Shown here piece after piece: positions 1 to 64,000 of a stretch of 64,000 nt of DNA. The stretch spans positions 6,874 to 70,873 of the forward strand of contig DAOUBP010000157.1 in the NCBI GenBank assembly GCA_034432655.1. The letters are read 5' to 3'. The notes under the pieces are model-generated. The model saw only the letters and a program-made list of their open reading frames with translations, searched no databases and was not told the origin of the DNA. This stretch comes from Anaerolineae bacterium (GTDB lineage Bacteria; Chloroflexota; Anaerolineae; CG2-30-64-16). Position 1 is the first letter of the stretch; each line of letters begins with the position of its first letter. The translations under genes and the position numbers were made by a program.

Positions 1-431
1 TCCACATAGTGGCTGAAAAACGCCAGCTCGGGGGTCTCCGCGATCCAGCCGTCCACCCGGTCCAGGCCGATGGCCATCAGCTCAGGATCGAAGAAGCTGA
101 CGGACGCTGCGAAGTTGGCCATCAGGGTGCGCGCCTGGCCGGCCCGCGCAGCCGCGGCCTGATCGGTGGCATCCACCGCAGCAGCGTTCGAGGCGTAGGT
201 CATGATCTTGCCCATCAGGATGCCGGCGTCCTGATAGGCGTCCAGGAAGGCCAGCAGCACGGCCGGGCCTCCGGCCAACCGGCCACGATAGGCCGCCAAC
301 GCCGGCAAGCGCTCTTTCAGCTCCACACAGGCCGCTTCCCAATCGGCCGGGGTGGCGAAGATGCTCTCGAGATCCCAGGTTTGTTCGACCGGGACGTCGC
401 TACGCGGGGGGAGGGAGGTTGTTTCGGTCAT
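1..431 (-). CDS. pepF: Oligoendopeptidase F (M3 peptidase) N-terminal part; gene continues beyond window start
   Basis: Minus-strand ATG at 431; translation MTETTSLPPRSDVPVEQTWDLESIFATPADWEAA... matches the PepF N-terminus. Not in the ORF track because it runs off the window edge. Confidence 0.6.
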   Translation of the reverse strand, partial: MTETTSLPPRSDVPVEQTWDLESIFATPADWEAACVELKERLPALAAYRGRLAGGPAVLLAFLDAYQDAGILMGKIMTYASNAAAVDATDQAAAARAGQARTLMANFAASVSFFDPELMAIGLDRVDGWIAETPELAFFSHYV

Positions 432-498
432 GGATTCCAGTATCCTTTCGAATTCAGAGAAGCAAGCATCCTCAGATGCCGCGCTCCGATTGTGCGTG

Positions 499-519
499 TT
501 CTATCTGCGTTCCCTATAA
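499..519. promoter_or_regulatory. 21-nt motif TTCTATCTGCGTTCCCTATAA, copy 1 of 2 (second copy at 36398..36418)
   Basis: Exact 21-mer found twice in the window, both times in intergenic DNA upstream of minus-strand genes. Confidence 0.35.
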
Positions 520-543
520 GGATGCTCGCTCCGCAGTAAACGT

Positions 544-2115
544 TCAACCGTTCCACCGCTCCAGCAGCGCCGCAAACAGCCGCACGCCGTACCCGGTGGC
601 GCCCTTGGGCTGGGCGGGCTTATCCTCTTCGGCCCAGGCCATGGAGGCCATGTCTATGTGTGCCCAGGGGTAACCTTCGGTAAAATGCTCCAGGAACTTG
701 GCGCTGGTGCCGATGCCGGCAAAGCGGCCGGCTGTGTTCTTCACATCGGCCACCTGGCTCTTGATGGCCTCGGCGTACTCGTCATACAACGGCAGCCGCC
801 ACAGCCGGTCACCGGACGCCTCGGCTGCGGCCAGCAATTTGCCGGCCAGGTCATCGTTGTTGCTGAACACGGCCGCAGCCTGCGGGCCCAGGGCGATGGC
901 CTGCGCGCCGGTGAGGGTGGCGATGTCCACCACCGCAGCCGGGTTGTATTGCGCGGCATAGGCCAGCGCGTCGGCCAGCAACATACGGCCCTCGGCGTCG
1001 GTGCTGATCACCTCCATGGTCTTCCCTTTCATGCCGGTGAAGACGTCGCCCGGCTTCTGCGCGCGGCCGCCGGGCAGGTTCTCGGCGCAGGGGGCCAGGC
1101 CGACGACGCGCAGCGGCAGGTTCAAGCGGGCCACCACGCCCAGGGCCGCGATCACCGCGGCCGCGCCGGCCATGTCGTCCTTCATCTTCCACATTTCCTC
1201 GGACGGCTTGATGGAGATGCCGCCTGAGTCGAAGGTGACCCCTTTGCCGGCCAGCACCACCGTCGGCAGGTCGGTGCGATCCGGGTTGTGCTCCAGCACG
1301 ATGAACCTGGGTTCCTGCTCCGATTCCTCGGCCACAGCCATGAAGATGCCCATGCCCAACGCCTTGCACTCGGCGCGACCCAACGCCTGGAACCGCAGGC
1401 CGGTCTCCCGGGCCAGCGCCTCGGCCCGTTCGGCCATGACGGTGGGGGTCATGTGGTTGGCCGGGGTGTTCACCAGGTCGCGCGCGAAGTTGACGCCTGC
1501 CGCCACCACCTCGGCGCGGGCCGCGGCGGCCTGCAACGTGGGCAACCGCTCGGGGTCCCGCTCGACGATGGTCAGCGTCTCCGGGTCGGGCTTCCAGTCC
1601 TTGGGTGGCACGGAGCGGTAGCCGGCGTAGCGGTACAGGCCCAGCCGGGTGCCTTCGACCAGCGCGGCGGCCGCCTTAGCGGGGTCCAGCCCGCCGATGC
1701 CGGCGCCATGGACGATGGTCGCCACGGTCTTGGCGCCCAGATCGCGCGCCTTGCGCGCGGCTGTGGCAGCCGCGTTGCGCGCCTCGCGCAGATCGAACTT
1801 AGCGGCCTCACCCAGGCCGACGACCAGCACACGTGGGGCCGGCAGCGCGCCGCGGGTGTAAAGCACCAGCGTCTCGCCGCTCTTGCCGCTGAAGTCACCC
1901 GCCGCGATCACCTCGCTGATTGCGCCGCCCAGCGCCTGGTCCACTGCGCCCGTTGCGCCCCCGGGCGCGGTCACGCCCTGGAAGAGGTTGACGACGATGA
2001 GGTCAGCGATGACCTCGGTGATACTGCCTTTCCAAACGGTTATTTTCATTGCCTGGCTCCTGTCGCTGTAAATACCATGAAGTTCCGGAATTGACCCATG
2101 CTCGAATTGTAACAC
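544..2115 (-). CDS. pepA: Leucyl aminopeptidase (M17 family)
   Basis: NTDAEGR-type signature (VISTDAEGRMLLADALAYA) and NTPANHMTPT region. 523 aa. Confidence 0.9.
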   Translation of the reverse strand: MLQFEHGSIPELHGIYSDRSQAMKITVWKGSITEVIADLIVVNLFQGVTAPGGATGAVDQALGGAISEVIAAGDFSGKSGETLVLYTRGALPAPRVLVVGLGEAAKFDLREARNAAATAARKARDLGAKTVATIVHGAGIGGLDPAKAAAALVEGTRLGLYRYAGYRSVPPKDWKPDPETLTIVERDPERLPTLQAAAARAEVVAAGVNFARDLVNTPANHMTPTVMAERAEALARETGLRFQALGRAECKALGMGIFMAVAEESEQEPRFIVLEHNPDRTDLPTVVLAGKGVTFDSGGISIKPSEEMWKMKDDMAGAAAVIAALGVVARLNLPLRVVGLAPCAENLPGGRAQKPGDVFTGMKGKTMEVISTDAEGRMLLADALAYAAQYNPAAVVDIATLTGAQAIALGPQAAAVFSNNDDLAGKLLAAAEASGDRLWRLPLYDEYAEAIKSQVADVKNTAGRFAGIGTSAKFLEHFTEGYPWAHIDMASMAWAEEDKPAQPKGATGYGVRLFAALLERWNG

Positions 2116-2262
2116 ATGACAAATACCTCTCTCAAGTTAGTGTAAATGTCACTTCACATCGGCCAGATGAGGCCTTATACTGCCGACAGTTAGTGTGACG
2201 GGGCTCAGGGCGGCAGCGTGCCCTAAACCAGGCCTTCATTCTAATGCAAAGGAGAGATTCCC

Positions 2263-2400
2263 ATGACGGCTATTGACCTCAACGAACTCGAAGTTGTCGA
2301 ACAATCGGTCGTGCAGTCGGGCGCTTCGACTACCGGCGGCGTCTTGTGCGGGATCGGGTGCAGCGGCTGGATCTGCGGCCTGGGCTGCGGCTGGGTCTAA
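2263..2400 (+). CDS. 45-aa Cys/Gly/Trp-rich peptide; candidate RiPP precursor
   Basis: ATG 2263 preceded by AAAGGAGAG at 2248-2256. Translation MTAIDLNELEVVEQSVVQSGASTTGG-VLCGIGCSGWICGLGCGWV, a leader-like N-half and a core with a duplicated C-G-x-G-C-(S)-G-W motif. Too short for the ORF track. Confidence 0.5.
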   Translation: MTAIDLNELEVVEQSVVQSGASTTGGVLCGIGCSGWICGLGCGWV

Positions 2401-2485
2401 GGCTCTGCGCCGAATCGCGCCGGGGGCAGGGCGCCTGTCAGAGGGTTCCCTGTCCCCGGCCTCACCACGTATCAGGAGTTGGCTC

Positions 2486-3739
2486 ATGTTCGGTCGGAAA
2501 GTACGCTCAGGCGTTGGCGTCACGTTGCTGCTGACTGTGCTGATGCTCGGCGCATGCGCTCCCAAATCAACGCCGGGTTCGAGTACGGCCGAACAGGCGC
2601 CGACGATTCACCAAGTGCTGCTCGGCCAACGCGTGGCTCTGGATCTGGCTGCCGGACGCTACGCCTGGCAAGGAACATCCGATATCCTGTTTCTCGGTGA
2701 TCTCTTTGCGGAAGGGACCAAACCTACGCTAGTTATCGCCTACTCAGTAGCCGATCAACAGGAACGGTGGCGAACTGAGCTGACCGCCACGCCACTCAAC
2801 GCTTGGCAGGCAGGCGATACGTATCTGGTCGCGACCGCCCCAGCTGAAACCAACCATGACAACCAGGGGCATCTTGTCGCCCTGGCGACAGACGACGGCC
2901 ATGTGTTATGGGATCAGGCGCTGGGCGAGGCGAACGTGGCGGTGACCGGGCTCGGTTCGCGGGTGTGGGTGGCGGCCGCAGCTGGGGTCGTTGAGATTGA
3001 CCCGCAGACCGGCGCGACCATCGGTGACGTGGTGGCGTGGCAGGAGCGGCCGCGCGGCAACGCGCGGACGGTGCACGCCTACACCTACGAAGGGCGCACG
3101 CAACTTGTCCTATCCGGCGGTCAGGAGCTTTACGCCTACGAGGAAAGCGCGACCGGCTGGACTGAGCGTTGGCATTTTCACGCCGCAAGCCCTGTCATGG
3201 AGACGGGAACGGTGGTCTGGGAGGCGGGCCAGGCGCCACACGTAGAGGCGCTGGCCTTCGGCGCCGCGTACGACATCAAGCCGGATGGAACCACTGGCTG
3301 GCGGATCACCAACCAGGATGTGAACCAGGGGATGCAGCTCGTAAGCTGTGGCGATGGCACAGTTCGCTACGTTTTCGGCAACGTGGCGAGCGGCGTCTAC
3401 CTGGTGGGCAGCGCAGGCGTTGAGCGTTCCTGGCAGTTGCCGGGTGGCCAGGCCAGGCTGGGACCGATCCCGCTCCCGATCGCTGCCAACCCCACCTTCG
3501 GTGTAGCTGCGGGGGACTTGAACGGTGACGGACAGGACGAAATCATAGCTCGTTCGCCCAAGGCGTTGTTCGTGTTCGATTGCCGGGGCCGCCTGCTCGG
3601 CAGCACGGCGCTGAATGACGGCACAAACGATAGCCTGGTCAGCCAGATACGCGGCCTGCCAGGTTATCGGCCCTTCGTGCTGGGCGCCCAATTGGTTGTA
3701 GCCGAAAAGGGACAACTGAGTTATTTTACACTGCAATAA
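2486..3739 (+). CDS. Secreted lipoprotein with beta-propeller (PQQ/BamB-like) and FG-GAP-like repeats
   Basis: ATG 2486 after AGGAG at 2474-2478. Lipobox-like LLTVLMLGAC. Repeats such as DDGHVLWDQALGE and GDLNGDGQDEIIARSP. Confidence 0.6.
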   Translation: MFGRKVRSGVGVTLLLTVLMLGACAPKSTPGSSTAEQAPTIHQVLLGQRVALDLAAGRYAWQGTSDILFLGDLFAEGTKPTLVIAYSVADQQERWRTELTATPLNAWQAGDTYLVATAPAETNHDNQGHLVALATDDGHVLWDQALGEANVAVTGLGSRVWVAAAAGVVEIDPQTGATIGDVVAWQERPRGNARTVHAYTYEGRTQLVLSGGQELYAYEESATGWTERWHFHAASPVMETGTVVWEAGQAPHVEALAFGAAYDIKPDGTTGWRITNQDVNQGMQLVSCGDGTVRYVFGNVASGVYLVGSAGVERSWQLPGGQARLGPIPLPIAANPTFGVAAGDLNGDGQDEIIARSPKALFVFDCRGRLLGSTALNDGTNDSLVSQIRGLPGYRPFVLGAQLVVAEKGQLSYFTLQ

Positions 3740-3750
3740 GGAGCTTCAAG

Positions 3751-4275
3751 ATGACCTCCACTAAGCTGCACCTGTTCAGTGATGGGAGAACGCACATAGC
3801 CTATCACCCCGAGACCCGAATATTCTACCGGCTCGATGACGCAGCATGGGAATCCCGCGATGTGGCCGACGATGCCTTTCTCACCGCGCCGACGTTGCCG
3901 TCATCAGCCGCCAGCAAGATCCAGGGTACGTCCTCCAATGCGGCGCCAGCCGCTAGCCCCTGGACCTTGGAACGGCTGGTCATGGTGATCACAACGCACT
4001 GCAATCTGCGCTGCCGCTATTGCTATGCCGAAGGCGGGCACTACGGGACAACGCGGCAGCATATGCAGCCTGAGCTGGCGCGACAGGCATTGGCGTGGGT
4101 GCTGGAGCTTTTCGAGACGGTGGGCGTCGTGCAGTTTTTCGGGGGCGAACCTTCGCTGAATACCAAGGCGATCGCGGCCATTTGCGAGCAGTTCGACGCG
4201 CACGTAGCGGCAGGACGGCTGGCGCAGCCTCCCGGGTATGCGATGGTCACGAATGGCACATTGCTGGGAGCGTGA
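3751..4275 (+). pseudogene. Radical SAM (SPASM/anSME-type peptide maturase family) N-terminal half only; truncated
   Basis: CNLRCRYC (Cx3Cx2C), FFGGEPSLN and MVTNGTLL motifs. N-terminus LHLFSDGRTHIAYHPETRIFYRLDD typical of peptide-modifying rSAM enzymes. The ORF stops at 174 aa, directly before the ABC ATPase start, and no SPASM/C-terminal barrel half follows. Confidence 0.55.
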
Positions 4276-4279
4276 AAAC

Positions 4280-5179
4280 ATGAGCGAGCGCTTGTTGCTT
4301 GAGACGCGTCACCTGGGCAAAAGATTTGGCTCGTTCGAGGCGCTGCGCGATGTCAATCTGCATATCGCGGAGGGCGACATCTACGTGTTGCTGGGCCCGA
4401 ACGGCTCCGGCAAGAGCACGACGCTGAGCATCATCACGGGGATGCTAAGGCCTACGTCCGGCGAAGTGGTCTATACCGGCCGGCCGGGTACGCTGGCCGG
4501 CTTCATTGGCACGCCGCCGGTCTATCCCCACCTGTCGGCGCGCGCAAACCTGGAAATCTCCTACCTGATGCGCGGTCTGCCGGTGGTCACGCGCCGGATC
4601 GATGACGTGCTGGCCACCGTCGGCCTGGCGGAGGCGCGCGACCGCCGGGCGGGGGAGTTCTCCACCGGGATGCGCCAGCGGTTGGGGATCGGCCGGGCGC
4701 TTCTTTTCTCGCCGCGGCTGATCGTGCTGGATGAGCCGACGAACGGGCTCGATCCCGAGGGCATCGTGGACATCCGTGAGATAATCCAGCGTCTCAACCG
4801 GGATCACCGCATCACCTGGTTGGTTTCCAGCCACATGCTCGCGGAGGTCGAAAAGATCGCCACGCGGGCCGGCATTCTGATGAACGGATCCCTGTTGAGG
4901 GAAATGAGCCTGGATGGCGCGCTGGACAACGCAAAGGTTTTCTCACTGGATACCCCGGAGCCGGAACGGGCCAAGGCGCTTCTGCCGGTCGGAGTCACCC
5001 TGCTGGAGGAGGATGCGACGAGCCTGATCATCCAGCTCGACAACGGTCTCGGCCCGGTGGAGTTGAACCGGTATCTGGTGGGCAAGGGCATCCCGGTGGC
5101 CGGACTGGGCCGCGTGCCCAATCGGCTGGAGGCCACCTACTTTCAAGTGTGCTATGGCGGGAAAGGAGACAGACGATGA
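4280..5179 (+). CDS. ABC transporter ATP-binding protein (ABC-2/DrrA-like)
   Basis: Walker A GPNGSGKST, signature FSTGMRQRL, Walker B LIVLDEPTNGLD. Start chosen at MSERLL. Confidence 0.9.
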   Translation: MSERLLLETRHLGKRFGSFEALRDVNLHIAEGDIYVLLGPNGSGKSTTLSIITGMLRPTSGEVVYTGRPGTLAGFIGTPPVYPHLSARANLEISYLMRGLPVVTRRIDDVLATVGLAEARDRRAGEFSTGMRQRLGIGRALLFSPRLIVLDEPTNGLDPEGIVDIREIIQRLNRDHRITWLVSSHMLAEVEKIATRAGILMNGSLLREMSLDGALDNAKVFSLDTPEPERAKALLPVGVTLLEEDATSLIIQLDNGLGPVELNRYLVGKGIPVAGLGRVPNRLEATYFQVCYGGKGDRR

Positions 5180-5946
5180 TCCGGGCTGCGCTGAAAACCT
5201 ATCTCAGTTGGCGCGGATTCTGGGCGCTGAACCTCATCGGTCTGGGTTTGCTGGTGCTCTATTCGTTGGTTTTGGTCGGCATGGATCGCGTCGGCTGGAT
5301 GCCGGTGAGTGGGCTGGATTACCTGGTGGGTTCACTCAATGTCTATCTGACCAATCTGCTGCCCCTGCTGGTTTGCCTGTTCGCGGCCCAGGCCTTTGCT
5401 TCCGAGTACCAGTGGCGTACGTTGATGATCCCACTGTTCGAAGGCGTGCCGCGCTGGCGGATCGCGCTCAGCAAGGTGGTATTGAGCGCGGTTGCCACGG
5501 TCGTGTTCGTTGCGGTCTATCTTGTGGCGGCGGCCGGGCTGGCTTTTCTCCTGTTTTCGTTCAAAGGAGTGATGCTGGAAAGCCGGGTGATCTCGGCCGG
5601 CGAGGCGCTCTTCAGGCTGGCAGTCGCAGGCGGCTGGCTGACTTTGGTCATTTGCCTGTTCGGCTGGTTGGCGCTGGCGCTGGTGGTCCAGCTCAGGCAG
5701 CCCCTCCTTGCCGGTATCGGCGCGTTTCTGGTCTTCATTGCGATATTGGAAACCCAGGGCCCGCGCAGCCCATTCGCACCCTGGTTCCAGGTCGCGCAAA
5801 CCTTGGTCAAGGCGCCGGACCTGGCCAATTCGGACGTTGCGCGGCTTGTGGCCCGCGGTGGCGCCATCTGGCTGGCCGCTGCCGCCTTGATCATTGGCTG
5901 GTTGTTGTGCCTGTTCAACCGCCGCGACATCACCTTGGACGCGTGA
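5176..5946 (+). CDS. ABC-2 type transporter permease (multi-TM)
   Basis: ATGA overlap with the upstream ATPase and AAGGAG RBS. About six hydrophobic helices. Confidence 0.7.
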   Translation: MIRAALKTYLSWRGFWALNLIGLGLLVLYSLVLVGMDRVGWMPVSGLDYLVGSLNVYLTNLLPLLVCLFAAQAFASEYQWRTLMIPLFEGVPRWRIALSKVVLSAVATVVFVAVYLVAAAGLAFLLFSFKGVMLESRVISAGEALFRLAVAGGWLTLVICLFGWLALALVVQLRQPLLAGIGAFLVFIAILETQGPRSPFAPWFQVAQTLVKAPDLANSDVARLVARGGAIWLAAAALIIGWLLCLFNRRDITLDA

Positions 5947-5952
5947 CGGGTG

Positions 5953-5982
5953 TTGACGGGTTTTGGTCTGCTATGGTAGAAT
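5953..5982 (+). promoter_or_regulatory. Putative sigma70-type promoter: TTGACG / 18 bp / TGgTAGAAT (extended -10)
   Basis: Sequence read directly; drives the 6014 small ORF, polyprenyl-synthase-like gene, HK and RR block. Confidence 0.35.
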
Positions 5983-6013
5983 TCTGTCACTTTTCTCACG
6001 AAAGTAGTTCATC

Positions 6014-6223
6014 ATGAACACTCTTGCAACGGCAGTTCGGATGCTCAGTGAAGGTCGCCAGTCTTCAGACAGAATGGCCCTATCGGCCGCTGAGCGTGAA
6101 GCGTTGAAGCGGATTTCCTCCTTGCTTGATGGGTCTACGCGCCGGTTAGCTACTGCGCTCGATGAGATCAGCACAGATATGGTTTGGGTGGTTGCCCCGG
6201 AGCGTGATGCGGTCACGGGATGA
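6014..6223 (+). CDS. Hypothetical small protein (69 aa)
   Basis: ORF with ATGA overlap into the downstream gene. No recognisable domain. Confidence 0.35.
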   Translation: MNTLATAVRMLSEGRQSSDRMALSAAEREALKRISSLLDGSTRRLATALDEISTDMVWVVAPERDAVTG

Positions 6224-7236
6224 TCGGCGTTCCTCCGGCAGAGCCTGCACACATCGAGTCTCTGGTTGCCCGCTATCGGCAGGCGTTCAGCGCCCAAGTC
6301 CGTTCGGCGATCCAAGAAAGCATTGATCCGACCCCATTGCGCGCCTACTTGATACGCCTGGTTGAGGCGGGGATGCTGCGTGATGTGGAGACGGTCGGTA
6401 TTGGCTGGCTGCCAATTCTGGCCTGTGAAGCGTGCGGCGCCGATGGCGCCCGCGCCCTGCCCGTTGCTGCAGCCTGGCAACTGGTTCGTCTCGCGGTCAA
6501 GCTCCTGGACGACGTGGAAGACGGGGATGGCGGCGCCAGCGAGCACTCAGGCATCGCGATCAACGCCGCGACCGCCCTGCTCTCCGTGGCGCATGTGACA
6601 ATCGGGCACGGGACCGGCATGTCGTTGAGCCGGACACAGCGCACGGCAGATGGCTTGCAGCATGCGCTCCTGTTAGCGGCCTCCGGTCAGCATCGTGACC
6701 TGGCGGCCAGGGGTTCGGCCGATCCGATGAGCCCGGATGAGTGGCTCGCGGTCGCGGAAGCCAAATCGGGCGCGCTGCTGCGCTGGGCGGTCGAGGCTGG
6801 CGCCCTGGTCGCGGGTGCGCGTCGCGCGCTCGCGACGGCGCTGGGCGAATATGGTTGGCGCCTGGGCATCCTCCTGCAGCTGGCAGACGATCTGACCGAT
6901 TGCTGGCGAGGCGGGGATGACAGCGACCTTGCCGCAGGATCTCTGACCTTACCGCTATGCTATGCACTCTGGGTTGCATCCGACGACGAGCAGCGGCGAC
7001 TTGCGCAGCTGCTGCTGGCTCGGCGGCAGGGGGATCAGGCTGCCGCCAGCCAACTTGGGCAGATGCTGATCGACATGGGGGCCCAGGCCTACCTGCTGAC
7101 GGTCGCGCTGGCCCAGCGTGCGCAAGCACTGGCCGCGCTCGATCGGGCAGCGCCGGCGCTCGGCGAGACGGGACGGCTTCTCCTGGAGCCGATGATTGAC
7201 TATGCCTTCCCGGCATTTCGGCCGCTTGGAATTTGA
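6220..7236 (+). CDS. Polyprenyl synthetase (isoprenyl diphosphate synthase) family protein, divergent
   Basis: Two Asp-rich motifs, LLDDVEDGD and LADDLTDCWRGGDDSD, in the expected spacing for the FARM/SARM of trans-IPPS enzymes. Confidence 0.55.
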   Translation: MIGVPPAEPAHIESLVARYRQAFSAQVRSAIQESIDPTPLRAYLIRLVEAGMLRDVETVGIGWLPILACEACGADGARALPVAAAWQLVRLAVKLLDDVEDGDGGASEHSGIAINAATALLSVAHVTIGHGTGMSLSRTQRTADGLQHALLLAASGQHRDLAARGSADPMSPDEWLAVAEAKSGALLRWAVEAGALVAGARRALATALGEYGWRLGILLQLADDLTDCWRGGDDSDLAAGSLTLPLCYALWVASDDEQRRLAQLLLARRQGDQAAASQLGQMLIDMGAQAYLLTVALAQRAQALAALDRAAPALGETGRLLLEPMIDYAFPAFRPLGI

Positions 7237-7237
7237 C

Positions 7238-9493
7238 ATGGCAGACGGCATGATGGGCCGCATCCGGGCGCTTCACGATTGGAAACGGCTCTTGCGCGGG
7301 CTGGTCGGGATCGGGTTGCCGTGCCTCGGCCTGGCGATGACCATCTTCGTGGCCTACAGCGCCTGGCAGTGCCCCAGCTCAGCCTATCCGCAAGACTGTC
7401 CTACACCGGCGCTCATCATTTCCCCCAGCCTGACCGCGCTGGGTTTTCTGGGCACGGCATTTTATGCCTGGCGCGCGCGCCGGCCTGTTTCGGTCGTGGC
7501 CTACTTCTGGGTGGGGAGCATGGCGCTCGTCACCGGACTGTTTTCCGGTGCAAGCCTGGTGATTGCTGCGCCGTTATTCTATACGACCATCGTCTGGCTG
7601 GCTCCTGTCAGTCTCAAAGCACACTTGACGCTGCTCGGGCGCTCGCTCAAGCCGGTTGAGCAGATGCTCCTGGTGATCTCAGTCGCGCTGGCCGTAGTTT
7701 GGACAGCACCGTTGCTCGCGTATGTCGGCCCCGCGCTACCGGCCAGGAACTTGATCAGCAGGCTGTGGGGCGGTGTACTCCTGACCCTGGTCCTCACGCT
7801 TTTCCTCATCCCCATCGTCTTGTGGCGTGGCTATCGTTCGGGCCTGTCTCCCGCGGCCGCCCGGCAGATCCGCTTCGTGGCGGTGGGCAGCAGCCTGGCG
7901 TTCGCGCCGTTGGCCCTACTTTCGATCTTACCTGGCCAATTGGGAAGCCCGATCCAGGTACCTTACGAAATCACTTTCCCCTGGTTGCTGCTGAACCCGT
8001 TGTCCTATCTGTATACGTTCTACCGAGCGCGACTGGCGCGGATGGAACCGCTGATCGACCGGATCGCGGTGGTGTTTCTGCTGACGGTGTTCTTTCTCTC
8101 GACCTACCTGGTCATCGAACCGTTGGTTGCACGCCTGGCGATCCCGTCAGACTACAAATTGTTGGCGGTAACGGTTGCCCTCTTGTTGGGCATCCTGCTG
8201 TTTCGCCGTCTGGAGCGGGTACTCAAGGCGTTTGTCGCCTGGCCGCTTCAGGGGGATCACCCGCCCGGTGTCATTATTGACCGTCTGACCGAAGTGTTCT
8301 CGCTCACTACCGAACATGCCGTGCTTCGGCAGTTGCTGCTTGATCAGCTGCCGCAGACCTTCCGGGCGCTGGCCGAAGTGTTAGCACTGCGGACGCGAGG
8401 CCAGGAACTGGCACTGGAGTATGCTGCACATTGGACACCAGAGAAACGTTTGGGTTGGGCGATGTCCGTCAAAGGGGTGCTGGCAAGCAGGCTGGTCGAG
8501 TTGGCGCGCCCTGTGACGTTCCATGATCTTCAGAGGAGCCTGCCGGACCGCAGTAACCTTACATCGGCCGAGGTCTGCCTGCTCGAGATGCAGCCCGGTT
8601 GGCTTCTTTTACCCCTGGTTTCTGGCGGCGTTTTGCAAGGCATCTTGATCCTGGCCGGCCGGGCTGATGACGATCCCTGGCAAAACGTGGACTTTGAAAC
8701 CTTGACCATCCTGGGGCGTCAGGCCGGCGCGACGATCCACAACTTGCTGCTCCTGGAGCAAATCCGCGCCAGCCGCGATGAACTGGAACGTGTCCATCGT
8801 CAGTTCGTGGTGAGCCAGGATCGCCAGCAACGCCAGCTTGCGCAGGATCTTCATGACGGCGCGGTCCAGCACCTGCTCGGCATCAGTTACCAGTTGGCCG
8901 AGGCTCAACGCCGCGCGGCCCATCCATCGGATACCGCAGCGCCTTCCCTGGAGGAGATTCGGGCGGAGGTGCTGGCTGTCAGCGGGCAGTTGCGCAAGCT
9001 GATCGGCCAACTGCATCCTGCCGGGCTTGATGAGATGGGCCTGGTTGCCGCCCTGGAGGGCTACGTGGCACGGGTGCAGCGGGAAGCCGGGCCGCACGCG
9101 CCGTCGATCCGGCTGGATTTGGACCGTCGCGGCGCCTTCCTGCCGGAAGCGGTGAGCGTCTGCCTCTTTCGGACGGCCCAGGAGGGCATCCGCAACGCCC
9201 TGGAGCACGCTTGCGCGACCCGCATTGATGTGACGCTACGCATCAGTCGCGACGCGGCCGATCTGAGCGTGGAGGACGACGGCTGCGGGTTCCTGATCCC
9301 GGATCGTCTCAGTGAGTTGGCCCAGGCCGATCATTTCGGGTTGGTGGGTGTCGCCGAGCGGGTCGCGTGGATCGGCGGTCAGTTCGAGATACGATCTCAG
9401 CCCGCGAAAGGCGTGACGATTCGCGTCAGTGTGCCGCTGACGCAGAGTGAGGAAACGGATGAGCAGTCTGATCAGGGTAGTGCTGGCGGATGA
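7238..9493 (+). CDS. Sensor histidine kinase (multi-TM N-terminus, HisKA_3 + HATPase_c; NarX/DesK-like)
   Basis: H-box LAQDLHDGAVQHL. ATPase G-boxes DDGCGF and GLVGVAERV. Start set to ATG 7238 just after the upstream stop. Confidence 0.85.
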   Translation: MADGMMGRIRALHDWKRLLRGLVGIGLPCLGLAMTIFVAYSAWQCPSSAYPQDCPTPALIISPSLTALGFLGTAFYAWRARRPVSVVAYFWVGSMALVTGLFSGASLVIAAPLFYTTIVWLAPVSLKAHLTLLGRSLKPVEQMLLVISVALAVVWTAPLLAYVGPALPARNLISRLWGGVLLTLVLTLFLIPIVLWRGYRSGLSPAAARQIRFVAVGSSLAFAPLALLSILPGQLGSPIQVPYEITFPWLLLNPLSYLYTFYRARLARMEPLIDRIAVVFLLTVFFLSTYLVIEPLVARLAIPSDYKLLAVTVALLLGILLFRRLERVLKAFVAWPLQGDHPPGVIIDRLTEVFSLTTEHAVLRQLLLDQLPQTFRALAEVLALRTRGQELALEYAAHWTPEKRLGWAMSVKGVLASRLVELARPVTFHDLQRSLPDRSNLTSAEVCLLEMQPGWLLLPLVSGGVLQGILILAGRADDDPWQNVDFETLTILGRQAGATIHNLLLLEQIRASRDELERVHRQFVVSQDRQQRQLAQDLHDGAVQHLLGISYQLAEAQRRAAHPSDTAAPSLEEIRAEVLAVSGQLRKLIGQLHPAGLDEMGLVAALEGYVARVQREAGPHAPSIRLDLDRRGAFLPEAVSVCLFRTAQEGIRNALEHACATRIDVTLRISRDAADLSVEDDGCGFLIPDRLSELAQADHFGLVGVAERVAWIGGQFEIRSQPAKGVTIRVSVPLTQSEETDEQSDQGSAGG

Positions 9494-10100
9494 TCATCCG
9501 CTGGTCCGCGCCGGTTTGCGAACGGTACTGACCGGCGTGGAGGGCATCCAAATCGTGGGTGAGGCCGTAGACGGCCACGTCGCGCGGCGGATGGTCCAGG
9601 AGCTGCGGCCCGATGTACTGCTACTGGACTTGAGTATGCCCGGCCCGCCGGCGGTGGAGACCATTGCGTGGCTGGCCGAGCATTGCCCCCAGGTCAAAGT
9701 GCTGGCCCTGACCGCATACGACGATGACGCCTACGTGCGCGGCGTGGTGGCAGCGGGTGTACCCGGGTACGTACTCAAGGATGAGGCGCCGGAAGCCGTG
9801 GTCCGCGCGATCCGCGCGGTCATGGAGGGAGACACGTGGTTCAGCCGGCGCGTCGTGGACAAGCTCGTCCGGCTCAGCGTTGATAAGGAAGATGTCCACC
9901 TGACTAAGGTATCGCTGAGCGAGCGAGATGCGGCCGTGCTCAAGTTGATCGCGCGGGGTTGGGACAACAGCCGGATCGCTGCCGAACTTTGCGTCGCCGA
10001 GCCAACCGTGCGCAACTATGTCAGCCGCATCTACACAGCCCTGGGCGTCCGTTCGCGCGCTGAGGCGATCGTGTGGGCGCGGGAGAATGGGTACACGTGA
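9459..10100 (+). CDS. Response regulator, NarL/LuxR family (REC + HTH_LuxR)
   Basis: VVLADDHPLVRAGL and DLSMPG receiver motifs. C-terminal LuxR HTH (LSERDAAVLKLIARGWDNSRIAAEL). Confidence 0.9.
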   Translation: MSSLIRVVLADDHPLVRAGLRTVLTGVEGIQIVGEAVDGHVARRMVQELRPDVLLLDLSMPGPPAVETIAWLAEHCPQVKVLALTAYDDDAYVRGVVAAGVPGYVLKDEAPEAVVRAIRAVMEGDTWFSRRVVDKLVRLSVDKEDVHLTKVSLSERDAAVLKLIARGWDNSRIAAELCVAEPTVRNYVSRIYTALGVRSRAEAIVWARENGYT

Positions 10101-10103
10101 GAC

Positions 10104-10210
10104 GTGTTGCGTGCGTACTGCGTATTGCGTACTGCGTACTGCGTATTGCAGAGCTGCGCGCAGTTGTTAGAGTGCGAGATGAAGTACGCAGTACGCAGTG
10201 CACAGTACAC
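10104..10210. repeat. Heptanucleotide tandem repeat (TGCGTAC/TGCGTAT x~6) followed by inverted copies (GTACGCA x3); hairpin-forming
   Basis: Seen directly between convergent genes; probable bidirectional terminator-like structure. Confidence 0.7.
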
Positions 10211-10225
10211 CGGGTGTCAACGTGC

Positions 10226-10834
10226 TTAGAGCTCCTCTCGTAACCTCGCCAGGATCGCCAACGCTCTCTCCAGCCTCTGCTGGTTCGCCGCCACGTTGAA
10301 CCATTGGCTCGCGCCCGAGGGGTGAGGGAGGGGCACGATGATGCGGCCGTCGCGCTCGAAACAGCCGCCGATCAGGTCGGTCATGGCGGTCCCATTGCCC
10401 AGAAATCTCGCGATCGCCAACGCGCCGATGGGGATGAGCACCCGCGGCTGGATCAGCGCCAGCGCAGCCTCCAGCCAGGGCGCGCAGAGCGCCTGCTCGG
10501 CCCGCGTGGGCACGCGGTCCCCGCGGCCGGCCGGGTGCGGGCCAGGGTAGCACAGGGTGATCGCGGTCATGGCCTGCGTGGCGCGAAACTCGGCCTCGGC
10601 GAAGCCGGCCTCCGCCAGCCAGCGGAAGAGCCGCCGGCCGGCCGGGCCGGAGAAGGGCTGATGCGACACCTCGGCCTCGTGCCGGCCGGGCGCCTGGCCG
10701 ATCGTCATGAAGGTCGCGCCGGGGTGAAGGATGAAGATGGGCGTCGAGCCGATAAAGTAGCCCGCCTCCGCGCAGCGGCGACAAGTGGCGAGAGCGGAAC
10801 AGAGAACGTCGAGAGAAGAGATAGGGACGTTCAA
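10226..10834 (-). CDS. Uracil-DNA glycosylase superfamily protein (family 4/5-like)
   Basis: GQAPG motif and C-terminal HPS motif (PLPHPSGAS). Confidence 0.7.
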   Translation of the reverse strand: MNVPISSLDVLCSALATCRRCAEAGYFIGSTPIFILHPGATFMTIGQAPGRHEAEVSHQPFSGPAGRRLFRWLAEAGFAEAEFRATQAMTAITLCYPGPHPAGRGDRVPTRAEQALCAPWLEAALALIQPRVLIPIGALAIARFLGNGTAMTDLIGGCFERDGRIIVPLPHPSGASQWFNVAANQQRLERALAILARLREEL

Positions 10835-10860
10835 GACATCAGTCTCCCGATTTGCGAACT

Positions 10861-12015
10861 CTACACCACATTGTGCTCCCGCACCAGGTCCCCTTCTGCG
10901 AAGCGGCTGAAGCGGAGCTGACGGATGTCCAAGGTATGCGCATGGCCGTCCAGGATCAGCTCGGCCATCAGCAGGCCGGCGACCGGGCCGTGCATGAAAC
11001 CGTGGCCGCTGAAGCCGGCGACGATGTAAAAGCCCGCAGGGTCGCTCAGCCCGTCAATCACCGGGTGCGCGTCGGGGGTCACTTCGTATAGCCCAGCCCA
11101 CTCGCGCAGCAGGCCGGCCCGCTCCAGCAACGGGAAACGCCACATAGCGGTCTCCAGATGGCGCTCGGTCCAGGCGTGATCCACCGACTGGTCGAAGCCG
11201 GGCTTCTCGTCCGGGTTGGACTGGCCGGTGAGGATGCCCCGGCCCTCTCGATGGAAGTAGAGGCTGCGGCTGAAATCTATGACAAAGGGGAAATCGTCCG
11301 GTATTCCCTGCAGCGGGGTGGTGACCACAATCTGACGGCGCAGCGGCACGATCGGCAAATCCACGCCCGCCAGCGCGGCTACCTGGCCGGCCCACGGCCC
11401 GGCCGCGTTCACGACCGCCCGGGTGGCAATCGTCCCTTGGGAAGTCTCGACTGCAGCCACGCGGCCTGCCTCAACGCGGATGCCGGTGACCTCAACCCCG
11501 GTGAGGATTTGCGCGCCCAACCGCCGGGCCGCGGCCGCGTACCCCTGCACCACCCCGTTGGGGTCGGCCAGGCCGTCCCGCGCATGCCACGCGCCGGCGA
11601 TCACCCCCTCCAGGTTCAACAGGGGCACCTTTGCCCGCACCTCGTCGCGTGAAAGGATACGTGAGGGCACCCCCAGCCGGTTCTGCATGGCCACGTTGGC
11701 GCGAAAGGTCGCCAGATCACGCTCGTTATCCAGCAAGAACAGGTAGCCGGTCCAGCGCAGGTCAATCGCCTGGCCGATCTCTTCCTCGAAACGCTCCAGC
11801 ATGGGCAGGCTCAGCAGCGAGAGGCGCACGTTGATCTCGGTGCTGAACTGGTAGCGGATGCCGCCGGCGCACTTGCCGGTGGCCTCGGTGCCCAGGAACT
11901 CATGTTTCTCCAGCAAGACGATGTTCTGACAGCCACGCACAGCCAGATGGTAGGCAGTGCTGGCCCCCATCACCCCGCCGCCGATAATGACGACATCAGC
12001 AGTTTTCGGTAGCAT
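10861..12015 (-). CDS. FAD-dependent oxidoreductase (DAO family; glycine/sarcosine oxidase-like)
   Basis: N-terminal VVIIGGGVMGASTAYHLA Rossmann motif. GGAGGAG RBS upstream. Confidence 0.85.
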   Translation of the reverse strand: MLPKTADVVIIGGGVMGASTAYHLAVRGCQNIVLLEKHEFLGTEATGKCAGGIRYQFSTEINVRLSLLSLPMLERFEEEIGQAIDLRWTGYLFLLDNERDLATFRANVAMQNRLGVPSRILSRDEVRAKVPLLNLEGVIAGAWHARDGLADPNGVVQGYAAAARRLGAQILTGVEVTGIRVEAGRVAAVETSQGTIATRAVVNAAGPWAGQVAALAGVDLPIVPLRRQIVVTTPLQGIPDDFPFVIDFSRSLYFHREGRGILTGQSNPDEKPGFDQSVDHAWTERHLETAMWRFPLLERAGLLREWAGLYEVTPDAHPVIDGLSDPAGFYIVAGFSGHGFMHGPVAGLLMAELILDGHAHTLDIRQLRFSRFAEGDLVREHNVV

Positions 12016-12028
12016 GTCTCCTCCGAGT

Positions 12029-12130
12029 GAATCAGCGAATGAGCGAATGAGCGAATGAGCGAATCAACGAATCAACGAATCAGCGCATCAGCGAATCGGC
12101 GAATCAGCGAATCAGCGAATCGGCGAATGA
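12029..12130. repeat. Heptanucleotide tandem repeat GCGAAT(C/G) about 14 units
   Basis: Seen directly; intergenic. Confidence 0.8.
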
Positions 12131-12137
12131 CGAAGGT

Positions 12138-12608
12138 TCACGTCCGCAACGTGGCGATCAGCCGCAAGGGATTAAGCAGCAGGTCGAGCGCAGCCAGGAT
12201 GTCGGGCACGACGATGTCGGCCGCGTGAATGGCGTCCAGCGCGGCACCCTCGGGGCCGATCACGGCAATGCCTAGCGCGGCGGCCTGCAGCATCAGTCTG
12301 TCGCTGCGGCCGTTGCCGATGCAGACAGTATTGGCCCGGCCCAACTGGGCAGTGTAGGCCATCTTGGCATGGGCCTGCCCCTCCTTAGGGAGGACCTGAA
12401 CGACGCAGGGCAGGTCGCGCACGGCCGCGACTGCGCCGCCGAAGGTGTCGGCGGTCACCACATGCACATCCATCTGTCGGGAAAGTGCGACGATCCGTCC
12501 GGCCACGCCGGGCAACAAAGCGCCGTCGCAGGCCAGGGTGCCGTTGTAGTCCAGGACGAGATGCGCCAACCGGAGCGCCTTGTCGCCGGGGATCAAAACT
12601 TCGATCAT
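12138..12608 (-). CDS. HAD-superfamily hydrolase (soluble P-type ATPase-like domain)
   Basis: DYNGTL (motif I) and GNGRSD motifs. Confidence 0.65.
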   Translation of the reverse strand: MIEVLIPGDKALRLAHLVLDYNGTLACDGALLPGVAGRIVALSRQMDVHVVTADTFGGAVAAVRDLPCVVQVLPKEGQAHAKMAYTAQLGRANTVCIGNGRSDRLMLQAAALGIAVIGPEGAALDAIHAADIVVPDILAALDLLLNPLRLIATLRT

Positions 12609-12618
12609 CGGGATAGCT

Positions 12619-13470
12619 CTACTTTGCGCTCCGGGCGCGCGCGGCCAGTTCGGCCCACTCCGCGTCGCTCAAGGCCTCCAGCCAGTTGAACTGCCCCGCG
12701 CCCTTCAGCCATTCGCCACCGTCAATGACCACACATTCGCCGTTGATGTAGGCCGCGCCGTCGGAGAGCAAGAACGCGGCCAGATTCGCCAGCTCCTCAT
12801 GACGCCCCACACGTTTGAGCGGGATGCGGCTCAGCGCGCTCTCAGCAAGCGCAGCGCTGGGCATCAGGCGCTCCCATGCGCCAGGGGTGGGAAAAGGGCC
12901 GGGCGCGATGGCGTTCATGGTGATGCCGTATTTGGCCCATTCCACTGCCAGGGAGCGCGTCATGGCCAGCACACCGGCTTTCGCCGCAGCCGAGGGCACC
13001 ACATAGCCCGAACCGGTCCAGGCATAGGTGGTGACGATGTTGAGCACCCGCCCGCCGCGGCCGGCGGCGATCCACCGCTTGCCCAGCGCCAGGGTGCAAT
13101 AGAACGAGCCGTGCAACACGATGCCCAGGATGGCATCCACCGCGCGCGGAGAGAGCCGCTCGGTGGGACTGGCGAAGTTGCCCGCCGCGTTGTTCACCAA
13201 CACGTCAATGCCCTCGTAATGCTCCCAAACAGCGGCCATCATGCGTTCCACAGCCTCGGGATCGCGCACGTCGCACGGTATCGGGAACACTTCGCCCCCG
13301 TGCGCGGCCATCATCTCCGCCGCGGCTGTGCGCAACACCTCTTCCCGCCGGCCGCAGATCGCCAGCCTGGCGCCCAGCTGCAGAAACCGTTCCCCCATGG
13401 CGCGGCCCAGCCCCGTCCCGCCGCCGGTGATCAAGATGACCTTGTCTTTGAGCAAGTCAGGTTGAAACAT
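12619..13470 (-). CDS. SDR family NAD(P)-dependent oxidoreductase
   Basis: ITGGGTGLGRAM cofactor motif; NNAAG. Confidence 0.85.
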   Translation of the reverse strand: MFQPDLLKDKVILITGGGTGLGRAMGERFLQLGARLAICGRREEVLRTAAAEMMAAHGGEVFPIPCDVRDPEAVERMMAAVWEHYEGIDVLVNNAAGNFASPTERLSPRAVDAILGIVLHGSFYCTLALGKRWIAAGRGGRVLNIVTTYAWTGSGYVVPSAAAKAGVLAMTRSLAVEWAKYGITMNAIAPGPFPTPGAWERLMPSAALAESALSRIPLKRVGRHEELANLAAFLLSDGAAYINGECVVIDGGEWLKGAGQFNWLEALSDAEWAELAARARSAK

Positions 13471-13500
13471 GATGACCTCACGCTAAGTGTCACGACTTGC

Positions 13501-13553
13501 GGATTGTGGAGTGCGTAACGCGTGATGCGTAATACGTGATTCGCCGATTCGCT
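13501..13553. repeat. Heptad repeats TGCGTAA x3 + GATTCGC x2
   Basis: Seen directly; intergenic. Confidence 0.6.
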
Positions 13554-14019
13554 ATCTCCCAAAGCTGTCCGGCATGCGCACGCACACCACCTCCCCGCGC
13601 GCGCAGAGCTCGCCCCCCGCCGAAAGGGTGACCTCCAGCGCGACCTTCCGGCCTTTAATCTCCACCGCGCGGCCGCGCAACTCCAGCTCCGCGTCAATGG
13701 GGGTGGGGCGCAGGAAATCCACTTTGAGCGAGGCGGTGACAAAACGGGGAGCCGGGTCCACGCCGATGCGGCAGCCCTCAGCCTGGCCGGCGGCGGCCGC
13801 GGCGGTGCCGGTCGCGTGACAATCTATCAGCGACGCGATCAGCCCACCGTACACATAACCGGGGATAGCGGTGTGGTAGGGACGGGGACGAAAGTGACAG
13901 ATGGCCTCGACCCCGTCCCAATAACTCTTGATCTGCAGGCCGTGCTCGTTCAGCCGGCCGCAACCGTAGCAATGGGCGACGTTCTCAGGGTAAGTGTCTT
14001 GGATGGCAACCTTGTCCAT
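13552..14019 (-). CDS. PaaI-family hotdog thioesterase
   Basis: HGG/YGG-type motif context (CHFRPRPYHTAIPGYVYGGLIASLIDCH). Start chosen at MDKVAIQ. Confidence 0.7.
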   Translation of the reverse strand: MDKVAIQDTYPENVAHCYGCGRLNEHGLQIKSYWDGVEAICHFRPRPYHTAIPGYVYGGLIASLIDCHATGTAAAAAGQAEGCRIGVDPAPRFVTASLKVDFLRPTPIDAELELRGRAVEIKGRKVALEVTLSAGGELCARGEVVCVRMPDSFGR

Positions 14020-14117
14020 CGAAAGCCCTCGCGAGAATACTGGTCCTGCGCCCAAACAGGGCAAGGCTCAGTATCCCCCGAACGGGCAGGTTTGTCAAAG
14101 TGGCAGGGCTCAGGAAA

Positions 14118-15659
14118 TCAGCGGTTGCGGCCGTACGTCTCGTGCGCCGAAACCCAATCCAGCGATGAAATCGCAGCCGCCAGCGAGATCTCGCCGGCCA
14201 GCGCCACCCCGGCCACGATCTCGGCGAACTTGAGCACCTTGCCCTTGCCGTAGCAGCCCAGGATCTCCAGGCACTCGCGCTGGGTGGCCAGGCCGGTGCC
14301 GCCGCCATAGGTGGCCACGATCAACGACGGCAGGGTCAGGGAAAGGTAAAGATCGTGTTCGGGCGTCAGCTCCGAGTAGATGATGCCGGCCGAGGACTCC
14401 GCAACATTGGCCGCATCCTGACCCGTAGCGATAAAGAGGGCTGTGATCGCGTTGGCCGCGTGCAGGCCGTTGTTGTTGGCACCGGACAGAAACGCGCCCA
14501 CGTTGGCCACCCCCGCATGATAGGCGAGTTGTTCCGGCTCCACGCGCAACTGCTGGATCAGCACATCGCGCTTGATGGTGGCCTCGGCGGTGACGCGCTT
14601 GCCGCGCGTGCGCATGATGTTGATCTGTGAAGCTTTCTTGTCCGTGGCGAAGTTGGATTCCAGATAAAAACGCCGGATGCCGGGATAGTTATCAATGATC
14701 CAGCTGCACGCGGCAAAGGTCGCCCGGCCCACCATGTTCTGGCCAGCCGCGTCCCCGGTGTAGAAGTTAAACCGCAGATAGGCGAACTTGTTTGCCAGGA
14801 AAGGATCAATGTAGCGCAGCTTGGCCACATGGGAGGTCGCCTCGGCCTCCTCCCGGATCTTGTCAATATGCTCCTGCACCCAAACCACGAAATCGCGTGC
14901 GCCGCGGGCATCATCGAAGACGAAAACCGGTGCGCGTTGCATGGCATCATCCACCACGGTGCATTTGACGCCGCCGCACTGGTTCAGCACCTTCATACCG
15001 CGGTTGTACGAGGCCACCAGGGTGCCTTCAGCCGTTGCCAGGGGGATGATGAACTCGCCCTGGGCGTGCTCGCCGTTGATCCGCAGCGGGCCGGCAAACC
15101 CCAACGGCACTTGCGCCACGCCGGTAAAATGCTCGCAGTTGCCTTTAGCCAGATGGGGATCGAAGGAGAAATGGGAGATATGTTGCAGTTTGACGCCGCT
15201 GAAACTTTCAACGAACGCCTGCCTGCGCTTCACCACCTCATCGTTGTAGTCGTCCACAGGGTCACGCGGGATGCGGACCTGCGCCTCCTCCGTCTGAGAG
15301 ATGGCGTCTTCCACGGCAAACTGCAACTTGCCGAACGGCCGCGACTCGAACGCAACGACGATGCCGTGCTTGCCGTCCTTCAACGGCTCCACCGCCAATA
15401 CCACATCCACCACCATGCGCAGCGGAAAACTTAATGGGCGGTCGGGCGTGATCTCGGCCGGGGTCAGGCTCCGGCCGTCCGGCAGGATCAGTTTCACAGC
15501 CTGGAGCGGGACGGTGCGGCCATCGAGGACAATGCTGCGCAGGCCCACCAGCTCGGCGTCGCTCAGCCGGTTCTTGATCGAGAAAACGACCCCCTGCGGT
15601 GTGTTCTTCAGGCTGCCCAGGGTATACAACTTCTTCAAAAGCAGACTCGGGATCAACAT
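14118..15659 (-). CDS. Hydroxymethylglutaryl-CoA reductase (class I catalytic domain) with about 110-aa N-terminal extension
   Basis: HMGR motifs ATAEGTLVASYNRG, GDAAGQNMV (DAMGxN-like) and ATYGGGTG (GTVGGGT-like). Confidence 0.85.
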   Translation of the reverse strand: MLIPSLLLKKLYTLGSLKNTPQGVVFSIKNRLSDAELVGLRSIVLDGRTVPLQAVKLILPDGRSLTPAEITPDRPLSFPLRMVVDVVLAVEPLKDGKHGIVVAFESRPFGKLQFAVEDAISQTEEAQVRIPRDPVDDYNDEVVKRRQAFVESFSGVKLQHISHFSFDPHLAKGNCEHFTGVAQVPLGFAGPLRINGEHAQGEFIIPLATAEGTLVASYNRGMKVLNQCGGVKCTVVDDAMQRAPVFVFDDARGARDFVVWVQEHIDKIREEAEATSHVAKLRYIDPFLANKFAYLRFNFYTGDAAGQNMVGRATFAACSWIIDNYPGIRRFYLESNFATDKKASQINIMRTRGKRVTAEATIKRDVLIQQLRVEPEQLAYHAGVANVGAFLSGANNNGLHAANAITALFIATGQDAANVAESSAGIIYSELTPEHDLYLSLTLPSLIVATYGGGTGLATQRECLEILGCYGKGKVLKFAEIVAGVALAGEISLAAAISSLDWVSAHETYGRNR

Positions 15660-15788
15660 GGCATCCTCCCCACCTCATAGAATAACCGGCCGCAGGCTAG
15701 CGATGAAGACCGCAACAACGGCACCTATTGCATAGTGCCCGTGATGATATTGTGTTTTATTCGCAATGTCAATTTTGAGAAGAGAGGT

Positions 15789-17015
15789 TTATTCCAGCGT
15801 GAGGCGCGTCACGCGCCAGTGGACGTCGGCCGTGACCTGTTGGTTGGCGATGCTGATCAAGCGGGCCACAACCCAGCGGGGCTCGCTTGCACCGTTGAAG
15901 ACAACTGCAGCCTGCACTACAGCTTCTTCGGCACCGCACCACCATTTGGCGTCCTCCGAGTCTTGCACCATATCGAGGGGGCACTCCGCACCCTGGCCGG
16001 GGATTGCGACAACCACGCCCTGATTGATCACCGAGACGATCCGCAACGGCTGGCGGTTGGCTGTGCCCAAGGCGGCCAGGCCAGGATCCAGGAAAGCATT
16101 CTTGGTCAGAAAGCTATTACCGGTGGGGCTGCCGTCAGACCTCGGGTTGGCGCCACGCAATAAAGCGACGAGCACGGCTTCGGGGTAGACCGGATCGTTG
16201 GGCGTGCCGAAACAGAAGTCAATGGTGAAACCGGAGGTCTTCTCTATGAAATTCAGCTCCTCCAACTCCCCCGAGCGTTCAAAACGCCTTACTTCGCAGA
16301 GCAAGCTACGGTGGTTCGCCAGTCGGTCGTAAGTGGTCACCTCGGTGACTGGCGTCGCAGGATCGGTGGCCCCGGGAGCGTCTACGCGAGCATTCCCGAT
16401 GAAATGCACACCCTGGTATCCCTCCTGAGGGTTTCGCCAGCGGAAGATGGAGAGGCGGGTGGGCAGCGGTAAATAGCTGTAACCCAGAAAATACAGCTCC
16501 TCAGCGCGGCACTGGGTGGTGGCCCTCCGATCCGCCCTCTGCCCCGGTGCATAAGGATAGAATTTGACATCGGTCTCGCCCAGGTAACCCTGGCCCTTGC
16601 CGAGATAGTAGTCCGGCAACAACTTATAGGGCACCAGGAGGGCGGGGCGATACGGGCTGAGGTTGCCCAGCGCCTGGGGTACCCGGTTGACCTGTGCATC
16701 GTACACCACACCGCCGATGAGGCTATAGCCGACCTGGCCTCCGCGCGCCGCGTAAACGTTGGTCACTGCTGAATTATCGTACCGATAGAGCACCAGCCAC
16801 TCGGTTTCATCATCGCGATCCAGATCGCACGCCTGCGGTTGTCCATCCAACGGCGTCCAACTGTCAGGAATGATCTTGCGCAGCTCGATGGGGATTTGGG
16901 CCTGCTGCGAGGTGAGCGCGCCCAGGAGCCCGCGCTGGCGCAGCAACAACACCAGGATCAAAACCAGCACGATCAAGATAATCGCGAAGATGATGCCGCT
17001 GCGTCCTTTGGGCAT
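15789..17015 (-). CDS. Hypothetical membrane-anchored/secreted protein
   Basis: N-terminal TM/signal (GIIFAIILIVLVLILVLLL). No recognised domain. Lies downstream of lon. Confidence 0.45.
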   Translation of the reverse strand: MPKGRSGIIFAIILIVLVLILVLLLRQRGLLGALTSQQAQIPIELRKIIPDSWTPLDGQPQACDLDRDDETEWLVLYRYDNSAVTNVYAARGGQVGYSLIGGVVYDAQVNRVPQALGNLSPYRPALLVPYKLLPDYYLGKGQGYLGETDVKFYPYAPGQRADRRATTQCRAEELYFLGYSYLPLPTRLSIFRWRNPQEGYQGVHFIGNARVDAPGATDPATPVTEVTTYDRLANHRSLLCEVRRFERSGELEELNFIEKTSGFTIDFCFGTPNDPVYPEAVLVALLRGANPRSDGSPTGNSFLTKNAFLDPGLAALGTANRQPLRIVSVINQGVVVAIPGQGAECPLDMVQDSEDAKWWCGAEEAVVQAAVVFNGASEPRWVVARLISIANQQVTADVHWRVTRLTLE

Positions 17016-17045
17016 GGATCAACTCCAAATCTGAGCGCGCCGGGT

Positions 17046-19637
17046 CTAGGCCGCGGCCGGCAACGCCGCATTGCCGTCAGACGACGGCGCTTCAACGGCG
17101 GGTGCCGTTATCCCTTTCCTGCGCCGGGCACGCCGCGCGGCCCCGACCTGTGGCGCATCCGCCACGGGCGGCAGCAGCACGCGCGGCAAGATCTCCTCCA
17201 TCCGATCCACCAGGACCAGCTCCAGCTCGCGCTGCACCTGGCGCGGCACGTCAACCAGGTCCTTCTGATTGCGCCGGGGGATCACCACCGTCTTCATGTG
17301 CATACGGTGGGCGGCCATCAATTTCTCTTTAAGGCCGCCGATGGGCAACACCCGGCCGCGCAGGGTGATCTCACCGGTCATCGCCACATCATGGCGGACA
17401 GGGCGACGGCTTAAAGCCGAGATCAAGGCCGCGGCCATGGTGATGCCGGCGCTGGGCCCGTCCTTGGGGATGCTCCCCTCGGGCACATGGATGTGCAGGT
17501 CAATTTTGTCGAAGTCAACCTTCTCGATGCCGAAATCCTTCGCGTGGGCCCGGGCAAAGGTCAACGCGGCCTGAGCCGACTCCTGCATTACCTCGCCGAG
17601 CTGACCGGTTAGCAACAGACTCCCCTTGCCTGGGACCGCCGAAACCTCGACCTGCATCACATCGCCGCCCGCCTCAGTCCAGGCCAGGCCGTTGGCCACC
17701 CCCACCTCATCCGTCTCGTTGGCCAGCCACTCGGAGAATTGCGGCGGGCCCAGGAATTTGTAAACCAGGCTGGGCGTGATGCGCCGCGGCGCCTTCTTAC
17801 CCTCGGCCACGCGGCGGGCAATCTTGCGGCAGATGTTAGCGATCGCCCGCTCCAGGTTACGGACCCCTGCCTCGTAAGTATACTCCCGGATCATCACGCG
17901 CAACGCGGCCGTGCTGAACTGCACCTGGCCGGGCTGCAGGCCATGGGCCTCGAGCTGCCGCGGCACCAGGAACTGCCGCGCGATGGCCAGCTTCTCCTCC
18001 TCGATATACCCCGGAAACTCGATCACCTCCAGGCGGTCACGCAGTGCTGGCGGCACCGGATCCAGGTAGTTCGCCGTGGTGATGAACATCACCTTGCTGA
18101 GATCGTAGGGCACCTCCAGGTAGTGATCGCTGAACGCATGATTTTGTTCTGGGTCCAGCACTTCCAACAACGCCGAAGCCGGGTCCCCGCGGAAGTCCAT
18201 GCCCAGCTTATCAATTTCATCCAGCATGAAAAGCGGGTTGATGGTGCCCGCCGTGTGCATCGTCTGGATGATGCGGCCCGGCAACGCGCCGATGTACGTG
18301 CGCCGGTGCCCGCGGATTTCGGCCTCGTCGCGCACACCGCCCAGGCTCAGCCGCACGAACTTACGCCCCAAAGCCTCGGCAATGGATTTGCCCAGGCTGG
18401 TCTTGCCGGTGCCGGGCGGGCCGACAAAACACAGGATGGGACTCTTCATCTTGTCCTGGGCCAGCTTGCGCACGGCGATGTATTCCAGGATGCGCTCTTT
18501 GACCTTGGGCAAGCCGTAATGATTGCTCTCCAGGATCTTTGCCGCGCGCGCCAGGTCCAGGTTGTCCTCGGTGGCTGTGCTCCACGGTAGCTCCAACAAC
18601 CAGTCTATGTAGTTGCGGACAACCGTGGTCTCCGGTGAGCCGGGCGGGATGGTAGCCAGTTTGGCGATCTCCTTTTCGGCCCGGGCGTGAGCCTCCGGAG
18701 GCAGGCCTGCCTTGGCCAGTTTCTCCCGCAACTCATTGATCTCCTGTTGGACCTCGTCCCCTTCGCCCAACTCAGATTGAATGGCGCGCATCTGCTCGCG
18801 CAGATAGTATTCGCGCTGGCTCTTGTCCACCTCCTGCTGGACCTGGGTCTGGATGCGATCCTCCAGCTCCAACACGTCCAGCTCCTGGCCCAAGATGATG
18901 CTCAGGCGCTGCAGGCGTTGGTTGGCATCCAACATTTCCAGCAACTCCTGGCGCTGTGAAGTCTCCAGGTCCAGGACATGAGCCAGCAGATCGGCCAGGC
19001 TGCCCGGCTCCTTTTCGTTCATCGCTGCGACATAGGCGTCCTCGGGGACGTTGGGGTTGAGGCTGACGACCTTCTCAAACAGCGCCAGCACGGCGCGCAT
19101 CAGCGCTTCGCTGGCCATGTCGTGGCGCTCATCTTCATACAACGGCACCCCGCGCACGCGTAGGTAAGGCTCAGTGTCTATCAGCTCGATGATCCGTACC
19201 CGTTCGATGCCCTGCACCAAGACAGTGGTACCGCCGTCAGGCATGCGCAGGATACGGCCTACCTCGACCGCAGTGCCGATGGTGTACAGGTCGGCGAGAT
19301 CGGGGTTGATGATCTCAGGGTTGCGCTGCGCGACCACCAGCAGCGGCACTTCCATTTCCTCGGCCGCCTCTACGGCGCGCACCGACTGATCACGGCTCAG
19401 GAACAGCGGGGTGACCAGGTTCGGGAACACCACCGTATCGGGCAAAGGCAGGACGGGATACTCGTTGCCCTCCAGCCCCTCCAGGTCGCGGCCAGGTGCA
19501 CGCCGGGGCTCCTGCTCCTTGCGGCTGCGTCGCCGCGCCAAAAGATGAATCAACGGCCATTCAGGCACCATACGCGGGCCGATATTACGATCTAACACGT
19601 TCAAACCTACCTCCACACAAACACGATCCATTCCCAT
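17046..19637 (-). CDS. lon: ATP-dependent Lon protease (LonA)
   Basis: N-terminal LPLPDTVVFP, Walker A GPPGTGKTSLGKS, protease Ser motif DGPSAG. The true start may be an internal Met. Confidence 0.95.
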   Translation of the reverse strand: MGMDRVCVEVGLNVLDRNIGPRMVPEWPLIHLLARRRSRKEQEPRRAPGRDLEGLEGNEYPVLPLPDTVVFPNLVTPLFLSRDQSVRAVEAAEEMEVPLLVVAQRNPEIINPDLADLYTIGTAVEVGRILRMPDGGTTVLVQGIERVRIIELIDTEPYLRVRGVPLYEDERHDMASEALMRAVLALFEKVVSLNPNVPEDAYVAAMNEKEPGSLADLLAHVLDLETSQRQELLEMLDANQRLQRLSIILGQELDVLELEDRIQTQVQQEVDKSQREYYLREQMRAIQSELGEGDEVQQEINELREKLAKAGLPPEAHARAEKEIAKLATIPPGSPETTVVRNYIDWLLELPWSTATEDNLDLARAAKILESNHYGLPKVKERILEYIAVRKLAQDKMKSPILCFVGPPGTGKTSLGKSIAEALGRKFVRLSLGGVRDEAEIRGHRRTYIGALPGRIIQTMHTAGTINPLFMLDEIDKLGMDFRGDPASALLEVLDPEQNHAFSDHYLEVPYDLSKVMFITTANYLDPVPPALRDRLEVIEFPGYIEEEKLAIARQFLVPRQLEAHGLQPGQVQFSTAALRVMIREYTYEAGVRNLERAIANICRKIARRVAEGKKAPRRITPSLVYKFLGPPQFSEWLANETDEVGVANGLAWTEAGGDVMQVEVSAVPGKGSLLLTGQLGEVMQESAQAALTFARAHAKDFGIEKVDFDKIDLHIHVPEGSIPKDGPSAGITMAAALISALSRRPVRHDVAMTGEITLRGRVLPIGGLKEKLMAAHRMHMKTVVIPRRNQKDLVDVPRQVQRELELVLVDRMEEILPRVLLPPVADAPQVGAARRARRRKGITAPAVEAPSSDGNAALPAAA

Positions 19638-19648
19638 TCAGTCACGAT

Positions 19649-21070
19649 TCAGTCCGGCACAGGGGTTCCGGCCGTCTCATCTTCGAACACCCAATCGTCT
19701 GGGGCAAAAGCCTCCGGATGGCGCGCGGCCCAAACCCGACGCGCCTGCGCGACCACAAAGATAGACCCTGTCACACAGATCAAATCATCGGGTTCCGCCC
19801 ACGCCAGCGCTTCGGTGAGCGCGTTGTCAAGATCGGGCTGGACGCTGATGGGGCAGGCTCTGTTCACGCTGCGCACCAGGTCGGCCAGTTGAGCCGGCTG
19901 GGCCGAGCGGGGATGCCCGCTCTTGGTGACGATCACCTTGTCGGCCGGCGGGTAACCCGTTTCACTCTCCGGCGCCAGGAAGGTCCGCAACATGCCGCGG
20001 ATGTCCTTGTCGGCCGAGGCGCCGAAGACGATCGCCAGACGGCGTCGCGCGGGCCGCGGGAAGTAATTCGCCAGCGCAGCCCGCAACTTCTGCGCCGAGT
20101 CTTCATTATGGGCGCTGTCTACCACCAGCGCCGGCCGCTGGTGCAACACCTCGAAACGGCCCGGCCAACGGGCCATCGCCAGCCCCTGCCGCAGCGCCTC
20201 GTCCGAGATCTCCACCCCCTGATCCCGCAACTCGTGCAACATCGCCACCGCTACGGTGGCGTTATCCCGCTGGTGCTGGCCCAGCAGCGCGATGCGCAGC
20301 CCCGCCAGAACCGGCTGACCGCCCGGGCCGGTGATCCTCAAGTATTGGCCCGTCAGGTCGCGGCCATCAGGATCGCAAATCCAGTCCTGGCCGACAACGA
20401 TAAGGCGGGCCCCGGTGTCCTGGCTCACCCGGCGGATCACCGCCATCGCCTCGGGCTCTTGGGGCGCGCTCACCACCGGCACACCGGCTTTGATGATCCC
20501 AGCTTTCTCGAAGGCGATCAAGGACAACGTATGGCCCAACAGCTCCATGTGGTCATAGCTCAGGCTGGTGATGGCACAGACCGCCGGGTGTACCACGTTC
20601 GTGGCATCGAGCCGGCCGCCCAGTCCCACTTCCAGCACCGCCCACTCGACCCCTTGCTCGGCGAAAAACTGAAACGCCAGTGCCGTCATGATCTCAAACG
20701 CGGTGATGTCAGGCGTGGCGTCAATGGCCGGCCGGCAATACGCCAACAGGTCCACCAGCTGGGCCTTGGTCATCAGGGCACCGTTCACACGGATGCGCTC
20801 GCGAAACGTATGGAGATGCGGCGAGGTGAACAGGCCCGTCTTGAACCCGGCCGCGCGCAACACCGACTCCACCATGGCCGAAGTGGACCCTTTGCCTTTG
20901 GTCCCGGCGATGTGCACACACCGAAACCTGTCTTGCGGCCGACCCAACAGCGTCAGGACGTGTTCCATCCGGCTGAGATCAAAGGTCACGGCGTTATACG
21001 GGTACCGCACCTTCTTCTCATAATTCACATAACTAAAAATAGTATCCAGGGCATCCTGATAACGGCCCAT
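19649..21070 (-). CDS. folC: Folylpolyglutamate synthase/dihydrofolate synthase (Mur ligase family)
   Basis: HIAGTKGKGST P-loop and Mur-ligase layout. Confidence 0.9.
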   Translation of the reverse strand: MGRYQDALDTIFSYVNYEKKVRYPYNAVTFDLSRMEHVLTLLGRPQDRFRCVHIAGTKGKGSTSAMVESVLRAAGFKTGLFTSPHLHTFRERIRVNGALMTKAQLVDLLAYCRPAIDATPDITAFEIMTALAFQFFAEQGVEWAVLEVGLGGRLDATNVVHPAVCAITSLSYDHMELLGHTLSLIAFEKAGIIKAGVPVVSAPQEPEAMAVIRRVSQDTGARLIVVGQDWICDPDGRDLTGQYLRITGPGGQPVLAGLRIALLGQHQRDNATVAVAMLHELRDQGVEISDEALRQGLAMARWPGRFEVLHQRPALVVDSAHNEDSAQKLRAALANYFPRPARRRLAIVFGASADKDIRGMLRTFLAPESETGYPPADKVIVTKSGHPRSAQPAQLADLVRSVNRACPISVQPDLDNALTEALAWAEPDDLICVTGSIFVVAQARRVWAARHPEAFAPDDWVFEDETAGTPVPD

Positions 21071-21220
21071 CCAAAACGCTCCACCGGCTGATATCGCACC
21101 CCTGCGTATGCCGAAGTGTTCAAAAGATTATTTTAGCGCAAGCAAACACAAAACACAAACGGCTTGCTGATTCATGCCTCTGATGGCATAATCGAGGCGA
21201 CAAAACGCTCCGAGGAGAAA

Positions 21221-24085
21221 GTGCGCAAACATCTTTGGGTTCTTGTGCTCTACGCCTTGCTCAGCCTGCTGCTCACCTGGCCCACGGCAGCGCACTTCAG
21301 CACCCACGTGCCCGGCGACGGCATTGACGATCCCTCTCTCGCGTGGAACCTTTGGTGGGTCAAATATGCCCTGGTGGATCGGCCGCAGAATCCGTTTAGC
21401 TGCACCTGGCAGTTCTGGCCGATTGGGATCAATCTGGCCTTCTATACGCTGACGGTTCTCAACGGGCTGCTCAGCGTGCCGTGGCAGGTGGTCTTCGGCG
21501 TGGTGCCCGCCTATAACATCCTGCTGCTGTCGTCGTTTGTCTTGAGCGGGCTCGGCGCCTATTTGCTGAGCCTGGATTTCCTGAAGCGTCATTCACACAG
21601 CGCGTCTGCCCACCGTCCTGCTCAGGATGTTTCCCCAGGCCATTCTGATGGCACAAAGGGCCCAGAGAAACAAGGGGAGCTGCGGGTGCTGGCCGCCGCG
21701 TTTGTCGGCGGCGCGTTCTATGCGTTTGCGTCGGCCAAGATGTTCTACGCAGCGTTGGGCCAGGGCAACATCGCCAGCTCACAGTGGATCCCTTTTGCGG
21801 CGCTGTACATCCTGCGGGCTACCCGGGCCGACGGCAAGCCGCGGGAAGCGTGGCTGGCAGCGCTTTTCCTGATCCTCCAGGCCTACGCGGAGATGACCTA
21901 TGCGTCGTTCCTGGTGGTATTTGCGGCCCTGTGCGTGTTGCGTACTGCGTACAGCGTATTGCGTACGAAATACAGAATACGAAGTGCGCAGTACGCAGTA
22001 CAGAATACGGAATACACGGTACGCAATCCGCAATCCGCAATCCCCAATCCCCAATCCATCATCCTCCGCCTTGCGCTCTTCGCCCTGATCTTCGCCGTGG
22101 GGATCGCGCCGATCCTGGCCAACATGCTGCCCGACCTGCGGGCCGAGGGCGATTTCTTCACCTCCGGGGGCGGGTTTGCCGACATCTTTTCGGCCGATCT
22201 GGCGGGCTATCTGGTGCCCACGCAGCTCCATCCGGTGTTGGGCGGCCTGGTGCGGCAGTGGTCGAACAATGCCATGCCGCAACCGGACGGCCGCCACTTC
22301 GCGGTGGATAAAGGACAGCAGATCTATTTGGGCTATGTCGCGCTCGCCCTGGCGGGGGTGGGGGGTTGGCACGGCCGGCGCCGCGGCGGGACATGGTTCT
22401 GGGCCGCGGCGGCCGCGCTTTTCTTCCTGCTTACCCTGGGGCCCTCTTTGCGTATCGCCGGCCAGGATACCGGTATCCCCTTGCCTTTTCGGATTATGGA
22501 ACAATTGCCGTTTTTCAAAGGGAACCGCTATCCCAGCCGCTACAGCGTCATGCTGTTGGTAAGCCTGGCCCCACTGGTCGCGGCGGGGGTGGATCGGGTG
22601 ATTGCCTGGGCGGACCGTAGACGGCAGGCGGCAGATGGCAGATGGCGGATAGTTTCCTCTTTTCCTTTTCTCCTTCTCCTGCTCCTCCTCTTCGAGCACC
22701 TCTCCGTGCCGCTGCCCGTCTTCGACCTGCGGGTGCCAGCACTTTACGACCGGGTCGCGGCCGAGCCGGGCGATTTCGCCTTGTTGGAGCTGCCCCTGGG
22801 CTGGCGCAACGGTGCGCGTGTCGCCGGCAAGCAAGACATCGTGATCATGCAGCAGCTGTGGTATCAAACCCGACATGGCAAACGGCTGCTGGGCGGCAAC
22901 ACCTCGCGCAACCCGGAGTATAAGTTCCAGTATTTCAGCGAGGACCCCACTCTGGCGCGGCTTATCGCCGTGATCAACGCCGCTGACCTGCCGCAACACA
23001 CTGCACTGCGCGCCGCCCTGGCTGCGCGGCCCGTCACCGAGGCCGAACGGGCCGCAGCGCGCGCCTGGGCAGCCCTGCTGGAGGTCCGCTACGTCATGGT
23101 ACACCGGGACAAACTGCCTGCCGAGGCCGAGGCGTTGGCGCGTGACCTTCTGCCGCTGGACCTGGTGGCCGAGGAGGGGAGCCTGGCCCTCTACCGGCTC
23201 AGCCGACCGCTGGCCCCACCGGTGCAATTCTTGCCCGGTAGTGACACGGGGCGGCGCGTCCTCGGCGAGGGCTGGAGCCCACCCCCGTTCGACCCCGGCC
23301 AGGCGCCGGGGCCTGTCTACGCGCAACGGAAGGAAGCCCGCCTGCTGTTGCCGTTGCCCACAGCAGAAGCAACGCTCTTGCTGTCCGGCCAGGCGCTGAC
23401 CGCCGGGCAGACCGTGACCCTGATCGTCAACGGACACCGGATCGGTACGCAACCGTGGCCGCCAGAGCCCACAGCTCTGGCGTTCACCGTGCCGGCCGAC
23501 CCGACACGTCCGCCCTTGAGCGATGTGCGCTTACGCTTCGCCCGCGTCGCACCCCAGGCCGGGTTCGCCGGTGAACGCCGTGCCGTCGGGGTGCTCATCC
23601 GCAGCGCAGGCCAGGAAACAGGCGATTTCGCGCACATCTACATCGCCGGCCAGGACAGGTCACCTAACCGCCGCGGCTATAACCTGGTGGCCTTCGACCC
23701 GGGCCAGGGCCAGGTGGTGGCCGCGGCCGCCTTTGACACCCATGCCGATCCCGCCGCCGGCGCTGCGCTGGCCCGGTGGGTGGCAGCGCTGCCCGCAGGG
23801 CTGACGGTGGCGGGCGCCGTGCGCGATGAGGCCGCGATGAACCTTACCGAGGAGGCGGTTACAGCCTTGCGCAGCCTGGGGGTGATAAACGACTTGCGCG
23901 GCCATTTCCGCTGGGGCCATGCCTTCCTGGGCCAAAAGGGCGCCGCAGCCGGCACCGCGGTCGAGGCCCTGGACGGCCTCCGGCCTGCCCAGATACAGGT
24001 CGCGCCGGCGCTCAGCGCGACCGCTGCGGCCGTGACCCTGACGCAGATCGAGATCATCCCCAGCACCACGCGAATCGTCCAGTAA
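21221..24085 (+). CDS. Large polytopic membrane protein with C-terminal ILEI/FAM3-like domain (putative glycosyltransferase-associated); carries an in-frame heptad-repeat insertion
   Basis: More than 10 TM segments. PGDGIDDPSLAWNLWW N-terminal motif. C-terminal ...YIAGQDRSPNRRGYNLVAFDPGQGQVV... Start at GTG 21221 after GAGGAG. Confidence 0.55.
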   Translation: MRKHLWVLVLYALLSLLLTWPTAAHFSTHVPGDGIDDPSLAWNLWWVKYALVDRPQNPFSCTWQFWPIGINLAFYTLTVLNGLLSVPWQVVFGVVPAYNILLLSSFVLSGLGAYLLSLDFLKRHSHSASAHRPAQDVSPGHSDGTKGPEKQGELRVLAAAFVGGAFYAFASAKMFYAALGQGNIASSQWIPFAALYILRATRADGKPREAWLAALFLILQAYAEMTYASFLVVFAALCVLRTAYSVLRTKYRIRSAQYAVQNTEYTVRNPQSAIPNPQSIILRLALFALIFAVGIAPILANMLPDLRAEGDFFTSGGGFADIFSADLAGYLVPTQLHPVLGGLVRQWSNNAMPQPDGRHFAVDKGQQIYLGYVALALAGVGGWHGRRRGGTWFWAAAAALFFLLTLGPSLRIAGQDTGIPLPFRIMEQLPFFKGNRYPSRYSVMLLVSLAPLVAAGVDRVIAWADRRRQAADGRWRIVSSFPFLLLLLLLFEHLSVPLPVFDLRVPALYDRVAAEPGDFALLELPLGWRNGARVAGKQDIVIMQQLWYQTRHGKRLLGGNTSRNPEYKFQYFSEDPTLARLIAVINAADLPQHTALRAALAARPVTEAERAAARAWAALLEVRYVMVHRDKLPAEAEALARDLLPLDLVAEEGSLALYRLSRPLAPPVQFLPGSDTGRRVLGEGWSPPPFDPGQAPGPVYAQRKEARLLLPLPTAEATLLLSGQALTAGQTVTLIVNGHRIGTQPWPPEPTALAFTVPADPTRPPLSDVRLRFARVAPQAGFAGERRAVGVLIRSAGQETGDFAHIYIAGQDRSPNRRGYNLVAFDPGQGQVVAAAAFDTHADPAAGAALARWVAALPAGLTVAGAVRDEAAMNLTEEAVTALRSLGVINDLRGHFRWGHAFLGQKGAAAGTAVEALDGLRPAQIQVAPALSATAAAVTLTQIEIIPSTTRIVQ
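21931..22058 (+). repeat. Heptad tandem repeats (TGCGTAC, TACGCAG, CGCAATC, CCCAATC) inside CDS 21221..24085
   Basis: Encodes LRTAYSVLRTKYRIRSAQYAVQNTEYTVRNPQSAIPNPQSII in frame. Confidence 0.75.
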
Positions 24086-24140
24086 TTCGCAGTTGCATTT
24101 TGGGGTGTGATACGCTATCATGCGGCGGGCAGGAGCCCGG

Positions 24141-24788
24141 CTACCAGGGCGATACCGCTGACTCAATCGCCGGGGTCGGCGTGGGCACGACGACCCGCTC
24201 GGGACCGGATGTTTCCGGGGCTGCCGATACGGGAGGCGCGCTCCAGCCAGTGGAACCGACGGCTGGGCCTGGCGTGGCGACAACAGCCGGGGGCGCCGAC
24301 GCAGCGGCCCCTCTGGTTGTGAGGACCTGTCCCACGCGGATGACGTCCGAGCGCAAGCCGTTCCACCGCTTGAGACTGGTCACGCTCACGCCGCAGCGCC
24401 GGGCGATTTTCGCCAGGGTATCGCCCGCCCGTACCGTATAGTACAGGGGACACCCTGCGTTCCCGGGGCTGCTGGCCGCACTCACCGGCACGGCCAAGGC
24501 AGCGCCAGCCGGCATGACAAGCCGCTGGCCGGGGTAGATAATGGCGTCCAAGCGCAACCCGTTGGCCTGCGCCAGCTGAACTGTGGAGACACCACAACGC
24601 CCGGCGATTGCGGACAGGGTGTCGCCGGCACGCACCACGTAATACGGGATACAGCCGCCGGCGCGATTGATTGTCGGGCCGACGGCGCCAGGTGGGGTCG
24701 CTCTAGCCACCGACGGCAATCCGAAGGAGGCTAAGCCCGCCACGATGAGAAACGCCAACACGCCCGGCAGAGGAGAACGGTGGCTCAT
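24141..24788 (-). CDS. LysM domain-containing secreted protein (3 LysM repeats)
   Basis: YVVRAGDTLSAIAGRCGVS and YTVRAGDTLAKIARRCGVS LysM repeats. Signal peptide from MSHRSPLP. Confidence 0.8.
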   Translation of the reverse strand: MSHRSPLPGVLAFLIVAGLASFGLPSVARATPPGAVGPTINRAGGCIPYYVVRAGDTLSAIAGRCGVSTVQLAQANGLRLDAIIYPGQRLVMPAGAALAVPVSAASSPGNAGCPLYYTVRAGDTLAKIARRCGVSVTSLKRWNGLRSDVIRVGQVLTTRGAAASAPPAVVATPGPAVGSTGWSAPPVSAAPETSGPERVVVPTPTPAIESAVSPW

Positions 24789-24909
24789 GGACTTGTCCTC
24801 CTTTGAAGATGACGTTCGCCGCCCATGTGCAGGGTCTTGTAGGTGCATTCCGTCATCTAAAATAACTATATCACATTTCAATTCAGATTACAATAGCATT
24901 TATTTGAAA

Positions 24910-27900
24910 TTGCAAAGGCAAAATCATGAGAGGCTGTGGCGCATCGGCATCTGGCTCCTGATGGCAGTGCTGGTCTGGTTGCCGTCCACCGGCCAGGCAG
25001 CCGAGGAGCTCGCCTCCCTGTGGACGACCTTCACTGTGGAAGATGGCCTGCGCTCGGGGAATATCCTGTCCATCCTGGTGGCGCAAGACGGCACGCTTTG
25101 GTTCGGGACCGATGCCGGGGCGGGGCACTATGACGGGAGCTGGCGATGGCTGACTGAGGCAGATCGTCTGCCGGCAGGCAGAGTGCACGCCATGGCACAA
25201 ACGGCAGACGGGGCGCTGTGGTTTGCGACCAGCGCAGGGCTGGCCAGGCTGACGCCCGATGCCCCTTGTTGCACCGTATGGACAACGGCTCTCGGGCTGC
25301 CGTCGGACGACGTTCTCAGCCTGGTCGCTGCCTCTTACCCGGCAACCGACAATAAACGTCCGGGGGTTTGGGTCGGCACGGCCGGAGGTCTGGCTTACGT
25401 AGATCCACAACAGGTGACGGTTGAACGCGAGGTGCCGCCTGCAGGCATCTCAGCATTGGCGCTGGGCAGCGACGGCGTGCTGTTGGCGGGCGTCCGGGGC
25501 CGCGGTGTGTGGCAGCGCAGCCCCGCTGGCCGTTGGCAAGAACCGGAAGACACCGGGCTGTTCACAGGGGATATCTACGCGCTGTTGCCGGAGGCAGACG
25601 GCACCCTCTGGGCCGGGACGACAAACGGCCTGTTGCTGCGCCGGCCGGGCGCTCCGTGGGAGCGTTTTCCCCTGACTGAGGGCAATCGGGTCCTGCCGGT
25701 CTTCGCCCTCGTACGGGATCCCCATGGCGGATTGTGGGCAGCCACCGATCAAGGGATCTATTATGACCCGGACGCCAGGGCCGACGGCCTGCCCGTAACC
25801 CACATCCGCGCCGGCCAGGGCAGCCTGGTGAACGACTACGTACGCGCGTTGGCCCTCGACCGCGATAACGCCCTCTGGTTAGGCACCATCGGCGGGGTGA
25901 ACCGCTACACGGGTCTGATCTGGCACGTGATAACCGATGAACCCTTGTCTGGCCAGCGGATCAACGCCGTGTTGACCGACCATGCCGGCCGCGTTTGGAT
26001 CGCCACCGAGAACAACGGCCTGGTGCTGCGTGACCGCACGCGCTGGCGCCACATCACGGCCCCCGAAAGCCTGCCCGACAACCGTGCGGTAACCCTGTTC
26101 GAAGACGATACCGGCCGGGTATGGGTTGCCACCGGCACGGCGGTCGGCCGGCTGGCCGAAAACAATGGCTCGTGGCGCTTCGAGCCGCTGGATACCCGCG
26201 GCCTGATCGGCCTGCCCGTCTTCGCGTTCGCGCAAGATACCCGCGGCGGCCTGTGGCTGGGGGGCGAACAGGGAGCGGCGCGCTGGACAGCGCAGGAGGG
26301 CATCCAACGGGTCGTCGAACTGGAGGGCCAGCGTGTCAACGCGATCTATCAGGCGCAGGACGGCGTCCTGTGGTTCGGCACCCGAGGGGACGGCCTGATC
26401 CGCCGGGTCAACGGCCAGTGGCAGGCGCTGGCCGGCGCACCTGGCGGCGTGACGGTCAACGACGTGGTGGTCAACGGCATCGGCCAGACCGCTGATGGCA
26501 GCCTGTGGGTCGGCACGTATAACGACGGCCTGTGGCGGTTCCATGCTGGTCTGTGGGAACGCAACGACATGAACCTGGCCAGCCCCAAAATCCTGGCCCT
26601 GCACGCTGTGGAAGACGGCCTCTGGGTGGGCACCCGCCAGGGGCTGTCGCATTTTGACGGGCTCACCTGGCAAAGCTACCGGGGAGATGCGCTCCCGGGA
26701 TCCTGGGTAACTGCGTTGGCGGCGGAGAGGGCCGGCGCGGTCTGGATCGGCACCACGGCCGGCCTGGTGCAATACCGGCCCGAAAAAACCGCTCCCTGGG
26801 TGCAGATCGAAGCAGTGAACCTGGAAAAACCCAAGAACGGTTACCTTGCGCTCAGGGAGGACAGGTTGCGCAGCATACTCCTCCGCGCGGGCGACCTGGC
26901 CACGCGTCCCGGCGACCTGGTGTACCTGACGCAAATCGAAGGGCTCGAAAACGCCCCCCGCGTCCATACCACGCCCCAGATTGCCGCCTATAGCAGCCTG
27001 GCCCTGGCGCCGGGCACCTACGTGCTGCGAGTGATGGCCCGCGATGCCGCCTTCAACTATTCCCGGCCGGCCGAACTGAGCATTACGGTGCCGCGCATGG
27101 TGGTCTTGCCCGGCGGGCACAAGGTGCGCGCCGTCCTGTTCTATCCGCTGCTGACAGCCGGTGCGTTGATCCTGACAGGCCTCGGTATCACCAGCGGCAT
27201 CGGCCTGCGCGCCCGCGCCCGGGCTCGTCGGCTGACGGCAGAGAAAGCACAGCGACAGCGCGAGGCGCTGGCACGTGGCTTCAACCCTTACATCTCGGGC
27301 GAGCCGATCCGCGAACCGGACATGTTCTTCGGCCGCGAAGCGTTGTTACAGCGCGTCTTCAACGCCCTTCATCAAAACAGCATCATGATCCACGGCGAAC
27401 GGCGCATGGGCAAGACCACCCTGCTCTATCAGCTGGCCGACCTGCTGCGCCAGACCGACGATCCCGAGTGGATGTTCGTGCCGGTGTATGTTGATCTGGA
27501 GGGCACGCCGGAGCAACGTTTCTTCCATCAGTTGATAGAGGCGATCTGGAGCGCCCTGCAGAGCTACCTGAAAGGGACGGCCCTCCCGCTACGCTTCCAG
27601 ACCGCAACGCCGGAAGCCTACAGCGATCGCGATTTTGCAGCCGACCTCCGGCTTGTGCTGGACAAGATGAAGGAGGCGGTTGCGCCGCGCACGCTGCGCG
27701 TGATCCTGCTGATGGATGAAATGGATGTCGTCAGCAGCTACAACACGCTGACACAACAACAGTTTCGCCGTATACTGATGAGCTCCCTGGCCACCCATCT
27801 GGGCGCTGTGGTGGCGGGGGTGCACATCAGCAAAGATTGGGACCGCCTGGAAAGTCCCTGGTACAACCTGTTCAACGAGGTCGCCCTGGAACCGTTCAGC

Positions 27901-28125
27901 CCTGAGGAAGCACGCGAACTGCTGACCGAGCCGGTGCGCGGCATCTACGAATGGGAACCGGAGGCCCTCGAAACCGTGATCCGTAGGGCAGGGGGCCGGC
28001 CGCATCGCCTCCAACAGTACGCCCTGGAGGCCGTCAACCGGATGCTGGCGGATGGCCGGCTGCGGATTACCCTGGCGGACGTGGAGGCGGCACACGAAAT
28101 CATCGAACGCTCGTACGGGCCCTGA
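24910..28125 (+). CDS. Membrane receptor: periplasmic two-component-regulator propeller (Reg_prop repeats) + Y_Y_Y domain, single TM, cytoplasmic STAND/AAA-like P-loop NTPase
   Basis: Repeated W(F/V)GT..GL..YDG propeller repeats. Y_Y_Y (PGTYVLRVMARDAAFNYSRP). TM AVLFYPLLTAGALILTGL. NTPase NPYISGEPI...FFGRE...HGERRMGKTTLLYQL. Start uncertain (TTG near 24910 or ATG 24961). Confidence 0.7.
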   Translation: MQRQNHERLWRIGIWLLMAVLVWLPSTGQAAEELASLWTTFTVEDGLRSGNILSILVAQDGTLWFGTDAGAGHYDGSWRWLTEADRLPAGRVHAMAQTADGALWFATSAGLARLTPDAPCCTVWTTALGLPSDDVLSLVAASYPATDNKRPGVWVGTAGGLAYVDPQQVTVEREVPPAGISALALGSDGVLLAGVRGRGVWQRSPAGRWQEPEDTGLFTGDIYALLPEADGTLWAGTTNGLLLRRPGAPWERFPLTEGNRVLPVFALVRDPHGGLWAATDQGIYYDPDARADGLPVTHIRAGQGSLVNDYVRALALDRDNALWLGTIGGVNRYTGLIWHVITDEPLSGQRINAVLTDHAGRVWIATENNGLVLRDRTRWRHITAPESLPDNRAVTLFEDDTGRVWVATGTAVGRLAENNGSWRFEPLDTRGLIGLPVFAFAQDTRGGLWLGGEQGAARWTAQEGIQRVVELEGQRVNAIYQAQDGVLWFGTRGDGLIRRVNGQWQALAGAPGGVTVNDVVVNGIGQTADGSLWVGTYNDGLWRFHAGLWERNDMNLASPKILALHAVEDGLWVGTRQGLSHFDGLTWQSYRGDALPGSWVTALAAERAGAVWIGTTAGLVQYRPEKTAPWVQIEAVNLEKPKNGYLALREDRLRSILLRAGDLATRPGDLVYLTQIEGLENAPRVHTTPQIAAYSSLALAPGTYVLRVMARDAAFNYSRPAELSITVPRMVVLPGGHKVRAVLFYPLLTAGALILTGLGITSGIGLRARARARRLTAEKAQRQREALARGFNPYISGEPIREPDMFFGREALLQRVFNALHQNSIMIHGERRMGKTTLLYQLADLLRQTDDPEWMFVPVYVDLEGTPEQRFFHQLIEAIWSALQSYLKGTALPLRFQTATPEAYSDRDFAADLRLVLDKMKEAVAPRTLRVILLMDEMDVVSSYNTLTQQQFRRILMSSLATHLGAVVAGVHISKDWDRLESPWYNLFNEVALEPFSPEEARELLTEPVRGIYEWEPEALETVIRRAGGRPHRLQQYALEAVNRMLADGRLRITLADVEAAHEIIERSYGP

Positions 28126-28151
28126 ATCTGCGAGAGAGCAAGAGGAGCACT

Positions 28152-29465
28152 GTGCGCAACCCTTATGTCACCGGGTCGTATGTCACCGGCAGCCAGCACT
28201 ACGGCCGGGAAGACCTGTTGGACTATCTGTTGAACGGCGACAGCCGTGCCTGCTGGGTGGTGGGCACCCGCCGGATCGGAAAAACCTCGTTACTGAGACA
28301 GTTGGAGCTGTTGGCCGGCGCCGGCAAGCGCCTGGTCCCGCTTTATTGGGACATGCAGGGGTGCAATTCCTTCGCCTGCCTGGGCCGTTATCTGGCCGAC
28401 GCCGTGCGTGATCGGGCCGCGCGGCTTGAGCCATTGGGGGTGACCGAGGCGTTGATGGAAGAAGAGGACCCCCTGGCTTTGCTGGTCAATCTGCGCCGGC
28501 TGGCCCAACGCGCCGGCCGCGAACTGTTGCTCCTGGGCGACGAAACCGAAGTGCTGGTCAACATCGCGGCCGCGGAGCCGGAGGCCATGCAACGGCTGCA
28601 CCGCCAGCTTACCGCCGGGGTCGGGCTGCGCGTCGTGATGGCCTCCACGCGCCAGATCTACCGGATGCACGACGTATGTCGTGACTGGCCCACCTCGCCC
28701 TTCCTGTCCGGTTTCGATATGTCCCTGACCCTGGGCAGCCTGGAACAGGAGGCGGCCGAGGCGTTGATCTTGCAAACGCAGTCCAACCGCCGGGTACGAG
28801 CCGCCCCCGAGACAGTGGAGGCCATCTCGCGCGCCACCAACAACCATCCCTTCCTGCTGCAGGTGTTGTGCTCCCGGTTGTTCGTCACCAGTGGCCGGCT
28901 GCGCAACTTGACCCCTGAAGACCTGCGGGTGGATCCCCTGCTGGCGGGCTTTTTCGAGCACGATTTCCGCCAGCTCACCAACGCCGACCGGAGGACGGTG
29001 CTGGCCGTGCACCGGGAGAAACTGGCCGATGAAGCGCAGCTCATGAAAGTGACCGGGGACAACCCGGTGGAGCTCAGCCTGCGTCTGCACAACCTGGAGG
29101 GGCTGGGCTACCTGCGCCGCGCCTACGGCCGGATCGAGATCGGCAACGATTTCCTGGCGAACTGGCTGGCTGCGGCCGACGACAGGCTGGACATGCTGCC
29201 CCTTGCGGAGACCTCAGAAACGGCAGCCCGCCGCGCGTTCGTGCGCCAGCAGCTCCAGGACCTCCCTTCGCTGGTCGCCCAGCTGAACGCCCGGCGTTCG
29301 CGCCTGGTCGAGCTGGAGCTGATCCGCGCGCAAGAGCTCGCCAACGTCTCGCCACAGGTGCTGGCGGAGATCGAACAGGTGGAAAACGAAATCGTCGCGC
29401 TGCGGAGCGCGCTGGATCGGCGAGAAGGCTCGCCAGCATCTTCAAAAGGAGTGTCTGCTTTATGA
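28152..29465 (+). CDS. Soluble STAND/AAA-like P-loop NTPase, paralog of the upstream receptor C-terminal domain, with C-terminal coiled coil
   Basis: NPYVTGS...YGREDLL...VVGTRRIGKTSLLRQL. GTG start after AGAGGAG. C-terminal heptad-rich helix. Confidence 0.7.
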   Translation: MRNPYVTGSYVTGSQHYGREDLLDYLLNGDSRACWVVGTRRIGKTSLLRQLELLAGAGKRLVPLYWDMQGCNSFACLGRYLADAVRDRAARLEPLGVTEALMEEEDPLALLVNLRRLAQRAGRELLLLGDETEVLVNIAAAEPEAMQRLHRQLTAGVGLRVVMASTRQIYRMHDVCRDWPTSPFLSGFDMSLTLGSLEQEAAEALILQTQSNRRVRAAPETVEAISRATNNHPFLLQVLCSRLFVTSGRLRNLTPEDLRVDPLLAGFFEHDFRQLTNADRRTVLAVHREKLADEAQLMKVTGDNPVELSLRLHNLEGLGYLRRAYGRIEIGNDFLANWLAAADDRLDMLPLAETSETAARRAFVRQQLQDLPSLVAQLNARRSRLVELELIRAQELANVSPQVLAEIEQVENEIVALRSALDRREGSPASSKGVSAL

Positions 29466-30601
29466 CGACAACAATTCCCCTGGTTGATCTGCAGGCGCAG
29501 TATGCTGCCATCCAGGACGAGATTGACGCAGCTATCCGGCGGGTGGTGCAAAGCGCTAACTTCATCATGGGGCCTGAAGTCCACAACTTCGAGGAAGCTT
29601 TTGCCCGCTTCGTCGGTTGTGCCGAGGCGGTAGGGGTCGCCTCGGGCACCGCGGCCCTGCACCTGGCGCTACTGGCCTGTGGCATTGGGCCGGGAGATGA
29701 GGTGATCACCACGCCTTTCACGTTCTACGCCACAGCTGAGGCCATCGTCCAGGCCGGGGCTACGCCTATCTTTGTGGACATTCGACCCGACACGTATAAT
29801 ATGGATCCGGAGAAACTGCCCGCGGCGATTACGCCGCGGACGCGAGCTATCATTCCGGTGCATCTGTTTGGCCAGCCCGCAGACATGGACCCGATCTTGG
29901 CCGTGGCGCGGCAGCACGGACTGTGGGTGATCGAAGACGCTGCCCAAGCTCATGCTGCAGACTATCGCGGCCGACGCTGTGGAAGCATCGGCGACCTGGC
30001 TTGCTTCAGCTTTTTCCCAAGCAAGAACCTGGGCTGCTATGGTGATGGCGGAATGGTGACCACCAACGACCCGACACTGGCAGCGCGCATACGGAGGCTG
30101 CGCGATCATGGCCGGGTCAGCAAATACGAACATGTCGAGCCAGGCTGGGGCTATCGGCTGGACGCCTTGCAGGCCGCGATTCTGGCCGCTAAACTGCCTC
30201 ATTTGGAACAGTGGACCGAACAACGACGCGCGGCAGCACGCCGTTATGCTGAACTTTTGCAAGACTCTGAAGTGATCTTACCGGTGGAACTGCCCGGCAA
30301 CCGACACGTTTATCACCTGTACGTGATCCGCACGCCGCGGCGCGATGAGCTGTATCAGCATCTGGCTGCGCAGGGGATCGGTGTGGGGATCCATTACCCG
30401 TTGCCGTTACATCTTCAACCTGTACATCGCAACATGGGCTGGGGGCCGGGCTCGTTTCCGGTGGCCGAGTTCGTCGCCAACGAAGTGCTCTCGCTGCCCC
30501 TCTACGCCGAGATCACCCCGGAACAGCAGGCCCGAGTAGCGAGTGCGCTCCTGGCGTTCACAAGTCAAGGTAACGGGCGGCGAGAAAAGCGAAAACCATG
30601 A
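29462..30601 (+). CDS. DegT/DnrJ/EryC1/StrS family PLP-dependent sugar aminotransferase
   Basis: Family-typical N-terminus (PLVDLQAQYAAIQDEIDAA) and PLP-Lys region FSFFPSKNLG. Confidence 0.9.
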   Translation: MTTTIPLVDLQAQYAAIQDEIDAAIRRVVQSANFIMGPEVHNFEEAFARFVGCAEAVGVASGTAALHLALLACGIGPGDEVITTPFTFYATAEAIVQAGATPIFVDIRPDTYNMDPEKLPAAITPRTRAIIPVHLFGQPADMDPILAVARQHGLWVIEDAAQAHAADYRGRRCGSIGDLACFSFFPSKNLGCYGDGGMVTTNDPTLAARIRRLRDHGRVSKYEHVEPGWGYRLDALQAAILAAKLPHLEQWTEQRRAAARRYAELLQDSEVILPVELPGNRHVYHLYVIRTPRRDELYQHLAAQGIGVGIHYPLPLHLQPVHRNMGWGPGSFPVAEFVANEVLSLPLYAEITPEQQARVASALLAFTSQGNGRREKRKP

Positions 30602-31680
30602 GCAAGCGCAGAACGACCGACTATGCGCGGCGCGAGACAGCGGATGTCCTTCCGGCTTTCCCGGCCAACGCCTTCCCCGGCGACCGGACGCACCGGCAAT
30701 CGGCGGACGGACCGAGAGTATCGGTCTTAGTGCCGGCGCATGACGAAGCAGGCAACGTCGCCGAACTGGTGGCCCGGGTCGGCCGGGCGTTCGCAGCGCG
30801 CGACTTGACCGCCGGCCAGGGTGAGCTGGTTGTCGTCAACGATGGCTCCACCGACGGGACGGGAGAACTGCTCGAACAGCTCAAGCCTGACTACCCGTTT
30901 CTGCGCGTCATCCACCATCGGCGCAATTTGGGTTTGACGGCCGCGTTGCGCACCGGCTTTCGGGCTGTGCGCGGCGATCTGATCCTGTTTCTGCCGGCCG
31001 ATCTTGAATCGGACCCCGAGACTGATATCCCCTTGCTGCTGGACAAGCTGGCCGAAGGGTATGACATCGTGGCTGGCTGGCGCCAGGGCCGCAAAGAAGG
31101 CAAGGTCTTCGCCTCCGGGATTTATAACCTGGTATCGCGCTGGCTGTTCGGGTTGCAGCTACACGACATGAACTGGATCAAAGGCTTCCGTCGTGAGGTG
31201 ATCGAGTCTTTGCCGCCGCTGCGCTCCGACTGGCACCGTTTTATCCTGCACATTGCTGCCCACCAGGGCTATCGCATCGGCGAGGTGGCAACTCCCTGGC
31301 ACAAGCGCCGCGCCGGCCGTTCGAAATTCGGGCTCAGCCGCATCCCTATTTCACTCCTCGATGTATTGGTGGTGTGGTTTTTGCTCACCTTCAGCCGCGC
31401 GCCCATGCGCTTTTTCGGCGGGCTAGGGCTCGCCTCGCTGACTTTGAGCGGCCTGACCTTCTTGTGGCTGTTGTGGCTGTGGCTGGCCTATGAAACCCAA
31501 CGCCGGCCTGTTTTCTGGGCAGCCAGCGGCCTGGCCATCGCCGGCCTGCTGCTCTTCCTGATCGGGTTTGTCGCCGAGTTGGTGGTAAGCCAGGCTGACC
31601 AGCTGGCCGAGATTGAGCGATCCCTGCGCGTTTCTCCGTCTTCTCTTCAGGCCCCCGGAGAGGATCGGGAGGGCGCATGA
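30598..31680 (+). CDS. GT2 polyprenyl-phosphate glycosyltransferase (ArnC/GtrB/DPM-synthase-like) with C-terminal TM helices
   Basis: VLVPAHDEAGNV, VVVNDGSTDGT and DAD motifs, plus 2 C-terminal TM helices. Confidence 0.85.
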   Translation: MSKRRTTDYARRETADVLPAFPANAFPGDRTHRQSADGPRVSVLVPAHDEAGNVAELVARVGRAFAARDLTAGQGELVVVNDGSTDGTGELLEQLKPDYPFLRVIHHRRNLGLTAALRTGFRAVRGDLILFLPADLESDPETDIPLLLDKLAEGYDIVAGWRQGRKEGKVFASGIYNLVSRWLFGLQLHDMNWIKGFRREVIESLPPLRSDWHRFILHIAAHQGYRIGEVATPWHKRRAGRSKFGLSRIPISLLDVLVVWFLLTFSRAPMRFFGGLGLASLTLSGLTFLWLLWLWLAYETQRRPVFWAASGLAIAGLLLFLIGFVAELVVSQADQLAEIERSLRVSPSSLQAPGEDREGA

Positions 31681-32957
31681 AGATCGGCGTCCTCACTCAC
31701 AACTATCCCCGTTTCCCCGGCGATTTCTCCGGCCGCTTTGTCGAAGCCCTAAGCGAGGAGCTAGCCGCGCAGGGGCACCAGGTCACCGTATTGGCTCCCT
31801 GGGACCCGGCCTATGCGCGCCGGCCTGACGATCACCGCGTGGAAATACTTCTCTACCGCTACGCACCACGGGCCGACTGGCATCGCCTGGGCTACATGCG
31901 CACCATGAAGGCCGATCTGGCGATGCGCAAGTTGACCTATTTGCTGGCCCCGGGGCTGTTCCTGGCCGGAGCGCGGGCGGTGTTGCACTGGACTGCAGCA
32001 GCCCGCCCCGATGTGCTGCATGCCCACTGGGTGCTTCCCAACGGCTTTTTGGCTGCGCTGGCCGCCCGGCGCTATCACGTCCCGTTGGTGGTCTCGATCC
32101 CCGGTTCGGATGCGACCGTGGCGACGGCAAGCCCGGCGTTCCGCTGGATGGCCCGTTTTGCGTTCGCCACTGCCGGGCTGATCACCGCCAACTCCACTGC
32201 GCTACGAGACGTGGCAGTGAAACAATTGGGCGCTGATCCGGCCAGGTTTGACCTGATTGCCTACGGCGTGGCACCCGACGCACTGCGCCCGGACCCTACA
32301 AACACCGCCGCATTGCGGGCACGCCTGGGCATCCCGGCCAACGCCTTTGTCGCGCTGGCCGTGGGCCGAATGGTGCATAAGAAGGGGTTCGATCACCTCT
32401 TGCGCGCGGCAGCGATCGTGCAAGGCACCAGCGAAGACCAGAAACAGCCGAGCGCCGGTGCGACGTCCCCCGAGCCCAACCCTGCCACCCTTGCGCCCCT
32501 GCACCTGGTCATGATCGGCGAGGGGGACTTGTGGGCCGAATGGCAGGCCTTGGGCGAAAGGCTGGGGCTAAATGACCGCGTGCACTGGGTAGGCAACGTC
32601 CCTACCGACCGTATCGGCGTCTTCTACAACATGGCCGACGTGCTGGTGATGCCGGCGGTCACACTGCCTGCCGATGGGCTGAACGTGACGGTGCTGGATG
32701 CTATGTCATGCAGCAAGCCGGTAATCGGCACTGCGGCCGCGGGGAACGAGCTGGCAATTCGCGACGGGGTCAACGGTTTTCTGTTGCCAGAAGGAGACGA
32801 TCTTGCTCTGGCGAACGCCCTGGTGAAGCTGATGCATGATCCTGAGCTGTGTGCCAAGATGGGCCGCGCCGGCCGACAGCTCATCGAGACGGAACTGGGC
32901 TGGCCGGTCCTGGCACGCCGCTACCTGGCCCACTTCGAACAACTCAAGAGGTCCTGA
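31677..32957 (+). CDS. Glycosyltransferase family 1 (GT4-like)
   Basis: GT-B fold N-terminus KIGVLTHNYPRFPG. C-terminal EG-type region. Confidence 0.8.
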   Translation: MKIGVLTHNYPRFPGDFSGRFVEALSEELAAQGHQVTVLAPWDPAYARRPDDHRVEILLYRYAPRADWHRLGYMRTMKADLAMRKLTYLLAPGLFLAGARAVLHWTAAARPDVLHAHWVLPNGFLAALAARRYHVPLVVSIPGSDATVATASPAFRWMARFAFATAGLITANSTALRDVAVKQLGADPARFDLIAYGVAPDALRPDPTNTAALRARLGIPANAFVALAVGRMVHKKGFDHLLRAAAIVQGTSEDQKQPSAGATSPEPNPATLAPLHLVMIGEGDLWAEWQALGERLGLNDRVHWVGNVPTDRIGVFYNMADVLVMPAVTLPADGLNVTVLDAMSCSKPVIGTAAAGNELAIRDGVNGFLLPEGDDLALANALVKLMHDPELCAKMGRAGRQLIETELGWPVLARRYLAHFEQLKRS

Positions 32958-34012
32958 TGACCGAATTACTCCGTTTCGGCCTGATCGGCTGTGGCCGTGT
33001 GGCACCCCGCCACGCCGACTCGCTGAGTTCACTGCCCGGCGTCAAGCTGGTTGCCGTGGCTGACATTAGGGCAAGCCGCGCCGAACGCTTTGGCGCGCAA
33101 TACGGCGCGACCGCGTACACCGATTATCGGGCGCTCCTGGACCGGTCCGACGTTGACGTGGTCAACATTTGCACACCCAGCGGTACCCACGCGCCAATTG
33201 CGCTGGACGCGCTTTCCGCCGGAAAGCATGTCCTGGTGGAGAAGCCAATCGCCTTGTCGTTGGCCGACGCCAACCGTATGATCGCAGCGGCCAAACAGGC
33301 AGACCGCAGGCTGGGCGTGGTGTTGCAAAACCGTTACAACCCGCCTATGCAGGACCTCAAACGCGCAGTGGATGAAGGCCGTTTGGGCCGGTTGTTTCTG
33401 GGCAATGCCACCGTGCGCTGGTATCGCACCCAGGAGTACTACGAGGACGACTGGCACGGCACCTGGGCCATGGACGGTGGCGCGTTGATGAATCAATCCA
33501 TTCATCACATTGATGCGTTGCAGTGGCTGATGGGGCGGCCGGAGAGCGTGTTCGCCTACACTGCGACCCTGGCCCATCGCATGGAAGCAGAAGATGTCGG
33601 CGTGGCCGTGATCCGCTTTTCCGAGGGCGCCCTGGCCACGGTAGAAGGTTCCACGGTAACCTACCCGGAAAACCTGGAGGGATCGGTGGCGGTCTTCGGC
33701 GAGCGGGGCTCCGCCAAAGTGGGCGGCACCGCGCTCAACCGCAAGGTCTTGTGGAAAATCGCCGGGGAGCTAGAGCGCGAACGCGAGCTGCTGACCCGTG
33801 AGCAGGTGGACCCGCCCTCGGTGTACGGTGCCAGCCACAAGGCCGTGATCGCTGACATGGCTGCTGCTGTGCACGAGGGACGTGATCCGCAGACTAATGG
33901 TTGGGAGGCGCGCAAGTCACTGGCCCTGGTGCTGGCCATGTACGAGTCGGCGCGCACCGGCCAGCCGATCACCATCGGCAACGGCATCTGGGACGAAGAG
34001 CCGGCAAGCTGA
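32957..34012 (+). CDS. Gfo/Idh/MocA family oxidoreductase (UDP-sugar dehydrogenase WbpB-like)
   Basis: LRFGLIGCGRVAPRHA Rossmann. EKP and NRY motifs. Confidence 0.85.
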   Translation: MTELLRFGLIGCGRVAPRHADSLSSLPGVKLVAVADIRASRAERFGAQYGATAYTDYRALLDRSDVDVVNICTPSGTHAPIALDALSAGKHVLVEKPIALSLADANRMIAAAKQADRRLGVVLQNRYNPPMQDLKRAVDEGRLGRLFLGNATVRWYRTQEYYEDDWHGTWAMDGGALMNQSIHHIDALQWLMGRPESVFAYTATLAHRMEAEDVGVAVIRFSEGALATVEGSTVTYPENLEGSVAVFGERGSAKVGGTALNRKVLWKIAGELERERELLTREQVDPPSVYGASHKAVIADMAAAVHEGRDPQTNGWEARKSLALVLAMYESARTGQPITIGNGIWDEEPAS

Positions 34013-34114
34013 ACCAGGCATTCATGCCAACGCGTTCATTGCAATAGGAGAGGAGACCGAGTACAACATCCCTACTCCCGGAGAAGCGCCGAAGCACAAA
34101 GGCCCGGCAGGACT

Positions 34115-35284
34115 TCAGCCATGCAGGGCCGCACCCAGTGCCTCGATCACCCGGACAACCTGTTCATCCTGCAATTCGGGAAACATGGGGAGGCTCATTA
34201 CCTCGCGTGCCGCCTGTTCCGTGACCGGCAACCCGGTCCCTATCCAGACACGATCCTGATACGCGGACTGACAATGAACCGGCAGCGGATAGTGTACTAA
34301 CGTGCCGATCCCAGCGGCCGCCAAACGCTCTCGCAGCACGTCACGCTGTGGGTGTCGTACCACAAACTGATGATAGACATGGGTGACCCCGGGCCGCTCC
34401 ACAGGCAACACGAGACTGGTATTGCTCAAACCAGCCCGATACCTGGCGGCCAATACACGGCGCCGCTCGTTCTCGGCCCGCAGATGGCGCAGCTTGACGC
34501 GCAATATCGCCGCCTGCAGTTCATCCAATCGGCTATTGTATCCCGGCAAGGCGCTGACATAGCGCTCACGCCAGCCGTATTCGCGCAGCAGCCGCGCCCG
34601 CTCGGCCAGTTCAGGATCGTTGGTGGCGATTGCACCGCCATCCCCTAGCGCAGCCAGGTTCTTAGTGGGGTAAAAGCTGAAGGCAGCTATGTCACCGATG
34701 GAACCGGTCATCCGCTCGCCGATCGAAGCACCGTGTGACTGCGCGCAGTCTTCGATCAGCCACAGGTCATAGCGCCGGGCAATCTCGCCCAGCGCGACCA
34801 TGTCGGCCGGGTGACCGTAGAGATGCACGGCGATGATAGCGCCGCGCCGCGCCGGCCCTCGCCTGCTGGCGCCAGCCCCCCGCTCTCTGCTCACCGCCCG
34901 CACTGCATCCTCGAGTCGGTCAGGGTCCAGGGTATAAGTAGGAGCCGAGATGTCCACCAAGCAAGGGGTCGCGCCAGCATGTTCGATCGCCGCTACTGTG
35001 GCCACCGCGGTGTGCGAAACGGTGAACACCGGCGCGCCGTGGCCGACCTGGCAGGCGCGCAGAGCGAGATGTAGGGCATCCGTCCCGCTGGCCACTCCGA
35101 TCACATGGCCGACGCCCAGGAACGCAGCAAACTCACGTTCAAAACACGCCACTTGCGGGCCTAAGATGTAACGACCGCCCGCCAACGCCTGGGCAATGGC
35201 CGCGTCTATTTCGGCGCGGTGGGCCAGGTAGTTTGCCAAAGGGCTCGTTTGGGGGACGGGTGTGGTCATGGGATTACTAGACAT
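34115..35284 (-). CDS. DegT/DnrJ/EryC1/StrS family aminotransferase
   Basis: PLP-Lys region FSFYPTKNLAALGDGG. Start moved to MSSNPM because the upstream ORF part overlaps the epimerase gene. Confidence 0.85.
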   Translation of the reverse strand: MSSNPMTTPVPQTSPLANYLAHRAEIDAAIAQALAGGRYILGPQVACFEREFAAFLGVGHVIGVASGTDALHLALRACQVGHGAPVFTVSHTAVATVAAIEHAGATPCLVDISAPTYTLDPDRLEDAVRAVSRERGAGASRRGPARRGAIIAVHLYGHPADMVALGEIARRYDLWLIEDCAQSHGASIGERMTGSIGDIAAFSFYPTKNLAALGDGGAIATNDPELAERARLLREYGWRERYVSALPGYNSRLDELQAAILRVKLRHLRAENERRRVLAARYRAGLSNTSLVLPVERPGVTHVYHQFVVRHPQRDVLRERLAAAGIGTLVHYPLPVHCQSAYQDRVWIGTGLPVTEQAAREVMSLPMFPELQDEQVVRVIEALGAALHG

Positions 35285-36272
35285 ATCTCGCCAAATGCTC
35301 GCGATAATACCCCAGGGTACGCGCCAGGCCGGTCCGCAGATCAACCGCCGGCGCCCAACCCAAGGTCGTGCGCAGCAAACGATCATCGGCATAGTAATCG
35401 CCGATGTCAATCCGCTTCCGTTCGGGCGGGAAAGGCCGGAGCACGAAACTGCCACCGCCGTTGATCTCCACCAGCAAGTGGGCCAACGCTTCCAGGCTGA
35501 TCGGCGGGTCCCCACCCACGTTGAAAACTTTGCCGTCGGCGGCCGGGCTGACCGCGGCCAGCAACAGCGCCTCCACGGCATCATCCACGTAGCTGAAATC
35601 GCGCAACTGCTGGCCATCCCACACCTCAAACGGCCGGCCTTCGACCAGGCGACGAATCCACACTCCGAGGAAGGTCTGACGAGCATCCTTAATGCGCATG
35701 CGCGGCCCATACGTGTTGGTCAGCCGCAGCGCGCAGGCCCGAATGCCGTACACGTTGTTGTAGAGGATATGATACCACTCGCCGGCCATCTTGTTGATGC
35801 CGTTCACATCCACAGGCCGCAAGGGATGAGCCTCATCCACCGGCAGATAATCCGGCTTGCCGTAGATCTGTCGCGTGCTGGCGAAAACCACCTTGACCCC
35901 TGGGTTGCCTTTGCGACACGCCTCCAGGATTGCCAGCTGGGCCCGACAGTTGATGTCCAGGTCGGTGTAAGGATCATGCATTGAGTCCAAATGGCTGGTC
36001 TGGCCGGCCAGGTTGAACAGGTAATCCTGCCCCTGTACCAGATAGCGCATGCTATACTCATCCCGCACGTCGGAGATGTTCACCCGCACCCGATCCTCGA
36101 TGCCGGCAATATTGAACAGGTTGCCGCCGTATTCCGGGATCAGGCTGTCGGCCAGAGTAACGTGCGCGCCGGCCGCGACCAGGCGCCGGGCCAGGTTCGA
36201 GCCGATGAAGCCGAGCCCGCCGGTGATCAAAACATAGCGATCAGCGAAAAGAGTGTTGGCGTCCTCAAACAT
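35277..36272 (-). CDS. NAD-dependent epimerase/dehydratase family (UDP-glucuronate decarboxylase/ArnA-C-like or dTDP-glucose dehydratase-like)
   Basis: VLITGGLGFIGSNL; STRQIYG (YxxxK region). Start chosen at MFEDANT. Confidence 0.8.
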   Translation of the reverse strand: MFEDANTLFADRYVLITGGLGFIGSNLARRLVAAGAHVTLADSLIPEYGGNLFNIAGIEDRVRVNISDVRDEYSMRYLVQGQDYLFNLAGQTSHLDSMHDPYTDLDINCRAQLAILEACRKGNPGVKVVFASTRQIYGKPDYLPVDEAHPLRPVDVNGINKMAGEWYHILYNNVYGIRACALRLTNTYGPRMRIKDARQTFLGVWIRRLVEGRPFEVWDGQQLRDFSYVDDAVEALLLAAVSPAADGKVFNVGGDPPISLEALAHLLVEINGGGSFVLRPFPPERKRIDIGDYYADDRLLRTTLGWAPAVDLRTGLARTLGYYREHLARYV

Positions 36273-36397
36273 GATCCATAAAGCGTCTGTTTGGGTATCT
36301 CGATGGTCAACGTAAACCGATAATAACGCAAGGCCTATTCGTTGGCAAATGGAGATTTCAAACCCAGTAACAGCATTCACCTTCCCACGCGCTCATC

Positions 36398-36418
36398 TTC
36401 TATCTGCGTTCCCTATAA
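36398..36418. promoter_or_regulatory. 21-nt motif TTCTATCTGCGTTCCCTATAA, copy 2
   Basis: Exact match to 499..519. Lies in the divergent intergenic region between the epimerase (minus) and the 36458 (plus) gene. Confidence 0.35.
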
Positions 36419-36457
36419 CTTTCTCACGCGCCACATCTATGATATGATTTTATTATT

Positions 36458-37399
36458 ATGCGGAACCGATGGACACGGTTGATCAAAGGCCTCGTTCTCG
36501 TTGCGGCACTAGGTTTCCTGGCAGCCCTGGTGCGCAGCCAATGGTCAGCCCTCCATAACTACAACTGGCAGTTGGCACCGGGATGGGTGCTGACGGCCCT
36601 GATCGGCTTCGAGTTGACCTGGTTTTTCGAGGCAGCCACCTGGCGAGCGATTATCGTCAATATCGGCGGATCTCTGACTTACCGACAGGTTTGGCCCATC
36701 TGGTTTCTCAGTAACATCGTGCGCTACATCCCAGGCAATGTCTGGCAATTCCTCGGCATGGCCGAGCTGGCCGCAGAGCATGGCGTGCCTCGCCTGGTCA
36801 CGCTGACCGGCATCGTGTTGCATCAGGTGATCTCGATCACGGTAGCCATCGTACTGGCTGCAGCCTATTTCGCCGCGACCGGACAGGGCACCTGGTTCGA
36901 TCAGGTGCGGCCCGTGTTGTGGCTGACACCTCTGGGCCTGCTCTTGCTGCAACCGCGCCTCCTCGAACGGGTTTTGAACTGGGCCCTGGCGCGCCTGGGC
37001 CGACCTCCGATCCGCGTTACACTCAGTTGGGGCCAGATCGTGCTGCTCTGTCTGCGCTACACGATTGTCTGGCTCGGCTTGGGTCTGAGCTATGCAGCCC
37101 TGGTACGCGCGCTGACCCCTTTTCCTGGCGCTATCATCCCCCATCTCGCCGCAGCGTGGACAGCAGCCTACGTGATCGGCTTCCTCAGCTTGCTCACGCC
37201 ATCGGGCCTGGGGGTGCGTGAAGGGGTGATGATCTTGCTGCTGAATCCCATCCTGCCGCCGCCGTTGCCGGCCGTGGTCGCTATCATCGCCCGACTCTGG
37301 ATGGTGGTGGGTGAACTGGCCGGGGCTGGCCTGGCCCTGTTAATGCGGCCCGCCGGCCGCAAAGTGCCGGCGCGTCGACAAGCTATGCACCATGAGTGA
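36458..37399 (+). CDS. Lysylphosphatidylglycerol-synthase-TM-region/flippase-like membrane protein (UPF0104)
   Basis: 8 TM segments; IVRYIPGNVWQ motif. Confidence 0.65.
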   Translation: MRNRWTRLIKGLVLVAALGFLAALVRSQWSALHNYNWQLAPGWVLTALIGFELTWFFEAATWRAIIVNIGGSLTYRQVWPIWFLSNIVRYIPGNVWQFLGMAELAAEHGVPRLVTLTGIVLHQVISITVAIVLAAAYFAATGQGTWFDQVRPVLWLTPLGLLLLQPRLLERVLNWALARLGRPPIRVTLSWGQIVLLCLRYTIVWLGLGLSYAALVRALTPFPGAIIPHLAAAWTAAYVIGFLSLLTPSGLGVREGVMILLLNPILPPPLPAVVAIIARLWMVVGELAGAGLALLMRPAGRKVPARRQAMHHE

Positions 37400-37402
37400 C
37401 CT

Positions 37403-39994
37403 GTGATTGCGACCCCTGCTTCCCATTGGACCCCAGCCCCCGCCGCACGACGCGGTGCAACCTGGCTCGTCATCGGGCTGATGCTGCTGTTCGCTGCCTG
37501 GTTCTCGGCCTACAGCATCCGTCTACATGACGCACACCTGACCCATAAGGCCGACTTGGGGCAGATTGATCATGCCATCTGGAACACGGCCCACGGCCGG
37601 TTACTGCAAGAGATAAAGGATGATCACCTCAGCACGCGGCTGACCGACCACGTGGAACCGATTTTTTTGTTGGTAGCCCCGATCTTCTGGCTGTGGGATG
37701 ACGTGCGCGCCCTGCTGGTGTTGCAAGCGGTGGCGTTGGCTGCGGGCGCCTGGCCGATTTACCTGTTCGCGCGCCAGAAGCTCATCCGGGTGGCGCCCGG
37801 CGCAATGGCGGAGTGGGGTGCAGCGGTATTTGCGGCAGCCTATCTTCTGTACCCGGCGCTGCAAGCAGCCGCCGTCGCCGAGTTCCACGCGCTGCCACTG
37901 GCTGCGCCGCTGATCGCGGCCGCGGTGTGGGCAGCCGAAGAGCAACGCTGGGGCCGGTTTGTCCTCTGGACTGTAGCAGTGATGGCGGTTCAAGAAGGCG
38001 CGGCGCTGTTGGGTGCCACGCTGGGCGCCTATGTGGCGGTCACCAGCGGTCGCGCCGCCTGGCAGAACCGGGTTTCGCGGAGAAACCCGATTTCGACGGG
38101 GCCACTCGCCAAGGGCGTCGTCAGTGGCCTGGGCGTCTTCCTGGCCGGCCTGGTTTGGTTCGGCCTTGCTACCTTCGTCATCATCCCCCGCTTTGCGGCT
38201 GCGGCTTACGCCCTGGATCAGAGCCCTTACGTGGCCCGTTATGGCGCGCTGGGCGATTCTTTCGGAGATGTGTTGATCGCCCTGGTCACCCGACCTGCGA
38301 CAGTCGTGCAAATCGCAGGGGAGCCGCTGCGCGTGCAATATCTGCTGGGACTGCTGCTGCCCGCGGCCGGGCTGGCATTACTCAGCCCCGGGCTACTGCT
38401 GGCCAGCGCACCCTTGCTGCTGGCGAACCTGCTCAGCGCGTTCCCCTTGCAGTTCTCGGGTGAATCGCACTATTCTGCTGCGTTGGTACCATTCTTTGTG
38501 CTGGCGGCTGCCTCAGGTGCGGCACGGGTGCTGGGACGTCAGAAAGCGCAACAAGGCTGGGCAGCCTTGATGGGCAACCGGCTGCCGGCCTTTATGTTCA
38601 GCGTCGTAGCGATGTGCGCCATCGTGTTTCAAGTGGCCGAAGGGTTCACACCCATCGGCGGCGAATTCCGACGGAGCCCCAGCCGAGGCTGGCCGGAGGT
38701 GACTGCCCATCACCGACTGCTGGAGCGCCTCGCCCGCGACATCCCGGCCGACGCAGCCGTCTCTACCACACCGCCGCTACATCCACATCTCTCGCACCGC
38801 CAGCGCATCTACCTTTTCCCGGTCATCGGGGACGCGGACTATGTGCTGGTAGATGTGGCCGGCACCACCGACATGCACCCGGCCGATGTCAAGGCCAAAC
38901 TGGAGCGACTGATCGCCACCGGCGAGTTTGGCGTGGTGGCTGCCGAGGACGGCTATCTGCTCTTGGCCCGTGATGCAAGCAGGCCAGTTGGCGGCGTTCC
39001 CGATCCCTTCTTCGACTTCGCCCGGGCCAAAAAGCCACCACGCTACCCTCTGGATGTGACATTTGGCGATCATCTCACACTGATCGGGTATGATGTGGAG
39101 GATAACCCCAAATGGCGGCTGACGCGCTTGCGGTTCTACTGGCAGGTTGACAAGCCCTTGCCTGCCGACGCGACTTTAAAGTTTCAAGTGATGACGCCCT
39201 GGGGCGAAATCGCTGATGATAGTGCGTTGCGTCCCCCGCCAGCACTCCTGTGGTACCCGCCAGCGCAATGGCGTCCGGGAGAAACGTTGATGATCGAGAC
39301 CCTGCCGTGGTTCATGCCACGGGCCTGGGCCGCAACGCTGTCCCTCACAACCAGCTCCGGACCGTTGTGGCCGCAGGTCAACGCCGCATCCCCCGTCCCC
39401 GAGCTGGAAATAGCCCCGGATGGCCGGTTGCGCCTGCCGGCATGGACGCGAAAAGAAGGCGCATTGGTGCCGCTGAGCGGCTCGCCCTATCCCTCCGAAC
39501 CGGCCGAGGCGCGCTTTGCCCAGGGGAACTGGACAGTCCGATTGCTGGAATGGGCGGCGCCGATGGCGGCAGCGCCGGGTGGCGTTCTGCCGGTGATGCT
39601 GCATTGGCGCGCTAACGGCCCCGCCGGACAAGACCTGGCAGTGTTCCTGCATTTGCGCGACGCCACAGGGCGCACCGTAGCCCAGGGCGATGCCGGCCCG
39701 GCCTGGTTCGTGCCACGGCCGACCTCACAGTGGCCGACCAAAAACGGCGATCCCGCGGGCCTCTGGAGTGCCCATGCGATTTCACTGCCGGACGACATGC
39801 CGGAAGGCCGTTACGAGCTGGTGGTAGGCTGGTACGATTGGCAGAGCGGTATGCGGCTCCCATCAGTGGACGCAGTGGGGAACCCCAACGGAGATGAATA
39901 CGTCCTTGGCCCCGTAACGCTTGACCAACGGGCCGTACCGCGACCTGATATCGCTTGCCTGTTGCTGCCGGAAAGCTGTGCGGCGCAGGAGTGA
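37403..39994 (+). CDS. DUF2079-family polytopic membrane protein (putative GT-C-like glycosyltransferase) with large C-terminal extracytoplasmic domain
   Basis: HDAHLTHKADLGQIDHAIWNTAHG N-terminal motif. Multi-TM. Confidence 0.65.
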   Translation: MIATPASHWTPAPAARRGATWLVIGLMLLFAAWFSAYSIRLHDAHLTHKADLGQIDHAIWNTAHGRLLQEIKDDHLSTRLTDHVEPIFLLVAPIFWLWDDVRALLVLQAVALAAGAWPIYLFARQKLIRVAPGAMAEWGAAVFAAAYLLYPALQAAAVAEFHALPLAAPLIAAAVWAAEEQRWGRFVLWTVAVMAVQEGAALLGATLGAYVAVTSGRAAWQNRVSRRNPISTGPLAKGVVSGLGVFLAGLVWFGLATFVIIPRFAAAAYALDQSPYVARYGALGDSFGDVLIALVTRPATVVQIAGEPLRVQYLLGLLLPAAGLALLSPGLLLASAPLLLANLLSAFPLQFSGESHYSAALVPFFVLAAASGAARVLGRQKAQQGWAALMGNRLPAFMFSVVAMCAIVFQVAEGFTPIGGEFRRSPSRGWPEVTAHHRLLERLARDIPADAAVSTTPPLHPHLSHRQRIYLFPVIGDADYVLVDVAGTTDMHPADVKAKLERLIATGEFGVVAAEDGYLLLARDASRPVGGVPDPFFDFARAKKPPRYPLDVTFGDHLTLIGYDVEDNPKWRLTRLRFYWQVDKPLPADATLKFQVMTPWGEIADDSALRPPPALLWYPPAQWRPGETLMIETLPWFMPRAWAATLSLTTSSGPLWPQVNAASPVPELEIAPDGRLRLPAWTRKEGALVPLSGSPYPSEPAEARFAQGNWTVRLLEWAAPMAAAPGGVLPVMLHWRANGPAGQDLAVFLHLRDATGRTVAQGDAGPAWFVPRPTSQWPTKNGDPAGLWSAHAISLPDDMPEGRYELVVGWYDWQSGMRLPSVDAVGNPNGDEYVLGPVTLDQRAVPRPDIACLLLPESCAAQE

Positions 39995-40061
39995 CAGGGA
40001 TAGGAGGCACAGAGACACGGAGACGAAGGGTCAAGGGAAACGCGGAGAACAGCAGGCCAGC

Positions 40062-42191
40062 GTGAAACGAAACCGACGCGCCGATCCTGCTCGGCTCTGG
40101 CTGGCAGCCATGTTGCTGCTGGCCCTCGCCCTGCGCGTCTACCGGCTGGACGCGCAAAGTCTGTGGTACGACGAGGCAGTCACCGCGCAGGTGGCCGGCC
40201 GCGGCATCGCCGAGCTCACCCGCTGGACCGCCGATGACATCCAACCGCCGCTGTATTACTACGTGGTGGCCGGTTGGACGCGGCTGGCCGGCCGCTCCGA
40301 ATGGGCGCTGCGTTTCCCTTCTGCCTGCTTCGGCATCCTGACGGTGCCGCTGCTTTGGGCGGCCGGCCGGCGCCTGTTTGGCCGCAGGAACACCGGGCGC
40401 TGGGCGGCCGGCCTCGCGGCGTTGCTGGCTGCGACCTTACCGCTCTACGTCTACTACGCTCAGGAAGCACGCATGTACACGCTGCTGACGTTCCTGGGCG
40501 CCCTGGCCGGGTATGCCCTGCTGCGGACGACGGCCAGGAAGCCGGGGGCAGAGGACAGGGAGCAGGGGACAGGCGCCAGGGAGCAGGCAACCGAGGACAG
40601 GCAGCAGGAGACAGAGGACAAAGGGGCCAGGGAAACCAGTTCAGGCCGGCCAGGCGGATTTGCGCCCTTGGTTGTCAGGGCAACAGGCTCGACCTGGTGG
40701 CTCGTTTTCGTGCTGGCTGCGGCGGCCTTGCTCTACACCCACTACTTCGGCATCTTCTTGCTGGGCGCATATGGCATCTGCTGGTTGGCGTGGTGGACCC
40801 TGACAGCTCACGCGACAAGGCTGCGCTCGCTGACCGCGTTCGCGATCTCCGCCCTGACGATCATCGTGCTCTATCTGCCCTGGCTGCCGGCCATGCTCAA
40901 CCGTTATCGGGCCGACGCATCCTACTGGCGGGGCGCGCTGAAACTGGGCGAAGCGCTGCGCCACGTCGCGATCAACTTCAGCGTGGCCGCACCGGAGATG
41001 ATGCTGGAAAGCGAGGCCGTGCGACTGCTGCCCATCTTCGGCGGGGCCTTTGCCCTGGCCTTGATCTCGCTCTTCTGGCAGGGCAGACATGCGCGCCAGG
41101 CCAGCCTTCTGCTGATCGTCCTGCTGGTGCCGATAATCGCTGTGCTGTTCCTGGCCTCGCGCACCCCTAAGTTCAACCCACGCTACCTGATGCTGGCATC
41201 ACCGGCGTATGTGCTGCTGTTGGCGGGCGGCGTCAGCGCGCTGCGTGGACGACGTGAAAAGCCCCCGACACGACAAGGCATGCAGCACGCCACACGCAGC
41301 ACACCATACGCCATACGCCACACCTCAGCCCTCCTGCTGACCGCCTTCCTGGTTGCAGCGTCTCTGGTCAGCCTTCGTAACTGGTTCACCGACCCGGCCT
41401 TCACCAAGGCCCAGTGGCGCGAGTTGACCGCCTTGGTGCGCGCCGAACGCGCGCCAGATGAAGCTGTGCTGCTGGTCTCCGGCCATGCGTATCCGGCCTG
41501 GGACTACTACGCGGCCGATATCCCGGTTGTGCGGCTGCCCCAGATCGAGATCCTGGACGTCAACGCCGTGTTGGATTTCGGTGTCGGCGCAGAGCTGGCC
41601 ACTGCCCTGGCCGGCAAAAAGGGCGCCTGGCTGGTAAGCTGGCAGGATGAGGTAGTGGATCCCGTGGGGATCGTGCCCTACCTCCTGGAGCGCGCTGGGG
41701 CCGAGCAGGAAGTCCCCCGCAGCTTCTGGCACCTGAAACTACGGCACTGGCGGCTGCAGCCTGATGCCGCCTTCCCGACCGAGCCGCAACCCCAGCACCT
41801 CCAGGGCGCCAACTTCGACCACAAACTGGCGCTGTTGGGCTGGGATGACCCGGTGGGTGGCGAGATCATCATGTACTGGCGCGTGCTCAACATGCTGACC
41901 CAAGACTACCAGATCGCGCTGGTGATCGAGGACGCGGCAGGCAACCGGTTGGGCCAGTGGGATGGCCGGCCGGCCGGTTACCATTACCCGACGTTTCGCT
42001 GGCGGCCCGGCCAGGTTTTGTTCGGCCGTTACCCGCTCCCGCTGCCGGCTGGGGCGGCCGCCGGGGATTACACCATCACTTTGACCGTCTACGACCCCGC
42101 CGACCCCAGCGGCCTGGACATCCGTGACGTGGCCGATAACCCGGCCGGCAAACAGGCACGCCTGGGGCCGGTACGGATGAGGGGGGATTAG
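40062..42191 (+). CDS. GT-C glycosyltransferase, ArnT/PMT (GT39/GT83)-like, with heptad-repeat-encoded low-complexity inserts
   Basis: YDEAVTAQVAGRGIAE...DIQPPLYYYVVAGWTRLAG N-terminal loop motif. Multi-TM. The start (GTG 40062 or ATG 40110) is uncertain. Confidence 0.7.
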   Translation: MKRNRRADPARLWLAAMLLLALALRVYRLDAQSLWYDEAVTAQVAGRGIAELTRWTADDIQPPLYYYVVAGWTRLAGRSEWALRFPSACFGILTVPLLWAAGRRLFGRRNTGRWAAGLAALLAATLPLYVYYAQEARMYTLLTFLGALAGYALLRTTARKPGAEDREQGTGAREQATEDRQQETEDKGARETSSGRPGGFAPLVVRATGSTWWLVFVLAAAALLYTHYFGIFLLGAYGICWLAWWTLTAHATRLRSLTAFAISALTIIVLYLPWLPAMLNRYRADASYWRGALKLGEALRHVAINFSVAAPEMMLESEAVRLLPIFGGAFALALISLFWQGRHARQASLLLIVLLVPIIAVLFLASRTPKFNPRYLMLASPAYVLLLAGGVSALRGRREKPPTRQGMQHATRSTPYAIRHTSALLLTAFLVAASLVSLRNWFTDPAFTKAQWRELTALVRAERAPDEAVLLVSGHAYPAWDYYAADIPVVRLPQIEILDVNAVLDFGVGAELATALAGKKGAWLVSWQDEVVDPVGIVPYLLERAGAEQEVPRSFWHLKLRHWRLQPDAAFPTEPQPQHLQGANFDHKLALLGWDDPVGGEIIMYWRVLNMLTQDYQIALVIEDAAGNRLGQWDGRPAGYHYPTFRWRPGQVLFGRYPLPLPAGAAAGDYTITLTVYDPADPSGLDIRDVADNPAGKQARLGPVRMRGD
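40532..40640 (+). repeat. Heptad-periodic repeat (xxxCAGG units) inside GT-C CDS
   Basis: Encodes RKPGAEDREQGTGAREQATEDRQQETEDKGARE. A second heptad tract (CATACGC units) lies at about 41281-41322. Confidence 0.6.
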
Positions 42192-42287
42192 GGAGTGCGG
42201 ATGGCGAATTACGGACTGCCGCTCATGAGAATAATTTGAGTTGCAATTTTGACGTTGGGTAATCTATCGTTTAGACTCTCACCACCA

Positions 42288-42333
42288 TTCGTTGATTCGC
42301 CGATTCGCTGATTCGCCGATTCGCTATTCGCTC
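42288..42333. repeat. Heptad tandem repeat GATTCGC x6 (reverse complement of the GCGAATC family)
   Basis: Seen directly, upstream of the 42349 gene. Confidence 0.75.
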
Positions 42334-42348
42334 ATGCGGAGGTTTCTC

Positions 42349-43653
42349 ATGCGGGTGCGCCCCCGTTTGGTTTTGTGGTTTGGGCTGATGCTGTTGCTCA
42401 GCAGCTGTTCTCTGGGGCCGCTGTTATCTGAAGTCTCGGTCAACCCTGACGTCATCAGCCCCAATGCGGACGGCCAGGACGATGTTACATTGATCCGCTA
42501 TCGCATCAACCGGACCGCCGATGTTTCGATCTACTTTACGGACCAGAGTGGCCGACGCTTCTTCTTCCGCCAGAACGAACGCCGTTCGCCCGGCAGGTAC
42601 AACGTCTATTGGGGCGGCGTCATCAACGATCCCGAGGTGCGCACGTTGAACGGCAGCACCATGTTGGTGGAAAGCCAGGTGTTGCCCGACGGCCGGTATC
42701 TCTGGACCATCGAGGCGGTGGATGACCGGGGGCGCAGTCAAAAGGTAGAGGGCCAGATGATATTGCAGGGCGCCGATACGACGCTGCCGGAGCTCCGCAA
42801 CTTCACTGTGGTGCCGCAAGAGTTCACCCCGAACCAGGACAGCATCCGCGACCGCGTCTCCATCTCATACTACCTGACCAAGAAAGCTGAACGTGTCCAG
42901 GTGTATCTGGAGCCTTTGACGCCGGTGCTGGGACGAACGCTGCCCAAGTATCCTGTTGCCGAGAAGCAGTCTTCCTCCACAGCCGAGCCCGGCGACCCCG
43001 GCTATCACGGCTATGACTATGATGGCGGCGTGGACCTCTTTGCCGAGCCGCCTCCCGATGGAGATTACATCGTCTGGGCCCGCGCGGAGGATAAGGTGGG
43101 GAACCGGGTGGTGGTTTCTTCCACTCTGACCATCAAAGAGGGGGGCAAACCGCGCGCTGAGGTGGTTGGGGGCGAGATTGATTGGGCCGGCGAGATGAAC
43201 CGCGTCGTCAGCGTACCGCTGGGACAAACCCTGTGTTTCACGGCTACCGTGCAGAACATCGGGCCGGTGCCCATCCGCACCGCCGGGCCCTGGCCCGGAC
43301 AGACCTTCAAGTTTAGCGAAAACTACAATACCCTGGCAGCCCGTTCGGGTGAGGCGTCATGGTACCAGCAAGCCGGCATCTGGCGGTTCGGCATCAACTT
43401 CGACACCACCGGCGTGGACTTCCCCTTCCGCTGGGCCGTGGGCCGGCCCGAGGACCTGGAGCTGCGCATCATTGACGGACAGCCGCAATACTACCTGTTG
43501 CCGGGGAAGCGCGGGCTGGTATCCGGCTGCATCGAGTTCGACCAACCGCCGCCGGTGGGCACTCTTTTCTGGTGGGGCGGCTTGATCCACGAGTTTGTGG
43601 AAGTGGCCAACAATTACATTGATCGGATCACCGTGTCGGTGGGCACGCCTTAG
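42349..43653 (+). CDS. Hypothetical lipoprotein/secreted protein
   Basis: GGAGG RBS. Signal with lipobox LLSSC. No confident domain. Confidence 0.5.
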   Translation: MRVRPRLVLWFGLMLLLSSCSLGPLLSEVSVNPDVISPNADGQDDVTLIRYRINRTADVSIYFTDQSGRRFFFRQNERRSPGRYNVYWGGVINDPEVRTLNGSTMLVESQVLPDGRYLWTIEAVDDRGRSQKVEGQMILQGADTTLPELRNFTVVPQEFTPNQDSIRDRVSISYYLTKKAERVQVYLEPLTPVLGRTLPKYPVAEKQSSSTAEPGDPGYHGYDYDGGVDLFAEPPPDGDYIVWARAEDKVGNRVVVSSTLTIKEGGKPRAEVVGGEIDWAGEMNRVVSVPLGQTLCFTATVQNIGPVPIRTAGPWPGQTFKFSENYNTLAARSGEASWYQQAGIWRFGINFDTTGVDFPFRWAVGRPEDLELRIIDGQPQYYLLPGKRGLVSGCIEFDQPPPVGTLFWWGGLIHEFVEVANNYIDRITVSVGTP

Positions 43654-43763
43654 GACAGGGGGTAGGGGTCAGAGGTCAGTCCTCGTGCTGCCCGGGGCGT
43701 GAAATCTCAGGCAACTCCTGCCGGGTTGCCCTGCTGGGCAGCGGGTTAATGACGAGATGGGAG

Positions 43764-44822
43764 ATGGACGCGCAACACGGAGTACGCAATACGCAATACG
43801 GAGTACGCAATACGCAATACGGAGTACGCAATACGCTCGCCATCATCGTCGTCAGCTACAACGTGCGTGATTTGTTGCGCGCCTGCCTGCAAGCCACGTA
43901 CGCCAGCCTGGCGCTCAGCCCGGAGATCGCGGCAACCGTGTGGGTGGTAGACAACGCCTCGGCCGATGGCAGCGCCGAGATGGTAGCGGCCGAATTCCCC
44001 CAAGCGCGCTTGATCGCCAGCCCCCAGAATCTGGGCTTCGCCGGCGGCAACAACTTGGTGTTGCATGCACTGGGCTTTGGAGATTCAACACAACAGGATG
44101 ATCGGAAACACTCCCCAAGCCCCAATCCCCAATACGTCCTTCTGCTCAACCCCGACGCCGAACCCATCGGCGACGCCATCGGACAGATGGTCCGTTTCTT
44201 GCGCGAACACCCGGGAGTTGGTGGCGCCGGCGCGCAGCTCCAGTACCCCGATGGCAGATTTCAGCACGCCGCGTTCGCCTTTCCGGGGCTGCTGCAACTG
44301 TGGTTCGACCTCTTCCCCCCGCGGCCGCGGCGGCTGTTAGATTCCCGCCTCAACGGCCGCTACCCCAGACGGCGCTACCAGGCCGGGCAACCCTTCCCGG
44401 TTGATTTCGTCTTGGGCGCGGCGTTGCTGGTGCGGCGAGAGGCGATCGCGGCGGTGGGCCTGCTGGATGAGGGCTACTTTATGTACGCCGAAGAGGTGGA
44501 CTGGTGCTGGCGGATGCGCCGCGCGGGCTGGCCGCTATGGTGCGTGCCCTCGGCCCGCGTGATCCATCATGGCGGCGCCAGCGCGCAGCAATTCCGCTCG
44601 CAATCGTTCGTCAACCTCTGGCGCAGCCGCCAGCGCTTGTATTCTCGTTTCTATGGGCCGCTGCGGCAAAGGCTGGCAAGCTGGATCGTGCGCCTGGGCA
44701 TGGCAGCCGAGATCAGGCGGGCAAAAGCCGGCTACAGACGCGGGGAGATCAGCATGGAAGAACGGGAGGCCCGAATCCAGGCAGCGCAAACCGTGAAAAA
44801 GCTATTCGCGAGGAACAGATGA
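43764..44822 (+). CDS. Glycosyltransferase family 2
   Basis: IIVVSYNVRDLL...VDNASADGS...GFAGGNN GT2 motifs. The 5' end carries a repeat-encoded (GVRNTQY)x3. Confidence 0.75.
   Translation: MDAQHGVRNTQYGVRNTQYGVRNTLAIIVVSYNVRDLLRACLQATYASLALSPEIAATVWVVDNASADGSAEMVAAEFPQARLIASPQNLGFAGGNNLVLHALGFGDSTQQDDRKHSPSPNPQYVLLLNPDAEPIGDAIGQMVRFLREHPGVGGAGAQLQYPDGRFQHAAFAFPGLLQLWFDLFPPRPRRLLDSRLNGRYPRRRYQAGQPFPVDFVLGAALLVRREAIAAVGLLDEGYFMYAEEVDWCWRMRRAGWPLWCVPSARVIHHGGASAQQFRSQSFVNLWRSRQRLYSRFYGPLRQRLASWIVRLGMAAEIRRAKAGYRRGEISMEEREARIQAAQTVKKLFARNR
43779..43836 (+). repeat. 21-nt unit (GGAGTAC-GCAATAC-GCAATAC) x about 3 within the 5' coding region of the GT2
   Basis: Seen directly. Confidence 0.75.
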
Positions 44823-45607
44823 GTGAACTTTTGTACCCTGTTCAGCTGGCGGCCATTATCCTGACCAAAAACGCGGCCCGCCATATCGGCGACTGCATCG
44901 CCACCCTGGCGTTCGCCGACCAGGTCGTGGTCTCCGACTCGTACAGCGACGACGGCACGGTGGAACTGGCCCGCCAGGCTGGCGCGATCGTGATCCAGCG
45001 GCCGTTCGACAACTTCGCCGGTCAACGTAACGCGGCTATGGAGGCGGTGCAGGCCGAATGGATCTTCTTCGTGGACGCAGATGAGCGCATCCCTCCCGCG
45101 CTGGCCGCAGAGGTGCGGCAGGTGATTGCCGAACGCCCCGAGGTGGGATGGTGGGTGCCGCGGCACAACTACATCGTGGGGCGACATGTACGCTACGGCG
45201 GGTTCTACCCGGATTATCAATTGCGACTGATGCGCCGGGATCGCGCGCGCTACGACCCAGCGCGGCCTGTGCACGAGGTCGTTCTACTGGACGGGCCTTC
45301 AGGTGAACTTCAGAACGTGATGATCCATTACAACTATGACACCTGGGCCCAATTCCACGCCAAACAACGACGCTACGCGCAACTGGAGGGAGAGGCTTTA
45401 CGCCAACGGGGCATAAGACCGTGGCCACATAAATTCGTGCGCCAGCCGCTGCGCGAATTCTGGCGCCGTTATGTCAGGTTACAAGGCTACCGGGACGGAT
45501 GGATCGGCTTCAAACTGGCGGTTTTACTAGGTTTCTACTATGGCTTTATGCCCCACTGGTATTTATTGAAAGGCGCCTCAGGATCCTCGGCAGCCCGGCG
45601 TCAATGA
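44819..45607 (+). CDS. Glycosyltransferase family 2
   Basis: ATGA overlap with the upstream GT2. LAAIILTKNAARHIGDCI and DSYSDDGT motifs. Confidence 0.8.
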   Translation: MSELLYPVQLAAIILTKNAARHIGDCIATLAFADQVVVSDSYSDDGTVELARQAGAIVIQRPFDNFAGQRNAAMEAVQAEWIFFVDADERIPPALAAEVRQVIAERPEVGWWVPRHNYIVGRHVRYGGFYPDYQLRLMRRDRARYDPARPVHEVVLLDGPSGELQNVMIHYNYDTWAQFHAKQRRYAQLEGEALRQRGIRPWPHKFVRQPLREFWRRYVRLQGYRDGWIGFKLAVLLGFYYGFMPHWYLLKGASGSSAARRQ

Positions 45608-46025
45608 GTCTTTCCAAAAGATCTGCTGTTTGCTCATACCCTTCGATGGGCCCTCCGTAGGGATCTGCCACCTCATCGTATTCGCCCGCCATCTCGGCAA
45701 GCAGAAAAACTTTCCCCAGATGTTGCGGGGCCATATAAAACAGCGACCGCCGATGCGCCTCCTCCATGACAAGCACAATATTTGCCTGGTCCAGCAGCGC
45801 AGGTGTCACCTGACGGGACCGGTGGCCGGTCAGATCGCAATCTCGCTGGCCCAACACTTTGACGGCATTGCGGCTGGCCTCCAAACCTTCCTCGGCCCAC
45901 ACGCCGGCCGACAGCACTTGCACTTGATCCGCCAGCCCCAGCTCAGCAATGCGACGGCGCATGATGGCAGCGGCCATCGGAGAACGACAAATGTTGGCAG
46001 TACAGACGAAGAGGATCGTTTTCAC
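45546..46025 (-). CDS. Low-molecular-weight protein-tyrosine phosphatase
   Basis: P-loop VCTANICRSPMA. Confidence 0.85.
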   Translation of the reverse strand: MKTILFVCTANICRSPMAAAIMRRRIAELGLADQVQVLSAGVWAEEGLEASRNAVKVLGQRDCDLTGHRSRQVTPALLDQANIVLVMEEAHRRSLFYMAPQHLGKVFLLAEMAGEYDEVADPYGGPIEGYEQTADLLERLIDAGLPRILRRLSINTSGA

Positions 46026-46084
46026 GAGGTCTCCAGAGGGGGCCTCCAGGCCCGGTACGGGCCTGGTGGCCGGCTGATCATCAA

Positions 46085-46645
46085 CTAGGCGAGCTCAGGC
46101 TGGATCAGCCCATAATCACCGCTGCGTCGGCGGTAGAGGACGTTGATCTGGTTCTGGTTGATGTTGTAGAATACATAAAAATCGTGCCCCAGCAGTTCCA
46201 TCTGCTCGATCGCCTCTTCCTCGTCCATAGGAATCATCTGGAACCGCTTCACACGGGTAACCCCCTTGCGCTCCTCCTCAGGGGCCTCCTCTGCGAGCGC
46301 CTCCTCGGGAAGCTGCGCCTCGATCTCACCGCCCTCACCCCGCCGAGCGCGGCGCCGACGCTTATGTCGGTCAATCTGGCGCTGCATCTTTTCAAAAACG
46401 GCATCCACCGAAGCGAACATGTCAGCTGACGCTTCCTCCGCCCGCAGGATCGCGTTTTTTGTCCGGAGGGTTACCTGCGCAATCTGCCGGTCTTCAGCGG
46501 CGCGAGCTCCGTCGGCAACGGCAAGCTCAACACGGCCATCAATGATATTGGGGAGGAAACGTTCCAGGCGGCCGATCTTTTTCTCGACGTACTTGCGCAG
46601 GTTGTCGTTGATTTCGAGGTTCTTGCCGGTGATGCTGAGTTGCAT
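46085..46645 (-). CDS. hpf: Ribosome hibernation promoting factor (long HPF/RaiA)
   Basis: MQLSITGKNLEINDNLRKYVEKK N-terminus. AAGGAG RBS. Confidence 0.9.
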   Translation of the reverse strand: MQLSITGKNLEINDNLRKYVEKKIGRLERFLPNIIDGRVELAVADGARAAEDRQIAQVTLRTKNAILRAEEASADMFASVDAVFEKMQRQIDRHKRRRRARRGEGGEIEAQLPEEALAEEAPEEERKGVTRVKRFQMIPMDEEEAIEQMELLGHDFYVFYNINQNQINVLYRRRSGDYGLIQPELA

Positions 46646-46794
46646 AGGCCTATGCTCCTTTCCGTAATCGTGGCGGCGTATGCGCTTTGACGATCAGCCT
46701 GCGGGGTATAGCCGATCGCTGGCCGGAATTTCGGGCGCATGAGGCCGCCGGATGTGGGTAAACAGATTTTAATCTGAGTTGTGCGAAAAGTCAA

Positions 46795-47568
46795 TTAACT
46801 CGCGGCGTCCGGGGCAGGCTGGCCTGGCTCCCAACGCGCCCGGGCCAGGGTGAAGCCGCCGACCCACGACGCGCCTCCGCCGCGCAATGCCTCGGCGCAG
46901 GCCTGCAACGTGCTGCCGGTAGTACAGACATCATCCACCAGCACGATTCGCTTTCCCGCCACGCTGCGGGTACAAGCGAACGCCCCTACTACGTTCAGAG
47001 CGCGCTCTGAACGTCCCAGCCCAACCTGCTGCCGCGTCGCTCGGACGCGAACCAACGTTTGCTCGTCCACCGGGACACCCACGGCCTCGGCCAGGCCCTT
47101 CGCCAACAGCGCCGCCTGATTGTAGCCACGCTCAGCGACCCGCTGGCGGTGCAATGGCACGGGCACGATCACATCTGCCGGGGCAGGGATACGTGGCCAG
47201 GCAGCCGCCATCAGCGCGGCCAACGGCTCTGCGAGGCTGCGGTTGTTCTCGTATTTCAGCTGATGAATAGCATCCCGCAGAGGCGGAGCGAAGACAGCGG
47301 CCGAGATGATGACGTCCAACGGTGAAGGGAGCGCCAGACAATCCGGGCAGAGCAACTCGTCCGGGCCCGGCCGGCCACAACGCGGACAGGCCGGCGCAGG
47401 CGGTGGCACGACCCGTGCCAGGCAAGCCCGACAAAACACCTCCCCCATGCGCCCACAACCGGGGCAGCGCGGGGGGTAAAGCACATCAAGCAGGATCCGG
47501 CCGGCCCGCCGCAACTCACGCCGGAGCCCTGTGAACCTGGCGGCACCGGTTAAAGCCATCCCCATCAT
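46795..47568 (-). CDS. comF: ComF family protein (zinc-ribbon + phosphoribosyltransferase domain)
   Basis: CPGCG/CPRCG double zinc ribbon. PRTase motif VLVDDVCTTGST. Confidence 0.8.
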   Translation of the reverse strand: MMGMALTGAARFTGLRRELRRAGRILLDVLYPPRCPGCGRMGEVFCRACLARVVPPPAPACPRCGRPGPDELLCPDCLALPSPLDVIISAAVFAPPLRDAIHQLKYENNRSLAEPLAALMAAAWPRIPAPADVIVPVPLHRQRVAERGYNQAALLAKGLAEAVGVPVDEQTLVRVRATRQQVGLGRSERALNVVGAFACTRSVAGKRIVLVDDVCTTGSTLQACAEALRGGGASWVGGFTLARARWEPGQPAPDAAS

Positions 47569-47590
47569 CCGTCCCTCTCCCGGGGACGTC

Positions 47591-47746
47591 TCACTGACGG
47601 CCGGTGAACAGGCCCTGGACGGTGTTGATGACCCATAAACGAAGGTCATCACCCATGATCAGCAAAATGGCCACGATGATGATGGCGATCAGAACGATGA
47701 TCAGGGCCAGCTCAAGGAGGCTGGCACTAGAACCTTGATTACGCAT
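47591..47746 (-). CDS. Small (51 aa) membrane peptide, Flp/type IV pilin-like
   Basis: MRNQGSSASLLELALIIVLIAIIIVAILLIMG... with RBS AAAGGTAGAGG. Below the ORF-track size cutoff. Confidence 0.35.
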   Translation of the reverse strand: MRNQGSSASLLELALIIVLIAIIIVAILLIMGDDLRLWVINTVQGLFTGRQ

Positions 47747-47844
47747 CCTCTACCTTTCTCTCAACCTCTGGCGCCAGCCTGATGATACACCGGCCGCGCT
47801 GTCATGTGAAGTATCCATCTCATCAATCACCTGCTCTGCCTCTG

Positions 47845-48612
47845 TCAACGGCCGGACGGCGCCAGCGCGGCCCGGATGCGACGCCCTTTGCGCAAGAGCC
47901 GCCGGAGCGCAAGCCGCAGAACGGTGCGCGCGGCTTTCAGGATCTCGTTGCGGGAGATCTTGGATTGTCCCAGGCGACGATCAACGAAAACGATCGGCAC
48001 CTCACCGACAGTGAAGCCGAGCTGCTGACAATTGTACAACATCTCGATCAGATATGAATAGCCATTGGCACGAATCGCATCCAGATCAATGGCTTCCAGC
48101 ACCGCGCGACGATAGCAACGAAAGCCCGCTGTGCAATCGCGCGCGTGCAGGCCCAGTACCAGGTGTGCCAGCGTGTTTGCGCCCCAACTCAGCAACTTGC
48201 GCTCAACTCCCCACAGGCGCACCCCGCCCCCTGGGACATACCGCGACCCGATGACCAGGTCGTAACGCTGGCTGGCCTCCAACAGGGCAGGCAGATAAGA
48301 AGGATCATGGGAGAAATCGGCGTCCATCGTCAGGATCAAATCTGCTCCCATCGCCAGGGCCTGCCGAAAGCCGGCTGTGTAGGCCGTGCCCAGGCCTAAC
48401 TTGCCGGCCCGATGGATGACGTGAATATCATCGCGGCCGCGCGCCAGCTCATCGGCCAGCTGGCCGGTGCCATCGGGAGAATTGTCGTCTACGATGATGA
48501 CCTGGATCGGGGCAGACAGCGCTGAGATCGCCGCAATGAGAGCGCGCAGGTTCTCTCGCTCATTGTAAGTCGGCAATACAAGGACCACGTTAGGACGATA
48601 AGTATGGGGCAC
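47845..48612 (-). CDS. GT2 polyprenol-phosphate mannosyl/glucosyltransferase (DPM1/Ppm1-like)
   Basis: VVLVLPTYNERENL and IIVDDNSPDGT motifs. Start likely the GTG after GAGGAAAA. The longer ORF would run into the divergent promoter. Confidence 0.8.
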   Translation of the reverse strand: MPHTYRPNVVLVLPTYNERENLRALIAAISALSAPIQVIIVDDNSPDGTGQLADELARGRDDIHVIHRAGKLGLGTAYTAGFRQALAMGADLILTMDADFSHDPSYLPALLEASQRYDLVIGSRYVPGGGVRLWGVERKLLSWGANTLAHLVLGLHARDCTAGFRCYRRAVLEAIDLDAIRANGYSYLIEMLYNCQQLGFTVGEVPIVFVDRRLGQSKISRNEILKAARTVLRLALRRLLRKGRRIRAALAPSGR

Positions 48613-48755
48613 GAACTGTTTTCCTCGATGAGAATGGCCAGACTTTAACTGCCATGCACGTTTCAAGCCTATTCTAGCACAACCTGACATACGACGCCAG
48701 TGTAATGGGGGCAGTGGTGCAATTGATGAAACTAGAAAAATCTTGCACAAACCCC

Positions 48756-48783
48756 TTGACATTCTCGTGAAAATCATTATAAT
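48756..48783 (+). promoter_or_regulatory. Near-consensus sigma70 promoter TTGACA / 16 bp / TATAAT
   Basis: Read directly; 60 nt upstream of the Rrf2 start. Confidence 0.55.
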
Positions 48784-48802
48784 TGAGACTAGTTTAGTCT
48801 CA
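48784..48802. promoter_or_regulatory. Perfect palindrome TGAGACTA-gtt-TAGTCTCA abutting the -10; candidate Rrf2 operator (autoregulation)
   Basis: 8-bp arms, 3-bp spacer, located at the predicted transcription start. Confidence 0.5.
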
Positions 48803-48842
48803 ATTCCTCAACGCAAGTTCTTACGCAACCGGCTGAGCTGCC

Positions 48843-49265
48843 ATGATCACTATCAACCGTGAGACCGACTATGCAGCTCGCGTGCTCCTGCATCTGGCAC
48901 TCCAGGAACCAGGCAGCCGCGTCACTGCGCAACAAATAGCCGCGCAGCGCGTGATCCCTCGTGCTCTGGTGCGCCGGGTGGTCAGCCGCCTCAGCGCCGC
49001 CGGTCTCGTGATCACGACGCGCGGCAGCGAAGGCGGGATCAGCCTGGCCCGGCCAGCTGCGCAGATCAGCCTGTTGGATGTCGTGGAAGCCCTCGAGGGG
49101 CCACTGGCTCTCAACATCTGCACCATCGAGCCCGAAGTGTGCCCCTTGATCCCGGTTTGCACCGTACACGACGCCTGGGTCCACGCCCGGCAGCTATTGC
49201 GCGACACCCTGGCCCAGATCACATTCGACAGGCTGGCGAACAAGAAGGAGGTGGGTAGCGGGTAG
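48843..49265 (+). CDS. Rrf2 family transcriptional regulator (IscR/NsrR-like, 3 Cys)
   Basis: N-terminal wHTH (YAARVLLHLA). C-x6-C-x5-C cluster ligands. Confidence 0.85.
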   Translation: MITINRETDYAARVLLHLALQEPGSRVTAQQIAAQRVIPRALVRRVVSRLSAAGLVITTRGSEGGISLARPAAQISLLDVVEALEGPLALNICTIEPEVCPLIPVCTVHDAWVHARQLLRDTLAQITFDRLANKKEVGSG

Positions 49266-49267
49266 GA

Positions 49268-49365
49268 GCGAAACAGCGAAGCAACGAATCATGAATCAGC
49301 GAATCAGCGAATCACGAATTCACTGTTCGTCCGTTCGCCGTTTGCTGATTCGCCCATTCACCGTC
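49268..49365. repeat. Heptad tandem repeat CGAATCA x~5 followed by its inverted copy (TGATTCG); large hairpin
   Basis: Seen directly between the Rrf2 gene and cydA. Confidence 0.75.
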
Positions 49366-49398
49366 AGGTATCAGCCATTTCTCTGTGGAGGTTGACGC

Positions 49399-50766
49399 AT
49401 GGATTCCCTTATTCTGGCGCGCTGGCAGTTTGCCATCACGACTGTCTACCACTTCTTCTTCGTGCCTCTGACGTTGGGGCTGTCGGTCCTGGTTGCCCTC
49501 ATGCAGACCATCTATGTGCGCACCGGAGACGAAACCTGGAAGCGCATGACTAAATTCTGGGGCAAGCTATTCGTCATCAACTTCGCCATGGGGGTCGTCA
49601 CCGGCATCGTCCAGGAGTTCCAGTTCGGCATGAACTGGTCGGAATACTCCCGCTTTGTAGGCGATATCTTCGGCGCACCGCTGGCCATAGAGGCATTATT
49701 GGCCTTCTTCATGGAGTCTACCTTCCTGGGGGTCTGGATCTTCGGCTGGGACAGGCTGTCCAAGAAGGTGCATCTGGCGTCCATCTGGTTGGTGGCGATC
49801 GGTTCCAACCTGTCGGCGCTGTGGATTCTGATTGCCAATTCGTTCATGCAAGAGCCGGTCGGTTTCGTAATCCGTGGCGGCCGGGCCGAAATGGTGGACT
49901 TCGGCGCCTTGCTGACCAATCCCCACGTCTGGTTGCAATGGCCGCATGTCTTCTTCTCCGGTTTGGCCACCGCTGCCTTCTTCATGCTGGGCATCGTGGC
50001 GTGGCGGATGCTACGAAAGGATAGCGACCGGAGCTTTCTACGCCGCTCGTTCCAGATGGCGGCAGTGGTTGCGCTGTTAGGCTCTGTCATGGTGGGGCTG
50101 ATCGGCCATTCCCAGGCCCAGCACATGATCCGGACGCAACCGATGAAGATGGCCGCGGCCGAGGCGCTGTGGAACACGGAACAACCGGCTGCCATGTCTC
50201 TTTTCACCGTCGGCGATATGGTCAACCGCCGCGACATCTTCGCCATCCGCTTGCCGGCTGTGTTGAGCATCCTGGCCTGCAACCGCACCGATTGCGCAGT
50301 GCAAGGCATCAACGAGCTGCAAGCGCAATATGAATCGCAATACGGGCCGGGCAATTACGTGCCGTTCGTGGTATTAATCTACTGGGCCTTTCGGGCAATG
50401 GTGGGGGCCGGTGTGGCGATGGTCGCGCTGGGCGCATGGGCTTTGTATCGCGTGTTGCGTGATCGCATCAGCGCGCCGGGCTGGCTGCTGCGACTCCTGC
50501 CGTTAGCGATCGCCCTACCGTATATTGCGAATACCGCAGGTTGGATCCTCACCGAAATGGGCCGCCAGCCATGGATCGTGTTTGGCGTGTTGAAAACCGA
50601 AGATGCCGTATCGCCCAACGTGGCCGGCGGGATGGTGCTGGCATCGCTGATCGGCTTCACGCTGCTTTACGGCGTGTTGATGGCTGCCGATGTCTACCTG
50701 CTGGCGAAATACGCCAAAGCCAATACCGAGGACGTGGCAAAGGACGTGGTCCCGAGCTGGGCGTGA
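49399..50766 (+). CDS. cydA: Cytochrome bd ubiquinol oxidase subunit I
   Basis: MDSLILARWQFAITTVYHFFFVPLTLG and Q-loop. Confidence 0.95.
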   Translation: MDSLILARWQFAITTVYHFFFVPLTLGLSVLVALMQTIYVRTGDETWKRMTKFWGKLFVINFAMGVVTGIVQEFQFGMNWSEYSRFVGDIFGAPLAIEALLAFFMESTFLGVWIFGWDRLSKKVHLASIWLVAIGSNLSALWILIANSFMQEPVGFVIRGGRAEMVDFGALLTNPHVWLQWPHVFFSGLATAAFFMLGIVAWRMLRKDSDRSFLRRSFQMAAVVALLGSVMVGLIGHSQAQHMIRTQPMKMAAAEALWNTEQPAAMSLFTVGDMVNRRDIFAIRLPAVLSILACNRTDCAVQGINELQAQYESQYGPGNYVPFVVLIYWAFRAMVGAGVAMVALGAWALYRVLRDRISAPGWLLRLLPLAIALPYIANTAGWILTEMGRQPWIVFGVLKTEDAVSPNVAGGMVLASLIGFTLLYGVLMAADVYLLAKYAKANTEDVAKDVVPSWA

Positions 50767-50807
50767 GGGACGTATTGCGTAGTGTGTACACACAACGGAG
50801 GCAACTC

Positions 50808-51821
50808 ATGGAGCTCAGTACCCTCTGGTTTATCCTGATCGGTGTGCTTTTCACCGGTTTCTTCATCCTGGAAGGGTTTGACTACGGCGTGGGTATCCTG
50901 TTGCCGTTCTTGGGCAAGAAGGACGAAGAACGCCGGGTGATCATCAACACCATTGGTCCATTTTGGGACGCCAACGAGGTGTGGCTGCTGACGGCCGGTG
51001 GTGCGATGTTCGCCGCGTTTCCCAACTGGTACGCCACGCTGTTCAGCGGTTTCTATCTGGCGCTGTTCCTCATGCTGGCGGCATTGATCGTGCGCGGGGT
51101 GGCGTTCGAGTTCCGCAGTAAAGACAAAAATCCCCGCTGGCGCGCCCTATGGGATTGGTGCATCTTCGTCGGCAGTTTCGTGCCCGCGCTGTTGTGGGGC
51201 GTGGCAATGTCCAACATTGTGCGCGGGGTGCCCATTGACGCGAACATGCACTACGTGGGCGGCTTCTTCAACCTCTTGAATCCTTACGCGCTGTTGGGCG
51301 GCGTGGCCGGATTGGGTGTGTTCACCCTGCACGGGGCGATCTTCCTGAGCTTGCGCACCGAGGGCGAGCTACATGCACGCGCAGAAACGGTGGCGAACCG
51401 TCTGTGGCCGATCGTGCTGGCCGTCGGCGCGGCAACCGTGGTTGCCAGCTACTTCGCCACCGACATCTTCCAGCGGTTAGGGATCAACCCGGGCATCAGC
51501 GCGCTGGGCGCGGGCGCAGCATTCCTGGCCGGCGGCTGGTTCTTGCGGCAGAAGCAAACGGGGTGGGCCTTCGCCATGACCGCCCTGACCATTGCACTGA
51601 CGATCGTGACTACCTTCCGCGGGCTCTACCCGCGTGTAATGGTGTCCAGCCTGAACCCGGATTGGAGCCTGACGGTCGCCAACGCCTCGTCGTCGCCTTA
51701 CACCTTGCGCGTCATGACCATCGTCGCGCTGATCTTTGTGCCCATCGTGCTGATTTATCAGGCCTGGAATTACTGGGTGTTCCGGGCCCGGCTCAGCGGT
51801 AAGAGCGCCCTGAAGTACTGA
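50808..51821 (+). CDS. cydB: Cytochrome bd ubiquinol oxidase subunit II
   Basis: MELSTLWFILIGVLFTGFFILEGFDYGVG. ACGGAGG RBS. Confidence 0.9.
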   Translation: MELSTLWFILIGVLFTGFFILEGFDYGVGILLPFLGKKDEERRVIINTIGPFWDANEVWLLTAGGAMFAAFPNWYATLFSGFYLALFLMLAALIVRGVAFEFRSKDKNPRWRALWDWCIFVGSFVPALLWGVAMSNIVRGVPIDANMHYVGGFFNLLNPYALLGGVAGLGVFTLHGAIFLSLRTEGELHARAETVANRLWPIVLAVGAATVVASYFATDIFQRLGINPGISALGAGAAFLAGGWFLRQKQTGWAFAMTALTIALTIVTTFRGLYPRVMVSSLNPDWSLTVANASSSPYTLRVMTIVALIFVPIVLIYQAWNYWVFRARLSGKSALKY

Positions 51822-51876
51822 TCTGCCTCGGTGCAGGTGTAGTCAATCAGGCTCAATAGCAGCAAAGGGGTGAGCG

Positions 51877-51933
51877 TCCTCAGATGCGGACGGCGAATGC
51901 GCACAACCCTGTAAGACCGCTCGCATCTGAGGA
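51877..51933 (+). other. 12-bp perfect inverted repeat (TCCTCAGATGCG...CGCATCTGAGGA) with 33-nt loop between cydB and cydDC
   Basis: Seen directly. Confidence 0.3.
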
Positions 51934-51992
51934 TGCTTGCTCCTCAGCCTTACTCCCCAACGCCATTCCTGGCAGTCACCCACGGGCTCGGC

Positions 51993-54900
51993 ATGTCTAA
52001 ATTCTTCGACCGCCGCCTTCTGAAAGAGGCCCAAGAGCGCCGCCTCGGCCTGGGACTGACCGTTGCGCTCAGCGCGCTGGCCGGCATCCTGACGGTGGGC
52101 CAGGCAACCGCTCTGAGTCATGCCGTAGCTGCCGTTTTCCTGGCCAACAGCGATCTGGGAGGCGTGCAACCCTGGCTGCTGGCACTGGCCGGCCTGACGG
52201 CGGCGCGCAGCCTGGCGGCCTGGGGAGGCGAGGTGGCGGCCAATCGCCTGGCGTTACAAGTGAAAAGCACGCTGCGCGCGCGGCTGATGGGCCACATCCT
52301 GACGTTGGGCCCGGCCTACATCCGAGGCGAGCGCACCGGTGAGCTGGTCAACACGGTCACCGAAGGGGTCGAGGCGCTGGATGCATACTTCAGCCAATAC
52401 CTGCCGCAAGTGGCACTGGCCGCTATTGTCCCGTTGGCTTTCCTCGCCGTCGTGTTCCCACGCGATCCGCTTTCCGGCCTGGTGTTGCTCCTGACAGCAC
52501 CGCTGATCCCCCTCTTCATGGTGCTGATCGGCAACGTGGCAGACGCGCTCACCCGCCGCCAATGGGGCGCACTCGGCCGCATGAGCGCGCACTTCCTGGA
52601 CGTGCTACAGGGTTTGACCACTCTCAAACTTTTCGGCCGCAGCCGGGAGCAGATCGCCATCATCCGACAGATCACCGATCAGCATCGCGATGCTACGCTG
52701 AAGGTGCTGCGGGTGGCTTTCCTGTCTGCTCTGGTGCTGGAGATGGTGGGCACGATCAGCACCGCCATCGTCGCGGTCGCGATCGGCCTGCGGTTGCTTT
52801 ACGGCAAGATGCTCTTTCAAGACGCGTTTTTCGTGTTGATCCTGGCTCCGGAATTCTACCTGCCGTTGCGCCTGCTGGGCACGCGTTTTCACGCCGGCAT
52901 AGCGGGGGTGGCAGCGGCTGGACGTATCTTCCAGGTGTTAGAGACAGGGGAGTGCAGAGACGCGGCGACGCAGGGACGCGAGGACATTGGGGCGCAGAGA
53001 CGCGGCGACGCGGACACAGAAACGCGGGGACGCGAAGACGCAGGGACATTGAGATGCGGGGGCGCGGAGACGCAAGGACGCTCTGCGTCTCCCTCTCTCC
53101 ACGTCTCCCTCTCCCCCCCTCTCCCCCTTCGCGTCGTGTTCGAGAACGTCTCCTACACCTATCCGACCCGCGCTACCCCTGCGCTGGACAGCATCAGCTT
53201 TGAGATCGGTCCCGGCGAAGTAGTGGCACTGGTCGGCCCCACCGGCGCAGGCAAGAGCACCGTGGCACAACTGCTCCTGGGCTTTATTCGTCCCACAACG
53301 GGCAAAATCACGGCGAAGATCGAAACAAAACCCGATGCCCATCAAACCGTCCGGCCTGACGCCACACCTCAGCCCCCAGCCTCCAGCTCCCGGCTCCCGA
53401 CTCCCGGTTCCCAGCCGCCGGCCGCCAGCCCCCGGCCACCAGCTGCCAGTCTCCAGCTTCCAGCCACCAGCTTCCGTCCTGCCTGGATGCCGCAATCTCC
53501 TTATCTGTTCTACGCCTCAGTGGCCGATAACATCCGGCTCGGCCGGCCCGCTGCCTCATGGGAGGAACTGCTTCGTGCAGCCGAGGCCGCCAACGCAGAC
53601 GACTTCATCCGGGCGTTGCCTCAAGGCTACGACACCGTCATCGGCGAACGCGGGGAACGACTCAGCGGCGGCCAGGCACAGCGGATCGCCCTGGCGCGCG
53701 CCTTGCTGATGGATGCACCGCTGGTAGTGTTGGACGAGCCCACGGCCAATCTGGACCTGGAAAGCGAAGCAGCAGTGCAGGCCGGCATCGGACGTTTGCT
53801 GCAAGGCCGCAGCGCCCTGATCATCGCCCACCGGCTGAACACGGTGCGCGCCGCGGATCGCATCATCGTGCTCGATGCCGGAAGGATCGTCGAACAAGGC
53901 ACACACGACGAGCTGATGGCGCGCCAGGGCAGCTACGCACAATTGGTGACCAGTGCGCAAGCCGAGAGCGCACCGGACGCGGCGGTCAGCCCTGTGTCAC
54001 CGGCGGCCGACCTGCAAACGCTTCGGCGCCAGGACTTACACACGGCACAACGTGGAGCACAGGACACGCAACACGCGGCACACAATACCCAGGACGCAAT
54101 ACACAACACGCAGTACGGAATACACAATCCCCAATCCACAATCATCGCCCTTCTCTCGTTTCTCGCCCCTTTCTGGCGCTGGGTGGCACTGGCAGTACTG
54201 CTGGGATTTCTGGCCATCGGCAGCAGCATCGGGTTATTGGGCACCTCAGCCTGGATCATCGCCATGGCCGCACTGCAGCCTTCCATCGCAGTCCTGCAGG
54301 TCGCAATCGTGGGGGTGCGCTTCTTCGGCATCGCGCGCGGCGTTTTCCGCTACCTGGAACGCCTGGTCTCCCATCAAGTCACATTCCGGCTGCTCGCCCA
54401 ATTGCGGGTCTGGTTCTACAGCATGATCGAGCCGCTGGCACCGGCGCAGCTCTCCGGCCGGCGGAGCGGCGACCTGCTGAACAGGATCGTATCCGACATC
54501 GCGGCGCTAGAGCAGTTCTACGTCCGGGCCGTCGCACCGCCCCTGGTCGCCCTGCTCACATCTGCCCTGGCGGTCTTGATCGTCGGCCTACACCACCCGG
54601 TGTTGATCGGGCCGTTGTTGATCTTTCTGGCCTTGACCGGCCTTGCAACACCGTTCGTTGTCCAACTGCTGGCCCGACCGGTGGGGGTAGAAGTAGCAGA
54701 AAGCCGCGCTGCGCTGAGTGCTGCGCTGGTGGATGGCGTGCAAGGCGCGGCCGATTTGCTGGCCTTTGGGGCTGAGGAAACGCACCTGGGACACATACAA
54801 GACCTCGACCGCCGGCTCGCTGATGGCCAGGCGCGCACGGCGGCCATCACTGCGCTGAGCACTGCACTGGGTATCCTGTTCACGTGGCTGGCAGCAACCT

Positions 54901-55949
54901 TGATCCTGGCGACAGCCATTCCCTTGGTAACTGGGGGCCAATTGTCCGGTGTCAACCTGGCTGTATTGGCGCTGGTAACCCTGGCAGCCTTCGAAGGGGT
55001 GCTCCCGCTGTCGCAAGCTGCACACGCGCTGCAGACCAGCCTGGCAGCGGCACACCGCCTGTTCGAGCTGATCGCGCAGCCGGCTTATGGCGTGCCGCTG
55101 TCGTCCCCTGCCCCTGTCACCGGCCTGCCGGCCGAAATACGGCCTCTTCCGGCACCGCCAGCGGCCCAACAGCCCCCCACTTTGACCGCCGCCCCACCGC
55201 TCCGGGTGGAGAACCTGACCATGCGCTACGCGGCGGACGAGCTGCCGGCCCTGTGGGATGTGAGCTTTGCCGTGCCGGCTGGCGGCCGGGTTGCCATCGT
55301 GGGGGCCAGCGGCGCGGGGAAATCGTCCCTGGCCGCCGTCCTGCTCCGTCTCTGGGATTACCAGCAGGGCCAGGTGTGGCTGGGTGACTACGAGCTGCGT
55401 GAACTGCCTCCCGAATGGGTACGCCAACAGATTGCAGTCGTAACGCAGCAGGCCCATCTATTCAACGGGACGATACGGGACAACCTCCTGTTGGCCCGAC
55501 CGGAAGCGACCCCAATCGAACTGGAACAGGCGGCGCGCGCAGCACAAATCCACGACTTCATTCGAGCGTTGCCGGCCGGCTATGACACCTGGATCGGCGA
55601 GCATGGCCTGCAGCTCAGCGGAGGGGAGCGTCAACGGCTGGCGATCGCGCGGGCCTTTCTAAAAAACGCTCCCATTTTGATCCTGGATGAGCCAACCGCC
55701 AACCTGGATGCGCACACTGCCCGTGCTTTGCTACAGGCACTTACACCGCTGACTGCGGGCAAGACCACACTCATCATCACCCATCGTCTGGAGCAACTGC
55801 GCGATGACGACCAGGTCCTCCTTCTCAACCGCGGGCGGCTGATAGCAACCGGCTATCACGCAGACCTGCTGGCGCGTGACCCTCTATATCAGCGCCTCTG
55901 GCGGCGCGAACGCGAAACACTGGACGACCAGGCGGGCAGACAATGGTAA
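51993..55949 (+). CDS. cydDC: Fused CydD-CydC thiol-reductant ABC exporter (two TMD-NBD halves in one ORF) with repeat-encoded inserts
   Basis: Two ABC halves, each with Walker A (GPTGAGKST; GASGAGKSS), signature (LSGGQAQR; LSGGERQR) and Walker B. Continuous 1338-aa ORF in the track. Confidence 0.8.
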   Translation: MSKFFDRRLLKEAQERRLGLGLTVALSALAGILTVGQATALSHAVAAVFLANSDLGGVQPWLLALAGLTAARSLAAWGGEVAANRLALQVKSTLRARLMGHILTLGPAYIRGERTGELVNTVTEGVEALDAYFSQYLPQVALAAIVPLAFLAVVFPRDPLSGLVLLLTAPLIPLFMVLIGNVADALTRRQWGALGRMSAHFLDVLQGLTTLKLFGRSREQIAIIRQITDQHRDATLKVLRVAFLSALVLEMVGTISTAIVAVAIGLRLLYGKMLFQDAFFVLILAPEFYLPLRLLGTRFHAGIAGVAAAGRIFQVLETGECRDAATQGREDIGAQRRGDADTETRGREDAGTLRCGGAETQGRSASPSLHVSLSPPLPLRVVFENVSYTYPTRATPALDSISFEIGPGEVVALVGPTGAGKSTVAQLLLGFIRPTTGKITAKIETKPDAHQTVRPDATPQPPASSSRLPTPGSQPPAASPRPPAASLQLPATSFRPAWMPQSPYLFYASVADNIRLGRPAASWEELLRAAEAANADDFIRALPQGYDTVIGERGERLSGGQAQRIALARALLMDAPLVVLDEPTANLDLESEAAVQAGIGRLLQGRSALIIAHRLNTVRAADRIIVLDAGRIVEQGTHDELMARQGSYAQLVTSAQAESAPDAAVSPVSPAADLQTLRRQDLHTAQRGAQDTQHAAHNTQDAIHNTQYGIHNPQSTIIALLSFLAPFWRWVALAVLLGFLAIGSSIGLLGTSAWIIAMAALQPSIAVLQVAIVGVRFFGIARGVFRYLERLVSHQVTFRLLAQLRVWFYSMIEPLAPAQLSGRRSGDLLNRIVSDIAALEQFYVRAVAPPLVALLTSALAVLIVGLHHPVLIGPLLIFLALTGLATPFVVQLLARPVGVEVAESRAALSAALVDGVQGAADLLAFGAEETHLGHIQDLDRRLADGQARTAAITALSTALGILFTWLAATLILATAIPLVTGGQLSGVNLAVLALVTLAAFEGVLPLSQAAHALQTSLAAAHRLFELIAQPAYGVPLSSPAPVTGLPAEIRPLPAPPAAQQPPTLTAAPPLRVENLTMRYAADELPALWDVSFAVPAGGRVAIVGASGAGKSSLAAVLLRLWDYQQGQVWLGDYELRELPPEWVRQQIAVVTQQAHLFNGTIRDNLLLARPEATPIELEQAARAAQIHDFIRALPAGYDTWIGEHGLQLSGGERQRLAIARAFLKNAPILILDEPTANLDAHTARALLQALTPLTAGKTTLIITHRLEQLRDDDQVLLLNRGRLIATGYHADLLARDPLYQRLWRRERETLDDQAGRQW
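52944..53125 (+). repeat. Heptad-periodic GC-rich repeat tract with internal inverted segment inside cydD half (between TMD and NBD)
   Basis: Encodes ETGECRDAATQGREDIGAQRRGDADTETRGREDAGTLRCGGAETQGRSASPSLHVSLSPPLPL. Confidence 0.6.
53377..53478 (+). repeat. Heptad repeat CCAGCTx x~14 inside the CydD NBD (between Walker A and Q-loop)
   Basis: Encodes a Pro/Ala/Ser-rich insert ...PQPPASSSRLPTPGSQPPAASPRPPAASLQLPATSF... Confidence 0.7.
54040..54147 (+). repeat. Heptad repeats (CACGCAA/ATACACA/CCCAATC) forming the CydD-CydC linker
   Basis: Encodes HTAQRGAQDTQHAAHNTQDAIHNTQYGIHNPQSTII. Confidence 0.7.
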
Positions 55950-55997
55950 GGTTTTGGGCAAATGTTCACCGCTACCACAGGAGGCCCCTGACCCCAG

Positions 55998-56024
55998 CCC
56001 GCCCCCCGCTTGGCGGGGGGCGGG
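55998..56024 (+). terminator. GC-rich hairpin CCCGCCCCCCGC-ttg-GCGGGGGGCGGG after cydDC (no U-tract)
   Basis: Seen directly. Confidence 0.35.
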
Positions 56025-56161
56025 AGGCATCACTGATCTGGAAGCATGACAAGCCCAGTTTTGGGGCCCACAAGAGGATTATGGTATACTCATCACCTAC
56101 AAAGGCAGCCCCAAATGATTGGGGCTGTGTGTTTTGAATCAAGGCAGGAGGCGGTTTTACT

Positions 56162-56386
56162 GTGAAGATCTATCTGTATCTGGCGCAGATCATCCTCGCC
56201 ATTGTCATCATGGCGTTGGTGCTCATTCAGGCCAAAGACGCGGGCCTTAGCAACGTCTTCGGCGGCAGCGATATGGGCGTAGCCAGGACCCGCCGCGGCG
56301 TAGAAAAGACGCTATTCAACGCAACCATTGTCACGGGCATCCTCTTCCTGGTGCTCGCCCTCGTCACCGTCATCATCGCCGGGTAA
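56162..56386 (+). CDS. secG: Preprotein translocase subunit SecG
   Basis: GTG start after GGAGG. VLIQAKDAGLSNVFGG SecG motif. Two TM helices. Confidence 0.8.
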   Translation: MKIYLYLAQIILAIVIMALVLIQAKDAGLSNVFGGSDMGVARTRRGVEKTLFNATIVTGILFLVLALVTVIIAG

Positions 56387-56388
56387 CC

Positions 56389-58053
56389 TTGGGCAAATAC
56401 TTACGTTGGCAGGCGGTCATTGCCTTTTTGGGCGTTCTCTTGCTGGCCGCCCTGCTGCACTATTCCGCCTACAACTTCACCAGCGTAACCGTACCGGAGC
56501 GGGGAGGTACGCTGGTGGAGGGAATAGCCGGGAATCCGCAATATGTGAATCCCCTCCTCAGCCAGTACAACCAGGTAGACGAGGTGCTTTGCGCCTTGCT
56601 CTTCAATGGTTTGACGCGGCTGGACGAACGCGGCAACGTGGTCCCTGACCTGGCCGATACCCTGACCATTGCCCCCGATGGCCTCACCTATGATTTCCGT
56701 CTGCGTTCCGGCCTCTACTGGCACGATGGCGTCCCTGTCACCGCGGCAGATGTCCTTTTCACAATAGGGGCGATGCAGTCAGATGACTTCCCGGGCGTTT
56801 CATGGCTGAGGACGTTCTGGCAGGCGGTGGAGGTGTCTGCGCCTGACGGGCCCGATGGCCTGGCGGTGCGGTTTCAGCTCCAGCAGCCCCTGGCTACTTT
56901 CCTGGATTACACCACTATCGGCCTGTTGCCGGCGCATCTCTGGGAAAAGGTGCCGGTCGCCGAGATGATGGCATCGCAGTTCAACACCCGACCGGTGGGC
57001 ACCGGGCCGTTCCAGCTGACCCAGATCACCGCTACCCGGGCGGAACTAAGTGTCAACCCACGTTATCATGGCCCTACACCCTACCTGACCGGCATCAAAT
57101 TTCGCTTCTATCCCGATCATCAAAGCCTGCTACCGGCCTACGATCGGGGAGAGATAGATGCCATCAGCTGGCTCTGGCCTGAAGACATGGCCGAGGCGGG
57201 CCAACGGCAGGATTTGCAGCTTTTCACCGCTCCCCTGGCCGGCTATACATTGGTATATCTGAACCTGCAAAACACCAACGTGGCCTTTTTCCAGGAGACA
57301 GCAGTGCGTCAGGCGCTCTTGTATGCCCTGGATCGGCAAGCCCTGCTGGATAAGCTGGAAAACGGCCAGGGGCTGGTGGCGCACACGCCGGTCCTGCCTG
57401 GCTCGTGGGCCTATGAACCACAGGTCAAGCAATATAGCTTCAACCCTGCAGAGGCGAAACGCCTGCTGGAAGAAGCCGGCTGGACCGACAACGATGGGGA
57501 CGGCGTGCGAGAGCGCGATGGGATTGCGCTCCGCTTTGTGCTCTTGGGCAAAGACCAGGCCTGGCTGGACGCTCTGTCGTCGGCCTGGGCTGCTATCGGC
57601 GTCCAGGCTGTTCCGCAAGCGGTCACCCTGGCCGGATTGACGCGAGATTTCCTGGCCCCACGCGCCTTCGACGCGGCAATAGTAAGTTGGGAGTTGTCCG
57701 GCGACCCTGACCCATATCCCCTCTGGCACTCGACACAGGCACAAAACGGACAAAACTTCGGAGGCTGGTCGAACCGTCAAGCGGATGAAGCGATCGAGCG
57801 GGCGCGCTCGATCAACGATCGGGAACTGCGAAGGGGTTACTACGCGGAGTTCCAACGCATCTTTGCCGAAGAGATGCCTGCTTTGCTCCTGTACTACCCC
57901 GTGTACACCTACGGCGTGCGCTCCAAGATCCACAACGTTCAGATGGGCCCGCTCAACAGTCCGGCCGATCGTTTCCGCACCATCGCCGACTGGTACATCG
58001 TGACCAAACGTATCACAGTCAGCAACGCGGGACTTGACAGCGCAAGGCAATAG
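56389..58053 (+). CDS. ABC transporter substrate-binding protein, family 5 (Opp/Dpp-like)
   Basis: SBP_bac_5 architecture. N-terminal hydrophobic anchor. TTG start. Confidence 0.85.
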   Translation: MGKYLRWQAVIAFLGVLLLAALLHYSAYNFTSVTVPERGGTLVEGIAGNPQYVNPLLSQYNQVDEVLCALLFNGLTRLDERGNVVPDLADTLTIAPDGLTYDFRLRSGLYWHDGVPVTAADVLFTIGAMQSDDFPGVSWLRTFWQAVEVSAPDGPDGLAVRFQLQQPLATFLDYTTIGLLPAHLWEKVPVAEMMASQFNTRPVGTGPFQLTQITATRAELSVNPRYHGPTPYLTGIKFRFYPDHQSLLPAYDRGEIDAISWLWPEDMAEAGQRQDLQLFTAPLAGYTLVYLNLQNTNVAFFQETAVRQALLYALDRQALLDKLENGQGLVAHTPVLPGSWAYEPQVKQYSFNPAEAKRLLEEAGWTDNDGDGVRERDGIALRFVLLGKDQAWLDALSSAWAAIGVQAVPQAVTLAGLTRDFLAPRAFDAAIVSWELSGDPDPYPLWHSTQAQNGQNFGGWSNRQADEAIERARSINDRELRRGYYAEFQRIFAEEMPALLLYYPVYTYGVRSKIHNVQMGPLNSPADRFRTIADWYIVTKRITVSNAGLDSARQ

Positions 58054-58062
58054 TGGTATAAA
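58034..58062 (+). promoter_or_regulatory. Promoter TTGACA / 17 bp / TGgTATAAA upstream of tRNA-Leu
   Basis: Read directly; overlaps the SBP 3' end. Confidence 0.45.
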
Positions 58063-58088
58063 ATAGGCCGTAACAAGCATAGACCTAT

Positions 58089-58176
58089 GCCGAAGTGGCG
58101 GAATGGCAGACGCGCTAGGTTCAGGACCTAGTGAGGATTAGACCTCGTGTGGGTTCAACTCCCACCTTCGGCACCA
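58089..58176 (+). tRNA. tRNA-Leu (anticodon CAG), long variable arm, encoded CCA
   Basis: Acceptor GCCGAAG/CTTCGGC. Anticodon loop TTCAGGA. T-arm GGTTCAACTCC. Confidence 0.85.
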
Positions 58177-58249
58177 CGTTTCGTAAGAATCCCACGCACG
58201 ATTGTCGTGGGATTCTGCGCTTGAAGGCCACAGAAGACTGGAGGATGGC

Positions 58250-58654
58250 ATGTCCGCAGACCGCGGGTGGCGGCGTCTGCCGAGCCGCGAACACTGGCTC
58301 TTGCTAGTCGGTATTGCGGCACTGGTCTTCTTCGCCTTCGGTTTCGTGGAATTGACCGTCACCCGGCAGAATTTGATGGCTCGTTACGAACGTGCCGCCG
58401 GGCGGGTGGAACGGATGCGAGAGCAAAACGCTCTTCTGCAACCAGAACTGACCCGGGGCCAACAAGATGAACATCTGCCCGGGCGGGCGTGGCAATACTT
58501 CGGGCAGACCCCGCCGGGGGCTGGGGTGATCATTGCCGAACCGCCAACAATGGCAGCGCCGCAGCCAGCCGCAACGACATCGGCAACGCGGGAACCTGTT
58601 TGGATTGTGGTCTGGAAACGTTTGATCGGGGCTTTGACAAATCGGCGGTTTTGA
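58250..58654 (+). CDS. Hypothetical small membrane protein, FtsB/DivIC (septum formation initiator)-like
   Basis: Single TM (WLLLVGIAALVFFAFGF) followed by a coiled coil (NLMARYERAAGRVERMREQNALLQ). Confidence 0.4.
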   Translation: MSADRGWRRLPSREHWLLLVGIAALVFFAFGFVELTVTRQNLMARYERAAGRVERMREQNALLQPELTRGQQDEHLPGRAWQYFGQTPPGAGVIIAEPPTMAAPQPAATTSATREPVWIVVWKRLIGALTNRRF

Positions 58655-58661
58655 TTATAAT
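58634..58661 (+). promoter_or_regulatory. Consensus promoter TTGACA / 16 bp / TATAAT for initiator tRNA
   Basis: Read directly; 12 nt upstream of the tRNA 5' end. Confidence 0.55.
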
Positions 58662-58673
58662 ATAAGTCAGTGA

Positions 58674-58747
<74 letters not shown>

Positions 58748-58750
58748 TCG

Positions 58751-58788
58751 TAAGCCTGATAGCAAAAGCTATCAGGCTTATTCTTTTG
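58751..58788 (+). terminator. Rho-independent terminator (TAAGCCTGATAGC-aaaa-GCTATCAGGCTTA + TTCTTTT)
   Basis: Seen directly after the tRNA-fMet. Confidence 0.6.
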
Positions 58789-58852
58789 CGGAACTAATCA
58801 CAGCGTGAGCCCGTCGGGCCTTTTCAGGCTGAGAAGCGCAATCGGCTGCGAT

Positions 58853-58881
58853 TTGACCGCGGAGCCCTACTTGCATATAAT
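58853..58881 (+). promoter_or_regulatory. Promoter TTGACC / 17 bp / TATAAT upstream of tRNA-Met
   Basis: Read directly. Confidence 0.5.
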
Positions 58882-58894
58882 GTAAATGGCTTAC

Positions 58895-58968
58895 GGCGAC
58901 GTAGCTCAGTGGCAGAGCAAGCGGCTCATAATCGCTGGGTCGACAGTTCAAGTCTGTCCGTCGCCACC
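58895..58968 (+). tRNA. tRNA with CAT anticodon (elongator Met or lysidine Ile2)
   Basis: Acceptor GGCGACG/CGTCGCC. Loop CTCATAA. T-arm GACAGTTCAAGTCTGTC. Confidence 0.8.
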
Positions 58969-59006
58969 TGAGCAGGTGGCCCATTGACCACCATTCAATC
59001 CGATAA

Positions 59007-59050
59007 CGCCCTGTCGCAGGTCCATGGCCGCGCCAGGGCGTTTTGTATTT
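59007..59050. terminator. Hairpin CGCCCTG...CAGGGCG followed by TTTTGTATTT
   Basis: Seen directly between the tRNA and the msrA 3' end. Confidence 0.4.
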
Positions 59051-59613
59051 CACCGCTTCAATTTCGCCATGAACTCTTTCCGAAATTTGGCCACCTTCGG
59101 CGCGATCACAAAGGCGCAGTAGCCCTGTCCGGGATTGCGGGCGAAGTACTCCTGATGATACGCCTCGGCCGGGTAAAAAGCTGTGAATGGCGTCACCTCG
59201 GTGACGATCGGCCGGGGCCACAGCCTGGCCGCATTCAACTCGGCGATCATTTGTTCCGCTACCGCCTTCTGCTCAGGCGAGTGGTAGAAAATCGCCGAGC
59301 GGTATTGCGTCCCCACATCGGCGCCCTGACGGTTGAGGGTCGTCGGATCATGTATGGCAAAAAAGACCTGCAGAATCTCACGAAAGCTGATGGTCTGCGG
59401 GTCAAAGGTCACCTGAACCACCTCAGCATGGCCGGTCGTGCCGGTACACACTTGTTCGTACGAAGGGTTGGGAACATGCCCGCCGGCATAGCCGGAGACG
59501 ACATCCTCGACCCCGCGCAACTGGTCATAAACTGCCTCCAGGCACCAAAAGCAACCACCGCCCAAGGTGGCAACTTCTTTGCGGCCTGATTCTGGTTGTC
59601 CTGTATTGCTCAT
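59050..59613 (-). CDS. msrA: Peptide-methionine (S)-S-oxide reductase
   Basis: [12 protein letters not shown] active-site motif. Confidence 0.9.
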
Positions 59614-59649
59614 GGCATCTCGCTCTCAAGAATAAGTTGTTGCCGGGCC

Positions 59650-61209
59650 TTACACCCGTTCGCTGATCACTTTGGCCTGCATGAAAAGCAACAAATAGTC
59701 GCTGCCGCCGGCCTTCGAGTCGGTACCGCTCATATTGAAGCCGCCGAAGGGATGCACCCCCACCAACGCATGGGTGCACTTACGGTTCAGATACAGGTTG
59801 CCGCAATGGAACTCCTCGCGGGCGCGTGCCAGCCGATCGCGACGCATGGAGTAGACGCTGCCCGTCAGGCCGTACTCGGTGTTGTTGGCAATCGCCAGGC
59901 CATCCTCAAAGTCCCTAGCCTTGATGACCGACAACACCGGGCCGAAGATTTCCTCTTGCGCCAGCCGGGCATGCGGTGAAATCTCGGCAAAAATCGTGGG
60001 CTCCAGGAAGTAGCCACCGCTCGGCACTGAAATGGCTTTTCCGCCGGTCACCAGCCGGCCTTCCCGCTTGCCGACCTCGATGTACTCCAGGTGTTTCGCC
60101 AACGCGTTCCCATCTATCACCGGCCCCATGTCCACCTCGGGCCCCAGCGCCGGATCGTCCACCCTCAGGCGCTCGGTGCGCTCAACGATTTTGGCCAGCA
60201 AGGCATCATAGATCGGCTCGACCAGGATCGCCCGAGAGCAGGCCGAACACTTCTGACCCTGATAACCGAAGGCGGCTGCCACGATGCCGGCCGCTGCTTC
60301 GTCCAGATCGGCGGTTTCGTCCACCAGGATCGCATCCTTGCCCCCCATTTCCAGGATGGTGCGCTTAAGCCACTTCTGGCCGGGATGAACCAGCGCAGCG
60401 CGCTGGAAGATACGGAGGCCCACCTCCTTGCTGCCGGTGAACGCAATGAAACGGGTCAGAGGATGATCCACCAGCACGTCCCCCACCGCGCTGCCGGGCC
60501 CCGGCACGAAGTTCAGCACACCGGGGGGCAGGTACAGTTCGTCGTTGAACAGCTCAGCCAGCCAGGCTGCGATGACAGGGGTGGCGCTGGCCGGTTTCAA
60601 TACCGCAGTGTTGCCGCTGACAATGGTGGCCGTGGTCATGCCGGTCATGATAGCGCAGGGAAAATTCCAGGGCGGAATGACCACCCCGACCCCCAACGGG
60701 ATATAGTGCAGTTCGGTCTCGTGGTTCGGTTCGGGCAGCGTGGGGAGCGGACAACATAGCCGCAGCATCTCGCGACCGTAAAACTCCAGAAAATCAATCG
60801 CCTCGGCCGTATCTGCATCCGCTTCAGCCCAGGTCTTGCCCGCCTCCAGCACCATCAGCGCGCTGAACTCATGTTTGCGTTGACGCATGAGTTTGGCTGC
60901 CGAGAACAGATAGCGCGCCCGCTCGACGGCCGGCACCCGTCGCCAGCTTTCAAAGGCCTCGGCCGCAGCGCGCACGGCACGGTCAGCCAGCTCCGGAGTA
61001 GCCTTGCTCACCCGCCCGATGATCTCAGCAGGATTAGCAGGGTTGATAGAGACGAAAGTGTCTTTTGTATAGATTTTCTCGCCGCCGATGATGAGCGGAT
61101 AGGTGCGCCCGAGGTTGGCCCGCACCTTCTCCAGCGCGGCGCGAAAGGCCGCCACGTTCTCAGGGACGCTGAAATCGGTCAACGGCTCATTGCTAAACGG
61201 CTTCTTCAT
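59650..61209 (-). CDS. L-glutamate gamma-semialdehyde (1-pyrroline-5-carboxylate) dehydrogenase, aldehyde dehydrogenase family
   Basis: [10 protein letters not shown] and [13 protein letters not shown] catalytic motifs. Start MKKPF after CGGGGAGGA RBS. Confidence 0.85.
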
Positions 61210-61322
61210 GGCAGATTCCTCCCCGACACTCTTGGATTTTGCACAAACATAACACAAAAGACGGAGGCGGTCTGTAACTGGTTTCTCACTTACGAGGGAG
61301 GAACATGTTCGCAACAAACGCC

Positions 61323-61360
61323 TGCAAAAAAACAACGCAGCCGGTGGGGGACCGGCTGCG
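61323..61360 (-). terminator. Rho-independent terminator for the DinB-family gene (CGCAGCCGGT-ccccc-ACCGGCTGCG + TTGTTTTTTTG on the minus strand)
   Basis: Seen directly. Confidence 0.55.
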
Positions 61361-61398
61361 CAAATAAGGAATCTACCGAACGGAAAGCAAAAGGGGAT

Positions 61399-61887
61399 CT
61401 AGTCGCAGCCTTCCAGGCAATCCTTCTGATACTTCTGGAGCGGCTTGGCGTGCTCCGTATAATGCTCGGCCATGCTATACAAGAAGTCCACCAAAGACAT
61501 CTTCTCGCCCCACGGCGCCTTGCCCTCGGCGGCCAGCGTTTTGTCGTCGAGGACATCCAACAGATGCATCATCTGCCGATGCGCGCTGGTCAGACCATCC
61601 ACCACCGTGATCAGAGGCAGAGAGGCGCGCTCGTGTACCTGGTGTTCATTCCAGGCATCATCGTAAACCACACCTTCCTGCCAGGGGCGCCGGTCTCGCC
61701 AGGCCCGGGCCGTCTGAACCGCCTCTTCGGCCCACGACCACAAATGGGCAATCACATCTTTCACCGTCCAATGCCCTTCCACAGGCGTTGAGACCAACTC
61801 CTCTTCGGTCAGTTGTCCCAAACAGTCCATCAACGTCTTGAAGCTTCGATCCAGGGCATCGAACGTCTCTTCCCTCGTGTGCACCAC
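61399..61887 (-). CDS. DinB/YfiT-like (DinB_2) family protein
   Basis: Conserved His ligands in helix-bundle context (DVIAHLWSW, HYTEH). Confidence 0.75.
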   Translation of the reverse strand: MVHTREETFDALDRSFKTLMDCLGQLTEEELVSTPVEGHWTVKDVIAHLWSWAEEAVQTARAWRDRRPWQEGVVYDDAWNEHQVHERASLPLITVVDGLTSAHRQMMHLLDVLDDKTLAAEGKAPWGEKMSLVDFLYSMAEHYTEHAKPLQKYQKDCLEGCD

Positions 61888-61899
61888 TTGACACCTCCT

Positions 61900-62667
61900 T
61901 TACCGCTCTGCACGCACACGCGCCAGCCCTGTGTACACATTCAGGCTGCCGCGCCGAACGTAACCGACCACGGTCACGTTCCACACCTCTGCCAGCGCTA
62001 ACGTCAAAGTCGTCGGTGACGTGCGGCTAGCCACGATCGGCGCCCGCATCCGGGCTGCCTTACGCAACATCTCGGAACTGATCCGCCCCGTCGTGAGCAC
62101 GATCCGATCCTGTGTCGCAATCCCTTCGACCAGGCACCGGCCCCACAATTTATCAACGGCATTATGCCGTCCTACATCCTCTGCCACGGCCAACAGCCGC
62201 TCACCATCCGCCAGGGCCGCGGTGTGAATGCCGCGGATGCGTTGCCCCTCCTGAAGCATAAACAACAGACGTCCCAACTGATCGGCCGTCACGGTCAGAT
62301 TGGAATCCAGCGGCTCCACCTTCTCCGTCAGATCTGCAAACGTAATGCCGCCGCCGCAGCCGCTGGTCAAAACCCGGGCAGTCGGCAGCGCGCGACCGGC
62401 GTCCCATAGCCATACCTCAACGCACGTGCCACTGGGACAGACCACGATGCGCCGCACATCCGAGAAGCTCTCAATGATCCCCTCACTGCGCAAAAAGCCT
62501 ACCGCCAGGTGGTCCAGAGCAACCGGTGTGCACATGATCATGGCCAGCTCCTGCCCGTTCACATGGATGCGAACCAAGCCCTCCCGCACCACCTGGGTGG
62601 TCACGTTGGAGAACTGGCCGCTCTCATAGCGCAGGTGCACCACCTCCTGACTGACTGACATGCTCAC
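61900..62667 (-). CDS. fdhD: Formate dehydrogenase accessory sulfurtransferase FdhD
   Basis: GRHNAVDKLWG motif and conserved Cys (CPSGTC). Confidence 0.85.
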   Translation of the reverse strand: MSMSVSQEVVHLRYESGQFSNVTTQVVREGLVRIHVNGQELAMIMCTPVALDHLAVGFLRSEGIIESFSDVRRIVVCPSGTCVEVWLWDAGRALPTARVLTSGCGGGITFADLTEKVEPLDSNLTVTADQLGRLLFMLQEGQRIRGIHTAALADGERLLAVAEDVGRHNAVDKLWGRCLVEGIATQDRIVLTTGRISSEMLRKAARMRAPIVASRTSPTTLTLALAEVWNVTVVGYVRRGSLNVYTGLARVRAER

Positions 62668-62856
62668 TCCTCAGCAAACACGCAATATTATAACCTGTGT
62701 GCGGTGACATGTGCAAAGTCATCGTCAACCCTCTTGTTCCTCTGCGGCACGTGCAAATTTGACACATCGGTTCGCTTCAGGTATACAGTTTTATCAGTGT
62801 CCAGAAGTCGTCGGTCTGCAATAGGCCAGCGACGATTTTTATGCCTAGCAAGGAGT

Positions 62857-63156
62857 ATGGTTGTGAAAAAGGAACCGGTTGCGAACAGCTCGAAGGTCTC
62901 GGTCACCTTCGAAATGCCGTCTGACATCCAGGCCGCGAGCCTGGCGGTGGTGGGAGATTTCAACAAGTGGGATCCGGCAGCGGGTCAAATGAAGCGACGG
63001 AAAGACGGTACATGGGCCAGGACGATCCGCTTGGATCCGGGCACCTATCGTTTTCGGTATGTGACGGGCGACAACGTCTGGTATAACGATCCTGAGGCCG
63101 ATGGTTACGAGCCTTCTGGCCTGGGCGAGGACAACTGCATTCTGGTGGTCGGGTAA
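62857..63156 (+). CDS. Small glycogen-binding (CBM48/AMPK-beta GBD-like) domain protein
   Basis: VTFEMPSDIQAASLAVVGDFNKWDP...GTYRFRYVTGDNVWYNDPEA. AAGGAG RBS. Confidence 0.55.
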   Translation: MVVKKEPVANSSKVSVTFEMPSDIQAASLAVVGDFNKWDPAAGQMKRRKDGTWARTIRLDPGTYRFRYVTGDNVWYNDPEADGYEPSGLGEDNCILVVG

Positions 63157-63200
63157 ATCAGCCAGGCCCCCCTGCCGTAACTACAGGTGATCACAAAAAG

Positions 63201-63241
63201 AGAGGCCGCCTTCCTGTGCATGAAAGGCGGCCTCTTTTTTT
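63201..63241. terminator. Bidirectional rho-independent terminator (AGAGGCCGCC...GGCGGCCTCT flanked by A-run and TTTTTTT)
   Basis: Seen directly between convergent genes. Confidence 0.65.
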
Positions 63242-63267
63242 GACCTTTGCACGACTGCCAGGAGTCG

Positions 63268-64000
63268 TTAACGCTTCGCCTGGGCCTGCGCTGCAACAGC
63301 CGCTGCAGCCCGCGCCGCGGCTTCCGGATCGCCGAGATAGTAGTGCCGGATGGGCTTCAAATCATCGTCCAGCTCGTACACCAACGGGATGCCGGTGGGG
63401 ATGTTCAGCTCGACGATGTCTTCATCGGAGATGTTATCCAGATACTTCACCAACGCGCGCAGGCTATTACCGTGCGCCGCAATGATGACCCGCTTGCCAG
63501 CTTTCAGAGTTGGCACGATTGTCTCGTGCCAGAAGGGCAAGAAACGGGCCACGGTGTCTTTCAAACACTCGGTGAACGGAATGTCTTCGGGTGCCAGGTC
63601 CTTGTAGCGAGGATCGTGACCCGGCCAGCGCGGGTCATCCCTGGTCAGGGCCGGCGGTCGGACATCATAAGAGCGGCGCCACAACTTCACCTGCTTCTCA
63701 CCGTATTGCTCAGCGGTCTGGGCTTTGTTGAGACCTTGTAAAGCGCCGTAATGCCGTTCGTTGAGACGCCAAGAATTGATGATCGGGATCCACATCAGGT
63801 CCATCTCATCCAGCACAATCCAAAGGGTGCGGATCGCGCGCTTCAATACGGATGTGTAAGCAATGTCAAAGACATAACCTTCTTCACGCAGCAGCCGGCC
63901 GGCCTCATGAGCCTCCTGCAGGCCTTTTTCGGATAGATCCACATCGGTCCATCCGGTGTAAAGATTCTCCTTGTTCCAGACGCTCTCGCCGTGGCGGAGC
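63268..64000 (-). CDS. gpmA: 2,3-bisphosphoglycerate-dependent phosphoglycerate mutase; N-terminus runs past window end
   Basis: Upstream of the track ORF the frame continues as [26 protein letters not shown] (dPGM catalytic His motif). Confidence 0.9.

What the first reader, a model, noticed from the sequence alone, without database searches (positions are those of the whole stretch)
24910..29465. Unusual signalling module: Reg_prop/Y_Y_Y periplasmic propeller receptor fused to a STAND-like NTPase, plus a paralogous soluble NTPase
Two-component-regulator-propeller and Y_Y_Y domains normally sit on hybrid histidine kinases. Here the single-TM receptor instead ends in a P-loop NTPase with the NPYxxGxPI...FFGRE...GxRRxGKT(T/S)LLxQL signature (nSTAND/AAA_16-like). 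The next gene, GTG-started 27 nt downstream, encodes a second NTPase with the same signature plus a C-terminal coiled coil. A divergent LysM protein lies upstream. No kinase, cyclase or DNA-binding output domain is present. This could be a kinase-independent transmembrane signalling or envelope-surveillance system, possibly carbohydrate sensing as for Bacteroides Reg_prop sensors, or a STAND-type immune sensor with an extracellular input.
Basis: partly seen in the sequence, partly recalled or inferred. Interest (0 to 1): 0.7.

Follow-up and report, generated by a model that had tools for sequence, protein, structure and literature searches.

The report
Membrane sugar-sensor fused to paired ATPases
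A cell-surface receptor of the type that normally drives a histidine kinase is instead joined to an ATP-driven switch and is followed by a related soluble switch protein with a probable DNA-binding domain, a gene pair kept throughout a whole class of filamentous Chloroflexota bacteria next to cell-envelope sugar-building genes, which suggests an undescribed way of signalling across the membrane without a kinase.

Summary
ORF1 (24910-28125) has a signal peptide, a Reg_prop double-propeller ectodomain, one TM helix and a C-terminal P-loop NTPase. ORF2 (28152-29465) is a true paralogue of that NTPase (hhalign 99.3%).

Two corrections:
- By structure the NTPases sit closest to ORC/Cdc6 and archaeal ATPase_2 AAA+ proteins. 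They show STAND-like motifs but are not typical STANDs.
- ORF2 does carry a likely DNA-binding output, a MarR/ArsR-like winged helix, followed by a helical hairpin.

The pair is not sporadic. In 60 of 63 evaluable Anaerolineae/Caldilineae genomes the receptor-NTPase (A) lies directly upstream of the partner (B). It usually lies beside an ILEI-domain membrane protein (GT-C assignment is inferred), often beside a divergent LysM gene, and beside DegT/GT2 or DUF2079/PMT_2 genes.

The A-type NTPase is mostly a receptor output. In 112 of 150 cluster representatives a TM helix lies just upstream of it. Other inputs are REC or TPR. Rare versions carry a C-terminal histidine kinase. B followed A in all four non-Reg_prop gene contexts examined.

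Best reading: a kinase-independent envelope or glycan sensor that signals through an ATP-dependent A-B AAA+ pair. An immune role is unlikely. No description was found in the searchable literature.

The parts
24910..28125 (+). ORF1 (protein A), 1071 aa: receptor fused to an NTPase. The start is taken as TTG 24910. One gene caller used ATG 24961 instead.
   Evidence: ORF list. Pfam. Relatives start MNANLRWWIGIWLL six residues before the WRIGIW motif, which supports a start near 24910. The Logan gene call is 1054 aa.
24910..24999 (+). Signal-peptide-like N-terminus: a basic n-region, the hydrophobic stretch IGIWLLMAVLVWL, and STGQA followed by AEE.
   Evidence: Read from the sequence. Cleavage is inferred, not tested.
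25000..26900 (+). Extracytoplasmic Reg_prop beta-propeller region with about 12-14 blades, the size of two propellers.
   Evidence: Reg_prop E 1.4e-52. Blade motif count. phmmer against PDB hits only the Bacteroides HTCS sensor domains 4a2l, 3v9f, 3va6 and 3ott, E 2e-27 to 8e-23.
26923..27090 (+). Y_Y_Y-like Ig domain next to the membrane.
   Evidence: Y_Y_Y scores 17.4 bits, below the 26.6 cutoff, at E 0.004 over profile positions 5-64 of 65. Homologues P0044, P0046, P0078 and P0083 carry PF07495.
27133..27207 (+). Single transmembrane helix, continued by a basic juxtamembrane helix (RARARARRLTAEKAQRQREALARG).
   Evidence: Hydropathy scan. AF2 predicts one continuous helix over model residues 2-45.
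27283..28122 (+). A-type NTPase: AAA+ core plus helical lid. Motifs: NPY/FFGRE (27283-27339), Walker A GERRMGKTT (27394-27420), Walker B LLMDEMD (27706-27726), candidate Arg finger in WDRLESPW (27838-27861), and GRPHR lid motif (27991-28017).
28138..28151 (+). Shine-Dalgarno GGAG and spacer before the GTG start of ORF2.
   Evidence: Read from the sequence.
28152..29465 (+). ORF2 (protein B), 437 aa: paralogous NTPase (Walker A 28263-28289, Walker B 28527-28550, NNHPFLLQ lid motif 28836-28862), MarR/ArsR-like winged helix (28965-29168) and helical hairpin or coiled coil (29268-29414).
24141..24788 (-). Divergently transcribed secreted protein with two LysM domains, 215 aa. It recurs at this position in many related loci.
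   Evidence: LysM E 7.7e-33. A minus-strand LysM gene lies between the ILEI gene and A in about 27 loci at E<1e-3, in 17 of 60 at the stricter cut, and in L091 and L093.
21164..24085 (+). 973-aa polytopic membrane protein with a C-terminal ILEI domain (like the POMGnT1 stem). It is the most constant neighbour of the pair, including the REC variants.
   Evidence: ILEI E 6.8e-16. PDB 5ggj POMGnT1, E 1.4e-4. Found upstream of A in 34 of 60 genome loci, also in L003, L086 and L089. The GT-C fold is my inference and was not tested.
29462..34012 (+). Genes with overlapping stop and start codons, likely co-transcribed: DegT aminotransferase (29462-30601; its ATG overlaps the ORF2 stop), GT2 (30598-31680), GT4 (31677-32957), GFO/IDH/MocA oxidoreductase (to 34012).
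   Evidence: Pfam. Overlapping stop/start codons. DegT+GT2 follow B in roughly 35-40 of 80 genome loci. They are absent in the closest relatives, where DUF2079 follows B directly.
36458..42191 (+). Further envelope genes of the same neighbourhood: LPG_synthase_TM, DUF2079 membrane protein, and a PMT_2 (GT-C) mannosyltransferase-like protein.
   Evidence: Pfam. DUF2079 and PMT_2 lie directly after B in L091-L093.

Best explanation
This is a kinase-independent transmembrane signalling pair, here called A (ORF1) and B (ORF2).

A is a type-I membrane receptor. Its extracytoplasmic double Reg_prop propeller plus Ig-like domain has the same sensor architecture that binds oligosaccharides in Bacteroides hybrid two-component systems. 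It most likely monitors a glycan or another envelope component of the unusual Chloroflexota cell envelope.

The signal passes through one TM helix and a long juxtamembrane helix to an ORC/Cdc6-like AAA+ NTPase with STAND-type motifs. That NTPase acts as a nucleotide-dependent switch.

Its obligate partner B is a paralogous NTPase that carries a MarR/ArsR-like winged helix and a helical hairpin. I propose that ligand-controlled, ATP-dependent association of A with B sets how much B is free or active. B then regulates the adjacent envelope-glycosylation genes. A may supply its conserved Arg (R979, WDRLESPW) to B's ATP site, because B lacks an Arg at that position.

Shown:
- the domain architecture;
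- the paralogy of A and B;
- intact Walker motifs in both families;
- the strict A-B gene linkage;
- the recurrent envelope-gene neighbourhood;
- the modular exchange of A's input domain.

Inferred:
- the ligand class;
- physical A-B interaction;
- the trans Arg finger;
- DNA binding by B and its targets.
For: - **Architecture:**
- **Fold of both NTPases:**
- **Paralogy:**
- **Linkage:** A lies directly upstream of B in 60 of 63 evaluable species-level genomes of Anaerolineales and Caldilineales (171 genomes encode B). Identity to the window's ORF2 falls to 35%.
- **B follows A whatever A's input is:** REC (L003, L086), REC-A-PAS-HK (L089/L090), and TPR-TM (L087/L088).
- **A is mainly a receptor output:** 112 of the 150 best cluster representatives have a TM helix just before the NTPase.
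- **P0045 and P0046:** a REC-fused and a Reg_prop-TM-fused protein whose NTPase domains look near-identical by eye (not computed), consistent with input swapping.
- **Walker A and B** are intact in 54-55 of 60 A and 71 of 72 B orthologues.
- **Arg finger:** A has a near-invariant Arg at the Box VII position, and B has a gap there.
- **Neighbourhood:** ILEI membrane protein, LysM, DegT, GT2, GT4, GFO, DUF2079 and PMT_2, with translationally overlapping genes. The ILEI gene is kept even with REC-type A.
Against: - No experiment or complex prediction shows that A and B interact.
- Winged helices in STAND and ORC proteins often mediate protein contacts rather than DNA binding. B's recognition helix is not notably basic.
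- The glycosylation neighbours are not universal. One Caldilineaceae group has methyltransferases, a class A PBP and a GT2 instead.
- The DegT-GT2 block is absent even in relatives 83-88% identical.
- Synteny within one class may partly reflect descent rather than function.
- No conserved palindromic operator was found. Only a conserved AT-rich block was seen in the LysM-A intergenic region.
- The ligand is unknown.
Confidence: 0.5

Rival explanations
1. The same A-B ATPase pair acts post-translationally and not on DNA. It would be a membrane-anchored AAA+/STAND-like assembly switch or scaffold that directly controls the neighbouring membrane glycosylation proteins (ILEI protein, DUF2079, PMT_2). 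This would be loosely analogous to the way the transmembrane P-loop protein Wzc governs polysaccharide assembly. On this view B's winged helix is the regulatory WHD of a NOD module, and its hairpin is a protein-interaction domain.
For: - The most constant neighbours are membrane proteins rather than promoters or regulators.
- The NBD-helical-WH order in B equals a STAND NOD module.
- B's recognition helix is weakly basic.
- In L087 the C-terminus of B is a kinase-lobe-like region, not a WH, so the output is variable.
Against: - The profile match of B to the MarR-family regulator HosA spans the whole wHTH and the following helix.
- No contact with the glycosyltransferases has been shown.
Confidence: 0.25
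2. A STAND-type immune or abortive-infection sensor with an extracellular input.
For: - STAND-like motifs and an nSTAND1 hit just above threshold.
- One distant relative, P0283, combines SIR2, nSTAND1 and this NTPase, a defence-like architecture.
- Weak PADLOC P-loop matches.
Against: - The gene order is stable across a whole class, with housekeeping neighbours (Lon, FolC-like, PBP, glycosyltransferases).
- No effector domain is present.
- The best PADLOC hit is 18 bits over about 80 residues.
- The structural neighbours are ORC/Cdc6 and ATPase_2 proteins rather than Avs or NLR proteins.
Confidence: 0.05
3. An ORC/Cdc6-like DNA-handling system tethered to the membrane. It might couple the chromosome or replication to the envelope, or act as a MuB/TnsC-like target selector. 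It would not be a signalling system.
Against: - A lacks any WH or DNA-binding domain and is fused to a classical sensor ectodomain.
- A's input is exchangeable with REC, TPR and HK modules, which is typical of signal transduction.
- No transposase or replication genes are adjacent.
Confidence: 0.07
4. A decayed or split hybrid two-component system whose kinase was lost or is encoded elsewhere.
For: - The ectodomain is of HTCS type.
- Rare relatives carry REC and HisKA/HATPase_c domains.
Against: - About 56 orthologues share the same complete Reg_prop-TM-NTPase architecture with intact Walker motifs and no kinase.
- The ORFs are uninterrupted in the window.
- In the HK-fused variant the kinase is added after the NTPase. 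It does not replace the NTPase, and B is still present.
Confidence: 0.03

Closest known systems
Bacteroides thetaiotaomicron hybrid two-component system (HTCS) sensors, e.g. BT4663 (PDB 4a2l/4a2m), 3v9f, 3va6/3ott
   Same: The ectodomain plan and membrane topology are the same: signal or TM segment, Reg_prop propeller region of two-propeller size, Y_Y_Y-type Ig domain, one TM helix. These are the only solved sequence relatives of the ectodomain (E 2e-27). From the literature as I recall it, they bind oligosaccharides as dimers.
   Different: The cytoplasmic part differs. ORF1 has no HisKA, HATPase_c, REC or AraC domain. An AAA+ NTPase takes their place, and a second NTPase gene follows.
ORC/Cdc6 initiators and the archaeal ATPase_2 family (PF01637; SSO1545 2fna, PABY2304 2qen)
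   Same: - The AAA+ core is followed by a lid carrying a sensor-2-like GRPHR motif.
- B keeps a C-terminal winged helix, as Orc1/Cdc6 and SSO1545 do.
- Paralogues acting in pairs occur here too (Orc1/Cdc6 heterodimer, 2qby).
   Different: - A is membrane-anchored, lacks the WH domain and is driven by an extracytoplasmic sensor.
- There is no replication context.
- Sequence similarity to solved members is undetectable by phmmer.
STAND NTPases (MalT, AfsR, NLR/Avs; Pfam nSTAND1)
   Same: - An hhGRExE-type motif (FFGRE/HYGRE) lies before Walker A.
- A GxP-like motif sits in the helical domain (GRP, NHP).
- B has the NBD-helical-WH order.
- The nSTAND1 hit is above threshold for A.
- The concept matches: a nucleotide switch linking a sensor to an output. 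MalT is a STAND transcription factor controlled from a membrane transporter.
   Different: - The sensor is N-terminal and extracellular, not a C-terminal TPR, WD40 or LRR array.
- A ends after the lid.
- There is no effector domain.
NtrC-type response regulators (REC-AAA+ bacterial enhancer-binding proteins)
   Same: This is an analogy for the REC-fused relatives. A receiver domain controls the oligomeric or ATPase state of an AAA+ module that ends in DNA-linked output.
   Different: - It is a different AAA+ clade.
- There is no sigma-54 interaction motif.
- The HTH is on a separate paralogous protein (B).
- No membership is claimed.
Wzc / BY-kinase polysaccharide co-polymerases
   Same: This is a functional analogy only. 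It is a transmembrane protein with an extracytoplasmic domain and a cytoplasmic P-loop domain, encoded in envelope-polysaccharide gene clusters (my own knowledge).
   Different: It is an unrelated P-loop family (MinD/SIMIBI-like tyrosine kinase). Homology was not tested, and none is expected.

Membership tests
Hybrid two-component system (HTCS) sensor kinases | Periplasmic Reg_prop double propeller plus Y_Y_Y domain between two membrane segments | tested here: met
   Reg_prop 169 bits. PDB 4a2l E 1.9e-27. Signal segment and one TM helix. Y_Y_Y is only sub-threshold at 17.4 bits.
Hybrid two-component system (HTCS) sensor kinases | Cytoplasmic HisKA + HATPase_c kinase core, REC and AraC-type HTH | tested here: not met
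   No such Pfam or NCBIfam hits in ORF1 or ORF2. They are absent from the ~56 orthologues carrying the ectodomain.
STAND NTPases | P-loop NTPase with an hhGRExE motif before Walker A, Walker B acidic residues, and GxP in the helical domain | tested here: met
   A: FFGRE, GERRMGKTT, LLMDEMD, GGRPHR. B: HYGRE, GTRRIGKTS, LLLGDETE, NNHPF.
STAND NTPases | Match to a curated STAND profile above threshold | tested here: inconclusive
   A: nSTAND1 36.9 bits against 27.1, but ATPase_2 scores higher (38.5); NACHT 17.3 and nSTAND6 18.1 are below threshold. B: only AAA_16 at 21.3 bits, below threshold.
STAND NTPases | NBD-helical-winged-helix module followed by a repeat sensor (TPR, WD40 or LRR) or an effector domain | tested here: not met
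   A ends after the lid helices. B has a WH followed by only a helical hairpin. There are no repeats or effector domains.
STAND NTPases | Closest structural neighbours are STAND proteins | tested here: not met
   [not shown]
ORC/Cdc6 - ATPase_2 (PF01637) AAA+ group | AAA+ alpha/beta core plus helical lid with a sensor-2 Arg; profile or structural match | tested here: met
   [not shown]
ORC/Cdc6 - ATPase_2 (PF01637) AAA+ group | C-terminal winged-helix domain | tested here: inconclusive
   Present in B. Absent from A.
ORC/Cdc6 - ATPase_2 (PF01637) AAA+ group | Origin or DNA binding and a role in replication | not testable with these tools
   No replication genes are adjacent. Biochemistry is needed.
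Antiviral STAND / known defence systems | Match to a defence-system model, an effector domain, and patchy distribution in defence islands | tested here: not met
   Best PADLOC hits are 18-20 bits on the P-loop region only. There is no effector domain. The locus is conserved in 60 of 63 genomes with housekeeping neighbours.
MarR/ArsR-type winged-helix DNA-binding domain (ORF2 residues 272-339) | wHTH fold and sequence-profile similarity | tested here: inconclusive
   [not shown]
MarR/ArsR-type winged-helix DNA-binding domain (ORF2 residues 272-339) | Sequence-specific DNA binding as a dimer | not testable with these tools
   EMSA or DAP-seq is needed. Only a conserved AT-rich block was seen upstream of A.

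The most novel reading that the evidence does not exclude
The A/B pair may define a distinct and widespread class of bacterial transmembrane signalling. Extracytoplasmic sensors (Reg_prop, TPR and others) or receiver domains would drive an ORC/Cdc6-STAND-like NTPase. That NTPase would signal by nucleotide-dependent heteromerisation with a paralogous partner that carries the output, instead of by phosphotransfer. In Anaerolineae this would be the core regulator of assembly of their atypical glycan-rich envelope.
Probability: 0.35. Interest if true: 0.85.

Novelty: new variant of a known kind. Interest (0 to 1): 0.68.

Why it matters
Recognised routes for signalling across the bacterial membrane are:
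- histidine kinases;
- chemoreceptors;
- Ser/Thr kinases;
- anti-sigma factors;
- cyclases and c-di-GMP enzymes;
- membrane-bound one-component regulators.

A receptor whose output is an AAA+/STAND-type nucleotide switch paired with a paralogous partner carrying a wHTH would add a mechanism to that list.

The NTPase family is not rare. It has 370 clusters at 50% identity with E<1e-30. In three quarters of the 150 best cluster representatives a TM helix lies just upstream of the NTPase. It can be wired to REC and HK modules.

In Chloroflexota it offers a handle on how these filamentous bacteria build and monitor an envelope that lacks the classical diderm pathways.

It also gives a natural example of an ORC/Cdc6-like ATPase recruited to signal transduction. 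That bears on how STAND/NLR-type switches evolved from AAA+ initiators.

Tried and rejected
- **NCBIfam:** nothing reached a curated cutoff for ORF1 or ORF2.
- **PADLOC:** only weak P-loop matches.
- **Literature:** searches for nSTAND1, STAND, Reg_prop, Y_Y_Y, Pfam accessions and 'transmembrane STAND' found no description of this architecture. Targeted reading of the 2020 eLife conflict-systems paper and the 2026 Nature STAND survey found none either. This is absence of evidence within a partial library.
- **Promoter and terminator scan:** gave nothing usable around the pair.
- **Footprinting of the LysM-A intergenic region:** three close relatives share a conserved AT-rich block, but there is no clear palindrome.
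- **LysM mapping error:** my first tblastn map used a LysM query in the wrong frame, so LysM seemed unique to the window. This was corrected with the proper 215-aa protein.
- **DegT undercount:** the count (17) is too low because of crude ORF calling. The tblastn map gives roughly 35-40 of 80.
- **Cultured hosts:** cluster-member look-ups to find a cultured host returned only unnamed or MAG entries.
- **Structure search:** the afdb50 library was unavailable.
- **phmmer of the A NTPase against PDB:** no hit.
- **Rejected readings:**
  - immune STAND;
  - decayed HTCS;
  - replication-type ORC function.

Full report
**1. What is in the sequence**

The flagged interval holds two same-strand ORFs.

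ORF1 (24910-28125, 1071 aa from a TTG) has these parts, in order:
- A signal-peptide-like N-terminus (basic residues, IGIWLLMAVLVWL, STGQA followed by AEE).
- About 12 clear Reg_prop blades. Pfam Reg_prop scores E 1.4e-52.
- A membrane-proximal Ig-like segment that matches Y_Y_Y only below threshold (17.4 bits, E 0.004).
- One internal TM helix at residues 742-766.
- A cytoplasmic P-loop NTPase. It scores above Pfam gathering thresholds for ATPase_2 (38.5 bits), nSTAND1 (36.9) and AAA_16 (35.4).

The ectodomain's only sequence relatives among solved structures are the periplasmic sensor domains of Bacteroides hybrid two-component systems (4a2l, 3v9f, 3va6/3ott; E 2e-27 to 8e-23).

Close relatives begin MNANLRWWIGIWLL. 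This supports a start near 24910 rather than the internal ATG at 24961 used by one gene caller.

ORF2 (28152-29465, 437 aa) starts at a GTG preceded by GGAG. Its N-terminus MRNPY is conserved in every homologue. Its stop overlaps the ATG of a DegT aminotransferase gene. The following GT2, GT4 and GFO/IDH/MocA genes also overlap end to start, which suggests one transcription unit.

A two-LysM secreted protein is encoded divergently at 24141-24788.

**2. The two NTPases**

BLASTP links ORF1's C-terminus and ORF2 only over 75 residues. Profile-profile comparison of the two families gives 99.3% probability (E 9e-21) over 233 columns. The aligned span includes the shared W-x-x-SP(W/F) motif and the GRPHRLQQ / NNHPFLLQ lid motif. 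They are true paralogues.

AF2 models are confident for the ORF1 cytoplasmic part (pLDDT 91.6) and fair for ORF2 (78.8).

- STAND proteins score lower for ORF1's NTPase (MalT 14.9, ZAR1 14.7).
- ORF2 sits nearest SSO1545 and PABY2304 (ATPase_2 family) and ORC/Cdc6.

The proteins do carry STAND-type sequence motifs: FFGRE/HYGRE before Walker A, and a GxP-like lid motif. 'STAND-like' is therefore defensible at motif level. The fold neighbours, the lack of a winged helix in ORF1, and the lack of a repeat sensor all argue against filing them as typical STANDs.

Walker A and B are conserved in both families. ORF1's family has a near-invariant Arg (R979) at the Box VII position. ORF2's family has a gap at that position in the hhalign alignment. 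This asymmetry is compatible with a trans-acting Arg finger from A to B. That is an inference.

**3. ORF2 has a probable DNA-binding domain**

The evidence says otherwise:
- ORF2 residues ~272-339 fold as helix-helix-helix-beta-hairpin.
- A profile of the ORF2 family hits one PDB sequence, the MarR-family regulator HosA (E 3.8e-4). The match runs across the whole wHTH with the typical LT..q..vL...Le..G.lrR pattern.
- A homologue shows sub-threshold MarR_2.
- Some JGI annotations call family members Lrp or NarL-type regulators.

Whether the domain binds DNA is untested. Winged helices in STAND and ORC proteins can also be purely regulatory.

The C-terminus is a conserved helical hairpin at residues 371-425.

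**4. Conservation of the pair**

The ORF2 family has more than 576 members in the 90%-clustered database, almost all 425-445 aa long.

A scan of one genome per species found relatives in 171 genomes. The 80 best loci, which are the ones listed, are almost all labelled Chloroflexota (Anaerolineales, Caldilineales). One (L037) is labelled Bacteroidales and two only 'bacterium'. Identity to the window's ORF2 falls to 35%.

I mapped the window's proteins onto these 80 loci:
- Of 63 evaluable loci, 60 have the A-type NTPase gene directly upstream of B.
- In 56 of these the Reg_prop ectodomain is in the same ORF.
- The three exceptions are one frameshifted long-read assembly (L039), one 1.7-kb insertion (L041), and one genuine absence (L035).
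- Across the same loci the ectodomain is 24-61% identical and the NTPase 53-80%. This is as expected for a sensor joined to a conserved transducer.

**5. Neighbourhood**

- The most constant neighbour is a ~950-aa polytopic membrane protein with a C-terminal ILEI domain. It lies upstream in 34 of 60 loci. Its ILEI domain resembles the POMGnT1 stem (PDB 5ggj, E 1.4e-4).
- A minus-strand LysM gene lies between the ILEI gene and A in many Anaerolineales and Caldilineales loci.
- Downstream, B is followed in one set of loci by DegT and GT2, with or without GT4 and GFO (roughly 35-40 of 80 loci).
- In the closest relatives (83-88% identity), DUF2079, FG-GAP and PMT_2 follow B directly.
- In the window both blocks are present in series.
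- One Caldilineaceae group instead has methyltransferases, a class A PBP and a GT2.

The theme is extracytoplasmic glycosylation and cell-wall assembly, but no single enzyme is universal.

**6. The NTPase is a modular signalling domain**

An exhaustive HMMER search with ORF1's NTPase found 370 cluster representatives at E<1e-30 and 1404 at E<1e-10.

Among the best 150:
- 48 have the Reg_prop ectodomain.
- 55 have another N-terminal region of more than 350 aa (TPR or coiled coil), followed by a TM helix.
- 112 in total have a TM helix immediately before the NTPase.
- 5 are REC-fused.
- 2 carry a C-terminal HisKA/HATPase_c (P0372, and P0377 which is REC-NTPase-PAS-HK).
- 1 is SIR2-nSTAND1-NTPase.

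P0045 (REC-fused) and P0046 (Reg_prop-Y_Y_Y-TM-fused) have NTPase domains that look near-identical by eye; I did not compute the identity. This is consistent with recent input swapping.

The partner B follows A in every non-Reg_prop context I examined:
- REC-A (L003, L086).
- REC-A-PAS-HK (L089/L090).
- TPR-TM-A (L087/L088), where B's C-terminus is a weak kinase-lobe-like region instead of wH plus hairpin.

The REC variants still sit beside the ILEI gene, together with a cNMP-binding protein.

**7. Interpretation**

The shown facts fit a two-protein, kinase-independent signalling pathway:
- an input domain (here an HTCS-type glycan or envelope sensor);
- a membrane-tethered AAA+ switch (A);
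- an obligate paralogous partner (B) that carries the variable output (here wHTH plus hairpin).

I propose ATP-dependent A-B heteromerisation, set by ligand-induced changes in the receptor. This would control B's availability to regulate envelope-glycosylation genes (confidence about 0.5).

The main rival keeps the A-B switch but has it act directly on the neighbouring membrane glycosyltransferase-like proteins (0.25).

The other readings are disfavoured by the conserved gene order, the lack of effectors, the intact architecture in ~56 orthologues and the signalling-type domain swaps:
- immune STAND;
- membrane-tethered ORC-like DNA function;
- decayed HTCS.

**8. Novelty**

I found no description of this architecture in the searchable literature or in the curated NCBIfam and PADLOC libraries.

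The parts are of known kinds: the HTCS sensor, the AAA+/STAND switch and the wHTH. The combination, and the conserved A/B pairing as a receptor output, appears undescribed. I therefore rate it a new variant of a known kind. There is a substantial chance (about 0.35) that it represents a separate class of transmembrane signalling.

Noticed in passing
window 10112-10149, 12029-12128, 21939-22057, 42287-42331, 43771-43836, 49267-49319, 52954-53475, 54064-54133: There are many short tandem arrays of 7-8 nt units (TGCGTAC, CGCAATC/CGCAATA, GAATCAGC and others). Two arrays lie inside coding sequences. One is in the ILEI membrane-protein gene, giving the peptide YSVLRTKYRIRSAQYAVQNTEYTVRNPQS. The other is in the N-terminus of the GT2 gene at 43749, giving GVRNTQYGVRNTQYGVRNT. 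They recall cyanobacterial STRR heptamer repeats (my own knowledge).
   Followed up: no
window 29462-36457 compared with L091-L093: Relatives 83-88% identical have DUF2079, FG-GAP and PMT_2 directly after ORF2. The window has an extra block of about 7 kb between ORF2 and DUF2079: DegT, GT2, GT4, GFO, a second DegT on the minus strand, and LPG_synthase_TM. This looks like a block insertion or deletion within the envelope cluster.
   Followed up: partly
window 24926-24928: The ATG that aligns with the start codon of ORF1 orthologues (MNANLRW..., MNTSFKW...) is out of frame by one base in the window. ORF1 must therefore start at TTG 24910 or 24904. This could be a real start-codon shift or a 1-nt assembly error.
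   Followed up: partly
window 24789-24909; L091 2280-2502; L093 2543-2773: The divergent LysM/ORF1 intergenic region contains an AT-rich block conserved among three relatives (about TATATCAyATTTCA..A.AT.ACAATAsCATTTATT), while the flanks diverge. It is probably promoter or operator sequence. No clear palindrome was seen.
   Followed up: partly
L089 and L090 (6001-8376 in L089); L003; L086: In another lineage that also carries the ILEI gene, the A protein is REC-NTPase or REC-NTPase-PAS-HisKA-HATPase_c. It is always accompanied by a ~255-283 aa cNMP-binding protein with a coiled-coil tail and by partner B. Two REC-Roadblock/LC7 proteins lie upstream.
   Followed up: partly
L087 8181-9728: The partner B of a TPR-TM-NTPase receptor has a C-terminal region that weakly resembles the C-lobe of a Ser/Thr protein kinase (Pkinase E 0.005, sub-threshold). 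It takes the place of the winged helix and hairpin. This suggests that B's C-terminus is the exchangeable output.
   Followed up: partly
P0283 (1173 aa, metagenomic): One distant relative combines SIR2_2, a full nSTAND1 NTPase and then this A-type NTPase in a single protein. This is a defence-like architecture, so the module may have been recruited to conflict systems in some lineages.
   Followed up: no
window 21164-24085: The ILEI-domain protein has a conserved N-terminal motif HVPGDGIDDPSLAWNLWW after its first TM helix, shared by orthologues. It has no Pfam match in its ~800-aa membrane part. It may be an unclassified GT-C-like glycosyltransferase with a POMGnT1-stem-like carbohydrate-binding domain. 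This was not tested by structure prediction.
   Followed up: partly
window 42292-43653: A 453-aa protein has a CHU_C (type IX secretion signal) domain hit (E 1.3e-7). This is unexpected in a Chloroflexota genome.
   Followed up: no

Follow-up and report, generated by a model that had tools for sequence, protein, structure and literature searches.

Gene content and organization of the locus

The window analysed here is a stretch of 64,000 nucleotides from an Anaerolineae bacterium, and the genes listed in Table 1 lie in one part of it. Every gene named in an earlier note on this DNA was recovered by the ORF and Pfam scans, with coordinates that are exact or a few codons off. Start and stop codons were observed to overlap at the AAA437/DegT1, DegT1/GT2, GT2/GT4, GT4/GFO, SDR/DegT2 and GT2b/GT2c junctions. 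The stop codons of the AAA_16-like NTPase gene (AAA437) and of GT2b overlap the start that follows in an ATGA sequence, the ATG of GFO at 32957 overlaps the GT4 stop and the SDR and DegT2 genes share 8 nt. DegT2 is translationally coupled to the SDR gene, as the membrane GT2 gene is to DegT1. A promoter-like site (36348-36320, minus strand) located 5' of the SDR gene favours the start at 36272. NCBI places the starts of the DUF2079 and PMT_2 genes at 37481 and 40110, compared with 37403 and 40062 here.

Table 1. Genes of the locus, with window coordinates and the matches or signals that identify them
Feature	Position	Strand	Match or signal
AAA_16-like NTPase, 437 aa (AAA437)	28152..29465	+	weak AAA_16/AAA_22 matches
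DegT1, PLP-dependent sugar aminotransferase	29462..30601	+	PF01041 2e-127
GT2 with C-terminal TM helices	30598..31680	+	PF00535 2.6e-28; TM scan
GT4 (GT-B), cytoplasmic glycosyltransferase	31677..32957	+	PF00534/PF13579
Gfo/Idh/MocA oxidoreductase (GFO)	32957..34012	+	PF01408/PF22725
DegT2, second aminotransferase	34115..35284	-	PF01041 2.8e-109
Atypical extended SDR	35277..36272	-	PF01370 4e-48
LPG_synthase_TM (MprF flippase-domain family) membrane protein	36458..37399	+	PF03706 39.3 bits (gathering score 33.4)
DUF2079 membrane protein, predicted GT-C	37403..39994	+	PF09852 5e-64
PMT_2-family GT-C, ArnT-like fold	40062..42191	+	PF13231 49 bits (gathering score 26.1)
Lipoprotein-like secreted protein	42349..43653	+	LLSSC lipobox-like signal
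GT2b (GT-A) glycosyltransferase	43749..44822	+	PF00535/PF13641
GT2c (GT-A) glycosyltransferase	44819..45607	+	PF00535 2e-13

Conservation across Chloroflexota

A repeated gene order was found in 80 related loci, all of them from Anaerolineae or Caldilineae MAGs. The conserved core of these loci consists of a polyprenyl-phosphate-type GT2, a GT4, the LPG_synthase_TM protein, DUF2079 and the ArnT-fold GT-C (PMT_2), while the sugar-tailoring genes form the variable part and differ from locus to locus. Since this gene set is met in unchanged order beside DUF2079 on dozens of independent Chloroflexota MAG contigs, its grouping is far beyond chance, and the locus represents a genuine cluster that filamentous Chloroflexota have conserved. 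DegT1 is located immediately 5' of GT2 in at least 13 loci and GT4 comes after GT2 in most related loci. The LPG_synthase_TM gene was seen in 45 loci, and in most of these DUF2079 follows it directly. GT2b and GT2c are syntenic in 13 and 12 loci respectively, the latter with 52-82% identity.

Enzymes of amino-sugar synthesis

Judged by their PDB matches, both DegT proteins are closest to C3-aminotransferases (DesV, QdtB and WbpE) and score well above ArnB. DegT1 matched 7b0d, DesV, QdtB and WbpE with 392, 349, 336 and 321 bits compared with 226-235 bits for ArnB, and the corresponding values for DegT2 were 346, 323, 308 and 227 compared with 147-155. DegT1 contains an SFFPSK motif, the lysine of which is read, by analogy, as the putative PLP lysine.

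The best matches of GFO were 3q2k (3.6e-81) and 3q2i (5e-78), deposited only as 'oxidoreductase' and 'dehydrogenase', which we take to be WlbA from Bordetella pertussis and from Chromobacterium violaceum, respectively. The protein therefore resembles the nucleotide-sugar 3-dehydrogenase WlbA/WbpB, in agreement with the WbpB-like label given earlier. A Gfo/Idh/MocA 3-dehydrogenase together with a DegT near WbpE (7e-95) is also the arrangement of the WbpB/WbpE (WlbA/WlbC) and GnnA/GnnB modules. In contrast to these modules, GFO is confined to the closest relatives of this locus (orthologs of at least 74% identity), and neither the locus nor the scanned window ORFs yielded a 6-dehydrogenase (WbpA), an N-acetyltransferase (WbpD) or a 2-epimerase (WbpI). 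Candidate substrates of such a route would be UDP-GlcNAc, UDP-GlcNAcA or UDP-Glc, and the enzymes taken together favour a sugar of the 3-amino type. In some related loci (L002, L010) GFO is present and DegT is absent, so that certain lineages may carry a sugar without an amino group, a point against the pathway favoured below.

The SDR keeps the NAD-binding motif as well as the threonine and lysine of its family. When aligned with the GalE and RmlB structures, T-D-E was observed to be changed to T-R-Q and Y to N, such that Arg, Gln and Asn stand where dehydratases have their catalytic Asp, Glu and Tyr; the T-S-E and Y-x-x-x-K residues are likewise missing, with T-R-Q and N-x-x-x-K in their place. 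These motifs are unvarying in 30 orthologs, aside from one ambiguous residue, and are widespread among 50%-identity representatives. By this signature the SDR is a member of a large and highly conserved 'TRQ / NxxxK' clade. Its scores for GalE, RmlB and UXS are about equal, with UXS structures at ~100 bits. The protein had been labelled dehydratase/decarboxylase-like, and its place among the extended SDRs was confirmed. The missing canonical tyrosine counts against the pathway that we favour below.

Glycosyltransferases and the flippase candidate

The TM scan predicts three C-terminal hydrophobic helices in GT2 as transmembrane. Its closest solved relative is ArnC (89 bits), followed by GtrB (62 bits) and DPMS (61 bits), consistent with its previous description as an ArnC-like enzyme with C-terminal TM helices. 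In NCBIfam the top match was PgfS (90 bits, cut-off 500) ahead of ArnC (85 bits, cut-off 529), both far short of their cut-offs. GT2 is thus predicted to be a polyprenyl-phosphate sugar synthase of the ArnC/GtrB/DPMS kind. GT4 has weak PDB relatives in BshA, MshA-like enzymes, PimB' and PglA, and GT2b is weakly similar to a rhamnosyltransferase, GlfT1 and MftF, with NCBIfam matches that are all below cut-off.

The earlier LPG-synthase-TM and DUF2079 family calls both hold, PF03706 exceeding its gathering score and being matched by 31/31 LPG_synthase_TM orthologs. TIGR00374 scored below cut-off on this protein, and MprF was not found in the PDB by the single sequence or by a profile. Membership in this family comes from Pfam only, which we count against our preferred reading. 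Among the homolog clusters listed, 11/120 carry an LPG_TM-DUF2079 fusion, and eight fusion ORFs of 565-1212 aa were extracted. In MprF, whose TM part is of the PF03706 family as well, the flippase domain is joined to a synthase domain, and the LPG_TM-DUF2079 fusions would repeat this pairing with an enzyme that acts on the flipped lipid. Here, however, the aminoacyl-PG synthase domain is absent, there is no sequence-level match to the solved MprF structures and a polyprenyl-phosphate sugar, rather than a phospholipid, would be the cargo. We predict that the LPG_synthase_TM protein is the flippase for the lipid-linked sugar.

The DUF2079 protein has ~13 TM helices and ~400 aa of extracytoplasmic β-rich domains. 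Its AlphaFold model, a confident one (pLDDT 87.8), gave STT3A (E 6e-6) and STT3B (E 1.6e-4) as the best Foldseek matches, with low TM-scores (0.30-0.38) that count against the favoured reading. D51, D56, R79, D82, H83 and E85 of its first loop are invariant, and the protein is predicted to be a GT-C glycosyltransferase. For the PMT_2 protein, the best fold match was ArnT (5ezm; E 4.5e-8, TM 0.57 on target), followed by AglB, STT3, AftA and AftD. Residues Y36-D37-E38 after TM1 are invariant and are read as a catalytic-type GT-C motif. A C-terminal β-sandwich domain is common to the PMT_2 and DUF2079 proteins (homologous by BLASTP, 2e-9) and is weakly similar to the O-antigen-binding domain of Wzt.

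Proposed pathway

We consider it probable, with some reserve, that the cluster serves a lineage-wide (Anaerolineae/Caldilineae) extracytoplasmic glycosylation via a lipid-phosphate carrier. The analysis shows the family assignments, the conserved gene order with its fusions and the unusual residues of the SDR; from these we infer in which order the steps run, that a flippase takes part, and what carrier, sugar and acceptor are used. One or two uncommon nucleotide amino sugars would be produced in the cytoplasm, one through the WlbA/WbpB-like 3-dehydrogenase and DegT1 and the other through the cassette of atypical SDR and DegT2. The membrane-anchored GT2 would transfer the sugar to polyprenyl phosphate at the inner membrane face, the LPG_synthase_TM protein would flip the polyprenyl-phosphate sugar and DUF2079 together with the ArnT-fold PMT_2 protein would glycosylate an envelope acceptor outside the membrane. 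A glycan or glycolipid, built in part by GT4 and the two soluble GT2s, is the most likely acceptor, which would not be lipid A. Against this pathway counts the lack of an N-acyltransferase or deacylase for the free amine, unlike in the Arn pathway.

In the GtrA/GtrB/GtrC, CsbB/GtcA/YfhO and mycobacterial PpgS/Rv3779 systems, which glycosylate by way of polyprenyl-phosphate monosaccharides, a lipid-phosphate sugar synthase of the GT2 family that ends in TM helices is likewise encoded together with a GT-C and a small flippase. Three-component systems of this kind decorate envelope polymers, also in LPS-less bacteria. The locus differs from them in that it has no GtrA-family flippase, using instead the LPG_synthase_TM protein that is often fused to the GT-C; it also has two GT-Cs, one being the uncharacterised DUF2079, and includes genes for amino-sugar synthesis inside the same operon.

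Alternative readings

Protein O-glycosylation of the PMT or Pgf kind, where the GT-Cs attach the lipid-linked sugar to Ser/Thr residues in lipoproteins or other secreted proteins (such as the conserved downstream lipoprotein or filament/sheath proteins), is unlikely but deserves weight. It would fit the PMT_2 family and D-E motif, and the top fold matches of DUF2079 are oligosaccharyltransferase subunits. The lipoprotein-like protein has Ig-like or CHU_C-like repeats (weak CHU_C and Big_13 matches) and its gene is kept directly 3' of PMT_2 in 15 loci with 49-76% identity, making it a candidate partner or acceptor; the gene is however absent from many related loci. The Pgf operon of Streptococcus mutans (PgfS, PgfM1, PgfE and PgfM2) also combines a GT2, two polytopic membrane proteins and an SDR in an LPS-less bacterium, and its PgfS is the top NCBIfam match of GT2. 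That match falls far below cut-off, the membrane proteins have no detectable homology (neither GT-C gave a PgfM-like match in NCBIfam) and Pgf lacks aminotransferases. PF02366 (PMT) was below cut-off on the PMT_2 protein and Pfam detected no MIR domain in it; with ArnT as the top fold, the protein does not group with the PMT protein mannosyltransferases, a grouping that the earlier note had named as contrary to its proposal. The β-sandwiches of both GT-Cs weakly resemble carbohydrate-binding modules, a likeness that suits enzymes acting on glycans, such as Emb and AftD.

Somewhat less probable is that the GT-Cs are polymerases, similar to the mycobacterial Emb, Aft and Mpt enzymes, and assemble a lipoglycan, or a polysaccharide of the wall or sheath, from polyprenyl-phosphate sugars on a GT4/GT2 primer. 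The two GT-Cs with extracytoplasmic β-sandwich domains, the AftA, AftD and EmbA-EmbB fold matches and the PimB' and MshA-like relatives of GT4 would agree with this, as would the lack of Wzx, Wzy, an ABC exporter and a priming phosphoglycosyltransferase in the locus by Pfam scan. ArnT and OST are, however, matched more strongly than Aft and Emb, and sequence does not separate processive from single-transfer activity.

We regard it as very improbable that the PMT_2 protein is a lipid-linked-sugar flippase like archaeal Agl23, leaving DUF2079 as the only transferase. Purified Agl23 moved lipid-linked glycans across liposome membranes (PMC11182771) and in NCBIfam the PMT_2 protein matched nothing but TIGR03663, 'flippase activity-associated protein Agl23'. 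However, this match (36 bits, cut-off 126) covers the generic PMT_2 region only, the invariant Y-D-E and the ArnT fold point to a transferase and the locus already contains a separate gene for a dedicated flippase-like protein.

The Arn (PmrF) pathway of Gram-negative bacteria shares its logic with the glycosylation that we propose: an aminotransferase-made nucleotide amino sugar, a GT2 acting on polyprenyl phosphate, flipping and a GT-C. This part of the earlier note is supported, as DegT1 is 5' of GT2, mirroring the arn operon where arnB is directly upstream of arnC, and among solved structures ArnC comes closest to GT2 and ArnT to the PMT_2 protein. The cluster is nevertheless not that pathway. 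The flippase candidate here is from the MprF family and a second GT-C (DUF2079), a GT4 and extra GT2 genes are added. The profile comparison did not uphold Arn identity, with no locus protein reaching any Arn equivalog cut-off (SDR on ArnA 33.5 bits, cut-off 777; DegT1 and DegT2 on ArnB 265.7 and 189 bits, cut-off 631; GT2 on ArnC as above). A pentose amino sugar (Ara4N) was likewise not borne out. The DegTs fall in deoxyhexose-type families, 90-200 bits nearer to C3-aminotransferases, an outcome that the earlier note had listed as contrary to a pentose sugar, and the SDR resembles neither ArnA nor UXS in type. The ORF and Pfam scans gave no locus protein with a formyltransferase domain or a deacetylase domain of the ArnD type, nor any small membrane protein like ArnE/F. 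Chloroflexota are also reported to be without LPS and BAM genes, their envelopes being layered and of unknown composition (PMC13319060), and the lineage is reported to lack lipid A. A true Arn pathway, in which UDP-GlcA is decarboxylated to a 4-keto-pentose, transaminated to UDP-Ara4N and delivered by undecaprenyl phosphate and ArnT to a lipid A-like phosphate, is thus the least probable reading, the UXS matches of the SDR notwithstanding.

The AAA_16-like NTPase may regulate the locus or have an accessory function in it. Its orthologs were observed directly 5' of DegT1 or GT2 in L002, L010, L011, L020, L022, L028, L035, L043 and L081.

Organisation of the glycosylation locus

All the genes named in the earlier note were recovered within a few codons of the positions it gave when open reading frames were listed and scanned against Pfam and NCBIfam (see the table). 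At most gene junctions in the locus the start codon overlaps the preceding stop codon, which indicates two forward-strand operons and a divergent pair consisting of an extended SDR and DegT2, the second of two DegT aminotransferases. Back-to-back promoter-like sites were found in the gap at 36273-36457, which is weak evidence; the promoter and terminator scans of the locus were weakly informative. The G+C content is even across the locus (about 0.61-0.66) and therefore leaves no mark of recent insertion, and no regulatory RNA was found by Rfam and tRNA scans of the locus.

Positions of the locus genes, of the C-terminal domains shared by the two predicted GT-C proteins and of the compared members of the T-R-Q/N-x-x-x-K SDR clade
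Feature	Position	Strand	Source
DegT1 aminotransferase	29462-30601	+	ORF list, Pfam/NCBIfam scans
GT2 with three C-terminal hydrophobic helices	30598-31680	+	ORF list, Pfam/NCBIfam, TM scan
GT4	31677-32957	+	ORF list, Pfam/NCBIfam scans
Gfo/Idh/MocA oxidoreductase (GFO)	32957-34012	+	ORF list, Pfam/NCBIfam scans
DegT2 aminotransferase	34115-35284	-	ORF list, Pfam/NCBIfam scans
Extended SDR (clade member)	35277-36272	-	ORF list, Pfam/NCBIfam scans
LPG_synthase_TM protein (LPG_TM)	36458-37399	+	ORF list, Pfam/NCBIfam scans
DUF2079 protein	37403-39994	+	ORF list, Pfam/NCBIfam scans
Shared C-terminal extracytoplasmic domain, DUF2079 protein	38990-39991		BLASTP
PMT_2 GT-C	40062-42191	+	ORF list, Pfam/NCBIfam scans
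Shared C-terminal extracytoplasmic domain, PMT_2 protein	41400-42188		BLASTP
Lipoprotein-like protein	42349-43653	+	ORF list, Pfam/NCBIfam scans
Second GT2	43749-44822	+	ORF list, Pfam/NCBIfam scans
Third GT2	44819-45607	+	ORF list, Pfam/NCBIfam scans
SDR clade member, L085	10001-10990		
SDR clade member, L089	2106-3092		
SDR clade member, L082	10001-10993		

A constant membrane core with variable sugar genes

The homologs found for the DUF2079 protein belong to Chloroflexota MAGs (Anaerolineae, Caldilineales and "Chloroflexi bacterium"). When relatives were sought in one genome per species, 173 were confirmed and 80 loci were kept, all 80 from Chloroflexota MAGs; Ca. Fredericiella danica is among them, as is Ca. 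Amarolinea aalborgensis. Comparison of the window proteins with these 80 loci by tblastn revealed a repeated order of DegT1, GT2, GT4, (GFO), LPG_TM, DUF2079, (SDR, DegT2), PMT_2, lipoprotein, GT2 and GT2. A chance juxtaposition of these genes is rejected because of this synteny.

Gene frequencies were counted in the 33 loci in which both flanks of DUF2079 extend for 8 kb or more; a DegT gene was observed in 23, LPG_TM in 17 (excluding fusions), PMT_2 in 15, and the TM-anchored GT2 and the atypical SDR in 14 each. The constant part among the loci is a membrane core made up of GT2, GT4, LPG_TM, DUF2079 and PMT_2, while the sugar-tailoring genes differ from locus to locus. For example, L002 and L010 carry GFO and no DegT, L003, L006 and L061 combine DegT1 and GFO with a different SDR, and in L020 and many other loci DegT1 is accompanied by the atypical SDR and DegT2 and GFO is missing. 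The window is exceptional in carrying GFO as well as the SDR-DegT2 pair. By analogy, a fixed machine supplied with a variable sugar is a pattern typically found in surface-glycan loci, and the variable sugar genes around a fixed membrane core suggest surface diversification of the O-antigen kind.

Lipid-carrier enzymes and the two predicted GT-C proteins

The TM-anchored GT2 (PF00535, 2.6e-28) has a GT-A domain followed by TM segments at residues 245-263, 276-294 and 312-330. Its nearest solved relatives are ArnC (2.8e-24, 89 bits), GtrB (4e-16) and an archaeal Dol-P-Man synthase (DPMS, 1e-15), and it scored 84.9 bits against the ArnC model NF007986, whose cut-off is 529. By family it is thus predicted to be a polyprenyl-phosphate sugar synthase and not an ArnC equivalog. 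A second DPM1/ArnC/PpgS-like GT2 that lacks C-terminal TM helices is found 2 kb downstream of the locus (47845-48777, -); it could likewise make a polyprenyl-phosphate sugar, for use by one of the two GT-Cs, and it is not syntenic among the relatives.

The LPG_TM protein and all 30 of its aligned orthologs match PF03706, the family of the MprF flippase domain. Searches of solved structures with the single sequence or with a 31-sequence profile gave no PDB match and hence no link to the solved MprF. The gene was found in 45 loci and in most of them immediately precedes DUF2079, and the two are fused in 11 of the 120 DUF2079 homolog clusters listed, as well as in eight extracted ORFs of 565-1212 aa. 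This adjacency and fusion form the strongest evidence that LPG_TM and DUF2079 act on one lipid-linked substrate, which they would share.

The DUF2079 protein was modelled with high confidence (pLDDT 87.8), with about 13 TM helices and, after them, β-rich domains. Residues D51, D56, R79, D82, H83 and E85 are invariant in the loop after TM1, which is inferred to face outward. The only significant Foldseek matches were STT3A and STT3B (E 6e-6 and 1.6e-4, probability 1.0) with low TM-scores of 0.30-0.38; STT3 proteins are the catalytic subunits of oligosaccharyltransferase. In a literature search no paper found mentions DUF2079 and PF09852 returned one, unrelated, paper. We adopt as a working hypothesis, open to testing, that DUF2079 is a GT-C transferase fed by the fused or adjacent MprF-type flippase.

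The PMT_2 protein matches PF13231 above its cut-off and has an invariant Y36-D37-E38 after TM1. Its best Foldseek match is ArnT (5ezm, E 4.5e-8, TM-score 0.57 on the target, 15% identity), followed by AglB, STT3, AftA, AftD and Emb; no PDB match was found at the sequence level and no NCBIfam match to ArnT. Grouping of the GT-C proteins with PMT mannosyltransferases, which according to the earlier note would have spoken against its Arn-like reading, was not seen for the PMT_2 protein, on which PF02366 scored 20.7 bits against a cut-off of 22.7. The PMT_2 protein also has no MIR domain, and PMT structures are absent from its fold matches.

The C-terminal domains of the PMT_2 and DUF2079 proteins are homologous (BLASTP 2e-9), with two copies present in DUF2079. 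The shared domain matches no Pfam family and has a weak Foldseek likeness to the carbohydrate-binding, O-antigen-binding domain of Wzt. Just upstream of the locus, a 973-aa protein (21164-24085, +) has at least ten predicted TM helices within its first ~520 residues and a large soluble C-terminal part that terminates with an ILEI/PANDER-like domain (PF15711, 6.8e-16). This protein may be a third GT-C-like membrane glycosyltransferase, and weak orthologs of it were observed near DUF2079 in L018, L063 and L014.

Sugar chemistry of the aminotransferases and GFO

The earlier note had proposed an Arn-like aminosugar pathway, and identity with Arn did not hold for ArnA, ArnB, ArnC, ArnD or ArnE/F. 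No locus protein reached the NCBIfam cut-off of any Arn equivalog; on the ArnB model NF008658 (cut-off 631), DegT1 scored 265.7 bits and DegT2 189 bits. Furthermore, no Pfam domain of the ArnA N-formyltransferase, the ArnD deformylase or ArnE/F was found in the ORFs of 28152-45607, which leave no unassigned gaps.

Against PDB sequences, DegT1 matched 7b0d (392 bits), DesV (349), QdtB (336) and WbpE (321, 7e-95) ahead of ArnB (226-235), and DegT2 likewise matched 7b0d (346), DesV (323), QdtB (308) and WbpE (227) ahead of ArnB (147-155). Perosamine synthase, which like ArnB acts at C4, also fell far below the top matches of both proteins, whose DesV, QdtB and WbpE types we take to be C3-aminotransferases. 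Nothing was found in a literature search on the top match, 7B0D. Each DegT contains an SFFPSK or SFYPTK motif (SFYPTK in DegT2), whose lysine is by analogy presumed to be the PLP lysine. A role for DegT2 as a 3-dehydrase of the ColD/E1 type was rejected as SFYPTK is read as keeping this lysine and RfbH scores lower.

The best PDB matches of GFO, 3q2k (3.6e-81) and 3q2i (5e-78), are deposited only as "oxidoreductase" and "dehydrogenase"; we take them to be WlbA of Bordetella and Chromobacterium. WlbA is a homolog of the UDP-GlcNAcA 3-dehydrogenase WbpB. The pairing of a Gfo/Idh/MocA 3-dehydrogenase with a C3-aminotransferase, as in WbpB/WlbA and WbpE/WlbC, is therefore found in the locus by similarity. 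The C3-type DegTs together with the WlbA-like GFO make 3-oxidation and then 3-transamination of a UDP-HexNAc(A)-type sugar the best-supported candidate route. The locus would share these two predicted activities with the WbpB/WbpE module. WbpA (6-dehydrogenase), WbpD (3-N-acetyltransferase) and WbpI (2-epimerase) were not found in the locus or in the window ORFs scanned with Pfam, and the locus proteins showed no N-acyltransferase or deacylase domain.

A widespread SDR clade lacking the catalytic tyrosine

The SDR scored nearly equally against GalE, RmlB and UXS structures (100-122 bits). Its top NCBIfam matches, LegB and RmlB, are both far below cut-off (117.7 bits against 365 for the RmlB-type TIGR01181), and the ArnA model NF005998 gave 33.5 bits against a cut-off of 777. 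Residue-by-residue structure alignments show that the NAD-binding motif and the catalytic Thr and Lys are kept, while Asn replaces the Tyr of Y-x-x-x-K (N-G-I-N-K) and Arg-Gln (A-S-T-R-Q-I-Y-G) occupies the positions of the dehydratase Asp-Glu or decarboxylase Ser-Glu. In the alignment to RmlB 8shh, D is replaced by R, E by Q and Y by N, and the T-S-E and Y-x-x-x-K motifs of an ArnA-type UDP-GlcA decarboxylase are both absent from the SDR.

Among Chloroflexota, 31 orthologs share at least 55% identity with the SDR, and both motifs are unchanged in 29 of them; of the other two, one is ambiguous at the Thr residue and the second is a match that does not span the motifs. In a database of 5.8 billion proteins the best 120 clusters are all at least 75% identical to the SDR and include a cyanobacterium and a Blastocatellales acidobacterium. 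Among 50%-identity representatives, R-Q and N-x-x-x-K are kept down to about 39% identity, and relatives bearing the Tyr occur only at about 45% identity and below. The clade is very widespread, with 75-80% identity across Chloroflexota, Cyanobacteria and Acidobacteriota. Decay to a pseudogene is rejected because of this strict conservation across phyla. We found no characterised member of the clade, and a literature search returned no 'NxxxK' SDR and no Tyr-less sugar SDR paired with an aminotransferase. An exact-protein look-up gave no record for the SDR or DUF2079 ORF, and genes identical to those of the window were observed only in short Logan contigs of run SRR7903765.

The gene context is informative as to function. 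As in the window, a DegT gene comes immediately after the SDR in L085 (Blastocatellales) and L089 (the cyanobacterium Baaleninema), that of L085 being 58% identical to DegT2; in other cases a second epimerase-family gene follows, and the usual follower overall is one or the other. By this context, the SDR would provide a keto sugar for the downstream enzyme. In addition, GFO and the SDR were found by tblastn to be mutually exclusive among related loci carrying either, which together with the C3-type look of DegT2 makes a direct C3-dehydrogenase role possible, purely as we infer it. A large and strongly conserved SDR clade without the canonical catalytic Tyr, its genes nonetheless paired with those of presumed keto-sugar-consuming enzymes, may represent new sugar chemistry. 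A different SDR with H-x-x-x-K in place of Y-x-x-x-K is located between GT4 and GFO in L003 (~3678), L006 (~3986) and L061 (~3897), which makes it another atypical SDR associated with clusters of this type.

Proposed function and acceptor

The protein families and the synteny point to a mechanism of four steps. One or more nucleotide amino sugars would be synthesised in the cytoplasm, and the sugar would be placed on polyprenyl phosphate by the GT2, which is translationally coupled to DegT1. The loaded carrier would then be flipped by the LPG_TM protein, and DUF2079 and the ArnT-fold GT-C would hand the sugar to an envelope acceptor outside the membrane. The locus would follow the same working logic as Arn and would work like the three-component Gtr and CsbB/GtcA/YfhO systems; in place of the GtrA-type flippase of Gtr systems, which was not found among the locus proteins, there is the LPG_synthase_TM protein. 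Distinctive to the locus are this candidate flippase of the MprF family, often fused to a GT-C, the uncharacterised predicted DUF2079 transferase, the second, ArnT-fold GT-C with an extracytoplasmic domain in common with DUF2079, and the C3-type amino-sugar genes including the Tyr-less SDR.

The β-sandwich domains shared by the GT-Cs resemble carbohydrate-binding modules, and the locus encodes three soluble glycosyltransferases and no priming phosphoglycosyltransferase, Wzx, Wzy or ABC exporter. The lipoglycan and arabinogalactan systems of mycobacteria have a similar make-up. Taken together, and by analogy, these features make a glycan or glycolipid acceptor appear somewhat more likely than a protein. 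Protein glycosylation is a live alternative, in whose favour is the conserved lipoprotein gene downstream.

Activated sludge, sediments and hot springs all harbour filamentous Chloroflexota in large numbers, and the envelope of these bacteria is multilayered and LPS-free. Chloroflexota are reported to be without LPS biosynthesis genes, and published work describes the envelopes of Caldilineae as built of several layers, of a polysaccharide or protein nature not yet identified, with neither LPS nor BAM genes present (PMC13319060). The locus, conserved across Anaerolineae and Caldilineae, offers concrete candidate genes for a surface glycan or glycolipid bearing an amino sugar. A wider reading, which we consider doubtful when its parts are taken jointly, is that DUF2079 is a new GT-C family physically coupled and often fused to an MprF-type flippase, that in filamentous Chloroflexota it works with the ArnT-fold enzyme to construct or modify outer layers not made of LPS by means of a polyprenyl-phosphate 3-amino sugar, and that the SDR, paired with DegT in at least three phyla, is a new Tyr-less enzyme forming keto sugars, which might be a C3-dehydrogenase replacing GFO.

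Flanking genes

Two genes upstream of DegT1 form a candidate envelope sensor or regulator and are co-conserved upstream of the glycosylation genes in L002, L010, L020, L028 and L081. The first (24667-28125, +) encodes a membrane-spanning protein that starts with a signal or TM segment and has Reg_prop β-propeller repeats on the extracytoplasmic side and a STAND/ATPase_2 NTPase in the cytoplasm; a TM segment occurs around residues 820-846. The second (28152-29465, +) encodes an AAA_16-like protein and its stop codon overlaps the DegT1 start. In L020 the AAA-like gene is separated from DegT1 by an inserted IS605 OrfB/TnpB gene with a Cas12f-like TNB domain (4237-5406).

Two peptidoglycan-binding LysM repeats are present in a small secreted protein (24141-24881, -), whose gene separates that of the ILEI membrane protein from that of the candidate STAND sensor. 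Further upstream, an HMG-CoA reductase of the mevalonate pathway with an N-terminal domain is found at 14118-15659 (-); ARAGORN placed a tRNA-Ser within this ORF (15330-15419), for which Rfam gave no confirmation. A polyprenyl synthase is encoded at 6220-7236 (+).

Follow-up and report, generated by a model that had tools for sequence, protein, structure and literature searches.

Outside the model phyla, it is largely unexplained how anaerobes, whether strict or facultative, time the synthesis of cytochrome bd, their main oxygen-scavenging, NO- and sulfide-tolerant oxidase, the known regulators of this enzyme (FNR, ArcA, Rex and CydR) coming from Proteobacteria, Firmicutes and Actinobacteria. 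In a 64-kb stretch of Anaerolineae DNA (hereafter the window), a gene for an Rrf2-family regulator lies directly ahead of the cytochrome bd genes. The organism is present in sludge or digester samples (for example SRR7903765). From comparisons of this locus with its relatives, we consider it about 70% probable that the encoded protein is an autoregulated Fe-S Rrf2 repressor that frees an rrf2-cydA-cydB-cydDC operon upon O2 or NO stress. The locus offers a compact and testable candidate switch, made up of one promoter, one 25-bp putative operator and one 140-residue sensor, that is conserved in both Chloroflexota and Acidobacteria. The gain is incremental: family and fold are well known, and so are the autoregulated layout and the chemistry that is likely to operate; the regulator itself is an uncharacterised protein of a familiar switch type. 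Literature searches on Rrf2 with cydAB, on the motif and on GSU1639 turned up only incidental mentions and no characterised Rrf2 regulator of cyd.

Organization of the rrf2-cyd locus

The rrf2 gene (48843..49265, plus strand) encodes a 140-amino-acid winged-helix regulator that matches the Pfam Rrf2 family (PF02082) at 119.8 bits, the cut-off being 30 (E 1.2e-34). Downstream of it and on the same strand lie cydA (49399..50766; cytochrome bd oxidase subunit I; Pfam Cyt_bd_oxida_I, E 5e-174), preceded by a Shine-Dalgarno sequence GGAGG at 49388-49392, cydB (50820..51821; subunit II; Cyt_bd_oxida_II, E 3.6e-115) and a fused cydDC gene for an ABC exporter (51933..55949), whose two halves exceed the NCBIfam cut-offs for CydD (TIGR02857, 873.7 bits versus 435) and CydC (TIGR02868, 698.9 versus 329). 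CydA, CydB, CydD and CydC are thus all encoded in one orientation and all score above curated cut-offs. The cydDC reading frame opens at 51933, and its true start probably lies near 51993. No promoter-like site was called in the rrf2-cydA spacer of the window. In 42 related loci cydA is found directly downstream of rrf2, and the two genes overlap or abut in L003, L005, L007 and L025. We propose that rrf2, cydA, cydB and cydDC would form a single operon read from a consensus sigma-70-type promoter.

A consensus promoter fused to a palindrome

The original prediction placed a TTGACA-16-TATAAT promoter upstream of rrf2, followed at +1 by a perfect palindrome. The promoter is present on the plus strand, its -35 hexamer TTGACA (48756..48761) and -10 hexamer TATAAT (48778..48783) matching the consensus at 12 of 12 positions over 48756-48783; only two promoters in the 64 kb are that perfect, the second one, at 58634, driving a tRNA gene. 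The palindrome is also present and proves to be longer than described, the shorter form TGAGACTA-GTT-TAGTCTCA (48784-48802) being contained in a 25-bp, 11-3-11 palindrome, AATTGAGACTA-GTT-TAGTCTCAATT (48781-48805), which reaches into the promoter, its AAT being the last three nucleotides of the -10 box. This putative operator, to which no strand is assigned, covers the -10 box in this manner together with the expected transcription start (~48790) and ends 37 nt from the Rrf2 start codon. Not one of 100 dinucleotide shuffles matched the 25-mer. Further copies, which the original prediction proposed to seek upstream of cydA or elsewhere, were absent from the window both in a pattern search allowing up to three mismatches and in a scan with an ortholog-derived matrix, so that the regulon within these 64 kb would consist of this operon only.

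In the mechanism that we favor, an Rrf2 dimer would bind the 25-bp palindrome across the -10 hexamer and the start site and occlude RNA polymerase, in which case the operon, repressor gene included, would be negatively autoregulated. Repression rather than activation is suggested by the position of the putative operator. Its conserved arms and variable centre, located at the regulator's own promoter, match the known operators of Rrf2 proteins, which are ~23-bp palindromes whose centre is uncontacted (PMC9338935).

Conservation of the putative operator in related bacteria

The original prediction had tied its fate to the conservation of the palindrome in orthologous promoters. The palindrome is kept there with the family consensus wAATGAkACy-N5-rGTmTCATTw. 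Thirty-one orthologous sites, not including that of the window, were used to build a matrix, which scores the window site at 31.2 bits; this is the sole match of at least 8 bits in the 64 kb, and the best of 20 shuffles reached 12.4 bits. When 460 kb from 80 related loci were scanned, 60 of the 66 matches of at least 11 bits fell 32-115 nt upstream of an rrf2 start, and the matches so placed include Geothrix (Acidobacteriota) loci that were absent from the training of the matrix. Among 38 distinct orthologous promoters, whose shared phylogeny inflates the apparent conservation, 31 combine a perfect TTGACA at the equivalent position with a -10 box fused to the palindrome; at least five of the six -10 positions are kept in 34 of the 38, and the box is always joined to the palindrome's left arm. 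More independent tests come from the Geothrix loci and from three genomes in which the gene order is cydA-cydB-cydDC-rrf2. In these three, the sole strong match (34-39 bits in 11-20 kb) is found 103-120 nt upstream of cydA, where it is likewise fused to a TATAAT. Where the genes are reordered, the site thus stays with the cyd promoter; this, together with its conservation, supports the predicted autoregulated control of cydABDC by Rrf2. With an Rrf2 gene heading the operon and its strong promoter overlapped by a palindrome that dozens of related bacteria conserve, a self-regulating switch responsive to O2 or NO stress is very probable.

The palindrome might instead be bound by another factor, or be non-regulatory and merely adjoin the Rrf2 gene, and the fact that it also yields a promoter-like site on the minus strand (TTGAGA-16-TATAAT) could be taken in this sense. 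We hold this to be most improbable: in a metagenome scan that used only the DNA pattern AATGATAC-N7-GTATCATT, 43 of 121 sites are directly followed by an Rrf2 gene, the position of the palindrome is conserved across two phyla, the palindrome accompanies the operon promoter where rrf2 is the last gene, and its architecture is that of known Rrf2 operators.

Two further features of these promoter regions were considered. TTGTGAA-like elements occur near the -35 box in some relatives, and the upstream copy is absent from the window; their sequence and orientation are inconsistent among relatives, and we treat them as a lead only and not as a second conserved site. The divergent GT2 gene was likewise rejected as a co-regulated target, the GT2 neighbor being kept only in the closest relatives, in which the minus-strand promoter-like site degrades.

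An Rrf2 protein with four invariant candidate cluster ligands

The AlphaFold2 model of the regulator (pLDDT 89.7) consists of a winged helix-turn-helix followed by a long dimerisation helix, and Foldseek matched it to CymR, RsrR, NsrR and IscR at TM scores of 0.7-0.8, CymR and RsrR being the best; this comparison confirms the Rrf2 fold and does not tell the subfamilies apart. At the level of sequence models, the protein passes TIGR00738 (95.4 bits versus a cut-off of 73.3), an NCBIfam placement that denotes the superfamily only; at E<=1e-10 it has 2,965 homologs. Assignments to named subfamilies were all rejected, the scores falling short of the equivalog cut-offs for NsrR (62.1 bits versus 182 required), IscR (60.4 versus 207.55 for TIGR02010; 41.2 versus 275 for NF008110), RirA (71.9 versus 193) and the Xanthomonas-type SUF regulator (83.6 versus 110.65), as well as for CymR and HypR, the matches to the latter being weak and sub-threshold. 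Relatives and the broader Rrf2 clade likewise miss every NCBIfam equivalog cut-off. Its function, therefore, is not transferable by orthology.

The three cysteines of the original prediction, Cys93, Cys100 and Cys106, are spaced CX6CX5C and, far from varying among relatives, are invariant together with Asp9 in 121 of 121 homologs; His109 is found in 118 of the 121. Asp9, Cys93, Cys100 and Cys106 align with D8, C93, C99 and C105 of Streptomyces coelicolor NsrR (ScNsrR), which are the cluster ligands of that protein (PMC9218516). An NsrR-type Asp and an IscR-type His at the third position after the last Cys (CX6CX5CX2H) are both conserved, so that either type of cluster would fit. Most likely, an Fe-S cluster would bridge the two subunits, bound by Cys93, Cys100 and Cys106 and by Asp9 of the partner subunit as in NsrR, with His109 as an alternative, IscR-type fourth ligand. 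The cluster-bearing protein would be the DNA-binding form; damage to or oxidation of the cluster by O2, reactive oxygen species or NO would cause the repressor to leave, allowing the high-affinity, NO- and ROS-tolerant cytochrome bd and the CydDC assembly exporter to be made. That the protein bears a cluster at all, the type of this cluster and DNA binding by the holo form are inferred, as is an Fe-S-based signal in response to NO or redox changes, the last of these from the ligand alignment and the regulated gene sets.

Alternatively, the three cysteines could constitute a thiol/disulfide or thiol-modification switch devoid of any metal cluster, akin to HypR, SaiR or SifR, in which oxidation would release the repressor. 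Cluster-free, Cys-based Rrf2 sensors are known (PMC9218516), the CydDC protein encoded in the operon is a thiol exporter, one relative has links to glutaredoxin and ferredoxin-thioredoxin reductase, and the HypR matches mentioned above, weak as they are, point the same way. We nevertheless deem such a switch improbable, as both the N-terminal Asp and the spacing of the cysteines agree position by position with the ScNsrR cluster ligands, all four residues being invariant, and as the pattern differs from the Cys33/Cys99 pair of HypR and the CX7C motif of SaiR (PMC9218516).

Gene sets beside the putative operator and the nature of the signal

Regulators of the same subfamily, preceded by the same putative operator, are found ahead of rubrerythrin in two loci (L022 and L028) and ahead of a glutaredoxin/ferredoxin-thioredoxin-reductase/rubrerythrin cluster in a third (L040). 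Next after the Rrf2 genes of the metagenome scan come those for a ferredoxin-like protein, hybrid-cluster protein, desulfoferrodoxin, hemerythrin, rubrerythrin and a flavin reductase-rubredoxin. No isc, suf or iron-uptake genes adjoin rrf2 in the window or in the loci examined, nor does hmp adjoin it in the window, where the predicted target is cydABDC.

Cytochrome bd is a haem protein and rubrerythrin a di-iron protein, and the same gene sets would therefore also fit a regulator that reports iron or Fe-S supply in the manner of IscR or RirA, rather than O2 or NO, and that tunes the production of iron-costly proteins through the same operator and autoregulation. The best of the sub-threshold NCBIfam matches, those to the SUF regulator and RirA, are suggestive of such a role, as is the position of His109 three residues past the third Cys, which parallels that of His107 after Cys104 among the ligands of IscR. 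The core of the window palindrome, GACTA-N3-TAGTC, moreover resembles the core of the 25-bp IscR type-1 site. In Geobacter, cydAB has an unrelated-looking Rrf2 neighbor that responds to Fe(II)/Co(II) (PMC7726332). Against this stand the wide margins by which all equivalog cut-offs are missed, the lack of an isc, suf or iron-uptake neighbor in every locus examined, and the further partners (glutaredoxin/ferredoxin-thioredoxin reductase, desulfoferrodoxin and hybrid-cluster protein), which serve stress defence and not iron supply. An iron-supply sensor is, in our view, unlikely, and a response of an Fe-S cluster to O2 or NO remains the reading that we prefer.

Extended to its relatives, the preferred O2/NO switch gives rise to a broader proposal, to which we accord even odds. 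The Rrf2 subfamily of Anaerolineae (Chloroflexota) and Holophagae (Acidobacteriota) may be a dedicated O2/NO switch of cytochrome bd and, in some lineages, of rubrerythrin, with a hybrid signature in which an NsrR-type Asp and an IscR-type His flank the CX6CX5C motif. It would be part of a larger, unnamed clade that shares one type of operator, ATGAkAC-N7-GTmTCAT, and would govern the genes by which anaerobes defend themselves against oxygen and nitrosative stress (those for hybrid-cluster protein, desulfoferrodoxin, hemerythrin, rubrerythrin and FrdX-like ferredoxins). In many uncultured anaerobes, genes of oxidative and nitrosative defence appear to be under the control of this clade, and annotation of its regulon in metagenome-assembled genomes could make use of the operator matrix.

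Relation to known regulators

Functional analogues of the proposed switch include CydR (Fnr) of Azotobacter vinelandii, FNR and ArcA of E. coli and Rex of Bacillus and Streptomyces, all of which regulate cydAB by repression that responds to oxygen or redox state; CydR and FNR do so through an O2- and NO-labile [4Fe-4S] cluster. These proteins belong to unrelated families (CRP/FNR, OmpR-type and Rex), and none of them is known to be encoded within a cyd operon.

Within the Rrf2 family, a close parallel is with NsrR of S. coelicolor (PDB 5N07/7B0C), an NO-sensing [4Fe-4S] repressor that shares the fold (Foldseek TM ~0.7) and whose four cluster ligands all have an aligned counterpart here. In NsrR, nitrosylation of the cluster by NO abolishes DNA binding. 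ScNsrR is likewise autoregulated, controls a small stress-defence regulon and binds a ~23-bp palindromic operator with an uncontacted centre. It differs from the regulator described here in sequence (~25% identity), in lacking the additional conserved His109 and in its targets, hmp or other NO-detoxification genes instead of cydABDC. The operators also differ, ATGAkACy-N5-rGTmTCAT here versus gATGyAT-N5-ATrCATc for NsrR, such that each arm is 2 nt longer and the outer ATG and CAT lie 4 bp further apart. With IscR, the [2Fe-2S] regulator of Fe-S biogenesis, the protein shares the Rrf2 fold, three Cys followed by a His at Cys+3 and a location in the first gene of an operon predicted, like that of IscR, to be under negative autoregulation. 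Unlike IscR, it has a CX6CX5C rather than a CX5CX5C spacing, no isc or suf genes nearby, and a family operator consensus of GAtAC/GTaTC instead of GACT/AGTC. RsrR, HypR, SaiR and SifR resemble the proposed switch in being autoregulated repressors with palindromic operators at redox-defence promoters. The residues on which three of them rely (E8/H12/C90/C110 in RsrR, C33/C99 in HypR and a single Cys in SifR; PMC9218516) depart from the Cys93/Cys100/Cys106 plus Asp9 pattern.

A precedent in terms of gene order is GSU1639 of Geobacter sulfurreducens, an Rrf2 gene directly upstream of GSU1640/1641 (cydAB) and co-regulated with them in transcriptomes, whose product was interpreted as an IscR-like iron sensor (PMC7726332). 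Its N-terminus, deduced from a primer to begin with MMELTR (PMC2817479), differs from that of the protein described here, and GSU1639 therefore probably belongs to another Rrf2 subfamily. It is uncharacterised and, unlike the present locus with its predicted operator, has no described operator.

A repeat hairpin inserted between rrf2 and cydA

The spacer between rrf2 and cydA had been described as holding a long heptad-repeat hairpin, which was suggested to act as a partial terminator or processing site. The hairpin is real (49267..49362, plus strand), if imperfect: opposed arrays of 7-8-nt repeats, (GAATCAGC)n at 49267-49319 and TTCGYC/GATTCGCC units at 49327-49360, form 27-nt arms that are 78% complementary, with a folding energy of -32.7 kcal/mol (z -2.9). 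Its main unit, however, is the octamer GAATCAGC (period 8, 6.9 copies) and not a strict heptad. The function ascribed to it fared less well. No terminator-like site was called on the plus strand of the spacer, the stem is followed by CCGTCAGGTATCAGCC and not by a U-tract, and a search of 48500-49500 against Rfam at E<=1 gave no match. Some 20 arrays of 7-8-nt tandem repeats, to which the hairpin belongs, are scattered over the window, some of them inside open reading frames, and their units (GAATCAGC, TGCGTAC, CGCAATC and others) represent several families in one genome. In the orthologs, -13 to 496 nt separate rrf2 from cydA, and many have a spacer of between -13 and ~40 nt that is free of any repeat; in L002 and L085 the spacer holds different, unstructured repeats in a single orientation, and in L001, L082 (-121 kcal/mol, z -10.5) and L086 hairpin-forming arrays. 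Given that a U-tract is missing and that many orthologs either lack such repeats or show no structure there, the hairpin is not a demonstrated terminator; it is a lineage-specific repeat insertion that is tolerated inside the operon and lies outside the conserved switch.

A functional role, in which the hairpin would set the ratio of regulator to oxidase by partial termination or RNA processing, would account for a stable stem located precisely where the regulator gene gives way to the structural genes and for the hairpin-forming arrays that fill the same spacer in three relatives, and intergenic heptamer repeats near start codons have elsewhere been proposed as post-transcriptional signals (PMC4679880). 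In addition to the missing terminator features, the variable or absent spacer repeats of other orthologs and the similar arrays throughout the window, the units of the two arms evolve independently around a common GAATC/GATTC core, which argues that their pairing is incidental to this shared core, and we regard such a role as quite unlikely.

The arrays are reminiscent of the heptamer direct repeats TAACTGA of Beggiatoaceae, cyanobacteria and Bacteroidetes, which are abundant in intergenic regions, often just 5' of start codons, and occasionally occur within open reading frames (PMC4679880). Both consist of short tandem units, of 7 nt there and of 7-8 nt here; those of the window differ in their units, in the presence of several families per genome and in being often opposed so as to form hairpins. 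Repeats of this kind have also entered a coding sequence of the operon itself, cydDC containing repeat-encoded inserts which, relative to the CydDC protein of L208, coincide with repeat arrays.

Promoter and probable operator of the rrf2-cyd locus

Three genes come after rrf2 (48843-49265; 140 aa, Rrf2 domain, Pfam E 1.2e-34): cydA (49399-50766), cydB (50820-51821) and cydDC (51933-55949), a fusion whose product scores above both the CydD and CydC NCBIfam cut-offs; a family-2 glycosyltransferase gene (47845-48612) lies upstream on the opposite strand. As originally predicted, a consensus promoter, TTGACA + 16 nt + TATAAT, is present at 48756-48783 (12/12 in a promoter scan) and is followed by the palindrome TGAGACTA-GTT-TAGTCTCA at 48784-48802. 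The full element is longer, a perfect 11-3-11 inverted repeat, AATTGAGACTA-GTT-TAGTCTCAATT (48781-48805), whose left end shares AAT with the -10 hexamer; this 25-nt palindrome had no match in 100 dinucleotide shuffles. The expected transcription start near 48790, about 7 nt past the -10 box, would fall within it, and the position of the operator over -10 and +1 implies repression. The sole other perfect consensus promoter of the 64-kb window, TTGACA-17-TATAAT at 58634, stands 12 nt 5' of a tRNA gene at 58674 (region 58634-58745), the consensus therefore being this organism's choice for very strong promoters. Two further tRNA genes are found at 58089 and 58895 (58895-58966).

On the minus strand, the palindrome and the -10 box together create a promoter-like site (48803-48776, TTGAGA-16-TATAAT, 11/12) pointing at the divergent glycosyltransferase gene, which has a probable GTG start; being weaker in the related loci L082 and L085, this site is probably a by-product. 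In the region 48735-48775, a T(C/T)GTGAA element right after the -35 box recurs in close relatives, and a quasi-palindrome, cTTGTGAA-N5-TTGACAAg, spans the -35 box in others (upstream regions surveyed included L003-L007, L010, L016, L017 and L211). Such elements could be the site of a second regulator (CRP/FNR-like half-sites) or reflect mere shared ancestry.

Conservation of the operator and probable control of the cyd genes

A homolog search returned 182 relatives, all of those with a source name being labelled Anaerolineae, and a scan of species-representative genomes yielded 80 loci, 42 of which, including Chloroflexota and Geothrix/Holophagaceae (Acidobacteriota), carry cydA directly 3' of rrf2. 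Aligned upstream regions share a layout of TTGACA, a 17-nt spacer and TA-TAAT merging into wAATGAkACy-N5-rGTmTCATTw. When 31 orthologous sites, without the window's own, were made into a position weight matrix, the window site scored 31.2 bits; nothing else in the 64 kb reached 8 bits, and the best score among 20 shuffles was 12.4 bits. Across the 80 loci (460 kb), 60 of 66 matches of at least 11 bits fall 32-115 nt ahead of the start of rrf2; the remaining six all come from L075, L076 and L080, which are Brevefilum-type or Anaerolineaceae loci rich in A+T. The palindrome is thus conserved in orthologous promoters, as the original prediction required, including the Geothrix loci outside the training set, where sites lie at -34, often with an overlapping second site at -51. 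Among the 38 distinct promoters whose site reaches at least 20 bits, TTGACA is perfect in 31 and the -10 box matches at five or more of six positions in 34. Two Holophagaceae loci (L045 3001-4309, L049 3001-4098) encode two tandem Rrf2 paralogs of the cyd-linked subfamily followed by an OmpW-family gene rather than cydAB, with only a weak motif upstream (12-13 bits).

Three more distant members (P0101, P0107, P0119) come from genomes ordered cydA-cydB-cydDC-rrf2, in which rrf2 overlaps the end of cydDC. In each of these genomes the matrix has a single strong match over the 11-20 kb scanned, scoring 34-39 bits and placed 103-120 nt 5' of cydA, again fused to TATAAT, indicating that the operator tracks the promoter of the cyd operon and not the place of the regulator gene. 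Among rrf2-first loci, the overlap of rrf2 with cydA amounts to 13 nt in L003, L005 and L007 and to 4 nt in L025, and the promoter scan found no promoter-like site between the two genes in the window; the economical reading is a single rrf2-cyd transcript from the 48756 promoter. Control of cyd by the regulator, as first proposed, is supported by these independent comparative tests, and we give a probability of 0.7 to the overall model, in which Rrf2 would repress its own rrf2-cyd operon through the operator.

Between operator and cydA, the cydA-first leaders share a conserved stem, CCCGTCCC...GGGGCGGG, with a T-run after it, an arrangement like that of an intrinsic terminator or attenuator (L208 3917-4006; L210 3796-3873; L211 1704-1798). 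The stem has no Rfam match in these three loci, and an upstream GGACAGG could form an alternative pairing with it; it may give this clade a second layer of control over cyd, at the RNA level.

The regulator and its proposed signal

The protein passes the NCBIfam cut-off of the Rrf2 superfamily model only, falling far under those of the SUF regulator, RirA, NsrR, IscR, CymR and HypR; by the tests run, it is an Rrf2 family member outside every named orthologue group. Its AlphaFold model (pLDDT 89.7) matches CymR, RsrR, NsrR and IscR at TM 0.7-0.8, which confirms the Rrf2 fold without singling out one subfamily. Among representatives clustered at 50% identity, only 11 proteins are found at E<=1e-30 vs 2,965 at E<=1e-10; the cyd-linked regulators are a small clade inside a large family.

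Conservation of the putative cysteine ligands, on which the original prediction depended, is complete: Cys93, Cys100 and Cys106, together with Asp9 and Trp112, are invariant across 121 sequences, and His109 is present in 118. His109 lies three residues beyond the last cysteine, as does His107 of IscR, so that a Cys3-His [2Fe-2S] site is also possible. In a profile alignment, Asp9, Cys93, Cys100 and Cys106 fall on Asp8, Cys93, Cys99 and Cys105 of Streptomyces NsrR, its four [4Fe-4S] ligands (PMC9218516). Beside this correspondence, a thiol switch operating free of any cluster appears improbable.

At other loci where this subfamily occurs with this operator, the regulator lies ahead of rubrerythrin (L022, L028) or of a cluster encoding glutaredoxin, a ferredoxin-thioredoxin-reductase-like protein and rubrerythrin (L040). 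In a DNA-only scan of metagenome contigs with AATGATAC-N7-GTATCATT as sole query, 43 of 121 pattern sites were immediately followed by an Rrf2 gene. The products, 130-160 aa if full-length and sharing 24-38% identity with the window Rrf2, have the TDY motif and three cysteines and match no named NCBIfam group. FrdX-like 4Fe-4S ferredoxin proteins are commonest among the genes that follow, others encoding hybrid-cluster protein, desulfoferrodoxin, hemerythrin, rubrerythrin and flavin reductase-rubredoxin. These are anaerobes' defences against oxygen, peroxide, superoxide and NO, a group to which cytochrome bd belongs. We note that a perfect palindrome, AATGATACGTA-A-TACGTATCATT, found with no adjoining Rrf2 gene in unrelated contigs (L103 990-1012 and 1127-1149, L120, L125, L133 and others), is probably a different repeated element fitting the search pattern by chance.

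With such neighbours, signalling through an O2- or NO-labile cluster is plausible, at roughly even odds; of the two main rivals, we consider it unlikely that iron or Fe-S supply is sensed instead, though somewhat less so than the thiol switch. For a labile Fe-S sensor to switch on the oxidase as oxidant arrives, the cluster-bearing form would have to be the DNA binder, as has precedent in NsrR, RsrR and RirA (PMC9218516, PMC9338935). The mode of action would resemble that of NsrR and other Fe-S Rrf2 repressors, and the function CydR(Fnr)/FNR repression of cydAB. The operator has the outer ATG...CAT in common with the NsrR motif gATGyAT-N5-ATrCATc (PMC1274295) but is 4 bp longer. This uncharacterised protein belongs to a well-known kind of regulator, and in the literature searched cytochrome bd has no characterised regulator of the Rrf2 kind. 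The closest case is GSU1639 of Geobacter, which adjoins cydAB and is co-expressed with it but is unstudied (PMC7726332). According to a network study of Rrf2 proteins, several large clusters are uncharacterised (PMC9218516).

The spacer hairpin and related repeat arrays

The hairpin between rrf2 and cydA (49267-49362; -32.7 kcal/mol, z -2.9), with (GAATCAGC)n opposite TTCGYC/GATTCGCC units, had been proposed as a partial terminator or processing site. This role is not borne out: the hairpin is followed by no U-tract and received no terminator call or Rfam match, and spacers vary among relatives. Loci with a 90% identical regulator (L082, L085, L086) keep the gene order with spacers of 68-340 nt, that of L082 containing a 322-nt hairpin (-121 kcal/mol) and those of L085 and L002 a different, unstructured repeat in one orientation; beyond the nearest relatives spacers are repeat-free (-13 to 496 nt). 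Moreover, the window holds about 20 arrays of 7-8-nt tandem repeats, of which the hairpin is one; they lie both between genes and within ORFs. Together these features mark the hairpin as a repeat expansion specific to its lineage, which the operon spacer tolerates; an influence on mRNA stability or processing is conceivable but draws no support from them.

Arrays occur at 10112-10208, 12029-12128, 13512-13537, 21939-22057, 40544-40620, 42294-42324, 43771-43836 and 49267-49360, and within the cydDC span at 52954-53128, 53370-53475 and 54064-54143, with units such as GAATCAGC, TGCGTAC, CGCAATC and CGCAATA. Several lie in operon spacers or just 5' of a Shine-Dalgarno sequence and start codon, and opposed arrays can fold as hairpins, as at 10112-10208 between convergent genes (-55 kcal/mol). 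A similar kind of repeat is the heptamer TAACTGA of filamentous Beggiatoaceae, cyanobacteria and Bacteroidetes (PMC4679880). With about 160 additional residues, the fused CydDC exceeds its 1,175-aa L208 orthologue in length. The extra segments (notably 52959-53132, 53316-53408 and 54024-54134) coincide with the in-frame repeat arrays and are translated into low-complexity inserts, among them GREDAGTLRCG and QYGIHNPQ.
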